A DNA stretch of 63,503 nucleotides, filler included, from Octopus bimaculoides (Eukaryota), in assembly GCF_001194135.2 (NCBI RefSeq). It is 4 parts of 4 records of this genome, joined end to end, with 100 filler letters (N's around TTAATTAATTAA, not from the genome) between each part and the next. Parts side by side here need not be neighbours in the genome. Positions count along the whole stretch, not along the records: positions 31,397 to 53,419 come from NC_069010.1; 3 more parts are not named here. The stretch is one strand, 5' to 3'. Below the pieces are notes generated by a model. That model made no database searches and was not told the DNA's origin. It worked only from the letters and a program-made list of their open reading frames with translations. Both the position numbers and the translations under genes were made by a program. Positions 1 to 63,503 of this stretch are shown here, in pieces. Each line of letters begins with the position of its first letter. The first letter of the stretch is position 1.

Positions 1-46
<46 letters not shown>

Positions 47-217
47 CTCTATATCTATGTGTGTGTATTACTCAGCGCTAACCAAAATTGTTACTCCTGG
101 TAGTTTGCCAGTTGGAGAGTTTCTAAATTTTAATATTTGAATAAAAGGAGGGAAATGTTTTTAAATTCGTGAACACAGTTTGTATGGAATTATTCTGCAT
201 TTCTATTAGCTGTTATC

Positions 218-570
218 TTTTACATGTTTTAGTCACTGGACTGTGGTCATGCTGAGGCACTGCCTAGAAGCATTTACTTGGCCAAATCAAACCCAGTACT
301 TATTTTTTAAGTCTGGTGCTTCTTCTATGAATCTGTTTTGCTAAGTTGCCAAGTTTTGAGGATATGAACAAACCAACACCATTTGTTCAGTGATAGTTGG
401 TGACAAACACATTTCTTCATTCATACACACACACATATATGAGACAAGCTTCCACTCAGTTTCCGTCTACCAGAATTATTCACAAGGTGTTGGTTGGCCC
501 AGGGGTATAATAAAAGGCATTTCCCTAAAGTGCTGTGTAGTGGGACTGAATCTGAAATCACATGGTTGCA
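218..570 (-). mobile_element. SINE family A, diverged copy
   Basis: CAGTCACTGGACTGTGGTCATGCTG...TTTCCGTCTACC...GTGGGACTGAA; explains track ORFs 390..742. Confidence 0.7.
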
Positions 571-1425
571 AAGCAGGGTTTTTAAACACACTGTCATGCC
601 TTTCTCTTTTTCAACTCTTTCGAGAAAAAGGTTCCAATTTTTGTATGAAGAGAGAATATGGATGGGGAATGTTCCGTCTACCAAATTTCGCTTACAAGTC
701 TTGGATCAACCTGAGTCTATGGTAGAAGACACTTTGGAATGAACCCAGGACTGAGAAGCATACCAATTTGTTAGTTGGTCTAAGCATCCATAGTTTCTAA
801 ACGTCGACTACAGTGGTTGATTATTAATTTACTACTGGTTAGAAGGAAGGTAATAAGTTTTATGTAGCAATAAGTTAATTTTTTTCCTTTTTGAAATCTG
901 TGAAAGTGGGGAAAATCTATTACAATATCTATAGCAGTATATTACAACTATTTATGTAATTAACCTCAGTAATTAATAAAAGGAAAAGTCAGCCCCAATG
1001 TAATTTCAACTCTTATTTCTGTGGCAATGATTATTATATTTTAGAAAGTTGCAATATATGGATGCAGGTATTAAGACATGACAGAATTTGAGAATATCAG
1101 ATGTAAAGTTTAGGTCATTGATGTCCAATCATAGAAGTAGTGGGGAAGAGAGTGTTTTCAATTATTGAGTTCTTCAAACATTACATTTGCCTTAATCAGA
1201 CTGGCAATGGAATATTTTCACTGTAAAGTTTAGTGGTTAGTGTCATCAAGTGTAAAGATGGCTGCAGAGAGGGAAGCAGAAACTACTAGACTTACAACAG
1301 CAGCTGTAAATAGGGGGTAAGAGAAGCTTAGAAGTTTAGTTGAAAAATGTGACAAGCAGATACAGCAGCTGCTCAGAAATTCTAATAAAGGTGTTCTGAG
1401 AATGTGTAGTTCTAGACTCTGAAAA

Positions 1426-1456
<31 letters not shown>

Positions 1457-2612
1457 AATAGCAACACTCTCTATCACTTCTTTCTCATACATGCAGCATT
1501 ATCCTCCATTCTCCAGCTCCTCCGCAATTTGTTGCTTTAATAACTATCTATTATAATTATTGTTTGACTTTTATCTTTCTTGTTAATTGTTTGAACTTGG
1601 ATTTTATATTTATTCTGCACGCTTGCCTTATATATATTTTTTCTGCTATTGATATTTAACCTAGTGATGTTCACTGGTTTCTTACAGTAAATCTACTTCA
1701 GATAGAGAATTACAAAATTGCTGGAACTTTTGTCTGCACTGTAACACAAGCAAAACCAATGTCTACATGACAGAAAACAATGTTTCCTTGATGTTCTCAG
1801 TGACATTTGATCTACACCAGAAATTAGCTTGCTTACTAGTTTTTTTGCAGCAGTGATAGTATTATTATTATTAGTTTCTATTTTAATGCTTCCGTAACGT
1901 TTTCTATCAATATACATACTATGAAAGGCATTGTGATAAATATAAACCAACTATTAGAAATAGGGGCTGCACTATTAATCCAGATTTCCATGGCATTTGA
2001 TGCTCAACCTAAATTATTGACAAAGTACATGAGAAATATAAGTAGCTAGATAAAAAAAAGTTAGCTGCAAATATTTTATTTTATTTTTTTTTTATTGTTT
2101 TGCATTCCTTTGGCACACCTTACTACTTGCTTAAGTTGTACTTACAACTCCCTTTTTTTTTTTTTTTTTTTTTCCTCCTCATACTCCATCACTCCTATTT
2201 GATTACACCCCAGTAGTCAGTGAAAGTTCACCACAGCCTTTTTGTCAATATCACAAGAATTGTTTAATTACAATTCATGAAATTGTTTTTCTCTCTCTCT
2301 TTCTCTCTCACTCTCTCTGTCTCTCTCTCTCAATCTATCATCAGTTTGCTAGATCTCTATTCATAATTCAAGAATTTATGGTAGGAAATAAATAATATAT
2401 ACATTCCCCTGCAGAAAACAAGAAACAAAAAAAAAAAAAAGAAAAAAGAAAATTAATAGTAACATGAATTGATATTTACAAATAAATATCCGTGAACTGG
2501 TATCTAAAATAGTAGATCAATCAATTTCTGTGTAAAACTGAAAGTTTCAAGCTAAAAGAATTACTTGTATTGTTGTAACCAATGATATCCAAGTGGTAAA
2601 ATGTGTAACCTG

Positions 2613-2669
2613 CAATGCAGAATACTGCTGCAACAGTAGCAGTAGCAACAGCAGCAGTATTCTGCATTG
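2613..2669. other. Perfect 19-bp inverted repeat with a 19-nt loop (hairpin)
   Basis: CAATGCAGAATACTGCTGC (2613-2631) / GCAGCAGTATTCTGCATTG (2651-2669). Confidence 0.9.
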
Positions 2670-5363
2670 TCAGATGTTTCTAAGTACATAGTTGAAGATA
2701 TTGCTGCCAACCTCTTTATATTCAATGCAAAAATATATTCAAAACAATTACACAAGAAGATATTTTGCAAAATAAAACAATGGCTTAAATCTTAATGTTT
2801 GTATTGCATTTAAAGTTGATATTAGTGTATTGTAATGCCTGCAATAGTTGCAGTGATCATTTCATGTTGCAATCTGTATAGCTATTTACAGATATGCAGT
2901 TCTCCATACAAAACTGTTTGCACAGAGGAGGCTATCCATTATAGATACTAAGATCTATATAATTAGTAGGTTACTACATGGAGTAAGATTAGTCATTCTT
3001 TGATATTGAGCTCTTTTAGTTGTTCTTAGCTCATTAAATTGTTCTTACAGATATTTCATTATTGTTTGTTTTTTCCTTCTTTCACTAATATATATCTACT
3101 TTAGGTCCAGTAAGTACTGGCCACTGCTTGCTGGAAAAAAAACTTACTCTCAACTGCAACCAACAAATTTGTGAGGGATAACAGAATTAATGACACCTGA
3201 TTCCTTGTTAGTATGGTTTATGCCCTAGTTTGTAGCCAAAATAGGCAAGGAGAAGGAGGAGGAGAAGAAGCAAAGCACAGCTAAAAATAGTGTATGAGAT
3301 AGTGACAAAAGCTTCTACCTCCATCCAACAGTGACACAATAAATAAACTAGCTTAACAGCTTGCCTTCTGTTTCAGCATAAATAATATTCTGCACATTGA
3401 ACAGGATTGAGCTGTTCTCTTCTTCTCTTTCAATACATAGTTGTCTTTTATTTCATTCACAACAACAACAACAGTTTAATATGTATAATTTAAACACTTT
3501 CTCATCTACTGCTAAAAAAAATATTTTTTATTAATTGTCAAAGTAGAAATTGAAGAAAGAAATCATGTGGATCTACTTTAGATGGTCATTCACTAATGTT
3601 GTTGTATGCATCTACTTTTTAATATGTATGGGAGTGAACAGAAGGTAACCTGTCTGAAATCCTATGTAGCAACAATTTACATTTTTACTACAAAGTGTGT
3701 TGGAAAAGCATTTTTTTTTTTTTCTTCAGGTCAATTGAGCTTCTTTGAAATAATATATTTTATTGTTTTCTGTTGAAGCCTTTTTTTTTCATCTTGTGTA
3801 TACTGTCCTGTTTCACAATGATTTTTCAGTAGAATGTATTGTCACTCTAAAAGATCATTTCTACTGAGTTACTAATCTTTTATTGCCAAATGGGCTTTGG
3901 ATGAAAGTACTTTATAGGACCTGGGTGCAAAAGTGGCAGAGGTTACATTGAAAGTAAATGAAATAAAAAGTAGTTGTATATACTGTATACAAAATATGGT
4001 AATGTTTCAAGAGGAGGACAATCACCATGTAGCCCATGCATCAAGGTAGCCCATGCATCTAGGATTACCCTGACTACTATGGATAAGTACTTTTTCCCAA
4101 TTTTCATTCTCCGGCCTACAACTGGGCCATTCTCACCATTCTACTCACTGTCTGACATATTTACAGGAGTACAGCACTTCTGCACTCTCCCTCTCCTCCC
4201 TTTTCCAGGAAGAATTGCAAAGAAGAAAGTGTCTGCCCAAGTCTTTTCAGTGACACCACCATAAATTTTTGTTCACTGGACAGGAGAAAAGCTGTCTGTC
4301 CTTCTCTGCCAAAGGAAGGCAGTGGGATAATCATCACAAAAACAACTATTTTCAAAACTCTGTAAGTTAACAATGCATAGACAATAGAAGCATGTGTGAA
4401 GAATAGTTTGTTGTTTCACATGCAGTATCTCAGACATACTTTTCTGATGGCAATTCCATGCTTGTAGAGTTCATCTCCAAGCAACATTACCTTCCAGTGC
4501 AACTACCAGACCCGGTATTTCTGGAAGTTATCCAAGGTCTGTGTGTCAAAAGCCCTCAGGAACTGATCAACCAAATCTTGCGAACATCTAGAGTTTCCTA
4601 GTATTCTCTGCTATAACAGTACGCATCTAGAAATAAGTAGCATACACCCATTTCAAGTTGTCAAAGGCTGTATTATAGCTTTATTGCCACATCACTTTTG
4701 TTCCTTCATGTCTAAGAGCATGTGAACATGTCTGAACTTTGACAAGACAACCTTAGTTCTTTTTATTGAAGAAGTTATCGAAGACCATTCTCACTTCTAG
4801 AACATCAGTGGCAGTGTTTTCTTAATTGACTTCTCTAATTTTCTCACTTGCTATCTCACTAGTCTATTTGCTCTCCATTACTGCTTCTTCGCTAAATACT
4901 GTCGATTCTACTCTAATCACTTCTTTTCAGAGCACCCTAACCACTGGTTATTGGCAATCACCCCAATCAACAGCTGCTTAATTAATTTGTTAATCTGGTC
5001 ACTGTCAGCTTTGCCCATTACAAAAGATGCATTCAGTTTCTTGCACTCAGATGCTTGTTCATGCATACATATTGATCTTTTGATACAACTAGAATTATAT
5101 ATGTATATCAGTATAACAGACCAGTCAAAAATGTGAATATTACCTCTACTTGCTGCCCTAACAAATACTCTGTTTCAATACAATCTGGATAACAACTATA
5201 CACAATCAAGAAATTCAGTTGGTACCTGTTGGGTATTTGGGACTGTCAGAACAGATTTCTAAGGCTTTTATATCACCATCCGATGGCTAACTACACCCAC
5301 TGCTAGTATGTGTCTAAAATGCCATTCTAGTCTCCTTTTTGTAACAGCGAAACTTTCCTATTC

Positions 5364-5409
5364 TTTAGGCATCTAGAAGTGATTGCAAGATCACTTCCAG
5401 ATGCCTAAA
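5364..5409. other. 20-bp inverted repeat (1 mismatch) with a TGCAAG loop
   Basis: TTTAGGCATCTAGAAGTGAT / ATCACTTCCAGATGCCTAAA. Confidence 0.85.
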
Positions 5410-8400
5410 AACTCTGGCTACCCTGCCCTGGGTGAGATATGAATGCTACTCATGAGAAAGTAAGACTTTTGCTGCTGTTCACATTCAACATCATGGACTA
5501 CCATCCAGGTTCAAGAAGATTGTCTGGTGTCTTGATATCCAAACCTTGTTGAAACAATGCTGCTATCCTAGTTCCCAATCCAGCACAACCAAGAAATGTA
5601 CGCATCTCATCATCAAAGATAGGGAAGTGTATACATCCTGGTGGTTCTCATATCTAGCAACCTTAGGTAGTTGGTCTAGCTGACTCCTAGAACACATGCA
5701 TTTATACATCCTATATTGAGTTAATCTAAGTTGATTGAAGATAAGAATAAGAGAGCAGTCAACTACCTATTTGGTTTTGGAGACAAGAATAACTTGGTCT
5801 TCTCTGTAGTAATGGTAGGTTCCATGAAGTGTCTCTCTAAAATGTATTTATTTGGTTTCTTACGAAATAGTGAAATGAAATTTTCATTTGAGTGCTTTGT
5901 GAGTATATCTTGATAATGACGATGGACATTGGAGAATTATTATTAATTACCATCATCATCACAACTCAATTTTGATGCTGGAATGCTTCAAAGGACAGTT
6001 GAAGTTGATAATGAAAATTTAGAATTTTAATGTTCTTGAGTATGAAGATTTTACTTGCCATCTGAATATATTTCTCACCTTCAACAAACAACCTTACCAA
6101 ATTTTGTCTATTTAAAAAAGAAAAATGTACCACTGTTAAAAGTATTAACAAAACCATGCTAATATATTGAATTACTTTAAACATCTCTAACAAGAAATGG
6201 GTTTCTCTAAATTTAAAAAACTGAATTATCTTGATGTGTACAGATAAAATACTCAGTAGATGTACTTCCCCACATGTTCATTTTCACTCAAGTGAAACTG
6301 TATATTACTGTTCAGCTATATATTCCATAGCTTTGTAATCTTCACTGTTATATATATTTGTGTGTACATACATACATATATACATACATATGGTAGTGGT
6401 GGTGGGTTCTATTTATATCAAATAAAGTGAAAAAAGTCTATTGATATTCAAGTCAGAAGTATGATAATTATGCAGGAAAATCACCAGTGCTAACAAAAAA
6501 AAATTGTTTGGCATAGCTGCTTGACTTACATATTTGTTTTCACATATATTTGTGTGTGTGAATATAGTTTTTGCAGAGTTTCCTTAAAATCTCTGAATCA
6601 GTTCTTTCATGTCATCTGATATATCCTTGGAAGTATTATGGAGTTACTTGAATATTGGAAGCAGTCGTTTGATAGCTTTCTGTTTAAATGTGATGTCCGC
6701 TGTTTTGATGATAGTGACTAAAGAGCATAACTTGTTTCCTTCTGTCAAGATATTCAGTTTATAGCTATGAAGTTTATTGTGCCTCTTGCGTTTTCCCAAT
6801 TGGCTAGGATTATAAATTTGAACATCTAGTCAAAATATTGCAGTTGTATATGTGTTTCTAGTTTCCATGTGCCAGTATTGGATTCGCTGTGCTCTCATAA
6901 CACATCATCTTAACCATACATCAGCCACATAGAAACGAGGATTTGTGGTGGATGCTTGTTCTTTACTATTTAGTGACTGAAATTGTTAACACATCTCACT
7001 CACTTTCAATGTCTTCATATTCTGTCAGAAAATCTTAGATTTTTATCAAGATGCCCCAACTGCAACTTCAGATGATTGGAAAAAAGCAAACATGTATGTA
7101 AATAATATGGCATGAGCATATCCAAAGATCAGGACTTTAATGACACAGTATTGCTGATAACAACAACAACAATAATAATAATAATAATAATAATAAGGAT
7201 AATGGTTTCTGATTTAGTCAATACTGTTGTGGGACATAAACACGCTCACATTATGTGTGTGTTTGTGTTTATCCTCCACCACTGCTTGACAACCAAAACA
7301 CACACATAGTTTCCCCTCTACCAAACTCACTCACTATGTATTGGGCAGTCCAGGACTACAGTGGCAGAGACTTGCCCAAGGTGTCATATGCTGAGACTGA
7401 ACCCAAAACCCCAAGATTCTTAACCACAAGAAATATTAGTTTGAAGTAATTGCATCAGATTTGAAAACATCGCTCTGACAAAAGTGTAAACACAAGAAAG
7501 ATGTTATATTGCACACTTATCCAACCTATTTCAGCAGAGATGAAAAGATATTTAAGCAATAATGATGGAGGCAATGATTTAGCACACATACTACATCAGA
7601 TATTGTTTCCAATTTAATTTGTGCAGAGGGACAGAATTAATATATCTGTTTCTATAAAGTTAATGCATACAGAAGATTAAACATCAAGTTAGCTTTTATA
7701 ATATCTTTTTGTTTTCTCCTGAAGCCTCTACATTCAATTTCTTCCCTGGATATCCATGGAACTGTGTAGGGATGGCATAATTCTTATTTAGATTCAATTC
7801 AAAAACTGCAGAAAAATGGAAATAATTCTTGAATCAAAGCAACTGATAGGAAGGAACATAACCAAAAAAGTTGATGTTATTATGTTATTAGTAGAGAATT
7901 GTCAGCAATATATCAAAAGAGTGCTAGGCAAGAATTCTATATTACAAAGACAATAAAATCAATAGGTACAGAACAGGTGTACTCGGATTTTGACTAGAAG
8001 GACAATAAACTAATATTTTCATGCAACCAGCTTGAAATTAAATACTATTGACTATAGTGATGGGTCATTGGATATAAGAAATAGATTCAGTTACCTAGGT
8101 AACTTACTTGTTATTCATAGGTAGTGCCTATGATTGTGTGTGTGCCTAACAGGCAAAATAGAAGACAAACATTTAAGGAAATTTTGTTTTTACTGTCATT
8201 TTATTTTCTTTATCAGAAGAGTAATGTATATGATGTAAATAGTAGGGAAATATGGCAAGGGAAGATAACCATTTGGCTGTTGTTTAGCTTCAGGGTGAGA
8301 AATATCTACTCTGAAACAGGTAAAATTGCCTAGCTTGCTAGAAATAATAGCCTAATCCCCACACATACCTTTTTATCTTAATAAGTGAAAGACACATTGA

Positions 8401-10598
8401 ATAATCTGGTCTTTCAGAAAATACAAATGTATATTAGATTTTAGAAACTTATGGGATGTGATAAGATGGACAAGTGATAGGATTCGATGGTGTGAGCTGG
8501 TAGTAAACGTTAGCTGAGTTTTGAAGCCTTGATGTGATAGGATTACAACTGATTGGGATTAGGACAGAAAAAAGGCTGTTCAGCAGAACTTGTCAGTGAA
8601 GAAAACTCTTAAACCATTTCCTTGAAGATAAATCTCAAAATTTCGTTAATTATTCTGATATTAGCAAATTTCACAAATGAGTTGGATGGTGGTATTTTAA
8701 TTTTCTTGATGCCATGATTATATATTATAAAAAAAGAAATTTGTTACACTGGTCTCTTGGGAAATTTCTGTAAGAATAGCTTTTCTTCTGAATAAATGAT
8801 CATTGCACATGTTTCTATATCTCCATTCTTACATTATTTAAGGTGAATAATTTCTAGCAAATGTGTTCCTGATGCGATGAATTATTCATTGTGTATAATT
8901 ATGTCACTTATGCATTACAGAAAATATAAATAAACAGGTTTATGGCAAATTTATCAGATTGTTTTGCGAAGTTTAGTGTGTTTCATCAGGATGACTTATA
9001 ATCTTTATTCATTTCTGGAAATATTGTCAGAGTGTTCTATTGTGATAGTGTTTACTTTAGGTCAGCTTTAAAGTGTTAAATTAATCATAGTTTTGTCATA
9101 ATAACTATGAAAATATTTCTCATCTTTGTCTCTTTCTATTAGTAATATTTACTATTTTAATTCCCAATTGTAGCTAGTTCTCTTACACCACATTAATACT
9201 AAGCAATCTCCTTTCCTCTTGTCAAATCTAAGATCTAGTTTCAATGTAAAACAGTAATATTTGTAAGACTTCAAGTTTCAACTATAATGCTTTTCTGAAG
9301 TGTAATAACTTATAGAGTCGGACTTGTCTCAACATCACTGACTTGCAAATGCTTTTGTGTAGTTGGAAGCAGCTTTGCTTTGTATAAAAATGTTAAGTCT
9401 GCAGTGACAAAGCAAACTGAATCTAGTAATAAATGTGTTTTTGATACCATAGTGAAAGTAAATCCATAGCCTTCATAAATAAGACATTAAATAAACTCTT
9501 ATAAAACTGCTTCAGGTTAAACAAAAACTTAGAATTGCTTAATCAAAAGATTTTGTGACTCAAAAGGTTTTATTTTATTTTTTTCTAAGAATTATGTAGA
9601 TTATTTTGATAAATAGTCTGTAAGTTTCAGATACTGAACTACATGGCTATGAGTTTACCATGGCCATCATGTTTGCTAAATTGAAAAATAGATTCTGATC
9701 CCACTTCATGGTTGAGTAATTTGCAGTAGGAAGTACATCCATCTGTAAAAATAGAGGGTAAATGTCTGAATTTATATAAATAGTCCCACATTAGATGAGA
9801 TGTAAAATGTCTTAGTATGCAATAAGATCAGAGAGCAGATTGATGAAGGCATTTGAATAGGTTAGTGCTTGTTTAAACTAAAAATAATAAAATAAGATGG
9901 GGGAAAATGTAATTTATTCCAGTTGGTGCAAAACAGATTGTGAAGGAGAAGAATAGAAACAATTTTACACTTCATCTAAGTATCATGGCAATTGTATCTA
10001 ACTGATAACAATACAAAAGCTTGATTGTGGAAGGCAAAACAATTGAACAAGGTATCACCACAAATGACTGGTGTATCTACTGTACTGAACTTATTGCCCA
10101 AAATTTTATTTATTTCTTCTGTACTACTCAGCGACCATTTTAATTATAAAGTATAATTGAAGAAAACTATTGCTAAAATATCTCATGACGAATTAATTGA
10201 ATTCCTCTTGAATAATCATTAAAGGGTAACACATATATTATTAATGTTGCTTTGTTATAAATATGGACAGTTTTAGATTGCTTTATGCTTTGATATGGTA
10301 AATTCTAACTGGTTTCATTCTGCATATTTCTACCTGTTAGGCATTTGGAATTGAATGACAGAAATTTATAAAAATTTTAATGAAATTTATTATGTTTTGA
10401 ACTCATTCAACCATTCTAATTTGTTATCTTGTTTGAAAGTAAAATAGTTTAAAGCAAGCTTTTGGGGGTTTTTTTTTAACCCTATGATGCTGAAATCTGG
10501 ATTAACCAGAAAATGTAGGTTATTTTGCGTTATTAAAATTTCATTATGCTTATGAATATACTTTTTATATTTTGTTTTTTTAAATAATTTTCATTCAG

Positions 10599-10682
10599 AA
10601 AATCTTAATAACACAAAGTCTTTCAAGAGATTAGACCAAACTACATTAATGTTGGAAAAGCGATTTAGAATTGTTTATGTTG
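10599..10682 (+). CDS. Candidate isolated 84-nt internal exon of an unidentified gene, (x)NLNNTKSFKRLDQTTLMLEKRFRIVYV(x)
   Basis: T-rich tract ending TTTTCATTCAG|, open frame of 84 nt, G|GTAATG donor, phase 1/1. No homolog recognised; could be chance. Confidence 0.3.
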
Positions 10683-11559
10683 GTAATGAAGATACTGAAT
10701 TTTTGCAATTATTATCAGTAATTTGATTTATTGCCAGTGTATCTAATTAATAAGACAAGAAAAATATATACCCTCATTCAATTCTTGCTGTCAGCCTTTT
10801 GAGAAGGAATACAGTGTCTCTGTAGATATTCATCTTGGGTTGCTATCAAAGTCAGAGTTCATTCTGTCTATTAATTTGTGTAAAGCTGTTAAATATCACA
10901 AGATGGAATTATTTATAAACTTCATTCTTTGAGTTCTCTTATTAAGGAAGACAATAATTTTTTATTGAGCTTTAAAATATCTTGATACTGTTAAGTAATA
11001 ATTTAGTATGAAGCACTAAATATCGAAAATTTAAGGGGGAAAGAAATCACTCAGAGGAGAGAGACAGAGTAATATCTAATATATAATTAGTATTGTTGTT
11101 GTTGTTGTTTACATTCCACAGCAAGCTTCTGTCTAAACTAGGTCTCAACAAGAGCTTTACTTCACAAACTTTCTCAGAATATTATCAGCTCCCAAGAGTG
11201 TGATCTTTTGCACTGTTTGGCACAGTTTGCCTGGGAACTGCTCAAGGTGTCTGTTGAATTCTTTTTTGAATAAACCAAAAAAAAAAAGAAGAAAAAAAGT
11301 ACTATTTTTGTTTCAGTACCAGTATTTCGCAACAAGAAGATAGGAAGCATGAGGTGTTTTGGATTCGCAAAACAGCATACCAAAGTGGTTCAGCACATTT
11401 TAGGAGAAAAGGGTGTACTGAATGATAGTAATGCACTTACCCTTAGGGCTGTTGAGAAGAGGGAGAAACAAGTGAAGGTTTCTTCAAGAGGTTGCTGAAT
11501 GAAAATAATACATAGGAGAGAGACAAGCTACTCCAAGTAGACCCAACTGAGAGACCAGC

Positions 11560-12330
11560 TATTGAGATAGACATTCATTCGGTTTAAAGAACGTGCTCTA
11601 GAAATATGCAACTACAGAGATATTGAATTAAGGAACCAAACAATGAAAGTAATGCTTAATTAACAATGACACACTTTGAGTGTGCCATAAGAGAAGTTCT
11701 TTGATAAGAGCCAACTACTATATCTACGATTCATTGACTTGGAGAAGGTCTCTTACTGGATTCCACATTTTTTAGACTTTGGTCACTAAAAAAGCTGGGT
11801 GGGGATGAATGGCATGTGAGAGTCATGTAAGTCATGTGCAAAGGTAAGAGTGAGCAACAAGTTGAGTGAGGGATTTAACATGAAGGTTAGTGTCCATCAG
11901 TGTTCAGTCCTTATACTCTTGTTTATTATAGTCATCTGGCAATAAAGGTAATTCAAGATCAGTTGTCCATTGAAACTCCTGTATGCTGATGACCTATATC
12001 GCAAAGCTGACTCAAAGAATTAGAGGAAAAGTTCCAAACATGAAGGCAACACCTAACATGACAAATGTCTTAGTTTGCCAGGAAGAATGCAGAATTCCTC
12101 TACCATGTGGAAAGTGGCCCAGCTCAATATACAGAAAAGATGTGGGTAGAAATCCCACACTGTATCCAGTGTGAATTATAGATGCACAAGAGTTGCAGTA
12201 GGATCACAACCAGACCAAGAAAGATTTTTGTATGCAGCAGATTCACAGTAGTTAGCATTAAGAGTACCCAAAGAATGAATTCTATCAAATGCCTGAAATG
12301 TCCTCTAGGGAGTAGTTAACTAGGTGACCT
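11560..12330 (+). mobile_element. Degenerate RTE-clade LINE RT fragment
   Basis: NYR.I.L, LYLRFIDLEK, SLKKLG.DEW.VRVM, EGFNMKVSVHQ.SVL..LFIIV and GKWPSSIYRKDVGRN. Confidence 0.7.
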
Positions 12331-15019
12331 AATCAGCATTGAAAGTGATTACTTTAAGAACCAGGTGAGAAAAGTTCAGGGAACTATTTTACTGCTGGCA
12401 ACAAAGGAATATTCTCCCTGAGTGAGAGGCAGATCGTATGAAGTTTATTTACAAAGCACTATATTGTATTATAGCAAAACATATGCACTGGATGTTGAAG
12501 ACATGCAAAAACTATTAAGAAATAGGACAAGCATGCTCAGTTAAATGTGTAATGTTAGTGTATGTGAATATTGAGAAACAAGTAACCTGAAAGGGAGAAC
12601 AAAGTATAAAGGAATCAACTGTTATCTGCAAGAAAGAAGACTGCATTAGTATAGACATGTAATACATATAAAGGACAATATTTTGAAAGAATACGAAAAG
12701 TTTCATACAAATGGAATCTGGAAAAGGAAGAACCTCACAAAAGAGATGACATCTTTTTGTCATTATTTTACATCAAAATCACCCAAGTATGGAAAAATAG
12801 ATGAAAAATGTTGATGTTCCATATTAAGTCTTGAGCAGCAAGTCACAACATTTGCTAATATTCTTGGGTTTTTTTTGGTTTTTTTTTTTGGTTTTTTTTT
12901 AGAATTCTGGATTTGTGCCATCAGTATGATGGCAATCTTTGCCTTTTAATCTTGGATCCCTATGTTTGGTAAATTGTCTGCTATGGTTCTCTGTGTAGAC
13001 AATAGTGACCTACTTAATTGTCATGTGGCTATCTATGGGACAGGCTCAAATCAATTTCTAATCACTTTATTTATTATATGTTTTTTTCAAATACCTTAGT
13101 GTAAGTAGCTTACTAGTTGGTTGTTTATACACTGATATTCTATTGGTGTCAACACAGGTCAACCAGCCACTATATGGCTTAATACCCATTTGGTGCTCTG
13201 TACATTCTGCATTTGCTATTTAACAATCATATTTTAAATTACATTTATAGTTTCTCTTTTGAGCTTAAGCATTAATCAGCCATGCATAGAACGCTTTATA
13301 TAAATGAGGTTCATTCAGCAGGTTTTTTGTCATCATAATCATCATCATTATTGTTGATAGAAAATACCTTCTTGTATTTCTTCTAATTCTATGTTCTGAG
13401 TTCAAATCCTCCGAGGTCAACTTTGTCTTTGAGGTCGATAAATTTCCTGTCGAATACTGGAGTTGATTTAATCTACTAACCCGAATTCCAGGTCTTCTTT
13501 TATAAGAAATCATTATCACAAAATTTTACGATGCTATTTTATGATGCTATGAATTTTATGTGTACTATCTCAGTCACATGCTAAATCTTCTGAGATTCTT
13601 CAGATTTTCATTTCTACCAGTTTCAAATTTTCTTCACTTCCTTCTGGTTTTTTTTTTTTTAAGATGATTAGGCTTGTATATATTTGTATATATTAAATAC
13701 ATATATGTTTTTTTAAATTCCTATTTTCTGATTGGCAATTTCAAATTTATCATATAAAATTCAGTTATTAGTGAACATATGTTGAGTTGTCATGTTGATA
13801 TGTTGTCCCTAATGGAAATTCAAAAAGATGTTTTAAATGCCCCAAGGCAGACTGATAGATACAACAGTGTGCAAATTAAGGGATATGGATAAAGTACATA
13901 GCTAACTACATGAAAACTAAAAGATCTTCGTATATTTTAACCTCAAGCTACAATATATCCTACCGCATTATGAATTCTAGTAAATCTGATTATTATTTGG
14001 TGAGATGAGAGTGGAACCCATTTTTCTGTGAACATATTACTGGCCATACATACATGTATGTATGTATAAAATTTGATATTATTATTATTATTATTATTAT
14101 TACACTGCAATGTTTATAATATATTTATGTAACAATAAGAAACAAATGGATGGATTATCTGGTATTACTGAAGTTATTTCATTAAGAAATTTTCTTGCAT
14201 TGTAATAACAGGCAGGTAGGTATGTATGAAATGCTACATCTATGAGATATTACAAAGCACAACAGAAAGTCTCTCAAATCTTCAGGCTGCACTGTTGCAT
14301 AAGAGCAAATATTGATGTACTCCTTGTATATATAGATGTTACAATTCAATAAAACCTCTTAATGAAACAATTATAGGGATTCCATATAATCCATTTGTTT
14401 GTTTCTGTTGTTCTCCTCAACTTTGGATACTCTTGGAGTTGCAGATTACCAAGTGCCAGTATACTTCCTAGATTCTTTATTGAGTGTGTGTGTGTGTGTG
14501 TGTGTAACAAATAAACTAACTATTGTTAAGATTGTCAAATTTAACTATAGAAAGAAGAAAAAAGCTCAGTCACTTATTTAATTCAGCAAGTCAGGCATAC
14601 ACACACATCTAATAGATACATGGTACTTTGAAATCTATTTCTTTAGTTCTGATTACTTATAAATCAATAAATAAACTTCACTGACATGAGAAACTCGGTA
14701 AGATTTGCATTTTATGTTTGGTATTTATTATGCACTAGAAAAAAGTTATATTCTCTCGGGAATGAAATTTGCATGAATACAATATCTCTTTTTTATTGTT
14801 TCTTTTACAGAAATGGTTTGTTTGATTTTTCAGAATCCTATGGCATAAATTACTAGTTTATTATTTTAATGCTGTTACATTGCCAAAGACTATAGATCTT
14901 GGGATTTGCTTGTAGTATATTCCTAGCAGTAATGTGTGATATTTCCCTCTTTCATTGCTTTTTTTTAGTTAGACCTCCTACAGTACAAATAGAATAAGAT
15001 ACTTCAAATGAGTGGTATC

Positions 15020-15300
15020 TACACAGGTGTGACAGTGTGGTAAGAAGGTTGCTTCCCAACCACACAGCTTAATTCCACTGCACAGCACCTAAGCCTTATG
15101 AGTGCATTTCATAGATAGAAATTGAAGGAAGATGAACATGTGTGTGTCTTTGTGTTTCTGTTTGTCTCCTACCATCACTTGTTTACACCCCTGTAACTTA
15201 GTGATTCAGCAAAAGAGACCAATAGAATAAGTACCAGACTTCAAAGAAATTAATCACTAGTGCCCCATCATGGCCACAGTCCAATGATTAAAACTAGTTA
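15020..15300 (+). mobile_element. SINE family A, diverged copy
   Basis: GTGTGGTAAGAAG..CTTCCCAACCAC...GTAACTTAG...ATGGCCACAGTCCAATGA. Confidence 0.65.
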
Positions 15301-15500
15301 AAGATAACTGTTTAATACATAGCATCTTAAATGACCTATTACTAATTAATGTCCACATGGTGGTCTCTTAGTCTATAGGATTGTACATGTGGATTATGTA
15401 TTTGATGCTTTGGCCGTCACTGAAGATTGAAATGTTAAAAAAAGTAAACTACTAAACTGAAATAAACCAGAAATAATTTTCTACTTTATTTAGATCAGTG

Positions 15501-15540
<40 letters not shown>

Positions 15541-15797
15541 NNNNNNNNNNNNNNNNNNNNNNNNNNNNNNNNNNNNNNNNNNNNNNNNNNNNNNNNNNNN
15601 NNNNNNNNNNNNNNNNNNNNNNNNNNNNNNNNNNNNNNNNNNNNNNNNNNNNNNNNNNNNNNNNNNNNNNNNNNNNNNNNNNNNNNNNNNNNNNNNNNNN
15701 NNNNNNNNNNNNNNNNNNNNNNNNNNNNNNNNNNNNNNNNNNNNNNNNNNNNNNNNNNNNNNNNNNNNNNNNNNNNNNNNNNNNNNNNNNNNNNNNN

Positions 15798-15855
<58 letters not shown>

Positions 15856-18800
15856 AAACTAAAATAACATCAATAAAAACATAATCATGGAAAAAGCGGA
15901 TCATGTTTCTTCTTCATTGCATTTTGTTTCTATCACTGTTCAGAAATGAATAATTATTGTATTCAAGTCAATACTCCACACAGTTAAATACTTTATGGTT
16001 TATTAGAGAACTGTGTTGAGTTTTCCTAATGATGTTAATTGCATATTAAATTATCCTGTTTCTTCACTCTTCTGTTGTGGTTAAAGATTATCTATAAAAA
16101 ACTTTGTCCATCAGCTTACCAGACACCATCATATTAAATATATTCACTGTTGAGTTCATCACAGTTATTTATAATTAATAGAGGTTCTTTTGAGAATTAA
16201 CTTCTTTCACAGTTTGGTTTTCTTTATTAAAGTTCAGCTACTTATTCACCTCTTGTCATAATCTCCCACCTTTAGAGCCATGCTAGAGAACTAAGAGTCT
16301 GTGGAATTCATACCTTTCTTAATAGAGCCAATGATGTAAATGAGACAAAAGAGATTCAAAATTGTGTTGCAACAAATTTAAAACTTACTACTGTTTTACA
16401 AAGTGGCCACCAGTAAATAGATTAATCACAAAGTCTTAATTGAGCAACTTAAGTGCATTGTTTCATGATCTCAGAGGTTTACCATTCACGTCTATGATTA
16501 TCATTCCTTAAGAAGGTGGGTACCATGAAGTGTCCACTTATCATAATGGTTTTTGTACTCTGCAGAAAAAAATTGATATGTTAGGTTAGAAGAACAAAAT
16601 GAAGTTGCAACAGTCACACTGAAACTGAAACAGAGTTTGCCTGCAACAGAATTAAAGAGACCATTCTGTTTTGTACCAGCTTTTATTCAGTTTTTTTCTT
16701 GAAATATTGCTCAATTTCTCTGTATCAGAAAGGCGATGTAGGGAGGGGTTTTCCTTGCAAGAGGCAGTCTAAAACCACTGAGCATGTTGCTTCCATTATT
16801 TAGGTAGGTAGAATGGGAGTGGCCTTGTAGGGATAGTCTATTTCCTTGGTGCTACACTACATAAGTTAACTGCTAAGGGAACTTATTCTGATAGGCTAAC
16901 AGCAAATAAGTGCTGGGAGTGGGAGAGTGTTTAAATCCTAACCTTCTAAGTTATTAAATGGGTTAATATTAATTTCAACTTATAGATATAAGAAATAGAT
17001 AGCTTAAACATAGAAGCCTTATAAATACATGTAAGAAAAAAATGAAATATTTTCCACTTATCTTTTCTTTGTTTGCATGTTTCCAGCCAGTATTATTTAA
17101 CTTCTACCATTTTTAGCAAGTATATGATGTCACTACCCTATTCTCTCTCTTCATTCCATCCTTTACATAATGCACTCCAACACACTGCAGGCACTAGAAA
17201 GTCTGTCCTTGAAAAGACTAAAGGGTCCTCTCCATCTTATGCTGGCTTCAATATTCTTTCCCTTTAGTGTGGTTTTTACAGCTGGATGCCATCTTGTATT
17301 TAGATGGTGTCGTGGTAGGGCTTAATTGTCAGGTATGGTGGTGGGAGTGGGCAAATGAAGGAACCAACTAAAAAGATGACATATGTTCCTCTTAGTCCAT
17401 TTGTACATCATTGTTTAATCACACTAGTAATTAGTAGAGCATGCACACCTCCATTCTTTCCAACTTTCACTTATCCTCAACATTCAATATCCATGAAAAA
17501 TAGCAGTTCATGCACAAGCATTATACAATCTGCCATTCTCTTGGAGGAACCTTTGTTGCCAACAGAAAGGTAATAGCTTTTTGAACTCCCCTCCCCCTCT
17601 GTATTAAACAATAAGTTACATAATAGAATAAATGACTATGATGTGGTGAAATTAAAGAGAGATACTTCCATTGAGATGTTCTATACTGGAAAAGATTAAG
17701 AAGGCAAATATTGATTTCAGAGCATAGCTTTTAAATACAATGAGCAATCAGAAATTCAGATGGAATAGAATGAATAAATTTATTATTCATGATAAATATG
17801 AATGATAGGGAAATAAATCATGACAATAAGCAAAAAATAAATTTAATTTGTTTTTGTCAATTTTCCATTAAAACCATGTTGTAATGACTTTCACAGATTT
17901 TGGAAAGCAGAAACAGGATGAGATGATGTCATGATATGATATTTATGCATACATTTACATAATGGGCTTCACAAACACAATTTATTATGTTACTGTTTGT
18001 TGCTGGTTAGTATAGGAACAGAATCAGTATGCAATTCATGCCATAGTATGGAATTAATTTTATACCTTGGTTTATTGATCAAGAGGTTGATTACTTCTAT
18101 TCAAATTACATATTAAAAAAACAACAACTTTGTAACACTATTTAGCATCTTAAAGTGGTGCCATGTCCTTTGTGGGGTTGCTGTCTGCAATCTGATTTTC
18201 ATTGTAAGTTGGAGCTGTTTCACTTCATTCACACTGTCAATGCCCACAACAAGAGCATGATTGTCAGTGATTCATTTCCCTTTTCCCACTCAAGTGAATA
18301 TTTTCGTTGAATGATACTTCCTGGCAAATGATAGGCCTTGTAGAGTGAAAACGTTTTAGTTTTTTTTTTTTTTATACCATAATGTTGCAAAGGCAATTTA
18401 TGGGGAGTACAGTGGCTTGTTTTCTTTTTTCTTCCAAGTTTCATAATGATTGTCCTGAATATATCAAAGCAAACACTCTTCCCATTATTTTTAATATGTT
18501 TGCATTCAGTCTTGCTTTTATGTTCTGACGAGGAAAGGAGTGTGCCCATAGCCTTTATTAGCCCCATAGGGAGTGTGAGTGCAGAAGAGAGGGGTATGTT
18601 AATGTGAAGTCAGTGTGTTTTACTTTGTATCTCTTTCATAGTGTGTGCTGTTTTGTGATTGGTGGAAACAAACTGAACAGGTACTGACTGAGTTCCTGTG
18701 CAATGTTCATTAAAAGAGGAGAAATATTGTATATATTTCTTATTTTCACACACACATGTGCACACTTAAACTTAGCATGTGAGGTAAAATTTATCTTCAC

Positions 18801-20035
18801 AAAACAATGAAAATTTTCAATTTTCTTGCATTTGCAACTTTATTACTGTGCCATTCTGTGTAAATTACACTCATTAAAGTTTTACATTAGTTCATATCCA
18901 TCTTACAGAGTCTGTACCTAGCTTTAATAGTTCCAAAAGGTTTTTTTTTAAAGATAATATAAAGATCATCATCATCATCATCATCATCGTTTAATGTCCC
19001 CTTTTCATGCTAGCATTTATGTATGTCTCTCTCTGTCACTGCCTTTTCTCTTTTCACCATACCTTGCATCATCTCCCTATTTTTTTTATCTATCTATGGT
19101 ATGATGTGAGATGGAGCAAATTACACTGTTTCTCTCTGTCCCCCCCCCCCCTTATATGTTACCACCTACCTTCGCCTCCTTCATGGTCCACTCCTATTTT
19201 CCATTAAATTCCCAAACTGAGATTCACCATTGTCCACATCTCCATCCTTGTTCATCATTCACTGCATTCACTTCTATCCTTATTTCTACTGGCCATTACA
19301 CTCCTTTCACACTCTTGCAAATCTGCCCAGCCAGCCATCCTTGATTCTTGGTCCCTATTCCCTCTTTATCCACCTTCTTGTACTGTGAGGGTATGCCCTG
19401 ACATCTCATCTCCACCATCTTTTCTTTCTTTCCCACTGGGGTAGCTATGTATCTCTTTTACAGGAGGACACCTGCTTTTGTGTCTCTTCTCTCAACACCT
19501 GGCACATAGTTACTTCCTTCAATACTGCACCCCTGCTTTGTCATGTGGTCTTGATGTGTAAGTTACTTGGTGACCTCACTAATGCCAGTGCCATGAAAAA
19601 AGCACCCAGTACACCCTGTAATCTGGTTGGTGTTAAGGGCATTGTTACTAAAGTTATGTTGGAACCCAACAGAACCCTCTAGCTTGTCAGATCCTGTCAA
19701 ACCATTCAACCCATGCTAGCATGGAATACAGGCATTAAAAATTATGATGATGGTGAATGTTATAATTCTAACTCTAAAATTGAGCCAGTATTTATTCCAC
19801 TTCTGTATTCAGCAGATGAGTGATACATCTTCCATCAATAAGATGCTGATCCGTTTCTCTCTCCTTTACAAACAGACAACCTGTTGTCTTCATTTTTTTT
19901 TCATGCTGGTATGTTGTGTGTGCGTATGTGTGTAGTATTTATTCAAAGATGAGGCATCACCACTCTGAGTCCAAATGAATGAATAAACTCTATCACATAT
20001 ATTGAATATTTTTTCTCTTGTCTGTACATCCTAAC

Positions 20036-20077
<42 letters not shown>

Positions 20078-20087
20078 NNNNNNNNNN

Positions 20088-20134
<47 letters not shown>

Positions 20135-20972
20135 AGTCCTATATTTTGCTATAAGAATCATAGCAAAGTCCATTTCTAATTTGCCTTTGTCAACATGAAA
20201 TTGTACTAGTCTCTTTTGTAACACCACAATAGTTGTGCAGTGAATAGTGTAGCCAAGCAACTTAATCCTACTGTTCAAGTATGTGGTTTTATTTTGTCCC
20301 CACCAATCTCTTAGAATCCAACCTCTTTTGCTGGCATCTAGCCCAAGCTAGTTAAGTGAAGAATTTAAATGACATGATTTAATTTTTGGGAAAAAAAACA
20401 AACTCAAATTTAAATTCACATTCCAATAAATTTGACTATAATTCAAAAATCTTTTGTTTAAAAAAATAAAACTTGCATGCTGAGTGGTGTGAAAGAACTA
20501 GTTTATGATTTGTAGAATATAAAATGGTTCAGTTAATTCTACAAATTCAGTGAAGTTCTGTGAATTATCAGGAGTATATTGTCTGGAGAGAAAGTGTGAT
20601 GTAGGTCAGCATGAGTGTATATCTATCGTGTGGTAAAGGTTTGGTGTAGGGCAGCATTCTTGACATCAACTGCTATAAGTATATCAGTGAAATTGCCGAG
20701 CAAACTGACACGGGGAATGTTTTCCACATGTATCATCATCATCATTGTCTGAAATCAGGATTAGTGAACGCATCCACTGCACTTCTACTTTATGGCATTT
20801 GACCTATCGCTAATGTTGCTAACCTCTTGTCTCGCTCAAGTTATCAATACAGTTAGATCTATTGACAATATACTGTCGATTAAGAGTCATATTACAGTGA
20901 AGGATTTCATATAAAACTTTTTTTTTATATTCCTCTAAATCTGCCTTGTTAATGTATCTGCTATTGTCTATG

Positions 20973-21358
20973 CTTCTTTACTCCTTTACTTGTTTCAGTC
21001 ATTTGACTGCGGCCATGCTGAAGCACCGCCTTTAGTCGAGCAAATCGACCCCAGGACTTATTCTTTGGAAGCCTAGTACTTATTCTATCGATCTCTTTTG
21101 CCGAACCGCTAAGTTACGGGGACGTAAACACACCAGCATCGGTTGTCAAGCAATGGTGGGAGGACAAACACATACACACACACATATATATACATATATA
21201 CGACGGGCTTCTTTCAGTTTCCGCCTACCAAATCCACTCACAAGGCTTTGGTCGGCCCGAGGCTATAGTAGAAGACACTTGCCCAAGGTGCCACGCAGTG
21301 GGACTGAACCCAGAACCATGTGGTTGGTAAGCAAGCTACTTACCACACAGCCACTCCT
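20973..21358 (-). mobile_element. tRNA-derived CORE-type SINE (family A, octopus OR2-like), near full length
   Basis: Minus strand reads AGGAGTGGCTGTGTGGTAAG...GGGTTCAGTCCCACTGCGTGGCACCTTGGGCAAGTG (CORE-like), then an internal (TA/TG)n and a GTAAAAGA-type tail. Many copies in the window. Confidence 0.85.
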
Positions 21359-21374
21359 GTATCTGCTGTATCTT

Positions 21375-21725
21375 TTATCTTTTACTTCTTTCAGTCATTG
21401 AACTGTGGCCATGCTGGGGCACTGCCTTGAAGGGTTTTAGTCAAACAGATCGATCTCAGTACCTTTTTTTTTTTTTTTTAAAGTCTGATACTTATTCTCT
21501 CACTGAACCACTAAGTTCTGGGGACACTGGTTGTCAAGTGGTGATACATGAACACACACATATACACACACAACAAGCTTCCATGCAATTTTCGTCTATT
21601 AAATTCACTCACAATATATTGGTCACCATGGGGCTATTGTAGAAGACACTTACCCTAGGTACTGTGCAGTGAGAATGAACCATAATTCACATGGTTGCAA
21701 AGTGAGCTTCTTAGCCTTACAGCCA
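21375..21725 (-). mobile_element. SINE family A, diverged copy adjacent to the 20973-21358 copy
   Basis: Same motif order with many substitutions. Confidence 0.7.
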
Positions 21726-21760
21726 TATTCAAGCTTTGTTTAAGAATTGTACTAGTTTAG

Positions 21761-21980
21761 CCCTTAAGTGTTTAAACCAGCCATATCCAGCCCAAATATA
21801 CTACATGATTTATATTCAAACTGGCCATATCTAGACTCTCACACCTAACCTACAGTGACATTCTAAAAATAAACAATCATATCATTGAAACCTCAAAGCT
21901 ATAACATAATGCATGATTAACTCAAAACAATTTGAATGGAAAAGTATCACACCTAACAGAATAATCTGAACACTAAAGGG
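21761..21980. mobile_element. piggyBac-type MITE (CCC...GGG termini) with a TTAG/TTAG flanking duplication
   Basis: TTAG|CCCTTAAGTGTTTAAAC ... CACTAAAGGG|TTAG. Imperfect short TIR and a 4-bp direct flank. Confidence 0.6.
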
Positions 21981-22229
21981 TTAGGGAAATAGGATGTAAA
22001 GATAGAAAGGCTGTCATTGAATTGATAAGACCAAAACAAGTAATATTATTACCCTTGACATCAGCAAGATCTTTGAGTGTGCCTCAAGCAGTGAGAATTT
22101 GTAAGTTAAGTTGCTTGCTTAAGGAAGGATTTCAGTCATATCTTAAATCATAACTTTCCTAACTTGGTGCTCTATCACAATGTATATTGACAGGGCCAGT
22201 CTCTTACCTGTATTCTATCAATTCTGAGT

Positions 22230-22450
22230 TTTGCAAGTGGTAGATGGAAACTGTGCAGAAGCCAGTTGTATATGTGTGTGTCTGCATTTTGTGTCCCCAC
22301 CATTGCTTGATAACTGGTGTTAGTTTGTTTACGTCCCTGTAACTTAGTGGTTCGGCAATAAGTACCAGACGGGTTGATTTGTGCAACTAAACCTTTCAAG
22401 GCAGTACCCCAGCATGACCACAGTCCAATGACTGCTACAAGTCAAAGAGG
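22230..22450 (+). mobile_element. SINE family A, 3' part
   Basis: GGTAGATGGAAACTG...GTTTACGTCCCTGTAACTTAGTGGTTCGGCAA...CCAGCATGACCACAGTCCAATGACT. Confidence 0.65.
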
Positions 22451-22769
22451 TAAACAAATTCCTGAATTTGGACTGCCTCTTTTACACATAAATTAACTGG
22501 CAGAAATGGGTCGTAATAGGGGTTATGTAGAGATCAACAGACTATATGATTCCATCAATTTTATTTGCTGTACAATAATTCTAATATGACCAAAACATGA
22601 AACCGAATATTTATTTCCTAGAATTAAAACATTTTATCACAGGAGGAACGTCAAGATATATCAAAGTTCACGTGAGTAAACTTTGCACTCACAATAAAAT
22701 ACTAAAAATGCCTGGAGATATTGTTGTTGTTTTTTTGTTTTTTAAATTTGTACTGTACTTATAACTTAG

Positions 22770-22809
<40 letters not shown>

Positions 22810-23549
22810 ACCTGCAGCTATAAACTGCAGATTTCCATGGCCAAATTTACCACACACATACCCCTGCCCCCATCCTTTTATTTATTGGAAGAATGCTAGT
22901 TATTTAGATACATTGAATGTCTCCTACTCTTTGTTCTAATTTTACACACACACACACATTATTGTTGTGTATTTATTTAAAATGTAACTTTACATTGTGA
23001 CTCAGTTGTTGTTCACCAGATACTTTACTTTTACACAGGTACACTCATTATGGTTTGCAGTTTTTAATATAGTTAATAGCAGAGTTGGTGTTTAGGGTTT
23101 CCTGTTTTTCTTTTTATACTCTTCTCTATTTGTAAGTGAGATTCTGTTAGAACTTCCTCATTCTTTCTACATCTTCTGCCATCTGTTACACACTGATGCA
23201 TTGCTATGACTACTACCATACACATATATATGATATTCTCCCTTTATCTTGCCTCGTCTTCCTACAACCATAAAGACACTTTCTTAGAAGATAACTTCCT
23301 TTTCTTTTTATTTCTGTTCTACTTCCATTTTTTCTGCCCCTTTTTTTTTTATCTTCTGTTTAATTAGCTTGAAAATGTATACTTTTTAGTTTGGCTTAGA
23401 ATAATCAAGTTTATGACAATTTAATTCATTAAGCAATGACATGAAGTTATTCCTTTTGTACATAGTTTTTGGTCATAATTAGTTGAGTTTGGTAAGATTG
23501 AACTGACTTCAAGCAGTATAGAGATGTGTGTTTTCTGTTTATTGCCTGA

Positions 23550-23888
23550 AGCTTGCTTCCAAACCACATTGTTCTTGGGCAAATGTCTTCTACTTTAGCC
23601 CTAGGCTGACCAAAGCCTTGTAAGTGGATTTGGTAGATGGAAACTGAAAAAAGTCTATCATATATATATATCTGCGTGTCATTGTATATCTTTATCCCCC
23701 ACCTCTGCTTGACAATTGGTGTTGATTTGTGTATGATCCCATAACTTAGCTGTTCGGCAAAGAGACCGATAAAATAAACACCGGGCTTTTAAAAAGAGTA
23801 CTGAGGTCAATTCATTTGACTAATAACTCTTCAAAGTGGTGCCCCAGCATGGCCACAACCCACTGACTGAAACGAGTAAAAGATAAAA
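23550..23888 (+). mobile_element. SINE family A, diverged copy
   Basis: CTTGGGCAAATGTCTTCTAC...GACCAAAGCCTTG...CCAGCATGGCCACA...ACTGAAACGAGTAAAAGATAAAA. Confidence 0.7.
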
Positions 23889-24157
23889 TCTGAGGATATG
23901 AAGGACATACATACATCAGTTTTACTACTTGAGTTTACTAAGTGTATATGAACTTCTTGAATGAATCCTCCTGTTTCTATCCTAACATCCTTGCTGCCAT
24001 ATATTAAACATGTAAAAAGAATCATCATTTTAAAATATTGTTTGTTGTTTACTTCAACTTGATACCCAATATGGTCATTTTATAGAGACTGTCTTTTATA
24101 TATAGTTTTGATTTTAAATAATAAACATATTTGTTACAGTTAATATTTTTCCACACT

Positions 24158-24217
24158 AACAGCAATTTATTCCGTTAATATTCATTCAACAGCAGTTTAT
24201 TCTGTTAATATTCATTC
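24158..24217. repeat. 30-bp tandem duplication
   Basis: AACAGCAATTTATTCCGTTAATATTCATTC followed by AACAGCAGTTTATTCTGTTAATATTCATTC. Confidence 0.85.
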
Positions 24218-24819
24218 TGTTGGCAGCAACTACAATAACAACAAGACTAACTATTAAACTACCAAGTCTTGAATTGAAATTTTACACTGCCTAACTGAAA
24301 ACAGGACCACTCCCACTTCACAGTTCAGTAATCAGCCTAAGCTATGTTAAACACATGTTCCAGCAATTCACATGTAAATTGTACAAACCAAATGTTGTGC
24401 AGAATCATCCTACCTAGACTCATAGCAACATTGATGTAAATTCTATTAGAGCAAATATAGTAGAATGAGACCTGGAAAATCTTTGTATTTGAATAGTTGT
24501 ATTATTTATAGTTTGAGCGAGAGTATGTCATAAATGGCTATGAAAGCTTTTTTGAGAGAGGCTTCACTGCTGAAATGTTGATAGTGAATTATATATATAT
24601 CTGTAATAACGCTTTACATATTAAGTCATAGTAAATTGGTATTGTAACTGAATAGTTTACAAAACATCACAAGTGTTATAGATTGATCTACACATGTATA
24701 TCAGCATCATGCTGTCTTATTTATTGTTTTAGTTTTTTCCTAGAACTTTATTGATTGGACGAGGCACTTGCGATGTACAAAGTTGATTACATTTTAAAGC
24801 CCTTGACAACAGATTTCTC

Positions 24820-25013
24820 TCTACTCTCTCTTTTACTCTTTTACTTGTTTCTGTCATTTGACTGTGGCCGGGCTGGAGCACCGCCTTTAGTCGAGCAAAT
24901 CGACCCCAGGACTTATTCTTTGTAAACCTAGTACTTTATTCTATTGGTCTCTTTTGCCGAACTGCTAAGTTACGGGAACGTAAACACACCAGCATCGGTT
25001 GTCAGACACACAA

Positions 25014-25090
<77 letters not shown>

Positions 25091-25256
25091 CATATATACA
25101 ACGGGCTTCTTTTAGTTTCCATCTACCAAATCCACTCACAAGGCTTTGGTCGGCCCGAGGCTATAGAAGAAGACACTTGCCCAAGGTGCCACGCTGTGGG
25201 ACTGAACCCGGAACCATGTGGTTGGTAAGCAAGCTACTTACCACACAGCCACTCCT
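24820..25256 (-). mobile_element. SINE family A, near full-length young copy
   Basis: Highly similar to 20973-21358, with an expanded internal (CA)n. Confidence 0.85.
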
Positions 25257-25587
25257 CATTTATCTATTTTTTTTTGTTGTTGTTTCAGTCACTGGACTGT
25301 GCCCATACTGTGCCAGGTGATGAGAGGGTAGAGTATGAATGGAGTGACTGAAATAGGTATCTTGCTATTCATGACTACCTCAGCTGGGGAGAGACAAAAA
25401 ACAAGATGGTAGAGTGGGCTTCTACACAGTTTCCATCTACTAAATTCACTCACAAGAAATTGGTTAGCCTGAAGCTAACTCGCCCAAGGAGCTGTGCAGT
25501 AGTTTTGAACTCAAAAAATACATGATTATAAAGTAATCTTCTTGACTTGTGCCTACAATTTTGTAAATATATATAATATATAAAAAT

Positions 25588-25860
25588 ATCATCATCATCA
25601 TCATCGTTTAACGTCCGCTTTCCATGCTAGCATGGGTTGGACGATTTGACTGAGGACTGGTGAAACCGGATGGCAACACCAGGCTCCAATCTAATTTGGC
25701 AGAGTTTCTACAGCTGGATGCCCTTCCTAACGCCAACCACTCAGAGAGTGTAGTGGGTGCTTTTACGTGTCACCCGCACGAAGGCCAGTCAGGCGGTACT
25801 GGCAACGGCCACGCTCGAAATGGTGTCTTTTATGTGCCACCCGCACAAAAGCCAGTTCAG
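25588..25860 (-). mobile_element. (ATC)n-tailed SINE or RTE-tail element (family C)
   Basis: Minus strand reads ...TTAGGAAGGGCATCCAGCTGTAGAAAC...CATGCTAGCATGGAAAGCGGACGTTAAACGATGATGATG. Fragments also at 17240-17300, 18965-19020 (-) and 19560-19755 (+). Confidence 0.75.
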
Positions 25861-26346
25861 GGGCACTGACAACGATCTCGCTCGAAAACCCTACGANNNN
25901 NNNNNNNNNNNNNNNNNNNNNNNNNNNNNNNNNNNNNNNNNNNNNNNNNNNNNNNNNNNNNNNNNNNNNNNNNNNNNNNNNNNNNNNNNNNNNNNNNNNN
26001 NNNNNNNNNNNNNNNNNNNNNNNNNNNNNNNNNNNNNNNNNNNNNGTGCCCCCACGTGTCACCCACAAGAAGGCCAGCCAGGCGGCACTGGCAACGGCCA
26101 TGCTCATCTCGCTTGAGAAACCTCATGTGTCACCCGCACAAGAGCCAGTCCAGGGGCACCAGCAACGATCTCGCTCAAAAAACCTCATGTGTCACCCGCA
26201 CAAGAGCCAGCCCAGGGGCACCGGCAACGATCCCGCTTGGAAAGATTTCATGTGTCGCCCGCACATGAGCCAATCCAGGGGCACTGGCAACGATCCCGCT
26301 CGAAAGATTTCATGTGTCGCCCGCACATGAGCCAGTCCAGGGGCAC
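25765..26346. repeat. About 62-bp GC-rich minisatellite arising in the family C element (spans a gap)
   Basis: Unit GTGTCACCCGCACAAGAGCCAGTCCAGGGGCACCAGCAACGATCTCGCTCAAAAAACCTCAT; units start at 26127, 26189, 26252 and 26314, with more before the gap. Confidence 0.9.
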
Positions 26347-27012
26347 TAAATATATATATAGGGCAATAAATTCTAAGGTACCATGATTTCAAAATATATT
26401 GAAGCCAGCCATCAAATGCACTTTAGCTAAAAAAGAAATGGTTTCTTCTATTTCTTTTGGTGATTTTTAAACCTCTCAATTTTAAAAAGTGGTCTATAAA
26501 TTGAATAAGAAAAACATATCATACTTTCCACTGGTTTTTCAGTTTATAAACATGTCACATATGAAATTTATTGCAGAGTTGTGCCGCAGACTTTTGGAAA
26601 TGCAATTTTCAGTCTAGGTTTTTATATGCAAAGGTGATTTGCAAAATGACTAAATTCAGCTAATTGGTATGCATAAATGAAATATCTCAAATTCTGTAAG
26701 TTGCACACTGATCAAACTTGGTATGCAACTTATTTGTACTAGACTTTATTCTTGAGAACAACAATCAGTTCAATATCTAATTGAATGTGCAAATTAAGTA
26801 ATATTCAGTTCCCAAATATGTAAATTAAGCACAATATTTTTTTTCCAATTTTCAACTGGTTTATTCCTCTATAAACTTGCCATAGGTTTAACTGTTTGAG
26901 TAGAATTATATTTTTGTATCTGTCAATAGTAAAACCTTTGCTTCAATGTAATATTTACTAATAGTTCCATTTCCTTGTATGCTACTCACTGTAATTAAAT
27001 GCTGAGTACACC

Positions 27013-27312
27013 AGTCTTGTCACCCCACTACCGAAAAGTAATCAAACACATGCACTGGTTTTAGTATATTCACTTTCATTGACACTGTTACACATCGAGA
27101 GGGTCTGTATGACACCAGCAGCTTCGTAAAATATCACACAGGACATGGCGCTGCATCATTTTGTGGTATGAAAATGATGGTGTCCACACAGACCTTCTCA
27201 AAGTGTGTCACTGTCAATGGAAGTGAATATACTAAAACCAGTACATGTGTTTGCTATTATTACATTGTCCCGCTATTGTTCTCAGTACTTTTCAGTAGAG
27301 GGTGACAAGACT
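27013..27312. mobile_element. Fold-back palindromic element (MITE-like), about 300 bp
   Basis: The left arm AGTCTTGTCACCC..CAAACACATGCACTGGTTTTAGTATATTCACTTTCATTGACA.. is an imperfect reverse complement of the right arm ..TGTCAATGGAAGTGAATATACTAAAACCAGTACATGTGTTTG..GGGTGACAAGACT. The right arm has an insertion of about 30 nt. Confidence 0.8.
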
Positions 27313-28852
27313 TTCAGACCACCCTATAATACATTCTCAGTACAAAAAAATTGGGCCATTTAAAAATCTAAAATAAATTTTTTTTTAATATTTCTAGGAA
27401 TCACTACCTTCAAATAAACAATATTACGGAATATGCAAACAGTTAGTTTTGTTTCATCACAAATCACTTTATAATTTTGCAAAAAATATGTGAAGTTCAT
27501 GTGTGTGTCAGGTTTCTCATGCATGCATTTATTATACCGACTAATATAGAGTATACTTGTCCTTTTTAAAAGGTTAGCAGTTACTTAGGACCGGTTTTCT
27601 CTTCTTTTATCTCCACCATGAACAGAAAACTCATTCTTAATGGTGCAACTGTGATTGTATGAAGCAGGTTGTAAGAAACTGCTAAACCTAGAATACTGTT
27701 TTCAGAAATATACACTTTAGTTGTGCATTTTTCATCAGTGTGGTAGGGGGGTGTTTGTTCCCTTTAAAAGATGTAAATACTTGTTCAACAGTATGAAAGT
27801 GCAGGCACTTCACAAGAGGTTTTGAAGTTGGCCACAAATGGAAAGAATGCAGGGTGATGTCATCAGCATGAATATTAGCGATAGAGAATACATTGTTGAA
27901 GTTAGGTGGTGGTGTGAGAGCGATGTTAGTAGATGTAAGTTAGTGTGAGAGAGAGAGAGAGGGGGATGTACGATGAGGGAGATGATTTAATAGAGGTTGA
28001 GTTAAAGTTTTTTTTTATTCCATATTTTAGATATTTTATTTCTTCTAAATCCCAATCAAATGTAAGTTTATTTACTATTGAAATAGGTCACAACCCAATT
28101 TTGATTTCCAGTTGAATCTCTACTAATGCAATTAATCTCTATAAACATGGCATCAACACCACAATTTTACATTCTTTCATCCCCGCCTACTCCAGGCTAA
28201 TTTGATATCAATAAATGAAAATGTAAACTTTAAGTTTTAGATTCACTCACTTACACACTGGTATCTTTATAATCTAGATATTTATTTCATTTCTTACATT
28301 AATCCACTCTAAGGAATGAGTAGATCCTTCTTTCTTTTTACTTCTCACCCAAGTCGGTTAGTTTCAGTTGTCATCCAGATTTTGAAATTTGATTTTCTTT
28401 CTTCCCTTGAGGTAACTTGACATTTTGTTGTTTCTTCAGAGAATTTTATAGAGAATTGTAACACTTTTTGCTGTTTTCAGTCAATGAACTATAACCGTGC
28501 TGAGATCTTCCTTTCAAGGGTGTGATGTAATCGACTATATCAATCTCAATACCTAGAATGCAATGGGATGTAACCAAATACAATCTGTTATTTTGTTTGA
28601 TTTTGTCGATTCTACGATTCATATCCTTCGCTGTATAAATTATCAAAGAGATGGCTAGAATGATGTACAAATATCTTTTATGTTTTCATTTGTACAACCT
28701 TTCAAGCAGCAGATATAGATTCTCAATTCACTATTGCTTGGTTTATAAATTGAATATCACTGAGGGAGTGATGAATGTCTAACTTAGACAATACCATTTT
28801 AGAAATGTTTTGCTTCATCATATCTGAGATGCCCTTGAGAAAGGCATTTATA

Positions 28853-29456
28853 GGATCTATTTTAAAACGGGGGCGCCAGTTTTCATTTATGTTTTATGTA
28901 GTGTTTTTGGTACGGAAAGACTTTCAAACTTCATATACTTATCTATTTTGTGTTATAGAACAGAAAAATATTTTTGTATTCGAATTTATTTCATGTAAAA
29001 AATTGTCTTATTTCGATAATTTCTACTAATCACTGACATCTATTCAGTTGAAAACAGTTAGCGCTGTAACGGTGTATATCGTATTAATCCCCTAACTCTA
29101 ACCCTAACCCTAACTCTAGAATCTGAACTCTAAAATTGTTACACACATAGATACGCACAGCGTAATTTATTATATAAACAATATATGCATATAAATTACG
29201 ATTAAACCGGATGAAATATGTCACAGGGAATAACATTTTTATGACCGCCCAGCAGTAACTCTTATTCAGCTGAATAGACGTCAGTGATTGGTTGAAATTA
29301 CAGAAATACGACAACTTTAACATGGAATAAATTCCTTTTTTTTTTGTTAAGAAGACTAAGAGTAAAAGATGTTTTATATGACACATTCTACCAGTGTCCC
29401 AACTTTCAAAGTGTTTCGTTAAGAAAATACTGGCGCCCCCGTTTTAAAATAGATCC
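28853..29456. mobile_element. MITE with a perfect 28-bp TIR, internal inverted repeats and a degenerate (CCCTAA)n
   Basis: GGATCTATTTTAAAACGGGGGCGCCAGT (28853-28880) / ACTGGCGCCCCCGTTTTAAAATAGATCC (29429-29456). Second inverted pair near 29010-29050 and 29265-29310. CCTAACTCTAACCCTAACCCTAACTCTA near 29091-29118. Confidence 0.85.
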
Positions 29457-31296
29457 CATTTATATTACACATTATAATTCGTTTCTTGTCCATGAAATAT
29501 GGACCTTTGTACTGAATTCCCGTATCAAACAAGTGTCTCGAAGCAGTTGCTCGGAATGCTAGAAATAACAATCAAATCTCTCACAAGTCATATTCTTGTC
29601 TAATAAAGAAAACAGTATTGTGTTGGATAATTTAGATACTGTATCTGAAAAAAAAGAAAAGCTGAAGTCTATGGATTACCTAACAACTCAGGTCTGTTTA
29701 ATCAATGTTGGGTTAGACAGTGAAAAGCAGTAGTTAACTTTCTACCCACTGTCTCTTTCCTATGGAGGAAGAAATGCCACAAAAGCTAGGTATTGAAGTA
29801 CCTGTATATACAAAGCATACCATCCTGTTTAAAACCATTGCCTCATGCTGACTGTCTTTAACAGAGCAATCTAAGAGAGCTGCAAAGAACATGAGCATTG
29901 TCCCTTATATTGACTAAATTATTTTTTTTAAATACACACATACACTATTGATACACAAAGGTTCTGTTCTCTTTATATTTACCCTACAACTTAATTTGAA
30001 TCATTAACTGTCAAGCACTTTGGTTGTTTAATTCATTTATGATGTGAAACTGGTAGGTGGGAGATAAATCTTCCTCTGGAGAGGTCATATTCAGTCTTTT
30101 GCAGGTAACATTGCAATGAGATAATATAGAATAAACCGTTCTGCATAAAAACCAAACAAAAAACCTGCAACGACCTAATCCACTCAGCCTGTCTTCAACA
30201 GTTTTAATTCTTGCCATATTTGGTGTGAAAGACACACAGTTTTACTAGATGCATCCCAACTTTGCATATAGGATCCTGAGTGATTTTTTTTTTATCCTTT
30301 TTGTTTTTTTTTAAATGTGTATGTGTGGGAAGAAAGTGTATTTTATAAAGCTATCAAATACAGTACTCTTTAACCAGTTTTATTGATTGGACTGCAACCA
30401 CACATGGACATTGACTTCACGGACTATCAAGAGTATCAAATCAACCTCAGAACATATTTCGATATGGTATTTATTATATCAATCTCTGGTCATGCAAACA
30501 CTGACACACGAACTGATTAGAGGTGTCAATCACTATATTTACCAGGGTATTTATGGGAGAAGGAGTGTCTCTATTTAAGAAAAAATACCAAATTACACAA
30601 AATACAATTCTATATTATGAGAAGTAAGATTAGCTTTGTATGTGTTTAATAATTTTAATAATGAGTTGCCTATGAATAAAACAGCTTTCCGCTTTCAGGG
30701 AGTTTTGTGATACTGTAATCGTTTTCCATATAGTACCAGGGGCCTTGACTTTGCTATCTACGTCAGTGCTGATGCTGAACCGAAATGTTTCTGCTAACTG
30801 TCCTTTAAGTAATGTAAGAATCACAACCCACCTCCCCTTCTTAAATTTTCCTATCAGCCTTCATTACGATGTGAATGCTTGCAACTGAGGTTCTATACCT
30901 ACCAATCATTTCCACATCTGTTTCCAGTTGCCAATCCCATTTCTTCCCTTCTTTCTTTTCTCTATTCATTTCAAGTGACAGACCACAGGCTCTACAGCTA
31001 AGAATATTTCAGAAAATATCTGGTTTCCATCAGAAAATGTTCCTGCTTGGTCCTAAATATATCCCCCCCCCCACACACACACACTCGAACTTTCACCACA
31101 GAAAAAAAAATCACTTTAATTATTCTCTCCTCCTCTCTCTCTTTCTCTCTTGTGTGAGTATGTGTATGGAAATGGTGGTGGTGGTGGTGGTGGTGGTAGT
31201 GGTGGCGCTACAATTGTGTATGTACCACCTAACTAGAAATTTCAACAAGTCAGTTCAGTTATTAATGTAGTTGATACGAAAGTGACTTTACTACAT

Positions 31297-31396
31297 NNNN
31301 NNNNNNNNNNNNNNNNNNNNNNNNNNNNNNNNNNNNNNNNTTAATTAATTAANNNNNNNNNNNNNNNNNNNNNNNNNNNNNNNNNNNNNNNNNNNN
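31297..31396. other. Assembly spacer 44N+TTAATTAATTAA+44N (also at 53420-53519 and 62311-62410)
   Basis: Identical 100-nt construct three times; the 12-mer has stop codons in all six frames. Confidence 0.95.
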
Positions 31397-32125
31397 TAGA
31401 AATATAATATTTCTAAATCTCTCAGAGAGATTTAAGCAGTAGTGGAAGGATAAAGTTGTAGTATATTGTCAACTTAATGTGACAATCCCAATAAAGGAAT
31501 ACACTACTGCCGTTTAGCCCTAGGAAGCTGGACCGCTTCCTGTCGGCCTTGACACACTTACTGTGTCCTTAAGTTTGCGAGGGGGAGACAAGCTCCTCCA
31601 CCCAGACTAGCCAGCATTCAGGGACATGTTTCTGAGTCTTTGCTACTTCAGGCTGATGACGAGCAAAGACTGTATCATTTTAGATACAGTGCAGACCACT
31701 GCAAGTGAGGGGGTATCCACTAACAGCTTTGCAGTGCGTTCAAAAATCACATACTGCTACTCTAATTCTCCATGAGAGGTTAGGGCCTGGAATGCTTCAA
31801 ATGGACGCATAACATATCGCTTAGCTGAATTAACCAATTATTTACTCCACAAATGGTTTATTATAAACGCTGTACTCTCCAGTATCATCTGTTTCAACAT
31901 AATTGTAATATATATAAACTGTGCTCTGTGACAAATTCTAAGAGATCTCACTATAGTTGTCTATCTCTTTCACTTTCTCATGGTAAACTTTCCAATACCC
32001 TATGAAAGTGTGTCGCTCACACCGTGTGTGTCAACGTGTTTGTCAATGTGTGTACGCATACTGTCTTAATGTATTTCATTAGGGGAAGGAATTATATAAA
32101 AGCACCACGTAAAATAATTGTTTTG

Positions 32126-32450
32126 AGGAGTGGCTGTGTGCTAAGTAACTTGCTTACCAACCACATGGTTCCGGGTTCAGTCCCACTGNNNNNNNNNNAT
32201 ATATATATATATATATATATAAGTCTATGTTTGTATGTCAGTGTTTGTCCACCAACATCGCTTGACAACCGATGGTAGTGTGTTTACATGCTCGTCACTT
32301 AGCGGTTCCGCAAGAGACACCGATGGAATAAGTACTAGGCTTACAAAGAATAAGTCCTGGGTCAATTTGCTTGACTAAAGGCAGTGCTCCAGCATAGCCG
32401 CAGTCAAATGACTGAAACAAATAGCAGAAAACTAAAAGAATAAAAGAATA
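32126..32450 (+). mobile_element. SINE family A spanning a small gap
   Basis: 5' part at 32126-32188 and 3' part at 32220-32450. Confidence 0.75.
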
Positions 32451-32705
32451 GCATAATTTAATGTTAATGCCTATGATTTTCCTTACATACACATAGACAC
32501 ATCAATATACACCAACATACACGCGCACAAAATGAAATACAAAGATATATATTTACATAAAATCATACTCTCATGCATAAATTGTCGGAAATAAGTTAAA
32601 GAGAGAGACACGCACACAAAGTTAGAGAGTAAATAAGAGAGAGAAAATAAATTGATTCCAGAAATATTACGTTAGTAACATATTATCAACAATAATTGAA
32701 CTTAC

Positions 32706-32777
32706 ACTATCTGTAAACTGGTAAGGTTGTGGAAAACTCCGCGGTCGATTTTGTCAATCATATTATTTCTGAAATGT
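32706..32777 (-). CDS. 72-nt LRR exon, (L)HFRNNMIDKIDRGVFHNLTSLQIV
   Basis: Exactly 72 nt between TTATGTTACAG| and |GTAAGT, phase 2/2, one 24-aa LRR. Joins in frame to the 43376 exon (TT+A = Leu). Not in the ORF track. Confidence 0.88.
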
Positions 32778-32889
32778 CTGTAACATAAAACAAAGTTTAA
32801 ACTAATAGTAAACGAAAGTTTCCTGATGAATTATTTAATCTTCAGTCAGATGAAGAACATCGGACAATGAACGACAAAAGCCCAGCAAA

Positions 32890-33368
32890 GATGATGATGA
32901 TGATGATAATGATGATGATGATAATGACGACGTTGATGAATGTGATGATGATGATGATGATAATCATTATCATCATCATCATGAAATAGGTGAAAGAGGC
33001 AGAAATTGATGGCAATATCGGAAATTGCGAAGGAAAATCAATGGTAGAACGTATAGATGTATAAAACTGGAGAGCGATGAAACGAAACAGATGTTTGAAA
33101 ATTTGTAAAATAGGCGAAACAATATTTTGAGAATAAAAAAGAGATGATGACCATACTCAAATTAACGGAAAATCATGAAGAAGAAGACAAAGAGGAAGAA
33201 GCTGAAGAAGAAGACGAAGAGGAAGAACATGAAGAAGAAGATTAAGACAGAGGAGGAGGAGGAGAAGAAGAGGAAGAGGAAGGAGATATGTAGAAGTTGA
33301 AGTAGAAGAACTGTAATTATAATGATAGAAAGAACACAAACAAGAACAGGTATTATTAATATTATTAC

Positions 33369-33400
<32 letters not shown>

Positions 33401-34050
33401 ATAGCAGAAACAACAGCAGCAGTACAAGAAGTATGAGGAATGGAAGAAGATGAAGGAGGGGGAGGAGGGGGGAGGAAAGATAAAGATTGAAATGAAAAAT
33501 TAGAAGTTAGCTTATGATTAAGGGGAAGAGAAAGAAGAGCAACAAAACATGTACAGCAAGAACAAGATGAAGAATAAAAAGGAGGAGAGGAAGAACAGTT
33601 TGAAGAAGAAAATGAACAAATAAAGAGAAAGATTATGATGATGATGTTGATTATCATGATAATGATGATGATATCGATGATGATGATAATCATGATCACG
33701 GTGATGACGAAGTCGACAGTGATGATGATGATGATGATTGTAATGATGGTGTGTAGGGGATGGGGAGGAAGCTGACATGGATTATGATCAAGCTTATTAC
33801 GATGGTGATGCTAAGGATCATACCCATGAAGATTTTGTTGCTTACTCTTTGAATTCTATCCTAATGCTTATGATGATTCCGTCTCTAAACATTATGTCGA
33901 TGATAATGATAATAATGATGTTATTGGTGAGGATGATGATGCCAATGGTGATGATAATGATGGCGAAAATTGCCATGATGTTCACGACGACGACGACCAC
34001 CACCACCACCACCGCGATCACGACGACGACGACGACGACGACCATGATGA
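32890..34050. repeat. Purine-rich compound trinucleotide microsatellite tract, (GAT)n/(GAA)n/(GAG)n/(TAG)n; similar tracts at 47495-47560, 50740-50900 and 53100-53240
   Basis: Direct reading; source of the spurious poly-F/S/L/I/H ORFs in the track. Confidence 0.9.
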
Positions 34051-34060
34051 ATGTAAGGAA

Positions 34061-36467
34061 CACAGTATATTATTGGATGCAATAAGTTCCCTCGTGGAGA
34101 ATTCGGATGGTATTGAGAGACACTACATGTGGCAAAATACAGAAAACTCGCTCGTAATTGGTTCACGATGCAAAGAGTATTTAGAGGTAACGCCTTGCTT
34201 TCACAGTAGGCTTCAATATCATTGAGAGAGCTGGAAATCTATTTCAACAATATATACTGGACGTATATGTGAAGTTTGAGGTTTGCAGATTGCAATACCT
34301 TAGAGCAGTAAAGATGGATTTGTGGATTTGTGAAACTACCTGCTCAGAGGGGCTCTTGAGAATGTTGAGCCAGGAGTGCCTGTGATACTTCCATCATCAT
34401 TGACAGGCAGTCCTAGGAGTATGCACCATTTCCATGATGCAATGGTGATTGTAGAAAAGTATTGTAAACCTGACTTATTTGTCACATATACATGACACTC
34501 TTAGTTCTAAGAGACAGAAAATAATTTGCAGCGGAATGAGACTTCTGAAAACTCACCAGATTTAGTTGCAAGAATGTACAAGTTGCATCTCACTGAACTT
34601 CTGAAGGATATAAAGGACATACATGTATTTGTTGTATCAGTGGCTCACGTTCATGTCATTGAGTTTCAAAAGAAAGGACTTCCACACTGCCATATGCTGG
34701 CAGTCTTAAGAAATGAAAACAAGTTGAAGAACCGACATGATATAGATAAAATGGTATCAGCAGAGTTTCCTGATTCAAACAATGACCCAGTCATGCACGA
34801 TTTAGTTGAGAAACTCTTGATACATGGCATTTGTGATGAAGATAACCCCTCCTCACTCACCATGCATAGAGAATGCGTCTTGTCAAAAACATTTCCCAAG
34901 AAGTAGAGAAGTGAGACACTACTAAATATTAATGGATGTCCGGATACAGGAGGCGCAATAATGGGATCACAGCACAAGTTGGGCACCACTCGTCTGACAA
35001 CAGGTAAGTCATTCCATACCATGCTTATCTATAAAAGAAATTCCGAGCTCAGATTAATATAAAAGTTTGCTCCTCTGTAAAAAGCGATAAGGACATCTGC
35101 AAGTATTCTTGAAAGTTCCCGACTGCGCTTCATTTGAAGTAAGGAAGAATGCAGTGGCAGAAAGCAAATAGATTCAACAACCCCATAATGAAATCTGAAA
35201 TCATCTTGCATGTTGATATGTTTCACCTTTTGAACCCATGTAGAGAATATCTGAGTCCAAGTTGCATGACTACTTCCAGACTGTCTACAGACTAGCAGTT
35301 CACCTTGAAGAGACCAGTAGAGCATGTACTTCCACAGAGGTGAAGCTCAACAAGCTGCTCAAAAACAGAAAAGCGTGACACTCCTCTCACTGCATGGTTC
35401 AAATTGAATGAACACGATGAAAATTCACGGATGTACTTGTACCCTGACATTCCTGTACGTTACGTGCTTAATGAAAGTACAAAAAAATGGACACCTAGGA
35501 GAAGGAACATCATCATCAGCAGAAGAATGTACACAGTGAGTCCTAGGGACGTATAAAAACTTCTCTTACGATATTGCTGCTTTTGCATGTTCCAGTCGCT
35601 AAAAGCTTTGAAGAAGTTCGATCCGTAGGAGGTGAAATCAGTGCAACATTTAAAGATACGTGCATAAGACTTGGTCTTCTCCAAAATAATGAAGTGTTAG
35701 AGCATGCCATACTTGAAGCTGCTGCATATCGGCTGTCGTCTCAGCTGCGTATTATGTTTCCCGTCCTCTGCATCTCTTCAGACCCTACTAATGTTCTTCG
35801 CCTGCAGAACACCCATGATGATTATGTGATGGAAGATTATGTTCACTGAGGTCTGAATGCAAAACAAGCAGAAAATATGGCTCTACGCTCCATAAATGCT
35901 GTGTCATTTCAAAATGATACTAGCTGCCTTAATATTGGATTGCCTGAACTAGTGGCAATGCAACAAGTTGAGCATGATGACGTGAACCACATAGGCATTG
36001 TAACCCTTACTGATAAGCAGAGAGTGATTGCTGATGCAGTCATTGAATTAGTTGGAAAGAAAATGAGAGGTGAGGTGCCGGAATGTTCCTGTTTCTATGC
36101 AAACGCTCCCGGAGGCTGTGGAAAATCTTACATTTTTAATGTGCTGGTCTTACATCTGCGGAGAAACAACTATCAAGTGTGCTGTGGTGCGTGGACAAGC
36201 ACAGCTTCGACATTGCTGTCTGGAGGAAAAACGGTGCACAGTTTGCTCAAATTGCCCGTTACACTGTTGGAAACTAGCATTTGCAATGTACCACCCACCT
36301 CTGACCACAAACATAATTTGAGAAATTTGGATTTGGTTATTATAGGTGAGGCATCCATGATCCCTCTATTTGCTCTTCAAGCTATTGACAAAGCTCTGAA
36401 AGACATGACTGACAGCAATGAAGATTTTAGTGGAAAAGTTGTGCTCTTTGGGTGAGACTTCAGGCAA
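34061..36467 (+). mobile_element. Degenerate Helitron Rep-helicase (PIF1-like) coding region
   Basis: Rep motifs KYCKPDLFVTYT, VIEFQKKGLPHCH and ISAE-like VSAEFPD. Helicase motifs APGGCGKSY, ASTLLSGGKTVHSLLKLP, IIGEASM and FG*DFRQ. Multiple stops and frameshifts; termini not seen. Confidence 0.92.
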
Positions 36468-37435
36468 TTCTGTGCAAGATTCAAGTGAGTCAGGTCATAA
36501 TGTAGACGTGTCCTATGATTCATGATTTAATGGGTCGCTGGTAAATGATTCTTTGGCAATGCCTCTCAAGAACAGAGAATTAGTGTATCCTCTCACCAAA
36601 GAGCTCAGACTGCTTAATGATAAACTAAGAGGTTATGAATAAATTACCATGTGACCAGTCACTGGTCACCTCGTATAAGCCCTTCCACAAGACTTAACGT
36701 AGACCTTAAATATATCAATAAATACTCCTGTCATGAACCTATTGTATTTAAAAACTTAATTCCATAAATTAACCGCAGGATCCCTTGACTTTCTTCTTCG
36801 AAAGAAATATTCGAATACGCTGCCCCATATTGTAATAAGACCCTACATGATGGCAGCTTTACTGACAAAATCCACAACCAACCACCTCTTATCATCTAGA
36901 CTGAAGAACTGGTGTCGGAAAGTTTTATGGCTCCCCTCCCTTACATTCCACCCTTAATGTTAGGAGAAATGTAGGTACAAGCTTCTTGCACTTAGTAGAT
37001 ATCCACTTCCCAAGGTTTACGTCGTCCGTTATTTTTTTGATATGACTTAATATTTGGTAGACAAGAAAAGGTTATCTTGTCGGAATTTAAACATACCCAC
37101 CGGACATTTATTATACTAGTAATATCAGGTTTACATCTGCATGAGATTGAATTATTGTTACATCATTTTATATTCTTGTATTGGGGGTATATAATATAAC
37201 GAAACTGAGGGAAGGAAAGTAAACAGACGACGCACTACTGAGACTTCAGGCAATTCTGTGCAAGATTCAAGTGAGTCAGGTCATAATGTAGACGTGTCCT
37301 ATGATTCATGATTTAATGGGTTGCTGGTAAATGATTCTTTGGCAATGCCTCTCAAGAACAGAGAATTAGTGTATCCTTTCACCAAAGAGCTCAGACTGCT
37401 TAATGATAAACTAAGAGGTTATGAATAAATTACCA
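36453..37435 (+). repeat. 197-bp direct repeat: 36453-36649 and 37239-37435
   Basis: Direct reading of both copies; I see only 2 substitutions (gggtcg/gggttg and cctctc/cctttc). Confidence 0.93.
36672..37013 (+). mobile_element. Penelope-like element (Naiad-like) fragment, post-RT/thumb region
   Basis: Across frameshifts: YKPFHKT..LKYINKYSCHEPIVFKNLIP, LSSSKEIFEYAAPY, KVLW..NVGTSFLHLVDIHFP. These match the recalled PLE motifs YKPY..YIN..SNHP, LSSN..IF..AAP and NIG..FL.L.DKHFP. Confidence 0.7.
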
Positions 37436-39866
37436 GTCTTGAGAAACAATCTGCATGACCTAATTTCTTGGAGGGTATATACTTCAAATGGAAATCATAG
37501 TTTAATAATATCGAACCCCAGCGTTGCAATCTATTAGTAGTATGAATAGGGAATCCTTTTTTTGACCCAAATATTGATAATAATGGGTGATAATCAGTCT
37601 GTAGACGAAAACTTCTACCGTGCAAAAATCTGTGAAATTTTTTCACGGCAAAAATAATCGCTAGCGCTTCTTTTTCGATTTGACTATAATTTTTCTCTTC
37701 TGATATCAGAGAACGTGACGTATGAACCACCGTCTCCAAGTTAGTATCTTTATATTTATGTAGCATTAATGCTCCTATACCGTACTAAGAAGCGTCTGAA
37801 GCTACAACAATCTCCGCTGCAGGATCGAAGCATAATAACAACAAATCAGGTATAAATTAATTTTTTAAAATTTTGTCAAAAGCCTGTTAACATTTTTCCG
37901 ACAAATTCCATTTCATATCTTATTTTCAGCAGATTATTCCGTGGATCCCTTGCCTTATGCATATTTGGAATATAAATTTGGTAAAATTTGCCCACCCTAA
38001 AAATGCTTGTACGGTCGCTGTATTTGTCGGAGAGGGTATATTTTTAATTGCATCTGCCCTCGACGGGTCTGGTCGATGACCAACTTCTGTCAATGATTTG
38101 TACTTAATATCTTATTTTCGGTAAGAAAATTTCACACTTTTCGTCACTTAAATTAAGGCCGAAATCCCTATTTTTCCCGAATCCCTAGTTTACGTGTCCT
38201 GTGCGTTGTTCCCTGGATTTGCTCTTAACGAGAATATTATCCAGATATGGATTGTAAGACATCCGTTTAAACCAGTGAAAAATCAGCACACACTATGATC
38301 TTATTCTTTTTCTTAATGTACACAGTTAGTACTGCCTATTGACTATGTTCCACTTTTTGGGTAACTCCAATTTTTTTCTAATCTCTCTAACACTAAGTTT
38401 ATCTGTTATAACCTGTTTAGATACTGGTGTGGAGTGTTCTTTTATTTCAAACCAGGTCTTCGTTTTCGTACACAGACCTAATTTATCAGACAGAACTTCA
38501 AAAAATACTTTTTTTTTTTTCAATTCGTCTGTCGCATTATTTGTACTGGCGAAAAAACCATTCACATCTTTAAAAAGATTTATGGAATATCCCATAAGTT
38601 AAATAATTGCATCGAGTCAGTTACGAATAAGTTTGCTTTTGTATTATTTAACACAAAACTCTAGGTTTTAAGGTTTTTTTAACGAAATGTAATTTTACTT
38701 ATCAATTGGCTCTTAAAATATTTTTTGCTGGTACACGATGGGCAATTTTCGAAGTTAAATTTAATTTAGGTTTCTCGATTTTTTTCCATGTAACTCTGTT
38801 AATTATTGATAAGTCGCTTCCTGTAACTTTACGTTTGTGTTTTAAATGCTTCATACACAAATTCTCTTTGAGGCTCGTTTGTATTTTTTGTCACCGATAA
38901 TCCGATTAGGCGATTTTTTTCTTTTGAACCACTTTTTAGGTTCTGCTTTGCAGTGTAATTTTTTATGACCTATATTACCAAACTTGAAACATTTTATATT
39001 ATCAGACGGAAAATTATTTTTAGAATGTAGACCACTGCAACCATCACATGGATTCAGTCTTGATGTTATCTTCTTATCTGATACCGGTTGACACACTTGA
39101 ATTTGAGAGCAAACGTTCTCTTCAATTTTATTTGCGTCATGATTTATAACCCTCTGACATTCTGCTACTGCTGTAGTCGCTGTTATTGTTGCTGCTGCTG
39201 TAGTCGATGTTGTAACTGCTGTAGCTGCTGCTGTTGTTGCTGTTATTGTTGCTGCTGCTGATTTTGCAACTGTATCACGGAGGCCAACAGGTCTTCCATG
39301 TTAATGAATTTTTCTTTGATTTCGTACCAAAAAAGAAAATTTTAAATGTCCAACGTAAGCTTCGAACAACTCGTCGTCACTTTTATATACTTGTATTAGA
39401 TATCTGATATTACGAAGCAGCGGTGAAGAAAGTATATACTAGACGTACTATTATTACTACTACACTTGAGTCAACGCTCTCAATCTCGACTCACTGGGAA
39501 CTACTTACCAACACGAACTGTTAATCGTTCACAGTTCTCTAATTTATAATAACGAGTCAGCCGACCTTTGGTCACTTGGGGGGAGGAGTCGGGATCCTTC
39601 CACAACACGTTGATTGTCTCTCTTGTATTTTCTTGCCTTCTTCACAAGCATCCCTTGCTCAAAGTTTATTTGTTCAAAAGGTAACCCAGAAACTCAGTCT
39701 TGCTTTCAGCTTGATAAATGGCGGAATAAATTATTTCAACCAGGAAACCCTTAGAAACTGTATTTACAAACTTTGTGTATTTTTATTTTAAGATTGCCTT
39801 TACTCTCTTAACTGATTGAGGGTTTTCTTCTTTGTGTAGGATTACCACATAATATGTATGTACACA
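37436..39866 (-). mobile_element. Truncated Gypsy/Ty3 LTR retrotransposon (Mag/K02A2.6-like): putative 5' LTR, gag, partial RT, RNase H; integrase missing
   Basis: Gag start MEDLLASVIQLQNQQQ, degenerate zinc knuckles (CDGCSGLH, CFKFGNIGH), TVYIKKKNKIIVCADFSTGLN, YLDNIL, RPDPSRADAIK, VASDAS, NYSQIEKEALAIIFAVKKFH..TDYHPL..HADCFSRL. PBS-like TGACGACGAG at 39379-39370. RT core deleted between GLNGCL and YLDNIL. LTR limits (about 39392-39866) are uncertain. Confidence 0.9.
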
Positions 39867-39880
39867 TATAGATAGATATG

Positions 39881-39932
<52 letters not shown>

Positions 39933-40534
39933 GAGTGAGAGAGTGGAAAAGAGAGAGTGCGAATGAGACTGAAAATATTCAGATGTGCTCTCATGGATCA
40001 GCGTAGAGATATTTATATATTTAAAGAATAGATTTACAGGGAGTACAAAGAATACAGAAATCTAACGGAAGGGATATGGTATTTCGGGTCCGACAGCCAA
40101 TTCTAGGAGGCCGGTATTTTATATAATGTTTGTAATGTTGGCAGTTGGAGTGTGTAACATCTCAAAGATATGCAACCAGTTGTGAATGCATATAAACGTT
40201 ACCGTAAACCCGACCAGTATCGTCAGGGTGGAAAGATCGGCAACTAACAGTGGTTGGCTATGAAAAGGGCTCTGAGATCCAAATTGATTAGGTTTAGTGA
40301 AAAAGTGATAACTGAATATTTTAGATTTCTTCATTCTTGCCGAGAGGCGATCATGGGGTGTGCGAGAAAAGAGTCACCGGACCTAGATTGTCTACTCTAC
40401 GAGCCTTATTTGCACATGCCGCATATGTTCGAGGTGCTTCTCGGCAGATGTCTACTAGAACGGGAGAATTCTCAGTCCTGCAAAAATTGGTGTGGTCGTA
40501 TTGCTAAGAAAATACTGGAACAGGAGCGGGGGGG

Positions 40535-41293
40535 GTTTTAACACCTTCAGTTAAATGTAGTCTTCAAGATTTTGTGATGGTGTTAGTTAAGTATTTGGCG
40601 TGTGACGTCAATACTTAGGTGGATGAGATACAGACGTGTACCATAACACACAATTTCCGCTCCAAGAAATGCATCATAGCAAGTATGGATAAAGAACCTG
40701 GATGGTGGGATTCTAATCTATACTTTGAGGCTGAGGTCGTGCCTCTCTTGGGAGGCTTGATCGTTCTAATTTACAGTAATACTTCCTCAGTAGTGTGAGT
40801 AAATGTTCAGATGTTTATTCGCTCAGTATAATTCTATCGATCAGTCAAGAGTGCCTTTCCCTCCCAGTTTATATGTCTAGTCCCTAGATTTACGACTGCA
40901 GACGTTGAAATTTCAAGCCGTAACCATTGAGAACTAGAGAACGCAAGTTTTGTGTTTGCATAACATATTCATGGAGTACGTGCTCGTCGGTGTTGGGCAC
41001 CAAATACATCGAAATGATCGGTACTTCACTAAGGGAATACGAGGTGGAGACAGGAGTAAAGATTAATCAAATCTCGTTGGGCTGTTTACCGGCACCTAGA
41101 GAAGCAGGCCCATTCTGTTCACCTTCGTTGTCAGACACTGGACGGACTAGTTAAATTGCTTGGAGTTTCCTTTGGTGCAGCTCCCCTTCCCCACTGGACA
41201 AGAACTGGAAAGAGCTGATCTCATCCCAAGAAATGGGCTGCGGAGAAACTATCCCTGAATGATCTAGCATTCATCATCTCTTACCGTCTGACT
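40535..41293 (+). mobile_element. L1/Tx1-clade non-LTR retrotransposon RT fragment
   Basis: Across frameshifts: LNVVFKIL, VDEIQTCTI, IEMIGTSLREYEVETGVKIN, VKLLGVSFG, DKNWKE, EKLSL, SYRLT. Confidence 0.75.
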
Positions 41294-41599
41294 CTCATCT
41301 CTTGCCTAGGTTTTTTTTTTTTAGGAAGTCTGTGAGCTCATGAAGTCGGATTTGACCTATTTTGGGGTCACTTGCTATCGTACAGATACATCTTGCCATA
41401 GTGTATGTTCCTTTTTGGTGTGTGAGGGATGGCAAGAGTAGAAATTTGTGTCTGTTTTTTTGTAAAATATATATCTGTTGTGACTGTAGAGTTGTGTATT
41501 TTTATGTGGATATCCAGGAATGGTATTCCATTACAAATGGTTTCTCTCGTTAATTTGATATATGAGTGAAGTGTGTTGAAGATGTTATTTAATATTTAT

Positions 41600-41800
41600 A
41601 GATTTTTATTTGAATTGTCCCAAATAATGAAGGAGTCATCGAGAAAGCGTTTCCACATTTTTTGTTAGTTGTTTTTAGTCCTTTTCTCCTCATTCTTGAT
41701 GCATTAAACCTCAGTCCGTTCCCATTATTAACGACTTGTCCTTCATCCCATAAACAGCAGCTCTCTTCATCATTCTTGTAAAGGTTGACCTGCAACTACT
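41600..41800 (-). mobile_element. Penelope-like RT catalytic-motif fragment
   Basis: KMWKRFLDDSFIIWDNS resembles the PLE W.RYxDD.F.IW motif; an LFMG-like stretch lies upstream. Confidence 0.55.
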
Positions 41801-43375
41801 TAAGAGGAATGTTAATGATATCTATCTCACCAGCATTGGAGAGGCTGAAGGAGTTATAAGACCTGACTGATCCTCTCTCCAAAACCGAAACAAAAAGAGT
41901 GAGAACTCAACTCACATCACAAACAACTGGACGATATACTGCAAGGTGTCTGAATCGACATCCTTAAAGTTGCGCTAATTCTTTGCTCTGTTATGGTTCT
42001 TTATTGATCTCGGAAATGAATGACATGAGGTTGACCTCGGCCGGATTTCAAGTTAGAAATTCTGTGTGTCAGAAAAAATACTGCAACGCATTCTACTGCA
42101 ATGTATTGCAATTTCAGTCAATTCGCGGTTATATTATGAATGATGAAAATATCTAACTTATTAAATGGAACATCGACTTTACTATTTAACATCTTGAGAT
42201 ATACGTGATTTCTCAATTGGTCAAAACGTTCCAAATCTGTTAAGAAATAGATCTGATCCGCATTAGTATTGGAATATTTGATTAAAACTGAAAGTTTAAG
42301 GTGACTAAACTATTTAATTTGAAATAATCACCTGGAACACAGTTTATTCATGATTGTCATCAGCAAGTATTAAATAATTACTGAATTTTATTCTATTCCA
42401 TGACTTAAGTCTTTAAATGTTAATAAAGCACTAAAAAAGTACAATAAAACATGTAAAAATTACAAAATTTTCAGGGCAACTGAGAGACATCAATCAGCCG
42501 AAACTTCAATTAAGCTTGCATAATTTTGTAATAATTGTGTAATAAGTTTTATTGTGTTCATGATAGGGTAAATTTTACTGATGATATTCTGTCAAAAGTA
42601 AATTCCTCATAATTTGTTCAAACAGCACTATTTTGATTTCATCACTTAGGTATTTTAAGAATTTAGCAATTTAAACGGATCTTGTCATTATCTGCAATTT
42701 AATCCGTCTGTATCATTTTAAATTGTAAAAACAATCATTTTTTCTATAGAAACAAACCTGAAATTTTGGAAAAGGGACAAGTCCTTTATATTGATCTCAG
42801 AGCTAAATTGGTATTTATTTTATCGAACCCGAAAGAATGAAAAGCAAAGTCAACCTCCACAGAATTTAAAATCGAAACGTAAACACGGATGAAATACCGA
42901 TTAACATTTTGTCCGGCGTGCCCAAAGATCCTGCTAGTTCACTGCATTTTTAATTGTAAAATTAATACAAACAATATTTAAAATCTATTCTGTGACACTG
43001 TAAAAATAAACAACAATTCAACTAATTAATGAAATCATATAATTCTGCGAAATACACATGTTTTGTTAGCACCTACGTTTTTATACTGCCCGTTCATTGA
43101 ATATACCGTAAGATCAGATGAAGTTAGACAAATAACATCAAACTTCAGATGTTAACCATATCCAATCATTGTGTATGCGATGTTATGCATTATAAGCTCA
43201 ATATAAGAGAAACAGTTTATTTGACTTCACATTAAGTAACATATCAATCTGTTTTACATAATATTATGTTTTTAATGCTGTGAGATCAACAACAGAATCG
43301 GTTGGCTGAGAACATAATCAATGAGAAATTAAAATATTGGATGTGGAGAATACGTAGAAAGTATCAAATACTTAC

Positions 43376-43563
43376 AAATATTTAACATTCATCGGAATTG
43401 GTTGTGGGACTGATGATAGTTGGTGATTTTCACAATTTACATTTACAGGTGATTTGCAAGTGCATATCTTGCATATTTCTGAAACAGCATGAGCCTCCAA
43501 AACCAATATCAAACACAGTATCAACGCAAATATTTGTATATATGATACTATGTGTTGAGACAT
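43376..43563 (-). CDS. First coding exon of an extracellular LRR protein: signal peptide + cysteine LRRNT cap
   Basis: Translates MSQHIVSYIQIFALILCLILVLEAHAVSEICKICTCKSPVNVNCENHQLSSVPQPIPMNVKY(L): hydrophobic signal-like stretch, then CxxCxC-x6-C and LxxVPxxIP, typical of LRRNT. Phase-2 donor TT|GTAAGT at 43375. Acceptor TTTTACAG ends at 43584, so the exon spans 43583-43376 with 20 nt before the ATG. Confidence 0.85.
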
Positions 43564-44149
43564 ATTTTCAGATGTAGATTTATCTGTAAAACAAGAAAAT
43601 AGAAAATATCAGAGACTTCAATGTTTTTAGTTTTACACTGCAGAATCTTCGAAGGAACTAAAATTAGCCCCTGTTCCATATAACAAATATGTATTGTTTT
43701 CATAATTTGATATTCAAAGTAACAAAATTAAATTTTGATAAATTACTCTGAAGAAACTTATTAAAGACTAGCTAGGAGTGGCTGTGTGGTAAGTAGCTTG
43801 CTTACCAACCACATGGTCCCNNNNNNNNNNNNNNNNNNNNNNNNNNNNNNNNNNNNNNNNNNNNNNNNNNNNNNNNNNNNNNNNNNNNNNNNNNNNNNNN
43901 NNNNNNNNNNNNNNNNNNNNTGTGTGTGTGTCTTTGTGTATATGTTTATCCTCAAACATCGCTTTAGTTCAGGTGATATTGCTTCCGCACTCGTAACTGG
44001 ACGATTAGGCAAAAAGACTAAGAAAATAAGTAGATAACTAAAATATAGCAGTGGGGGCGATTTGTTCGACTAAACGTCTGTAAATTGGTGTGCCATTAAG
44101 GCCGCATTCTAATGTGTGAAATAAGTTAGTTTGGATATGTTCATATTGC

Positions 44150-44744
44150 GACCAAGTCTGTGACTTGTGCAGATGTGGATGATCCCATCGCGGTTCTGAT
44201 TTATTCCATAATTTACCATCAATGTCTACTACAAATATTATGCCGATTTCGTGTCGGAACATATCTAAGTGTTTCATACCATAAATCACTGCTTTATTGA
44301 GGACGATCGGGTTAATAGTGTAGTAGTATTTCTCTATATCTAGTTGAGAGAATTTACTATCTTTGTTAATTTGTAGATGCTTAAGCTATCGAATTACTTC
44401 TTGAGTATCTGATCAGGGCGCTAATTTAATTTTGGATTCAGGGCAGGCGGATTTTCTTACTAATCATTCCTGTATCTGATTTAGATGGACATATCAGTGC
44501 AAATTAGGGATCAAATGGAATTTAAGTTTATGGACTTTAGGCATAATTCAGGATTTTCTAGGGACGTAAGGCTCAGTTCTATCATCTATATCTAAATCTC
44601 AGGCGAGTTCTTATTTTGTATTTGTAATCCTTGCTAACATGTCGTTATTGACGTGCCTATATTTACTGAGCAGTTCCTTCCTAATCATATATTTATATAA
44701 CACAATATTAACGGTGTAAATGCTACATAAGTTTGTTCACTGGG
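44150..44744 (-). mobile_element. Penelope-like (Naiad-like) RT fragment, left arm of an inverted duplication
   Basis: PSKSDTGMISKK, KFSQLDIE and AMGSSTSAQVTDLV. It is the reverse complement of 47877-48748. Confidence 0.8.
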
Positions 44745-45479
44745 NNNNNNNNNNNNNNNNNNNNNNNNNNNNNNNNNNNNNNNNNNNNNNNNNNNNNNNN
44801 NNNNNNNNNNNNNNNNNNNNNNNNNNNNNNNNNNNNNNNNNNNNNNNNNNNNNNNNNNNNNNNNNNNNNNNNNNNNNNNNNNNNNNNNNNNNNNNNNNNN
44901 NNNNNNNNNNNNNNNNNNNNNNNNNNNNNNNNNNNNNNNNNNNNNNNNNNNNNNNNNNNNNNNNNNNNNNNNNNNNNNNNNNNNNNNNNNNNNNNNNNNN
45001 NNNNNNNNNNNNNNNNNNNNNNNNNNNNNNNNNNNNNNNNNNNNNNNNNNNNNNNNNNNNNNNNNNNNNNNNNNNNNNNNNNNNNNNNNNNNNNNNNNNN
45101 NNNNNNNNNNNNNNNNNNNNNNNNNNNNNNNNNNNNNNNNNNNNNNNNNNNNNNNNNNNNNNNNNNNNNNNNNNNNNNNNNNNNNNNNNNNNNNNNNNNN
45201 NNNNNNNNNNNNNNNNNNNNNNNNNNNNNNNNNNNNNNNNNNNNNNNNNNNNNNNNNNNNNNNNNNNNNNNNNNNNNNNNNNNNNNNNNNNNNNNNNNNN
45301 NNNNNNNNNNNNNNNNNNNNNNNNNNNNNNNNNNNNNNNNNNNNNNNNNNNNNNNNNNNNNNNNNNNNNNNNNNNNNNNNNNNNNNNNNNNNNNNNNNNN
45401 NNNNNNNNNNNNNNNNNNNNNNNNNNNNNNNNNNNNNNNNNNNNNNNNNNNNNNNNNNNNNNNNNNNNNNNNNNNNNNN

Positions 45480-45536
<57 letters not shown>

Positions 45537-45815
45537 CTTTCTAATTTATATTCTGTCTTTATATTTTCTTTTGTGTATGTATGAAGATGTGTACGAGTGC
45601 ATGTGTCTGTGTGCTGATAAGCAAATGTTTTATGCATGAGAATGAACATGTGCATCAGAGTGAACATATGAACATGTATGTTTGTATCTGTGTCCGTGGG
45701 GCGTGCCTTCATGTCNNNNNNNNNNNNNNNNNNNNNNNNNNNNNNNNNNNNNNNNNNNNNNNNNNNNNNNNNNNNNNNNNNNNNNNNNNNNNNNNNNNNN
45801 NNNNNNNNNNNNNNN

Positions 45816-45992
45816 ATTACCGCAATGAGTATATGGGAAGTAACGGTGGTCAGATATAGTGCATCTATCCTCAAATGGACTAAGGAGGAAATATAAACAC
45901 TTGATAAAAAGACGAAAAAGTTGATGACGCTGCATGAGGCTCTACACCCAAACGCAAACGTAAACAGGCTGTATATGAAAAGAAAGGAATAG
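45816..45992 (+). mobile_element. R4/Dong-like (restriction-like endonuclease non-LTR) RT C-terminal fragment
   Basis: AMSIWEVTVVRYSASILKWTKEEI*TLDKKTKKLMTLHEALHPNANVNRLYMKRK matches the recalled R4/Dong motif AINTWA..RYS.GI..WT..EL..LDRKTRKLMT....LHPK.DV.RLY..RK. Confidence 0.75.
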
Positions 45993-46545
45993 GTCTCCCA
46001 TAAATACTAATAAAAACTTATGATTTTCTACGTGAAGCAACCCTCAAAGTATGTCACTCACACTTTGTCTTTACGTGTGTATATGTATAAGAGTAAGGTA
46101 TTTCATTGGGGTGACAGAATGACTGAAAACAGTATGAAGCAAATTTTTAGTGGCTTCATTTTCTGTGAGTAAATATGATTTTTTTACACACGCAGATATA
46201 CACACAGACACGGAGGCACGCCCCTCGGTCACAGATACAAACATATATGTTCATATGTTCACTCTGATGCACATGTTCATTCCCATGCATAAAAAATTTA
46301 CTTATCAGCACACAGACACATGCACTCGTACACATCTTCATATATATACAAAAGAAAATATAACGACAGAATATAAATTAGAAAGGGAGCGAGAGAGAGA
46401 GATAGGGAGAGAGAGAGATAGAGAGAGACAGACAGACAGAGAGACAGAGAGACAGAGATAGGGAGAGAGATAATAAGAAAGAAAAGGCTTGAAATTTCTA
46501 GTGATTTTACGTTACAAGAATAATATAAACAAAAATTGAACTTAC

Positions 46546-46617
46546 AATTTCTGTAAATTGTAAAGATTTTGGAAGATTCCACGTTCGATTTTGTCGATCT
46601 TATTATACTCCAAAGTT
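46546..46617 (-). CDS. 72-nt LRR exon, TLEYNKIDKIERGIFQNLYNLQKL
   Basis: TTATGTATACAG| acceptor, TT|GTAAGT donor, 72 nt, phase 2/2. It is the C-terminal end of track ORF 46542..46799. Confidence 0.88.
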
Positions 46618-47574
46618 CTGTATACATAAAGCAAATTTGAAAGGAAATAGCATAGAAAAGTTTTCTGATAAAACATTAAATTTGTAGTCTTAAAATCAGA
46701 TGAGAAAGGAGGGCTATGAAAGAAAAATGCGTGATGGTGATAATGAGGAGGGGAATACAGAAGACAGGAGGGAGCAGGTAGAGAAAAGGGGCGATACACA
46801 ATGAAAGACTGAGCGGAATAATGAAGGTAATGAAAGAAAATAATTCATACATCGTATAGATCTATAAAAGTGCAAGTAGAAGACGATGGACCAAATATGA
46901 CATATGAGAAATGAAAAAAAAGCAGTTGAAAAATTTGAAAGAACAGAAATTGATGAACATGAACCATGTAGAGGAAAATTGTGAACACGAATCAAACACA
47001 TATTAGAAGCACGATGTGGAAAATAACGAAAATCCGAAAGAGGGAGGAGAAAATATCTTTGAATATAAATAGTACAGTCACACATACCCTTATATGCACA
47101 TACATACAATTTCGTCCAGGATATCAATCCTTGATGTAGATACACTCACACATACTTTCGAAGATATACATCCAAACACTCTCAAATACATTCACACAAA
47201 AAATGAGTGAGACAAAATGAATTAGAGAAGAATCGAGTGGGACGAAAAGCCATATGTGAAAGCAATAAGTATTTAGAATTATCCTCGGACGATATTGCTG
47301 ATACTATAATGGTGAAGACGCCTGTGGCATGAAAGAGTTTTGATACGCAATTCTATTTCAGAGAAATATCATAGATTGTTAATATTGAGTCTTAAATTAG
47401 GGAAAAGAAGAATGAAGACGATGGAGAAAACGAGAATGAAGATAACGATTACAATTACGAAGAATGAGATACCGAATGATAAGAAGCACAGGGAGTAGAA
47501 GAAGAAGAAGAAGAAGAAGAAGAAGAAGAAGAAGAAGAAGAAGAAGAAGAAGAAGAAAGCAAGGAAGGAAGAAG

Positions 47575-48748
47575 GGCTAAACCCAGTAAGAAGCATTATA
47601 TAAGCCAACCAATTCATACAAAGAATGCAGTGGAAAGCTTTCTTCTTTGACAAAAATGATATCACATGGCAAACCTGAACATGGAGATCTACTAAGAAAA
47701 GTTATTAAATCAAGAAAAAACCAAACGACCAACCATCACCTAACCAGATTTTTAGAAGAATTATATAGTACAGTTAAGAAAGTGAAGTTCTGTAAATACC
47801 ATAGAAGTTACAAAAAGTTTTAGCAAATTATCAAAAAATTACTTGATGACATCGCGAAAAGTCCAGGAACCATTGTCCCAGTGAACAAAACTATGTAGCA
47901 TTCACACTGTTGATATTGCGTTATATAAATATATGATTAGGAAGGAACTGCTCAGTAAATATAGACACGTGAATAATGACACGTTAGCCAGGATTAAAAA
48001 TACAGGATAAGAACTCGCCTGAGATTTAGCTATAGATGATAGAACTGAGTCTTACGTCCCGAGAAAATCCTGAATTATGCCTAAAGTCCAGAAACCTAAA
48101 ATCCATTTGACCCCCAAGTTGCATTGATTTGTCCATCTAAATCAGATACAAGAATGATTAGTAAGAAAATCCTTGATAGAGTACCGCCTGCCCTGAATCC
48201 AAAATTAAATTAGCGCCCTGATCAGATACTCAATAAGTAATTCGATAGCTTAAGCATCTACAAAATAACAAAGATAGTAAATTCTCTCAACTAGATATAG
48301 AGAATCACTACTACACTATTAACCCGATCGTCCTCAATAAAGCACTGATTTATAGTGTGAAACACTCAGATATGTTCCGACTTTTCGCGATATTTAAGGC
48401 GGCGAGCTGGCAGAAACGTTAGCACGCCGGGCGAAATGCTTAGCGGTATTTCGTCTGCCGCTACGTTCTAAGTTCAAATTCCACCGAGGTCGATTTTGCC
48501 TTTCATCCTTTCGGGGTCGATTAAATAAGTACCAGTTACGCACTGGGGTCGATATAATCGACTTAATCCATTTGTCTGTCCTTGTTTGTCCCCTCTGTAT
48601 ATTGCCCCTTGTAGGTAGTAAAGAAATAACACTCAGATATGTTCCGACACAAAATAGGCATAATATTTGCGGTAGACATTGATTGTAAATTATGGAATAA
48701 ATCAGAACCGCGATGGGATCATCCGCATCTGCACAAGTCACAGATTTG
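47575..48748 (+). mobile_element. Penelope-like (Naiad-like) RT fragment interrupted by a SINE, right arm of the inverted duplication
   Basis: FIQRMQWKAFFFD, VKKVKFCKY, IVPVNKT, LAIDDRTE, PSKSDT.MISKKILDR, KFSQLDIENHYYTI..LNKAL and MGSSASAQVTDL, with stops and frameshifts. Confidence 0.82.
48398..48627 (+). mobile_element. tRNA-derived SINE with a Nin/Deu-type central domain (family B); 21-bp target-site duplication
   Basis: GGCGAGCTGGCAGAA (A-box-like), GTTCAAATTCC (B-box-like), GCCTTTCATCCTTTCGGGGTCGATTAAATAAGTACCAG core. AACACTCAGATATGTTCCGAC is duplicated at 48361-48381 and 48628-48648. Confidence 0.88.
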
Positions 48749-49740
48749 NNNNNNNNNNNNNNNNNNNNNNNNNNNNNNNNNNNNNNNNNNNNNNNNNNNN
48801 NNNNNNNNNNNNNNNNNNNNNNNNNNNNNNNNNNNNNNNNNNNNNNNNNNNNNNNNNNNNNNNNNNNNNNNNNNNNNNNNNNNNNNNNNNNNNNNNNNNN
48901 NNNNNNNNNNNNNNNNNNNNNNNNNNNNNNNNNNNNNNNNNNNNNNNNNNNNNNNNNNNNNNNNNNNNNNNNNNNNNNNNNNNNNNNNNNNNNNNNNNNN
49001 NNNNNNNNNNNNNNNNNNNNNNNNNNNNNNNNNNNNNNNNNNNNNNNNNNNNNNNNNNNNNNNNNNNNNNNNNNNNNNNNNNNNNNNNNNNNNNNNNNNN
49101 NNNNNNNNNNNNNNNNNNNNNNNNNNNNNNNNNNNNNNNNNNNNNNNNNNNNNNNNNNNNNNNNNNNNNNNNNNNNNNNNNNNNNNNNNNNNNNNNNNNN
49201 NNNNNNNNNNNNNNNNNNNNNNNNNNNNNNNNNNNNNNNNNNNNNNNNNNNNNNNNNNNNNNNNNNNNNNNNNNNNNNNNNNNNNNNNNNNNNNNNNNNN
49301 NNNNNNNNNNNNNNNNNNNNNNNNNNNNNNNNNNNNNNNNNNNNNNNNNNNNNNNNNNNNNNNNNNNNNNNNNNNNNNNNNNNNNNNNNNNNNNNNNNNN
49401 NNNNNNNNNNNNNNNNNNNNNNNNNNNNNNNNNNNNNNNNNNNNNNNNNNNNNNNNNNNNNNNNNNNNNNNNNNNNNNNNNNNNNNNNNNNNNNNNNNNN
49501 NNNNNNNNNNNNNNNNNNNNNNNNNNNNNNNNNNNNNNNNNNNNNNNNNNNNNNNNNNNNNNNNNNNNNNNNNNNNNNNNNNNNNNNNNNNNNNNNNNNN
49601 NNNNNNNNNNNNNNNNNNNNNNNNNNNNNNNNNNNNNNNNNNNNNNNNNNNNNNNNNNNNNNNNNNNNNNNNNNNNNNNNNNNNNNNNNNNNNNNNNNNN
49701 NNNNNNNNNNNNNNNNNNNNNNNNNNNNNNNNNNNNNNNN

Positions 49741-49773
<33 letters not shown>

Positions 49774-50335
49774 CACTTACAATACGAAAGTTCTCTTTGG
49801 GTTTCCGTCTACGAAACCCACTCGCATAGAATTAATCAGTTCGAGGTTACAGCAGGAGTCACACGCAAATATATCAAATAATGCCACAAAAACGTGAACC
49901 ATGAGTTTGATAAGAATCTTCTTGCTGCACAACGAGTGTTTGTGTTTGTGTATGCGTGTGTATGTGTATATATGTGAATATATATATATTGTGTGTGTGT
50001 GCATATAAGTATATATACATATATACATACACATATATATATGTATATATAAATATATATATGTATACATATATATGCCAATATCTATGACTTTTCTTAC
50101 ACACAGATAGACACGCCAACGTTCACAAACATATACGTACAAACAAAGAAATACAACGATATATATTCGCATAGAATCATAGTCTTATACACAAAATATC
50201 AAAAGTAAGTTAGAGAAAAAGGGAGGGAGAGAAAGAGAGAAATAGTCAGACAGACAGTGAGGGTGAGAAAAGGAAGATATATAATTTCTAGAGATATTAC
50301 GTCAATGACATATCGTAAACAGAAATTGAACTTAC

Positions 50336-50407
50336 AATAATTGTAAATTGGTAAGTCCGTGGAAGGTACCGCGATCGATATTCTCGATCGTATTATTCTT
50401 CAAATAT
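50336..50407 (-). CDS. 72-nt LRR exon, YLKNNTIENIDRGTFHGLTNLQLL
   Basis: TTTTATGTTACAG| acceptor, TT|GTAAGT donor, 72 nt, phase 2/2, canonical LRR consensus. Not in the ORF track. Confidence 0.88.
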
Positions 50408-51107
50408 CTGTAACATAAAATAATGTATAAAGGAAAGAGTGAACGAAAGTTTTCAGATTAAATATTCAATTTTTAGTCTTAAAATCAGATGAATAACATA
50501 GAAAAATGACAAAGAAAAGCCTAATGATGATAATGATGATGATGATAAAAGATGCGCTACAGAAGTGAAAATGATGTTAATATCGAGAACCTGAAGGAAA
50601 ATCAACCACAGAACGTATAGCTTTATGAAAATGAAAGTTGATGAAAAGTTTCCAATGCACCAGAAATAGAATAAGTATCTGAGACAATATTTTACAAAGA
50701 GGAAATATATGAAGAACATTACCAGTGTAAGCGAAAGAAGAAGTAGTAGTAGTAGTAGTAGTAGTAGAAAAGAAGAGAAGGAGTAGAAGAAGAAGAAGAA
50801 GAAGAAGAAGAAGAAGAAGAAGAAGAAGAAAAGGAAGATGAAGTAGAAGGAAGAAGAAGAAGAAGAAGACGGAGGAGGAAGCGGAGGAGGAGGAGGAGGC
50901 AGAGATGGCGAAGACAAACAACACGAAAATGGAAATAAAGAAGACGAAAACGGATAATAAATAGTCGCACATATACAGTAGCGATATGGGGGACAGAATA
51001 TGAGTTAGAGTGATAAAAACAACGTAGGAAATAAAATGGAATGGACACTAAGATTTATGTAAAAATTGCATTCATAGATATTTTTCAAGAAAAGTGAAGG
51101 AGCTTAC

Positions 51108-51179
51108 AATATCTCTAGTCTTGGAAGACCCTGGAAGGTTCCTTGTTCAATACTCGAAATATTATTTCTGTAAGCATAC
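51108..51179 (-). CDS. 72-nt LRR exon, YAYRNNISSIEQGTFQGLPRLEIL
   Basis: TTTTTTACTGCTTCAG| acceptor, TT|GTAAGC donor, 72 nt, phase 2/2. Ala replaces a normally conserved Leu. Confidence 0.82.
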
Positions 51180-51876
51180 CTGAAGCAGTAAAAAACGATA
51201 GAAATTTTAATGGAGATTATTTGTGATGAAATATTGTATGAGTGTCTTGAATAAAACAAACGATGACAACATAGATTATAATATACAAGAAGGATAGGAC
51301 AAAAAAGACGAAAAACAAGAAGTAAAACAATACCAANNNNNNNNNNNNNNNNNNNNNNNNNNNNNNNNNNNNNNNNNNNNNNNNNNNNNNNNNNNNNNNN
51401 NNNNNNNNNNNNNNNNNNNNNNNNNNNNNNNNNNNNNNNNNNNNNNNNNNNNNNNNNNNNNNNNNNNNNNNNNNNNNNNNNNNNNNNNNNNNNNNNNNNN
51501 NNNNNNNNNNNNNNNNNNNNNNNNNNNNNNNNNNNNNNNNNNNNNNNNNNNNNNNNNNNNNNNNNNNNNNNNNNNNNNNNNNNNNNNNNNNNNNNNNNNN
51601 NNNNNNNNNNNNNNNNNNNNNNNNNNNNNNNNNNNNNNNNNNNNNNNNNNNNNNNNNNNNNNNNNNNNNNNNNNNNNNNNNNNNNNNNNNNNNNNNNNNN
51701 NNNNNNNNNNNNNNNNNNNNNNNNNNNNNNNNNNNNNNNNNNNNNNNNNNNNNNNNNNNNNNNNNNNNNNNNNNNNNNNNNNNNNNNNNNNNNNNNNNNN
51801 NNNNNNNNNNNNNNNNNNNNNNNNNNNNNNNNNNNNNNNNNNNNNNNNNNNNNNNNNNNNNNNNNNNNNNNNNNNN

Positions 51877-51919
<43 letters not shown>

Positions 51920-52922
51920 CAAAGAAACAGAAGCAACAGATGAGAAAAGCAGAAGATAAAGATGTGGGAATGGAAAGAGGAAAAGGAAAAAAGAACAAGA
52001 AGAAAACGACGAAGACTAAGAACAAGGACAAGAGGGAGAAGACGAAGAAGAAAAAGAAAAGGAGAAAACATGGAGAAGACATGCTTAAAAGATGATAGGA
52101 TGAAGCAGAGAATGTAGCAAAAGAGAAAACAACAAATAATTCGGAGATTAAGAACAGACTTTGGAAGAAGATAAGTTGGGAAAGAAAAACTCAGTTGCTT
52201 GCTGTCAGATACACACATATGCACATACAGGTTTTCACATACATTCATTCACGGATACACTTGTGCATAAAATATGATATGTTGTGTAGTCATACCCACG
52301 GTTACACTAACACACATTGAAATGCACTCCTCGCAAATGTGATGAGAGAGAATATTAGTCGAAAAGAAGAGAAAGGAAAGAACATGGGAAAACATCACAA
52401 ATTTATAAATAAACCATCGGTGAAAAAATATCTGGGCAATTGATGTACATTATAAGTGCTGGCAGTTTGTATTGTTTACAGAGAGAAAGTAACATTTGAT
52501 TATTTTCTAAGAGTTAATATTCTTAAATTGTCCATCAACAAGTTGCTGTTTCAGAAAAATAACCTGAAGTGAATGAAGTCGGAGATGAATAGAAGAAATC
52601 AGTGAGAAAACTGAACAGAACAAGCCGTAAAAATAGAAGACAAAACATATGAATACAAATTGTTTGGTCACATATACATTTAGACTCTCACATATACATG
52701 AACATGCACAGATGCATTTCCATTAATAAGTTTTAACGCAAACATATATATTATCCCAGTAGTACTCGACTTCAGAATCAGTCAAACAGATATGATGTCA
52801 ATATGGGGATAGAATAGGAGGTACAGGGATAAAAAGAGTGAGGGGAAGAGAAATGAGAGGACAAGAAGGTTATGTAAAAATAACCTTCATAATGCATTAT
52901 CTTCGAAAGTGAACGAACTTAC

Positions 52923-52994
52923 AATAACTGTAAATTATTGAGACCTTGGAAGCTTCCTTCTTCAATACTCAAAATATTATTTCCGGTTAAATAT
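52923..52994 (-). CDS. 72-nt LRR exon, YLTGNNILSIEEGSFQGLNNLQLL
   Basis: TTCTTTATTGCTACAG| acceptor, TT|GTAAGT donor, 72 nt, phase 2/2, canonical LRR consensus. Confidence 0.88.
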
Positions 52995-54110
52995 CTGTAG
53001 CAATAAAGAACAAGGGTAACAATTATGGAAAATATGTGTGGTAATATATTGAATAATGTTTCTGAAATGAAACAAACGATGACAAGACAGATTATGATAA
53101 AGAAGAAGAAGAAGAAGAAGAAGAAAAAGAAGAAGAAGAAGAAGAAGAAGAAGAAGAAGATGAAGAAGAAGAAGAAGAAGAAGAAGAAGAAGAAGAAGAA
53201 GAAGAAGAAGAAGAAGAAGAAGAAGAAGAAGAAGAAGAAGAACGTGAAGAAAAGAACAAGATATTGAAAGGAGAAGAACAAGAAGGTGATGAAGAATAGA
53301 TGGAAACATACAAGAAGAAAATAAGTTTAGTAACAAATAGAAATTTAACGAGAAAAGAAAAGTATATGAAGAAGAAAAAGAACAAGATGCGGAAGTAGAA
53401 GAGGAGGAAAGTAAGATGANNNNNNNNNNNNNNNNNNNNNNNNNNNNNNNNNNNNNNNNNNNNTTAATTAATTAANNNNNNNNNNNNNNNNNNNNNNNNN
53501 NNNNNNNNNNNNNNNNNNNATATATATATATAGTTTTAGGGAAAAGAACCAAGGTTCATGAACTCATCGATGAAAATCCACTGTCACATAGAAAAACTAA
53601 TAATTAAAAGCACAATAAATGAGTATATGCATATATACGTACATCTATGTACATACTTACATCTATCTGTATATATAGATGCATATCTGGGTACAGGACA
53701 TTGTAAACAACACGTAGACAAAATGATAAACAGAGTACAGAAAACACACAGGCCACAAGCCCGGTTTCACCCGGTCGGTTTGGATGATGTGGCTGTAAAA
53801 CCTGCTCTGTGTAAGCATTCGACTTGTTTGGGCACGCTTATGTTAAAAAACAATTTTAGAATGACATTTTTCTGTTGAAACGCTAAAAATAACTAACCAA
53901 CAACAAAAGACAACTAAGATTGAACAAAATCAAAAATTAAACCCAAATACTAAGCGAACAAAGATGAACCATTCCAATTCCATTGCGCGCGCACGCACAC
54001 ACATTCACATACTCCCCTTTTACATACACACACATATATTTACAGAGTTGAAACGCTGTTTGTTTTATTTTTTCAGCGTACAATTTTCATCATCCCACTA
54101 CCAAGTATGA

Positions 54111-54336
54111 CATCACCCCTTCCTTCCTTATTCATCTATCACTCCTTCCTTTCTCATTCATAAAAACAAGAGTATTATTATAGTAGATTATCTTGGTAAC
54201 CATGGGAGATATGAAAAAATATGCCATCACCCCTTCCTTCCTTATTCATGTATCACCCCTTCCTTTCTCATTCATAAACACAAGAGTATTATTATTGTAG
54301 ATTATCTCGGTAACCATGGGAGCTATGAAAAAATAC
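54111..54336. repeat. 114-bp tandem duplication (2 copies)
   Basis: CATCACCCCTTCCTTCCTTATTCAT...CCATGGGAG.TATGAAAAAATA starts at 54111 and again at 54225. Confidence 0.9.
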
Positions 54337-54458
54337 AAAGGACAGCATCACTACCGGATCATTCTACACATCTGTGTAATTTTTGCGCAATTCCACCCAC
54401 GTTTGACCGTGAATCGCAAGACAAGAAAGAATCGCCCATGTCAAATGTATATGTATAG

Positions 54459-54462
<4 letters not shown>

Positions 54463-54554
<92 letters not shown>

Positions 54555-55113
54555 TCTTTCTTTATTGACCACATGGACCACACAAAATCACAGGTCAGTC
54601 CAACAGAAGGGACAGTGGGGATTTTACTTATATTGTTGGTCTTGTATTCCGGTGCGTGTAAAGAGTAAAAGACAATAAGAATTAACAATAAAAATTCGAA
54701 CAATAAAATTGTGAGGCAGCTCCGCACAGAGACAACCAAGGAGAACGGTATTGTCGCCTTGCGTACCTCTCGGACATCCGTCAGACAGCACTTCCGTGCC
54801 TGAAGAGCCTGTATCGAACAGGTAGAGCTCTCCGGTAACACTACCAGGTCAGAGATTTCTGGAAATTATCCATCGGCTCCGGCCTGAAAGTGCCCCGAAA
54901 ATGACCAGGAAACTGATCCCCCGACTCCCGACGCCCAGAGTTTCCCCGAGGACATCGTCGCTCTTGCCTGCCACTGATATCCAATGTGGAACTTCCATCA
55001 ACCGCACTGCCTGACTGGCAGAGGACTATGAGCACTTGTTGACACTCCAGGTGCCTTTCTCGGTCTACTGTTGATCCAGGACTGTAGCTCTGTCAATGAG
55101 ACAAGCTGCGGAA
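54463..55113 (-). mobile_element. L1/Tx1 LINE 3' end with a long (ATT)n tail
   Basis: DNFQKSLTW*CYRRALPVRYRLFRHGSAV (zf-RVT-like region), AATAAA, then an (ATT)n tail of about 30 units (54463-54553). Confidence 0.75.
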
Positions 55114-55222
55114 AATTTTATCTAACAAACAGTGGTCACATCTGTTCACTATTAAAGAAACGCTAGCGATGTTGCAGCCTCGGCGCATGTCTGCCGTATC
55201 ATTATCCACGGCGTGCCCAGTG

Positions 55223-55278
<56 letters not shown>

Positions 55279-55297
55279 CTCTCTATCTCTCTCTATA

Positions 55298-55387
<90 letters not shown>

Positions 55388-55407
55388 ATGCTTGTCAGGC
55401 AGGATCT

Positions 55408-56190
55408 TCCGCAGATCACCTCATTGACGAGCTACAATCCTCCTCGATCAAGCGTAGACCGAGAAAGGATGATTGACACCGGGAGTGTCGGCAGACGCTC
55501 GTAGACCTCTACCAGTTGGGAAACGCGGTCGATGGATTTAGTGCTAGGCAAGAGCGATGACATCCTCGGAGAAACTCTGGGTGTCATGATGGGATGAATT
55601 AGCTGGTCTTTTGCGGTTGACTTTCGGGCTGAGGCCTATGGAAATCCCTGATAATACCGGGGAGCTCTGCCAGACTGAAACGAGCTCTAAGAGAAAATAG
55701 AAGTGCTGCCTGTCTGACGGACCTGTCTGAGATGTCCGCAGAGAGACAAAACCGTTTTGCATGCAGAGTCCGAGCATTGCAGATTTTTAAAGCTTTGTCA
55801 AACAGCTGCTGACGCATTTAACAGGGATCCGGTTATCAGCCTATAGTCCATCGTGAGGATCGCTCCGCTGCCTTTTTGTTGAAAGGCGGGTGAATGTGGC
55901 GAGGATGGCCCGTGTGAATGGGCTAACTCTGTACATATGCTTGTAAGCTGGAGGAGTTGAGAAGGAGAGAGGCACTTGCTGAGGTGTCTCTTGCGGTCGG
56001 GGTAACCAGGATGTGAGGGGTTCCTTGGTTTTCACTGAGTGAAATTTTGTTGTAGAACTTTGGGGGAATTTTTGTTGCTAATTGTTCTCTCTTTATACAC
56101 AAAATTTTATGCTAGGCCCCACTTGTCCTTTGTCCCTTGTGTTGCACTATGTTCGACCCATGTGGCCAATAAAGAAAAGATTATTATTTA
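55408..56190 (+). mobile_element. L1/Tx1 LINE 3' end, related to the 54463-55113 copy and oppositely oriented
   Basis: Diverged nucleotide similarity to the reverse complement of 54560-55113. ORF2 end RRVNVARMARVNGLTLYICL*, then CCAATAAAGAAAAGATTATTATT. Confidence 0.75.
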
Positions 56191-56365
56191 AGTGCTGGGC
56201 TGGCAGAATTGTTAACCTACCGGTTAACACTTTCTGTGTTCCAATTCCGCCGAGATCGACTTTGCTTTCAACCTTTCGGTGTCGATAAAATAAGTACCAG
56301 TTGAGCACTGAGGTTGATGTAATCGACAAGCCCCTTTCCCTTAAAATTGCTGGCCTTGTACCAAA
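56190..56365 (+). mobile_element. SINE family B copy; further copies at 13390-13500 (+), 42000-42060 (-), 42790-42935 (-) and 58700-59045 (+, two partial tandem copies)
   Basis: CTGGCAGAATTGTTA...CCGCCGAGATCGACTTTGC...GTCGATAAAATAAGTACCAG. Confidence 0.75.
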
Positions 56366-57133
56366 ACTTTTTTTAAATATCGTCATTATCATTTCGATCG
56401 CATTTGACAGAAGAAAGAAAGAGAGAATCAGTGAAGTAAAAGTAATTTCATTTTTAACATCCTTAATCACCATTGTAAAAAACATCACCTCTGTTATTCT
56501 AATTAGCTTTGGCTCAGGGTTGTTGTTGTTGTTGTTGATGTTGTGTGCTTTGTTTGAATTATTTGGTTTGTTTTTTTGTTGTTGTTTTTGTTGGTGTTTT
56601 TTATCTGTCCATTTTTCTGTAANNNNNNNNNNNNNNNNNNNNNNNNNNNNNNNNNNNNNNNNNNNNNNNNNNNNNNNNNNNNNNNNNNNNNNNNNNNNNN
56701 NNNNNNNNNNNNNNNNNNNNNNNNNNNNNNNNNNNNNNNNNNNNNNNNNNNNNNNNNNNNNNNNNNNNNNNNNNNNNNNNNNNNNNNNNNNNNNNNNNNN
56801 NNNNNNNNNNNNNNNNNNNNNNNNNNNNNNNNNNNNNNNNNNNNNNNNNNNNNNNNNNNNNNNNNNNNNNNNNNNNNNNNNNNNNNNNNNNNNNNNNNNN
56901 NNNNNNNNNNNNNNNNNNNNNNNNNNNNNNNNNNNNNNNNNNNNNNNNNNNNNNNNNNNNNNNNNNNNNNNNNNNNNNNNNNNNNNNNNNNNNNNNNNNN
57001 NNNNNNNNNNNNNNNNNNNNNNNNNNNNNNNNNNNNNNNNNNNNNNNNNNNNNNNNNNNNNNNNNNNNNNNNNNNNNNNNNNNNNNNNNNNNNNNNNNNN
57101 NNNNNNNNNNNNNNNNNNNNNNNNNNNNNNNNN

Positions 57134-57187
<54 letters not shown>

Positions 57188-58009
57188 GTAAACGTACACA
57201 TAAGCGCGCGCACACACACATACACACACAAGTGGGGCTTTTTTTATATTCAGAGAACCTAATTGCAAATTTAGTCGAGTAATTCTAATGAATGTCACAG
57301 TTTGGAAAGAGGAAGAAATAAATAAAAAGACAGTTAAGATGATAGAAAGAGATGAAGAGAGAGAGAGAGAGAGAAGGAGAAAGGGAGAGCGAGATACAGA
57401 AAGAGAAGGAGAAGCAATGGAAGAGAGAGAGAGAACGAACGAAAGGTAACAGAAATGAATTGAAAAGCTATTTAAAAGATATAAAGAGATATAAAGTTTG
57501 TTTTAATTGTTTTGCTTGTTTTTCTTTTTTAAACTGTCAACAGAGAAAAAATCAATACAGAAATAAAATACTTAAACAAGAATATAAAAAGTAACAATAA
57601 TGTCAATAATAACTACAACAATAATAACAACGACAAACAATTGAGATTTGAAACGCGTTTATAACAGGAAAAATATCAAAGTTTGTAATAATGGGTATAA
57701 ATAAATTTGACAAAGAAAATAATGAGAATATAAACCAGGATAGAAACCCTCATTTTATTTTGATTGGTCTGTGATGGAGAATTTTTGCTTGTTTGTTTCT
57801 TTACTTCGTTTTGTTTTGTTTTGTTTTTGTTTTTTGTTATTTTTTTCGGTCTTTTGTTTTTGTTATAAGCTTGTCTGATGTATTAATTCGTTCGCTTCGT
57901 TGAACATAAGTCTCTGCATGGTTTTATACACGCCTTCCATGGTTTCTTAGTGAAATAACTATCATACAGTTATAGTGCTGGAGCCTTCAACGCCAGGCAG
58001 CCTTTAGCA

Positions 58010-58120
58010 AACTAATAAAGCATGATCTAGACACCGCAGGCTTCCCTTCCCAGCTCGAGCCAGCAGGGCTAGACCGAGGGGACGGTAAATGGCCGGACGG
58101 TATGACAATTTCCTATGACC
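58010..58120 (+). mobile_element. CRE-like non-LTR element, restriction-like endonuclease fragment
   Basis: IKHDLDTAGFPSQLEPAGLDRGDGKWPDGMT matches the recalled LEP.GL.R.DGKRPDG.T motif. Confidence 0.65.
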
Positions 58121-59096
58121 ACTGAACTACAATAGGTCCTGTCGAGGAGTAGAAGACGGTAAATCTTTGATTCGTGGTTTTGGTTTTTTCTTTGATATTA
58201 CGTTCCAAGTCAAGGTGGCCATCTTAGTTGTCCTGTTGAAGACACGGTCGTGTCTTGTTTTGCTTTGACTGAGGCAAAGTATAAGTAAAAAACAACAAAG
58301 CTCCCAGGACAGTGCCGCTTTTAAGCCTTAAAACTTATAGGGCCAGTGATTTCGTTTCCATGTGGTATAAATGACCGAGGAAGACCTGTAACACACACAA
58401 GTACACACACACCCATACACACACTCACACTCACACAAGTGTGAGTAGAGTATGTACACAAACACAAGTGTGTGTGTGTGTGTACATACCCTACTCACCC
58501 ACATATGTATAGGTGTATGTATGTGTCAGAGTTTTTGTGCGTAATTTTCACTGTGTATGTCAATGTTGGAGCATGTCTCACATTGTGAGTAATAGCATAG
58601 GTCTGTGTGTGCGCGCGCGTGTGTGATGTGTTATTAGGTGAGCTTTTTTGTCTTCTTCGTGTTTCTAAGAAGCATTTTCTTTTTTGCGTCGGTCATTATT
58701 GCTGGAAGGAAGGTGATGAGTTTGCACAATCATTAGACCTCCGAACAAAATGCTTGGCGACATTTCTTCCAGATTTTAACGTTCTAGGTTCAAATTCCAC
58801 TGATATCAACTTTACCTTTCATCCTTTTGGGATTGATAAGATAAGTACCAGTCGATCGAGGATTGGGGTCAATGTAATCGACTTAGCCCTACTCCCAAAA
58901 ACTTTAAGCCGTGTTGCTGTAGTAGAAATAATTCTGCTGCGGTCGACTTTACCTTTCATCCTTTCGAGGTTGATAAAATAAATGTCTGTTAAATACTGAG
59001 GTCGGTGTAATCGACTGCTTCCTTCCCCAAAATTTCAGGCTTATTTTGCTTATAAAATTTTACTTATAGTAGAAATAATTAGCAGCAACTACAGCA

Positions 59097-59165
<69 letters not shown>

Positions 59166-59416
59166 TTATTATTGCTGTTGTTACTCTTTTATCTCCAGAC
59201 GTCTTAACCAAATTTCCCCCAAAACTGAATTACATTCTCTCCTTGGTTGTTGTTGTTGTAGTAGTTGTTGTTGTTGTTTTATTCCAAGACATCACTAATC
59301 TGTACTTCTTTATCTTTTTCACTTCTTCACTTTCAAAAGTTGGATTTTTGACAAAAAAAATAATTCAACATCTTTGATCTTTTTTTTTTTTTAGTTATTT
59401 CTTCCTAACATAAAAA

Positions 59417-59482
<66 letters not shown>

Positions 59483-59686
59483 TTCTGCATGTCTAGCTCC
59501 CTCTCTTTCTATCCGCTTTTCTCTCTTTCTCTATCCCTCTCTTTTTCACTTTCCTTTTCTTTCTCTCTTTTTCTCATTCGTTCCGTCTTTGTCTTATATA
59601 TAATATACATGTGTGTGTGTGCTTATATATAAGTATGTATATATGTATATATGTATGTTCGTATTTATGTGTATATACATATACGC

Positions 59687-59732
<46 letters not shown>

Positions 59733-60539
59733 NNNNNNNNNNNNNNNNNNNNNNNNNNNNNNNNNNNNNNNNNNNNNNNNNNNNNNNNNNNNNNNNNNNN
59801 NNNNNNNNNNNNNNNNNNNNNNNNNNNNNNNNNNNNNNNNNNNNNNNNNNNNNNNNNNNNNNNNNNNNNNNNNNNNNNNNNNNNNNNNNNNNNNNNNNNN
59901 NNNNNNNNNNNNNNNNNNNNNNNNNNNNNNNNNNNNNNNNNNNNNNNNNNNNNNNNNNNNNNNNNNNNNNNNNNNNNNNNNNNNNNNNNNNNNNNNNNNN
60001 NNNNNNNNNNNNNNNNNNNNNNNNNNNNNNNNNNNNNNNNNNNNNNNNNNNNNNNNNNNNNNNNNNNNNNNNNNNNNNNNNNNNNNNNNNNNNNNNNNNN
60101 NNNNNNNNNNNNNNNNNNNNNNNNNNNNNNNNNNNNNNNNNNNNNNNNNNNNNNNNNNNNNNNNNNNNNNNNNNNNNNNNNNNNNNNNNNNNNNNNNNNN
60201 NNNNNNNNNNNNNNNNNNNNNNNNNNNNNNNNNNNNNNNNNNNNNNNNNNNNNNNNNNNNNNNNNNNNNNNNNNNNNNNNNNNNNNNNNNNNNNNNNNNN
60301 NNNNNNNNNNTATATATATATATATATATATGGGAGAATGTACGAAAAAACAACAACAGACGAGGACAGGTGGTGTAAATAACAAAAGGATGTATTAGTA
60401 TGACGCTCGGGAATACGGAAAGTCTTTGACGTTTCGAGCTACGCTCTTCAACAGAAATTTGTCTCTATACTTAGGAAAATAACAAACTGATCACTGACGA
60501 GGCTATAATAAACATCAAAAGTAGTCAGATCAGACCACA

Positions 60540-61022
60540 AAAAGAAAACGTGTTTTACGCTCCAGCGCTGTGGGCAATGTTTTCCGGAGACTCGCGGTCC
60601 ATGTCGTCTGCATTACTGTTGCACCCAAACTAGGCAAGGAACTCGGCCCGGTACAGCTGGCGTTCACCATAGCAAGTGGGTGTGAGCGGCCACTCATGCC
60701 GCTAGACAGTTTTTCAATGACTTTCCTCCTGAACCGACATCGAGCGACTCTAACCACCTCATTGTCAAGCTTGACATGAAAGCGTTTTCAACTGTCTGTA
60801 CCGCAGCCACACTCCGTCTGTTTATCCGCAGGCTTACCTGTCGTACAGGGCTCCAAGCTTGCTCCTCGGCATTCAACCGGATGATCCGTTGGGACCCCTG
60901 TTATTTGCTGTCAGAATGGACAACATTGTTCGGAGCATCACAGCTCCTTCCAGCCTCATGAACCTGTACGATGCGACGATAGGTGGGCAAGTAGAGAGTG
61001 TCTGCCAAGATCTCCGATCATA
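60540..61022 (+). mobile_element. CRE-like non-LTR element RT fragment
   Basis: LRSSAVGNVFRRL, PVQL...SGCE, HAAR, KLDMK.AFN-like, GIQPDDPLGPLLFA and Y-DATIGG (degenerate YLDD), with frameshifts. Confidence 0.75.
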
Positions 61023-61257
61023 AATGTTCCTAAATTTACCTTACATCTCTATCCATACCCTACATACACTATCACATAGTGTATGTGAATGTGAGTGTAT
61101 ATATGTACGTATATAGTTTTTATGCATATATTTAAGTTTCTCTAGTTGTATTTCTATCTCTCACTTTCTCTTTATCTCCCACTCTCTATTTCTCTCTCTT
61201 TCTCTATCTATCTGTCTCTGCTTATTAGTCTTTTATATTTATCCCACCGCTCTATTT

Positions 61258-61300
<43 letters not shown>

Positions 61301-61301
61301 A

Positions 61302-61333
<32 letters not shown>

Positions 61334-62265
61334 NNNNNNNNNNNNNNNNNNNNNNNNNNNNNNNNNNNNNNNNNNNNNNNNNNNNNNNNNNNNNNNNNNN
61401 NNNNNNNNNNNNNNNNNNNNNNNNNNNNNNNNNNNNNNNNNNNNNNNNNNNNNNNNNNNNNNNNNNNNNNNNNNNNNNNNNNNNNNNNNNNNNNNNNNNN
61501 NNNNNNNNNNNNNNNNNNNNNNNNNNNNNNNNNNNNNNNNNNNNNNNNNNNNNNNNNNNNNNNNNNNNNNNNNNNNNNNNNNNNNNNNNNNNNNNNNNNN
61601 NNNNNNNNNNNNNNNNNNNNNNNNNNNNNNNNNNNNNNNNNNNNNNNNNNNNNNNNNNNNNNNNNNNNNNNNNNNNNNNNNNNNNNNNNNNNNNNNNNNN
61701 NNNNNNNNNNNNNNNNNNNNNNNNNNNNNNNNNNNNNNNNNNNNNNNNNNNNNNNNNNNNNNNNNNNNNNNNGATAAATCAGCTTTAGAACAGGAGCGAC
61801 TCAGCAGGACACTGCTGAGCATCAGTGATGCGGTACAAAGTGTACAGAAAAGTAGAACTGGTGGGTATTACAACAGCATCTGCACCAAGCACTACACCAA
61901 CACACACATAAACATTCTACCACACTAACATCCTCATCAACAACAACAACAACAACGATATATTAGCCTCTACGATCGATGTGTCAGCCATGCCTTCTTG
62001 TGTTTTCCAACAAACCACCAGTACTACCCCTACCATCACCACCACCACCACTGCTGTAACTATTGCCTCAACCAGCACCACTATTATCCCTGTCCACGTA
62101 ATATTCTACCCTCTTCACCACCGTCACCGCAACCATTATTACTACGATTACTATTACCAGCACTATTATTACCCACTACCAGCACAACCATTGTTACCAT
62201 TACCGTCACTAACACCACCGTAACCGCACCTACCACCTGTACCATCAAGAATCTCATTACCGTCA

Positions 62266-62310
<45 letters not shown>

Positions 62311-62410
62311 NNNNNNNNNNNNNNNNNNNNNNNNNNNNNNNNNNNNNNNNNNNNTTAATTAATTAANNNNNNNNNNNNNNNNNNNNNNNNNNNNNNNNNN
62401 NNNNNNNNNN

Positions 62411-63200
62411 CTTCATCGAAATTATCTGGTCGAAAAGCTTGGTCCAAAACAATAGTTTGGTCGAAAAGTTGGCTCGAAAGCCAAAAGTTTGGTAGAAAAT
62501 AACTAGTTTCGTCGAAATGTTTCGTCGAAAATAAGATTTCGTCGAAAATAAAGAGTATGGTCGAAAACTTTCGTCGAAAATAAATATTTCTTTGAAAATT
62601 ATATACATAATCTTTTATTCTATTAATTGTTTCGGGCATTAGATCGTGGCCATGCACCTGCCCTCCCTCCCCATCACCACTCAAATCCTCCTCTCCGGAA
62701 TGTTAAGCATTCCTTCCTCCTCTTCCTCCCCTTCATCTCTCAAATCCCCCTCTCTGGAATGTTGAGCGTTCCTCCTTCCCCTTCCTCCCCTTCTCCACTT
62801 AAAATCCCCCTCTCTGGAATGTTGAGCGTTCCTCCGTCCCCTTTCTCCAGTCAAATCCCCCTCTCTGGAATGTTAAGATTTCGACCAATAATTTGGTCGA
62901 AATGTTACGTCGAAAATGAGATTTCGTCGAAAATAAAAAGTTTTGTCGAAAAGGATTCATCGAAATTATTTGGTCGAAAAGTTTGGTCGAAACCAATAGT
63001 TTGGTCGAAAAGTTTGGTAGAAAGCCAAAAGTTTGGTAGAAAATAACTAGTTTGGCCGAAATGTTTCGTCGAAAATGAGATTTCGTCGAAAATAAAGAGT
63101 TTGGTAGAAAAGTTTCGTCGAAAATAAATTGTTTTGTCGAAAATTATATATATAATCTTTTATTCTATTAATTGTTTCGGGCATTAGATCGTGGCCATGC
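62411..63200. repeat. GTCGAAA-rich short-period array duplicated with a period of about 545 bp, plus a 60-bp tandem repeat (62690-62875)
   Basis: 62411-62656 matches 62955-63200. The unit TCTCTGGAATGTTGAGCGTTCCTCC...AAATCCCCC recurs 3-4 times. Resembles DNA-transposon subterminal repeats; family unassigned. Confidence 0.8.
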
Positions 63201-63390
63201 TGGAGCGCCGTCTTGGAGAGTTTTTAGTCGACTGTATCGACCACATTACTTATTGTTTTTAATCAAAGTACTTACACTATCGGTCACTTTGTCGAACCGC
63301 TAGGTTACGGAGTGGGATAATCACTGACACAAAGATACATACACACGTACTCGCACACACGACAGTCTTCTTCAGTGGGACTGAACCAGG
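63170..63390 (-). mobile_element. SINE family A, diverged copy
   Basis: GGCCATGCTGGAGCGCCG...GAACCGCTAGGTTACGG...GTGGGACTGAACC. Confidence 0.6.
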
Positions 63391-63393
63391 AAA

Positions 63394-63503
63394 GATTCGA
63401 TTTTTGAGAGCTAGGGACGTGCGCCCGTAGCTTTGGGCTCAACGCGCGTTCGTTCGATTTTTGAGAGCTAGGCACGTCCGTCTGTAGCTTTTGGCGCATC
63501 GTA
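63394..63503. repeat. About 58-bp tandem repeat running off the window end
   Basis: TTCGATTTTTGAGAGCTAGG.ACGT.CG.C.GTAGCTTT occurs twice. Confidence 0.7.

Follow-up and report, generated by a model that had tools for sequence, protein, structure and literature searches.

Exon anatomy of the locus

The locus lies in a 63,503-nucleotide stretch of Octopus bimaculoides DNA (RefSeq assembly GCF_001194135.2), hereafter the window, on the piece that comes from NC_069010.1 (positions 31,397 to 53,419). On the minus strand we identified five exons of exactly 72 nt, each in the form AG/72 nt/GTAAG with phase 2/2 boundaries and each encoding one LRR, and a sixth intact exon on the same strand that encodes a signal peptide and an LRRNT cap (SP exon) and ends in phase 2. 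The acceptors of the 72-nt exons have a polypyrimidine tract and AG, and the donors are GTAAGT except in E2 (Table 1). The first base of each 72-nt exon is codon position 3 and the last two bases are TT, giving a Leu codon at the junction. All five share the repeat consensus (L)xLxxNxIxxIxxGxFxxLxxLxx, and the 24-residue LxxLxLxxNxIxxIxxGxFxxLxx repeats with an N-terminal Cys cap are those of typical (T-type) extracellular LRRs.

Table 1. Features of the locus, listed in the direction of transcription (window coordinates)
Feature	Position	Strand	Description
LRR exon E1	52923..52994	-	type A, YLTGNNILSIEEGSFQGLNNLQL, 72 nt, phase 2/2
LRR exon E2	51108..51179	-	type A, YAYRNNISSIEQGTFQGLPRLEI, 72 nt, phase 2/2, donor GTAAGC
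LRR exon E3	50336..50407	-	type B, YLKNNTIENIDRGTFHGLTNLQL, 72 nt, phase 2/2
Decayed LRR pseudo-exon X6	47267..47346	-	acceptor retained, in-frame stops, donor lost
LRR exon E4	46546..46617	-	type B, TLEYNKIDKIERGIFQNLYNLQK, 72 nt, phase 2/2
Signal-peptide/LRRNT exon	43376..43583	-	ATG at 43563, signal peptide MSQHIVSYIQIFALILCLILVLEAHA, phase-2 donor
Intron between SP exon and E5	32778..43375	-	10.6 kb, ungapped, transposon remnants
LRR exon E5	32706..32777	-	type B, HFRNNMIDKIDRGVFHNLTSLQI, 72 nt, phase 2/2

A regular expression for open 72-nt AG..GTRAG segments with an LRR motif found exactly these five exons in the window and gave 1 match in 200 shuffles. Since the nhmmer E-values for the 72-nt exons are also low (1e-29 to 1e-34), a chance origin of the five is excluded. 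The joined peptide matched Pfam LRR_8 with an E-value of 6e-45. The exon set described by the first-pass annotation was thus confirmed by splice-site reading, the shuffle comparison, nhmmer, and Pfam. The decayed copy X6 was detected by nhmmer (E=1.3e-5) and supported by alignment; most of it (window 47217-47317) has an 81% identical relative at 11259-11359 of the O. sinensis locus L001.

The SP exon starts with a 20-nt 5' UTR after a conserved acceptor, followed by the ATG, the signal peptide, and an LRRNT cap with four Cys, and it ends in ...TAT TT/GTAAGT. We place the signal-peptide cleavage site after AHA by our own reading, not from a prediction tool. The window peptide scored below the Pfam threshold for LRRNT, and its closest relative, P0001, matches LRRNT at E=2.5e-6.

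Duplication and divergence of the exons

The LRR exons sit at the center of repeated units of 250 to 800 bp that are 68 to 73% identical to one another. The E2 unit (50984-51330) is 72.7% identical to the E1 unit (52801-53143), and the E3 unit (50085-50869) is 68 to 72% identical to the E5 unit (32471-33309). Between copies, the exon is repeated together with 100 to 400 nt of flanking intron, and because these introns can still be aligned at ~72% identity, the proposal that the locus varies by exon duplication is supported; the decayed sixth LRR copy and a repeat number of 2 to about 17 LRRs across the family described below agree with it. The exons keep exactly 72 nt, whereas the flanks are full of indels and carry ~28% substitutions. 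The LRR skeleton is invariant in the eight exons compared, and its nine positions have a mean entropy of 0.18 bit versus 1.66 bit elsewhere; the residues that set the fold are conserved, and those on the surface vary. Pairs of LRR exons gave dN/dS values of 0.25 to 1.2, and with only 23 codons per exon the noise is too large to tell relaxed selection from diversifying selection.

The SP exon diverges at the rate of its intron. It has 5.3 synonymous and 28.7 nonsynonymous changes, a dN/dS of ~1.6 that is not significantly above 1. This bears out the earlier suggestion of rapid evolution.

Homology of the signal-peptide exon to a family of octopus receptors

By tblastn, the SP exon is 60 to 67% identical in amino acid sequence to the first coding exon of 17 proteins of one octopus family. 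The invariant columns of the family first-exon alignment include the four Cys and PQPIP, and the window exon has all the parts of a family-type first coding exon: signal peptide, four-Cys LRRNT ending in ..PQPIP.N...L, phase-2 donor, and upstream acceptor. The similarity extends into noncoding DNA, with 83% identity over 1352 bp between the window SP exon plus intron and the first coding exon plus intron 1 of the O. sinensis P0157/P0290 gene. Window positions 41687-43765 are colinear with positions 4477-2331 of O. sinensis locus L002 at 76 to 92%. Homology to intron 1 of the O. sinensis gene, an intron of 3.5 kb, covers the first 1.7 kb of the intron that separates the SP exon from E5. ORFs inside the window intron encode Helitron_like_N/PIF1 and RT_RNaseH.

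In an exhaustive phmmer search, only P0088 and P0116, both from Octopus and 50% identical, matched from the signal peptide onward; giant LRR proteins dominated the search, and these two are the informative matches. Relatives of P0088 and P0116 include models that begin with this type of signal peptide and extend as far as GPS and 7tm_2 (P0167, P0165, and P0168), and GAIN/GPS with 7tm_2 is present in the family relatives P0167, P0268, and P0174. Among solved structures, the GAIN and 7TM part of P0268 is closest to ADGRG2, ADGRG6, and ADGRG3 (E-values of 1e-48 to 5e-60). The family architecture is a signal peptide, LRRNT, the LRRs, LRRCT, a Cys-rich module, HRM, GAIN/GPS, and 7TM. We know of no LRR ectodomain in vertebrate adhesion GPCRs of subfamily G, and the ectodomain of vertebrate ADGRG6 is CUB/PTX; the ADGRG6-like name of the octopus proteins reflects the 7TM half only.

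Through the homology of its N-terminal exons, on which receptor membership rests, the locus is probably the front end of an unannotated member of an octopus-specific family of LRR-bearing adhesion GPCRs. The first-pass annotation had held that the protein class could not be named. Judged by this homology it can be: NCBI 'ADGRG6-like', group 3 of Ritschard et al. 2019 (PMC6408891). The same homology supports its proposal of a cell-surface receptor family. The family has been known as an expansion since 2019: among 22 sequences, 5 carry LRRs and one carries a Death domain, and some of the receptors are reported to be colocalized and to have signatures of positive selection; the axial nerve cord, suckers, and skin are the main sites where O. 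bimaculoides expresses the group (Ritschard et al. 2019, PMC6408891). We found a Death domain in P0174, an O. bimaculoides GPR126-like protein. The proposed octopus origin also held: the close relatives are exclusively Octopus proteins, and O. sinensis DNA is colinear with the locus at 72 to 92%.

Beyond the SP exon, the window shares with the family its 72-nt phase-2 LRR exons, the two alternating LRR flavors NNI.TI.EG.F.GL and NKI..IE...FQ.L, and clustering of the genes on the chromosome. The window copy differs in having LRR exons also before the SP exon as assembled and in not being among the retrieved annotated proteins (at most 75% identity per exon). Annotated or transcript-derived proteins gave no match above 75% for the LRR exons or 67% for the SP exon. 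A word-indexed search with the joined 183-aa peptide, for which the index is lossy, had just two results, a paralogue fragment of 116 aa and a protein without relation to the family, and a profile of first-exon peptides returned only two short O. sinensis fragments under the same loss. Because of this loss, the absence of an orthologue is weak evidence.

Motif scans and tblastn found no LRRCT, Cys-rich module, HRM, GAIN, or 7TM exon in the piece, in agreement with the first-pass annotation, which saw no LRRCT, transmembrane, or signaling exon. The piece ends 1.3 kb downstream of E5, and the O. sinensis LRRCT, Cys-rich, and HRM exons lie 8 to 25 kb further. Many gene models of the family stop before the 7TM, for example as isoforms of 477 to 525 aa, so a secreted or truncated product is possible. 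In the AlphaFold model of the family member P0159 (mean pLDDT, 53), confidence is limited to the LRR block and a single α/β domain. The Cys-rich module gave no UPAR_LY6 match in Pfam when considered as Ly6/uPAR-like.

Exon order and counterparts in O. sinensis

Following transcription, the assembly runs E1, E2, E3, X6, E4, SP exon, E5. Four intact LRR exons therefore lie upstream of the SP exon, E5 is the only one downstream, and the six exons as assembled cannot be one reading frame that begins with the signal peptide. The region is broken by five gaps, and gaps divide the piece into seven contigs. No exon contains N letters and the nearest gap edges are 158 to 1047 nt from the exons, which makes the gaps intronic or intergenic. 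Only the SP exon with E5 (32199-43820) and E2 with E3 (49741-51336) are physically linked; E1 and E4 are each alone on a contig.

The O. sinensis gene of P0268, which carries LRR, HRM, GAIN, GPS, and 7tm_2, has neighboring LRR exons to which E4 and E1 can be aligned, flanks included. The E1 unit (53319-52361) is colinear with L001 26107-27907 at 71 to 81%, the E4 unit (47197-46313) is colinear with L001 25080-25986, and the E4 exon is 86% identical in nucleotides to the L001 exon at 25755-25826. Loci L001, L002, and L003 of O. sinensis all have 72-nt phase-2 LRR exons, and in ungapped O. sinensis sequence such exons lie downstream of the signal-peptide exon. The best match of the SP contig is the P0290 gene and that of E4 and E1 is the P0268 gene; the two genes are separated by 0.9 Mb and differ in strand.

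In their assembled arrangement the exons are probably not parts of a single gene, and the implicit treatment of all six as one locus was not supported. The O. sinensis comparison points to two gene units or a misordered scaffold, and the two-unit reading rests on scaffold joins across gaps. We favor, as likely, the interpretation that the piece is a stretch of a tandem cluster of octopus-specific LRR-bearing adhesion GPCR genes, with two units or misplaced contigs. One could suppose instead that the six exons are one gene whose contigs were misordered by the scaffold (for example SP-E5-E1-E2-E3-E4 or SP-...-E2-E3-E4-E1). The assembly gives some reason for this: its short contigs end in a SINE-like repeat (in which ARAGORN found no tRNA), microsatellites, or transposon copies, and the 236-bp contig 45480-45715, an inverted 92% copy of sequence adjoining E4, is a sign of troubled assembly. 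The O. sinensis counterparts of E4 and E1 are also neighbors, with that of E4 first, opposite to the arrangement in the window, and the first LRR after the SP exon in the family is normally type A, like E1. However, the SP exon and E5 share one ungapped contig, so E1 to E4 cannot sit between them; the O. sinensis matches fall in the two separate genes; and the 10 kb upstream of the SP exon in O. sinensis contain no LRR exon. We consider a single gene unlikely. Short-read scaffolds of this gene cluster are not to be trusted for exon order.

A proposed modular receptor gene cluster

In the favored interpretation of a tandem cluster, the 5' end of one gene unit would comprise the conserved acceptor, the SP/LRRNT exon, the transposon-swollen intron, and E5 as first LRR exon. 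Past the low-coordinate edge of the piece, this unit would continue with LRRCT, the Cys-rich module, HRM, GAIN/GPS, and 7TM. The upstream array of four intact and one decayed LRR exon would be another family unit, or contigs in the wrong order. Because every LRR is a symmetric 72-nt phase-2 exon, repeats can be gained, lost, or skipped without consequence for the frame: unequal crossing-over could add or remove LRR exons, and the spliceosome could skip or swap them. The curved LRR ligand-binding domain ahead of the GAIN/7TM signaling module might thereby become longer, shorter, or resurfaced. This copy is presumably expressed and would be predicted to end in a 7TM domain, and cassette choice may alter ligand specificity.

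Alternatively, the exons could be unexpressed relics, partial duplicates of family genes recently released from selection. A matching protein or transcript-derived ORF was not found, the dN/dS values of the SP exon and the LRR pairs are neutral-like as in a young pseudogene, the decayed X6 lies among the exons, and the intron is heavily invaded by transposons. In addition, the first coding exon of another gene follows less than 3 kb past E1 to E4, without LRRCT or 7TM between. Against this, reading frames are open in all six exons, their lengths are exact, and they retain AG and GTAAG sites and fold-determining residues, including the four LRRNT Cys and the low-entropy L/N/I/G/F skeleton, between flanks with many indels, and X6 shows what lost constraint looks like at this locus. 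Relic status for the whole set is therefore improbable in our view.

Orthology to a classical gene with one LRR per exon (Slit, LGR/glycoprotein-hormone receptor, LRIG, or Toll-like receptor) agrees with the exon design, 72 nt in phase 2 as in gonadotropin receptors (PMC11378527), and with NCBI labels such as 'slit-like', 'LRRC15-like', and 'toll-like receptor 5', but it is highly improbable, since those labels rest on LRR similarity only, the relatives that share the SP/LRRNT exon have GPS and 7tm_2 and no EGF, LamG, 7tm_1, Ig, or TIR, and genuine Slit, LRIG, and TLR proteins have much lower scores, confined to the LRR part.

Comparison with known LRR proteins

A Slit consists of four LRRNT-LRR-LRRCT blocks and, after them, EGF, laminin-G, and CTCK, and the relatives have one LRR block without EGF or LamG; true Slits align with the family over the LRRs only, at 27 to 30%. 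The cytoplasmic TIR that follows the LRRs and single TM helix of a Toll-like receptor occurs in no family relative, and the O. bimaculoides 'toll-like receptor 5' (P0172) has the family LRRCT (..CGCHLPAF..), Cys-rich, and HRM motifs instead. NCBI names within the family, 'chondroadherin-like' among them, are misleading. ADGRA2/ADGRA3 (GPR124/GPR125) resemble the family in having N-terminal LRRs with a cap, HRM, and GAIN/7TM. The octopus relatives differ from them in a 7TM nearer to subfamily G, a Cys-rich module between LRRCT and HRM, and no visible Ig domain.

LGR4-6 and the glycoprotein-hormone receptors (LRR with 7tm_1) have a rhodopsin-type 7TM and no GAIN/GPS, unlike the octopus family with its GPS and 7tm_2. 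To our knowledge, their LRR exons are ancient and have no alignable flanking introns, whereas those of the window can still be aligned. In gonadotropin receptors each LRR has its own exon with phase-2 introns (as cited in PMC11378527), and LGR5 splice variants lacking exon 5, exon 8, or exons 5 to 8 show in-frame skipping of single LRR exons (PMC4891500).

Possible use of single-repeat exons as cassettes

Lineage-specific expansions of surface receptors, protocadherins and GPCRs among them, have been linked to novelty in the octopus nervous system. The locus shows how the LRR-bearing adhesion GPCR expansion is built: a ligand-binding domain made of single-repeat, frame-neutral exons, whose duplication and loss continue and which annotated isoforms of paralogues include alternatively. 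Neither exon modularity nor cassette isoforms are described in Ritschard et al. 2019 (PMC6408891).

The annotated isoforms X3 to X9 of an O. sinensis paralogue differ by exact LRR blocks of 24, 48, or 72 residues, and annotated O. vulgaris paralogue isoforms do likewise. The earlier suggestion of alternative cassette use is thus plausible for the family, with evidence from annotated paralogues in other octopus species rather than from this copy. Because the seven O. sinensis isoforms vary at LRR slots 2 to 6, the single-LRR exons might be a combinatorial system in which one gene gives many ectodomains of varying repeat number and surface, with tandem duplication of exons and genes continuing to supply cassettes; we regard this as conceivable but unlikely. 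Such a system would amount to a recognition repertoire created by splicing, comparable in spirit to Dscam or the clustered protocadherins, present in the axial nerve cord, suckers, and skin (expression per Ritschard et al. 2019, PMC6408891), and the alignable intron flanks could then be conserved splicing-control elements and not mere relics of duplication. If cassette choice were regulated, a mechanosensitive or adhesive receptor class could vary from cell to cell. Brown-algal ROCO LRR genes likewise encode each LRR on a 72-bp phase-2 exon, and they show exon shuffling and multiple splice variants of their LRR cassettes (PMC11378527). They encode cytoplasmic LRR-ROC-COR GTPases in an unrelated lineage, unlike the octopus receptors, and the shared design is therefore convergent.

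Five single-repeat LRR exons and a signal-peptide exon

The usable piece of the window, positions 31397-53419 (G+C 36%, six N runs), carries all of its coding features on the minus strand. Each of the five LRR exons, E1 to E5, has a pyrimidine tract and AG directly 5' of it and encodes one repeat, (L)xLxxNxIxxIxxGxFxxLxxLxx. The first base of each is codon position 3 and the last bases are TT (5/5 exons), so the junction codon always encodes leucine. The sixth exon (SP) encodes a hydrophobic signal peptide ending in AHA, followed by an LRRNT cap with four cysteines, and ends ...TAT TT/GTAAGT in phase 2. A pattern search of the piece matched exactly E1 to E5 (200 shuffles gave one match), the LRR exon profile gave E values of 1e-29 to 1e-34, and the joined exon peptide matched Pfam LRR_8 at 6e-45. 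Splice sites, phases, and these searches bear out the first-pass annotation of five 72-nt LRR exons plus a signal-peptide/LRRNT exon. All exons are free of N and lie 158 to 1047 nt from the closest gap edge, so their frames are safe.

Coding features of the piece from NC_069010.1
Feature	Position	Strand	Description
LRR exon E1	52923-52994	-	72 nt, phase 2/2, donor GTAAGT
LRR exon E2	51108-51179	-	72 nt, phase 2/2, donor GTAAGC
LRR exon E3	50336-50407	-	72 nt, phase 2/2, donor GTAAGT
X6, seventh, decayed copy	47267-47346	-	Acceptor kept, stop codons, donor gone
LRR exon E4	46546-46617	-	72 nt, phase 2/2, donor GTAAGT
SP exon	43376-43583	-	Conserved acceptor, 5' UTR of 20 nt, ATG at 43563
LRR exon E5	32706-32777	-	72 nt, phase 2/2, donor GTAAGT

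Homology to an octopus adhesion GPCR family

A word-indexed protein search yielded only one 116-aa paralogue fragment. Giant LRR proteins dominated an exhaustive search, in which the match starts in the signal peptide for two proteins, P0088 and P0116, both from Octopus (50% identity). A search seeded with P0116 gave a family of about 25 proteins of O. sinensis, O. vulgaris, and O. bimaculoides. Most of them carry the name "adhesion G-protein coupled receptor G6-like", and some the wrong names slit-like, LRRC15-like, chondroadherin-like, or TLR5. Their domain order is signal peptide with LRRNT, LRRs that vary in number, LRRCT, Cys-rich module, α/β domain, HRM (a weak Pfam match), GAIN/GPS, and 7tm_2; one member, from O. 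bimaculoides, carries a Death domain as well. Three relatives (P0165, P0167, and P0168) combine the same type of signal peptide with GPS and 7TM within single protein models, and the GAIN+7TM half of another, P0268, is nearest to ADGRG2, ADGRG6, and ADGRG3 among solved structures.

This family corresponds to the expansion of octopus-specific adhesion GPCRs that Ritschard et al. 2019 described, in which LRRs occur in 5/22 sequences and a Death domain in 1, and some receptors are co-localised, with signatures of positive selection; expression of the group in O. bimaculoides is strongest in the axial nerve cord, with suckers and skin next (PMC6408891). The protein class, previously thought impossible to name, can be given, by homology of the N-terminal exons, as octopus-specific LRR-bearing adhesion GPCRs. 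The family is already known; added here are one more copy and the explicit exon-cassette design.

Between LRRCT and HRM lies a module of ~90 residues with 10 Cys, ending CCxGxLCNKNDF (P0088, ~385-470; O. sinensis locus L002, 29290-41594), in which Pfam recognises no domain. It recalls Ly6/uPAR three-finger domains, with low AlphaFold confidence, and is tandemly repeated 2 to 4 times in the P0157, P0290, and P0154 models.

Exon order and O. sinensis counterparts

The gaps leave seven contigs, with physical linkage only of SP to E5 (32199-43820) and of E2 to E3 (49741-51336), and the contig ends fall within a SINE-like repeat, microsatellites, or transposon copies. The order in the direction of transcription is E1, E2, E3, X6, E4, SP, E5. 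With four LRR exons before the signal peptide, the six exons as assembled cannot form one signal-peptide-first reading frame.

Positions 41687-43765, which take in the SP exon with 200 nt before it and 1.7 kb of the intron after it, are colinear with the O. sinensis gene for P0157/P0290 (83% over 1352 bp). In ungapped sequence, that gene has an SP exon, then 72-nt phase-2 LRR exons 0.7 to 2 kb apart, then LRRCT exons; no LRR exon was found within 10 kb upstream of its SP exon. Adjacent LRR exons of another O. sinensis gene, that for P0268, align colinearly with the units around E4 (47197-46313) and E1 (53319-52361); in that gene the E4-like exon comes first and the E1-like exon second, the reverse of the window order. 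The two O. sinensis genes lie on the same chromosome, 0.9 Mb apart, on opposite strands. The single locus assumed earlier is therefore doubtful: with counterparts in two genes and the E4/E1 order reversed, the most likely reading of the alignments is that the window contains pieces of two family units or else wrongly ordered contigs.

The start of the P0268 RefSeq model falls within an intact LRR exon of 72 nt (L001 9934-10005, O. sinensis CM016887.1). The 10 kb upstream of this start hold no signal-peptide exon, and the model is probably 5'-truncated. In O. sinensis, the X6-like remnant and the E4-like exon are separated by about 13.7 kb that the window lacks (47217-47159 versus L001 11359-25112), a large insertion or deletion between the two species or paralogues.

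A 47-nt repeat at 32126-32172 and 43774-43820 (94% identical) ends beside two assembly gaps. Its second copy abuts the gap, and a microsatellite follows each copy. It is SINE-like in look, and ARAGORN predicts no tRNA; such repeats probably caused the assembly breaks here. An interspersed repeat (44153-44744 and 47877-48748; inverted copies, 91-93%) also runs into gaps in both copies, and part of it recurs many times in the O. sinensis loci at 74-91% identity. A 236-bp contig with a gap on each side (45480-45715) is an inverted 92% copy of 46207-46443, the intron just 3' of E4. If this copy is real, the gap at 44745-45479 could hide an inverted E4-like exon; if not, the copy is an artefact of assembly.

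Duplication and constraint

Units of 250 to 800 bp, each with an exon at its centre, recur within the window. The E1 and E2 units share 72.7% identity and the E3, E4, and E5 units match one another at 68-72%, two groups that represent two LRR flavours alternating across the family. Together with the family homology, these units support the proposal that exon duplication has shaped a diversifying family of octopus surface receptors.

Nucleotide conservation is no better in exons than in their flanks, and dN/dS of LRR exon pairs ranges from 0.25 to 1.2. The SP exon (82% identical to its O. sinensis counterpart) and its intron (83-89%) diverge at the same rate, and the dN/dS of 1.6 for this exon is not significantly >1 (5.3 synonymous and 28.7 nonsynonymous changes). 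These values would suit a very young relic, which the exons might still be. However, E1 to E5 and SP all keep exact length, open frame, and splice sites; nine fold-determining positions are near invariant (0.18 bit versus 1.66 bit at the others); the flanks, unlike the exons, are rich in indels; and X6 exemplifies real decay. From these features, we read the exons as functional, with selection limited to fold-determining residues.

Cassette variation in annotated models of paralogues

Seven RefSeq isoform models of an O. sinensis paralogue (477, 501, or 525 aa) are distinguished only by whether exact 24-residue LRR blocks are present, absent, or substituted in repeat slots 2 to 6. O. vulgaris models differ by 24, 48, and 72 residues, and family gene models hold from 2 to about 17 LRRs. 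Symmetric phase-2 exons permit such isoforms and variable repeat counts. The block isoforms have a parallel in LGR5 variants without exon 5, exon 8, or exons 5-8 (PMC4891500), and the octopus exons have one in ROCO genes of brown algae, whose LRR exons are 72 bp long and phase 2 (PMC11378527). The alternative cassette use suggested earlier is supported by annotated models of O. sinensis and O. vulgaris paralogues; by analogy with these, the window locus may splice cassettes too.

Transposons and low-complexity tracts in introns

The SP-E5 intron contains a Helitron remnant (34526-36455, plus strand) with ORFs split over several frames (Helitron_like_N, E = 2e-14; PIF1 helicase, E = 2e-24). An LTR-retrotransposon fragment (37419-37766 and 38851-39096, both minus strand) matches RT_RNaseH (E = 5e-20); a nearby ORF with many Cys, His, and Lys residues and no Pfam match is possibly gag. 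A direct repeat of 197 bp (36453-36649 and 37239-37435; 99%) lies between this fragment and the Helitron. Long low-complexity tracts (trinucleotide and poly-purine/pyrimidine) at 33157-34100, 50453-51048, and 53025-53385, which are intronic and flank E5, E3, and E1, give rise to long spurious ORFs.

What the first reader, a model, noticed from the sequence alone, without database searches (positions are those of the whole stretch)
43376..52994. Four intact LRR exons sit upstream of the signal-peptide exon with no visible 3' end of their own
Seen: minus-strand order is LRR(52994), LRR(51179), LRR(50407), LRR(46617), signal/LRRNT(43583), LRR(32777). Between 46546 and 43583 the sequence is only repeats and short gaps, leaving little room for C-terminal exons. 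Splicing any upstream LRR exon (ending TT) to the 43583 acceptor gives TT+A then TAA, an immediate stop, 20 nt before the next ATG. Inference, three options: (a) a truncated tandem paralog; (b) spare LRR cassettes next to an expressed gene, loosely like the lamprey VLR layout, though these keep splice sites and VLR cassettes do not; (c) contig mis-ordering.
Basis: partly seen in the sequence, partly recalled or inferred. Interest (0 to 1): 0.7.

Follow-up and report, generated by a model that had tools for sequence, protein, structure and literature searches.

The report
Octopus receptor LRR exons, gappy scaffold
The exons are real: they are ordinary spliced leucine-rich-repeat exons of an octopus-specific adhesion-receptor gene family, and their odd place upstream of a signal-peptide exon rests only on two gaps of unknown length in a draft assembly, not on any lamprey-like cassette system.

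Summary
On the minus strand there are five LRR exons of exactly 72 nt. Each has an acag acceptor, a gtaag donor and phase-2 borders on both sides. Four lie upstream and one downstream of an intact signal-peptide/LRRNT exon (43583-43376). No other coding exon is detectable anywhere in the piece.

The locus belongs to a family found in Octopus sinensis and O. vulgaris. Its layout is SP-LRRNT, an array of one-LRR exons, LRRCT, a Cys-rich module, GPS and 7TM ('ADGRG6-like', 'slit-like'). In O. sinensis the predicted isoforms differ by multiples of 24 aa, through use or skipping of these exons. So 'spare cassettes' here are cis-spliced cassette exons, not VLR-type donors.

The family's 3' exons span more than 13 kb in a gap-free O. 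sinensis contig, so they cannot hide in the 3 kb interval. That interval holds two 100-N gaps. Between them lies a 1.8 kb block that is an inverted 91-96% copy of the flanks of exon 46617. Homology to O. sinensis stops about 180 nt upstream of the acceptor, at a repeat that runs into the gap. Four O. sinensis loci show no LRR exon upstream of the SP exon.

Most likely (about 0.55) sequence is missing or misplaced at those joins. A real truncated or fused paralog (about 0.3) stays open. The VLR-like reading is about 0.01.

The parts
52923..52994 (-). LRR exon, 72 nt, phase 2-2: (L)YLTGNNILSIEEGSFQGLNNLQL(L)
   Evidence: The exon with about 350 nt of flank is 73% identical to the 51179 unit. It is 68-76% identical to the 'NNISTIKEG'-type units of O. 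sinensis L001.
51108..51179 (-). LRR exon, 72 nt, phase 2-2: (L)YAYRNNISSIEQGTFQGLPRLEI(L)
50336..50407 (-). LRR exon, 72 nt, phase 2-2: (L)YLKNNTIENIDRGTFHGLTNLQL(L)
   Evidence: The exon with flanks is 72% identical to the 32777 unit over 464 nt and to the 46617 unit over 340 nt.
46546..46617 (-). LRR exon, 72 nt, phase 2-2: (L)TLEYNKIDKIERGIFQNLYNLQK(L)
43376..43583 (-). Signal-peptide + LRRNT exon. ATG at 43563. Acceptor ag at 43585-43584. Donor gt at 43375-43374. It is exon 2 in relatives.
   Evidence: sequence. It is 52-67% aa identical to P0001 and to O. sinensis / O. vulgaris family proteins. Gene models P0010, P0011 and P0080 splice an upstream exon into this acceptor in phase 1.
43584..43765 (-). 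3' end of the intron before the SP exon, 83-85% identical to O. sinensis paralogs. Homology ends at 43765.
41661..43375 (-). First about 1.7 kb of the intron after the SP exon, colinear with O. sinensis L001 and L002. The whole 41661-43765 alignment is 77% identical over 2.2 kb.
32706..32777 (-). LRR exon, 72 nt, first LRR exon after the SP exon on the same gap-free stretch: (L)HFRNNMIDKIDRGVFHNLTSLQI(V)
   Evidence: There is no N between 32199 and 43820.
43776..43820 (+). Head of a SINE-like dispersed repeat that runs into the 100-N gap. The same head lies at 32127-32188, before the 10-N gap.
43821..43920 (.). 100-N gap; its size is treated here as unknown. It is the first of the two joins that link the SP-exon contig to the LRR block.
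   Evidence: Flank analysis.
43921..44744 (+). Small contig. 43921-44140 is a microsatellite plus repeat. 44153-44744 is an inverted copy (91-96%) of 47877-48748.
44745..45479 (.). 735-N gap. By offset from the arms, an inverted copy of exon 46617 would lie at about 45306-45377 on the + strand. This is inferred and unread.
   Evidence: arithmetic on the arm coordinates.
45480..45715 (+). 236-nt contig, in its whole length an inverted copy (92%) of 46207-46443, the intron just 3' of exon 46617.
45716..45815 (.). Second 100-N gap; its size is treated here as unknown.
46207..48748 (-). Unit around exon 46617. Its two ends are the partners of the inverted copy.
34526..38093 (.). Transposon debris inside the 10.6 kb intron between the SP exon and exon 32777. 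Helitron Rep/PIF1 fragments lie on + (34526-36455). An LTR-retrotransposon RNase H fragment lies on - (37419-37766).

Best explanation
Shown:
- The six exons are genuine, selectively maintained exons of the octopus-specific family of LRR-bearing adhesion-type receptors.
- Family layout, from relatives: exon 1; SP-LRRNT exon; a tandem array of one-LRR, 72-nt, phase-2 exons; LRRCT; a Cys-rich module; GPS; 7TM.
- The array grows by tandem duplication of exon-plus-intron units.
- Every border has the same phase, so any subset of exons splices in frame. Predicted O. sinensis isoforms differ in exactly that way.

Inferred:
- The four upstream exons are the LRR array of the preceding unit of a head-to-tail cluster, or displaced exons of the same gene.
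- Their missing 3' end, like the missing exon 1 and upstream region of the SP-exon gene, is most likely a limit of the draft scaffold.
- The only links between the LRR block and the SP-exon contig are two 100-N joins around a small, suspiciously inverted near-copy block.
- So tens of kilobases may be missing there, or pieces may be misplaced.
For: - Exon anatomy and the chance control.
- Family identity. An exhaustive profile search found O. sinensis and O. vulgaris proteins with the same SP/LRRNT. Their domains are LRR_8, LRRNT, GPS and a weak HRM, and a neighbouring 1088-aa gene has LRR + GPS + 7tm_2. The window is 77% identical to O. sinensis loci over 2.2 kb, intron included.
- Gene structure in the gap-free contig L001. 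The SP exon is followed by 12 LRR exons of 72 nt, phase 2. Eleven have canonical splice sites; the twelfth, near 11126, is seen only by tblastn. The LRRCT and later exons are spread from 38982 to beyond 51805. A 3' end therefore needs more than 13 kb, not 3 kb.
- Cassette use. Isoform lengths are 337/361/385/409 and 477/501/525 aa, and the exon-by-exon map shows whole exons used or skipped.
- Purifying selection. The units are about 28% diverged from each other, yet all keep an open frame, splice sites and the LRR scaffold. Simulated neutral decay leaves about 5% of exons intact at 15% substitutions.
- Assembly doubts. There are two 100-N gaps and an inverted 91-96% copy between them. Homology with relatives stops at a repeat at the contig end, whereas L001 and L002 stay 93% alike for 1.2 kb upstream. 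That extra kilobase, and an exon 1 like that of L002, match nothing in the piece. Four of four O. sinensis loci have no LRR exon within 7-10 kb upstream of the SP exon, and all 17 of their LRR exons are on the gene's strand.
- Ritschard et al. 2019 (PMC6408891) describe a co-localised, octopus-specific adhesion-GPCR expansion in which some members carry LRRs.
Against: - The flanks of gap 43821-43920 look like two parts of one repeat layout that is also seen at the 10-N gap 32189-32198. That argues the first join, and the orientation of the inverted block, may be correct.
- All exon-bearing contigs have the same orientation, as expected for a true neighbourhood.
- No read data, second assembly of the same species, or transcript could be consulted, so nothing shows directly that sequence is missing.
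- The species of the window was not identified beyond 'Octopus or a close relative'.
- The 3' part of the window's own gene lies outside the piece, so its GPS/7TM end is inferred from relatives.
Confidence: 0.55

Rival explanations
1. The arrangement is real. A deletion or fold-back rearrangement inside a tandem cluster joined the LRR array of an upstream paralog to a point about 200 nt upstream of the next gene's SP exon. It removed the first gene's 3' exons and the second gene's exon 1 and promoter.

Two outcomes are possible. One is a recently truncated paralog. The other is a fused transcription unit in which 46617 splices in frame to 32777 and the SP exon is skipped or serves as an internal alternative start.
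For: - Phase compatibility of all borders.
- Homology to relatives ends abruptly about 180 nt upstream of the acceptor, and no exon 1 is found.
- An inverted duplication with a short spacer next to the breakpoint is a known signature of replication-based rearrangement (established knowledge; arms).
- The gap flanks are compatible with continuity.
- Unequal crossing-over between LRR-exon arrays of different genes is proposed for Tetrahymena LRR genes (PMC6564038).
Against: - The arrangement is absent from 4 of 4 O. sinensis loci.
- The SP exon has a strong acceptor and donor. It would probably be included, and that gives TTA TAA, so a fused unit would tend to make nonsense transcripts.
- A dead remnant would have to be very young to keep four exons intact.
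- The adjacency rests on 100-N joins.
Confidence: 0.3
2. The four exons belong to the same gene as the SP exon and should lie downstream of it, after or around exon 32777. The scaffolder put that block on the wrong side. This is the reader's option (c), and its weight is already counted inside the best explanation.
For: - Exons 50407 and 46617 are as close to 32777 (72% with flanks) as they are to each other.
- In relatives the array follows the SP exon directly.
- The joins are 100-N gaps.
Against: - The SP exon and 32777 lie on one gap-free stretch, so at least that link is right.
- The block is at least 7.6 kb long and continues past the piece's edge.
- Nothing is known about what follows 31397.
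Confidence: 0.15
3. The upstream exons are donor cassettes that are copied somatically into the expressed gene, as in lamprey VLR loci.
For: Only the loose picture: intact LRR units lie beside an SP/LRRNT exon, and one unit may be inverted.
Against: - The splice sites are canonical and the phase is uniform.
- The SP exon has a normal donor and a normal next exon.
- Relatives make their variety by splicing.
- No incomplete germline gene is seen.
Confidence: 0.01

Closest known systems
Octopus-specific adhesion-GPCR expansion ('group 3' of Ritschard et al. 2019, PMC6408891). In O. sinensis / O. vulgaris it is annotated as ADGRG6-like, slit homolog-like, LRRC15-like or chondroadherin-like.
   Same: - Homologous SP/LRRNT exon: 52-67% aa, and 77% nt over 2.2 kb including intron.
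- The same 72-nt phase-2 LRR exons.
- The same conserved acceptor before the ATG.
- Genes are tandemly clustered.
   Different: - The window's LRR exons are a more diverged subtype (I-D/E-K/N-I-D/E-R-G instead of ISRIEKEMF).
- Here LRR exons lie upstream of the SP exon, which none of four O. sinensis loci shows.
- The 3' half of the window's gene is outside the piece.
Genes built from one-LRR, phase-2 exons: brown-algal ROCO genes (72 bp, phase 2, alternatively spliced; PMC11378527), gonadotropin receptors (all introns phase 2, as cited there), and Tetrahymena 90-bp LRR exon arrays (PMC6564038).
   Same: - One repeat per exon.
- Identical phase at every border, with a split junction codon.
- Arrays grow by tandem exon duplication.
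- In-frame skipping gives isoforms.
   Different: These are unrelated proteins in unrelated lineages. This is a likeness of gene architecture, not of descent.
Vertebrate LRR-bearing adhesion GPCRs ADGRA2/ADGRA3 (GPR124/GPR125).
   Same: N-terminal LRRs with caps on a GPS + 7TM body (from established knowledge, and as noted in PMC6408891).
   Different: The octopus proteins carry a Cys-rich module after LRRCT. By eye it ends in a CCxxxLCN motif that resembles Ly6/uPAR, but Pfam does not confirm this. They do not carry the Ig domain. No orthology was tested.
Lamprey and hagfish VLR loci.
   Same: LRR units lie next to an SP/LRRNT-coding segment.
   Different: VLR cassettes lack splice sites and are copied into an incomplete germline gene. 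Here all units are normal exons, and the SP exon is spliced to a normal LRR exon.

Membership tests
Octopus LRR adhesion-GPCR family (O. sinensis / O. vulgaris relatives) | Homologous signal-peptide + LRRNT exon | tested here: met
   52-67% aa identity to P0001, P0010, P0011, P0025, P0080, P0143 and P0125. Nucleotide identity is 79-80% in the exon and 83-85% in the 182 nt before it.
Octopus LRR adhesion-GPCR family (O. sinensis / O. vulgaris relatives) | Array of 72-nt, phase-2, one-LRR exons after the SP exon | tested here: met
   Exon 32777 follows the SP exon on the same gap-free stretch. The exon size, phase and splice context match those in L001-L004.
Octopus LRR adhesion-GPCR family (O. 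sinensis / O. vulgaris relatives) | SP exon is exon 2: a conserved acceptor just 5' of the ATG is used by an upstream exon in phase 1 | tested here: inconclusive
   The acceptor sequence is conserved. It is used in models P0010, P0011 and P0080, with exon 1 found in L002. No exon 1 was found in the window.
Octopus LRR adhesion-GPCR family (O. sinensis / O. vulgaris relatives) | LRRCT, Cys-rich module, GPS and 7TM downstream | not testable with these tools
   None of these is in the piece. The gene runs off the piece at 31397.
VLR-type somatic cassette system | Donor cassettes without splice signals | tested here: not met
   All five LRR units have an (a/t)cag acceptor and a gtaag donor.
VLR-type somatic cassette system | Incomplete germline gene: SP/LRRNT separated from LRRCT by non-coding DNA, with no LRR exons of its own | tested here: not met
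   The SP exon has a normal donor. It is followed by a normal LRR exon, in phase, as in relatives.
VLR-type somatic cassette system | Somatic DNA differs from germline DNA | not testable with these tools
   There is no read data.
Decayed pseudo-exons of a dead paralog | Stops, frameshifts or lost splice sites | tested here: not met
   None in any of the four upstream exons. Neutral decay would leave about 5% of exons intact at 15% substitutions.

The most novel reading that the evidence does not exclude
The scaffold is right, and the locus is a fused two-unit gene. An internal SP/LRRNT exon then acts as a second start, so one receptor body can carry either of two different LRR N-termini.

Together with the family-wide mix-and-match use of 72-nt LRR exons (13 predicted isoforms from one O. 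sinensis gene, plus intact exons used by none), this would be a splicing-based system for diversifying the ectodomains of octopus adhesion receptors. It would be comparable in spirit to Dscam or clustered protocadherins.
Probability: 0.12. Interest if true: 0.6.

Novelty: new member of a known kind. Interest (0 to 1): 0.3.

Why it matters
As it stands this is a diverged, unannotated member of a known octopus gene expansion, sitting in a poorly assembled stretch. The striking 'exons before the signal peptide' layout should not be read as a new immune-type cassette system.

What is worth keeping is the family picture. The receptor ectodomains are built from interchangeable, same-phase LRR exons. 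These exons duplicate in tandem and evolve fast: exon identity is no higher than that of the flanking introns, and dN/dS is about 2 in the SP/LRRNT exon, on small counts. They are used combinatorially in predicted isoforms.

If transcript data confirm this, it bears on how octopuses diversify cell-surface receptors that are expressed in suckers, skin and nerve cord.

Tried and rejected
- Two word-indexed protein searches gave almost nothing. The SP exon + 32777 found one hit, P0001. The four upstream exons joined together found none. A third search, with a profile of SP exons, added only two short models. The family was found only by the exhaustive profile search.
- An exact look-up of the 63-aa SP ORF, of P0001, and of ten window ORFs found nothing on record. 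No second copy of this locus could therefore be fetched, and the species stays unidentified.
- P0010, P0025 and P0080 are not on record as gene products, and the gene of P0125 spans 229 kb, so no DNA was returned.
- A PDB sequence search gave only generic extracellular LRR proteins (IGFALS, LRRC15, LGR4/5, TLR3, VLR) and does not assign a family.
- I looked for hidden C-terminal exons by Pfam on frames with X at stops and by tblastn. None was found.
- I looked for an exon 1 like that of L002, and for the 1 kb of upstream homology. Neither has a match.
- I tried to use the SINE-like repeat at the gap edges as a continuity test. It was inconclusive, because the two halves differ in apparent age (93% against about 65%) and too few intact copies were on hand. 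ARAGORN sees no tRNA in it.
- I considered that the strongly conserved 182 nt before the acceptor marks a constrained element, and rejected this. Its identity (83-85%) equals the synonymous-site level (dS 0.10-0.14).
- I considered that the inverted block is just two transposon copies, and rejected this as the sole cause. Only about 170 nt (48393-48563) is a dispersed repeat, and the arms are colinear over four segments.

Full report
**What is in the sequence.** The piece (31397-53419) has 36% G+C and 2,477 N. The N lie in six runs: 10 N at 32189, 100 N at 43821, 735 N at 44745, 100 N at 45716, 992 N at 48749 and 540 N at 51337.

A motif scan and a look at the bases confirm five LRR exons on the minus strand, at 52994-52923, 51179-51108, 50407-50336, 46617-46546 and 32777-32706.
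- Each is exactly 72 nt, with a pyrimidine tract and (a/t)cag before it and gtaag after it.
- Each consists of one base, 23 codons and two bases, so both borders are phase 2 and the junction codon is Leu (Val after 32777).
- A scan for 'AG, 72 nt open in that frame with the LRR scaffold, GT' finds these five and nothing else. The mean in 200 shuffles is 0.01.

The signal-peptide/LRRNT exon runs from 43583 to 43376.
- Its ATG is at 43563.
- It has a hydrophobic core, AHA|VS, and a CKICTC...C cap, and it ends TT|gtaagt.

**No hidden 3' end.**
- The three minus frames of 43564-46560 and of 31397-32720 give no Pfam domain. Only low-complexity hits on (GA)n appear.
- tblastn with eight family proteins hits the six exons only.
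- The 10.6 kb intron between the SP exon and 32777 holds Helitron and LTR-retrotransposon fragments.

**Which family.** The word-indexed searches were nearly blind here. An exhaustive profile search with the SP exon and its one hit (P0001) brought up proteins that match from the signal peptide onwards.

These come from Octopus sinensis and O. vulgaris. They are named ADGRG6-like, slit homolog-like, LRRC15-like and chondroadherin-like.

Their layout is SP-LRRNT, a variable number of 24-residue LRRs, an LRRCT-like cap and a Cys-rich module, followed in the longest models by a weak HRM match or a GPS motif and transmembrane helices. A neighbouring 1088-aa O. sinensis gene has LRR_8, GPS and 7tm_2.

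Ritschard et al. 2019 (PMC6408891) describe an octopus-specific expansion of adhesion GPCRs. Its members are co-localised in the genome, 5 of 22 carry LRRs, there are signs of positive selection, and expression is in the axial nerve cord, suckers and skin. The window fits that group.

At the DNA level, window 41661-43765 is colinear with two O. sinensis loci at 77% over 2.2 kb, intron included. The source is therefore an Octopus or a close relative. The species was not identified.

**How the family's genes are built.** The gap-free O. sinensis contig L001 (52.7 kb) shows this order:
- the SP exon at 7064-7255;
- 12 LRR exons of 72 nt, same phase and same splice context, between 11126 and 31738 (11 have canonical splice sites; the one near 11126 is seen only by tblastn);
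- an LRRCT exon at 38982-39140;
- Cys-rich exons at 43815-43907 and 45865-46050;
- further exons up to the contig end.

A 3' end of this family therefore needs more than 13 kb. It cannot sit in the 3 kb between 46546 and 43583, even allowing for 935 N.

Whole exon-plus-intron units of 2-3.7 kb are 79-85% alike within these arrays, measured between the arrays of L002 and L001. The arrays therefore grow by tandem duplication.

Predicted isoforms of one gene are 337, 361, 385 and 409 aa long. Those of another are 477, 501 and 525 aa. Mapped on L001, the 13 isoforms differ in which LRR exons they include, mostly among the 5'-proximal ones. Two intact exons (28668, 31667) appear in none of them. 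These are computed gene models, and I could not check their transcript support.

The same kind of architecture is described in two other systems:
- brown-algal ROCO genes, with 72-bp phase-2 LRR exons that are alternatively spliced (PMC11378527);
- Tetrahymena LRR genes, with 90-bp phase-2 exons (PMC6564038).

**The SP exon is exon 2 in relatives.**
- Models P0010, P0011 and P0080 read x|KSTPGNM across the acceptor, each with a different first base. An upstream exon is therefore spliced in, in phase 1.
- In L002 that exon (ATG CTA ATG ... CTG A|gtaagt) lies 4.2 kb upstream of the SP exon.
- The acceptor is conserved in the window.
- No counterpart of exon 1 is found in the piece.

**Are the upstream exons alive?**
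- The units 50407, 46617 and 32777 are 72% identical to each other in the exon and 70-80% in 100 nt of flanking intron. The units 52994 and 51179 form a second pair.
- Despite about 28% divergence, every exon keeps its frame, both splice sites and the L..L.L..N.I..I....F..L scaffold.
- In a substitution-only simulation, only about 5% of exons survive 15% change with all of these intact.
- The exons have therefore been under purifying selection for most of their history. Either they are in use, or they lost their context very recently.

**The interval between 46546 and 43583.** It is not featureless.
- 44153-44744 and 45480-45715 are inverted copies (91-96%) of 47877-48748 and 46207-46443, the two flanks of exon 46617. 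They keep the same relative order.
- By offset, a copy of the exon would lie at about 45306-45377 on the + strand, inside the 735-N gap.
- This 1.8 kb block is bounded by the two 100-N gaps. I treat their size as unknown, because 100 N is the usual placeholder for a gap of unknown size. That is my knowledge of the convention and was not tested here.
- None of the 17 LRR exons in four O. sinensis loci is inverted.

**Continuity across the gaps.**
- Homology with O. sinensis stops at 43765. From 43776 the head of a SINE-like repeat runs into the gap.
- After the gap come a (TG)n run and about 200 nt that are homologous to the sequence following the same repeat head and a 10-N gap at 32189.
- That layout is compatible with one repeat element spanning the gap, and so with a correct join.
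- However, the heads of the two copies are 93% alike and the right-hand parts only about 65%. The only intact copy available (L002) lacks the right-hand part. The test is inconclusive.
- L001 and L002 remain 93% alike for 1.2 kb upstream of the SP exon. That extra kilobase has no match anywhere in the piece.
- So either the upstream region of the window's gene has been replaced, or it lies in unread or misplaced sequence.

**Weighing the readings.**

For an assembly cause:
- the only links are two 100-N joins in a tandemly repeated family;
- a small inverted near-copy sits between them;
- both the 3' end of one unit and the 5' end of the next are missing;
- the layout is absent from 4 of 4 gap-free O. 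sinensis loci;
- the exons are intact.

For a real rearrangement:
- the repeat layout across the first gap;
- the common orientation of all contigs;
- the abrupt end of homology;
- the fact that an inverted duplication beside a breakpoint is a known rearrangement signature.

I put about 0.55 on missing or misplaced sequence. Within that, about 0.15 is for the four exons belonging downstream in the same gene. I put about 0.3 on a real truncated or fused paralog.

In the fused case, 46617 can splice in frame to 32777, so the upstream exons would use the downstream 3' end. The SP exon has strong splice sites, though. If included, it would give an immediate stop.

The VLR-like reading has nothing in its favour beyond the picture, and I put it at about 0.01.

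**Verdict.** The locus is a new, diverged member of a known octopus receptor expansion that shows a known kind of LRR-exon architecture. The unusual layout cannot be trusted until the two joins are spanned.

Noticed in passing
L001 (O. sinensis VCDQ01004985.1) 11126-31738: Thirteen predicted isoforms of one gene differ in which 72-nt LRR exons they include, mostly among the 5'-proximal ones. Two intact exons (28668-28739, 31667-31738) are in none of them. This looks like combinatorial cassette use, but it rests on computed gene models.
   Followed up: partly
window 43376-43563 vs L001 7064-7255 and L002 10001-10192: The SP/LRRNT exon has dN/dS of about 2.0-2.7 against O. sinensis paralogs (nd about 33, sd about 4-5; not significant on these counts). 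The non-coding 182 nt before it is as conserved as synonymous sites.
   Followed up: partly
window LRR exons with 100-nt flanks (52994, 51179, 50407, 46617, 32777): Exon identity between paralogous units (72%) is no higher than the identity of their flanking introns (70-80%). Amino-acid identity is only about 50%, with changes at non-scaffold positions. This fits fast or diversifying change in the exons.
   Followed up: partly
O. sinensis, gene of P0125 (no DNA returned): One gene model spans 229 kb and overlaps, on the opposite strand, a 1088-aa gene with LRR + GPS + 7tm_2. The annotation pipeline seems to stitch exons across several cluster members.
   Followed up: no
window 36453-36649 and 37239-37435: A 197-nt direct repeat at 99% identity, 589 nt apart. 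It lies between the Helitron PIF1 fragment and the LTR-retrotransposon RNase H fragment. It could be a nested insertion boundary or a local assembly duplication.
   Followed up: no
window 32127-32188, 43776-43820, 49771-49960; L002 4104-4255: A SINE-like dispersed repeat with a B-box-like GGTTCAGTCCCAC sits at or next to three of the six N gaps (32189, 43821, 48749), each time beside a (TA)n or (TG)n run. At these three gaps the assembly breaks at the repeat's microsatellites.
   Followed up: partly
P0001 (UniParc UPI0006956807) vs window 43564-43590: This 116-aa model starts FTDKST, which is colinear with the window across the acceptor into the intron, and it has Ile where the others have the start Met. 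It looks like an ab initio model that read through the splice site of a paralog.
   Followed up: partly
L002 5797-5837: Exon 1 of one O. sinensis paralog carries an in-frame ATG (MLMPGKKEGIL). This would add 17 residues before the signal-peptide Met. No similar exon is found upstream in L001, L003 or L004, so first exons differ between paralogs.
   Followed up: partly
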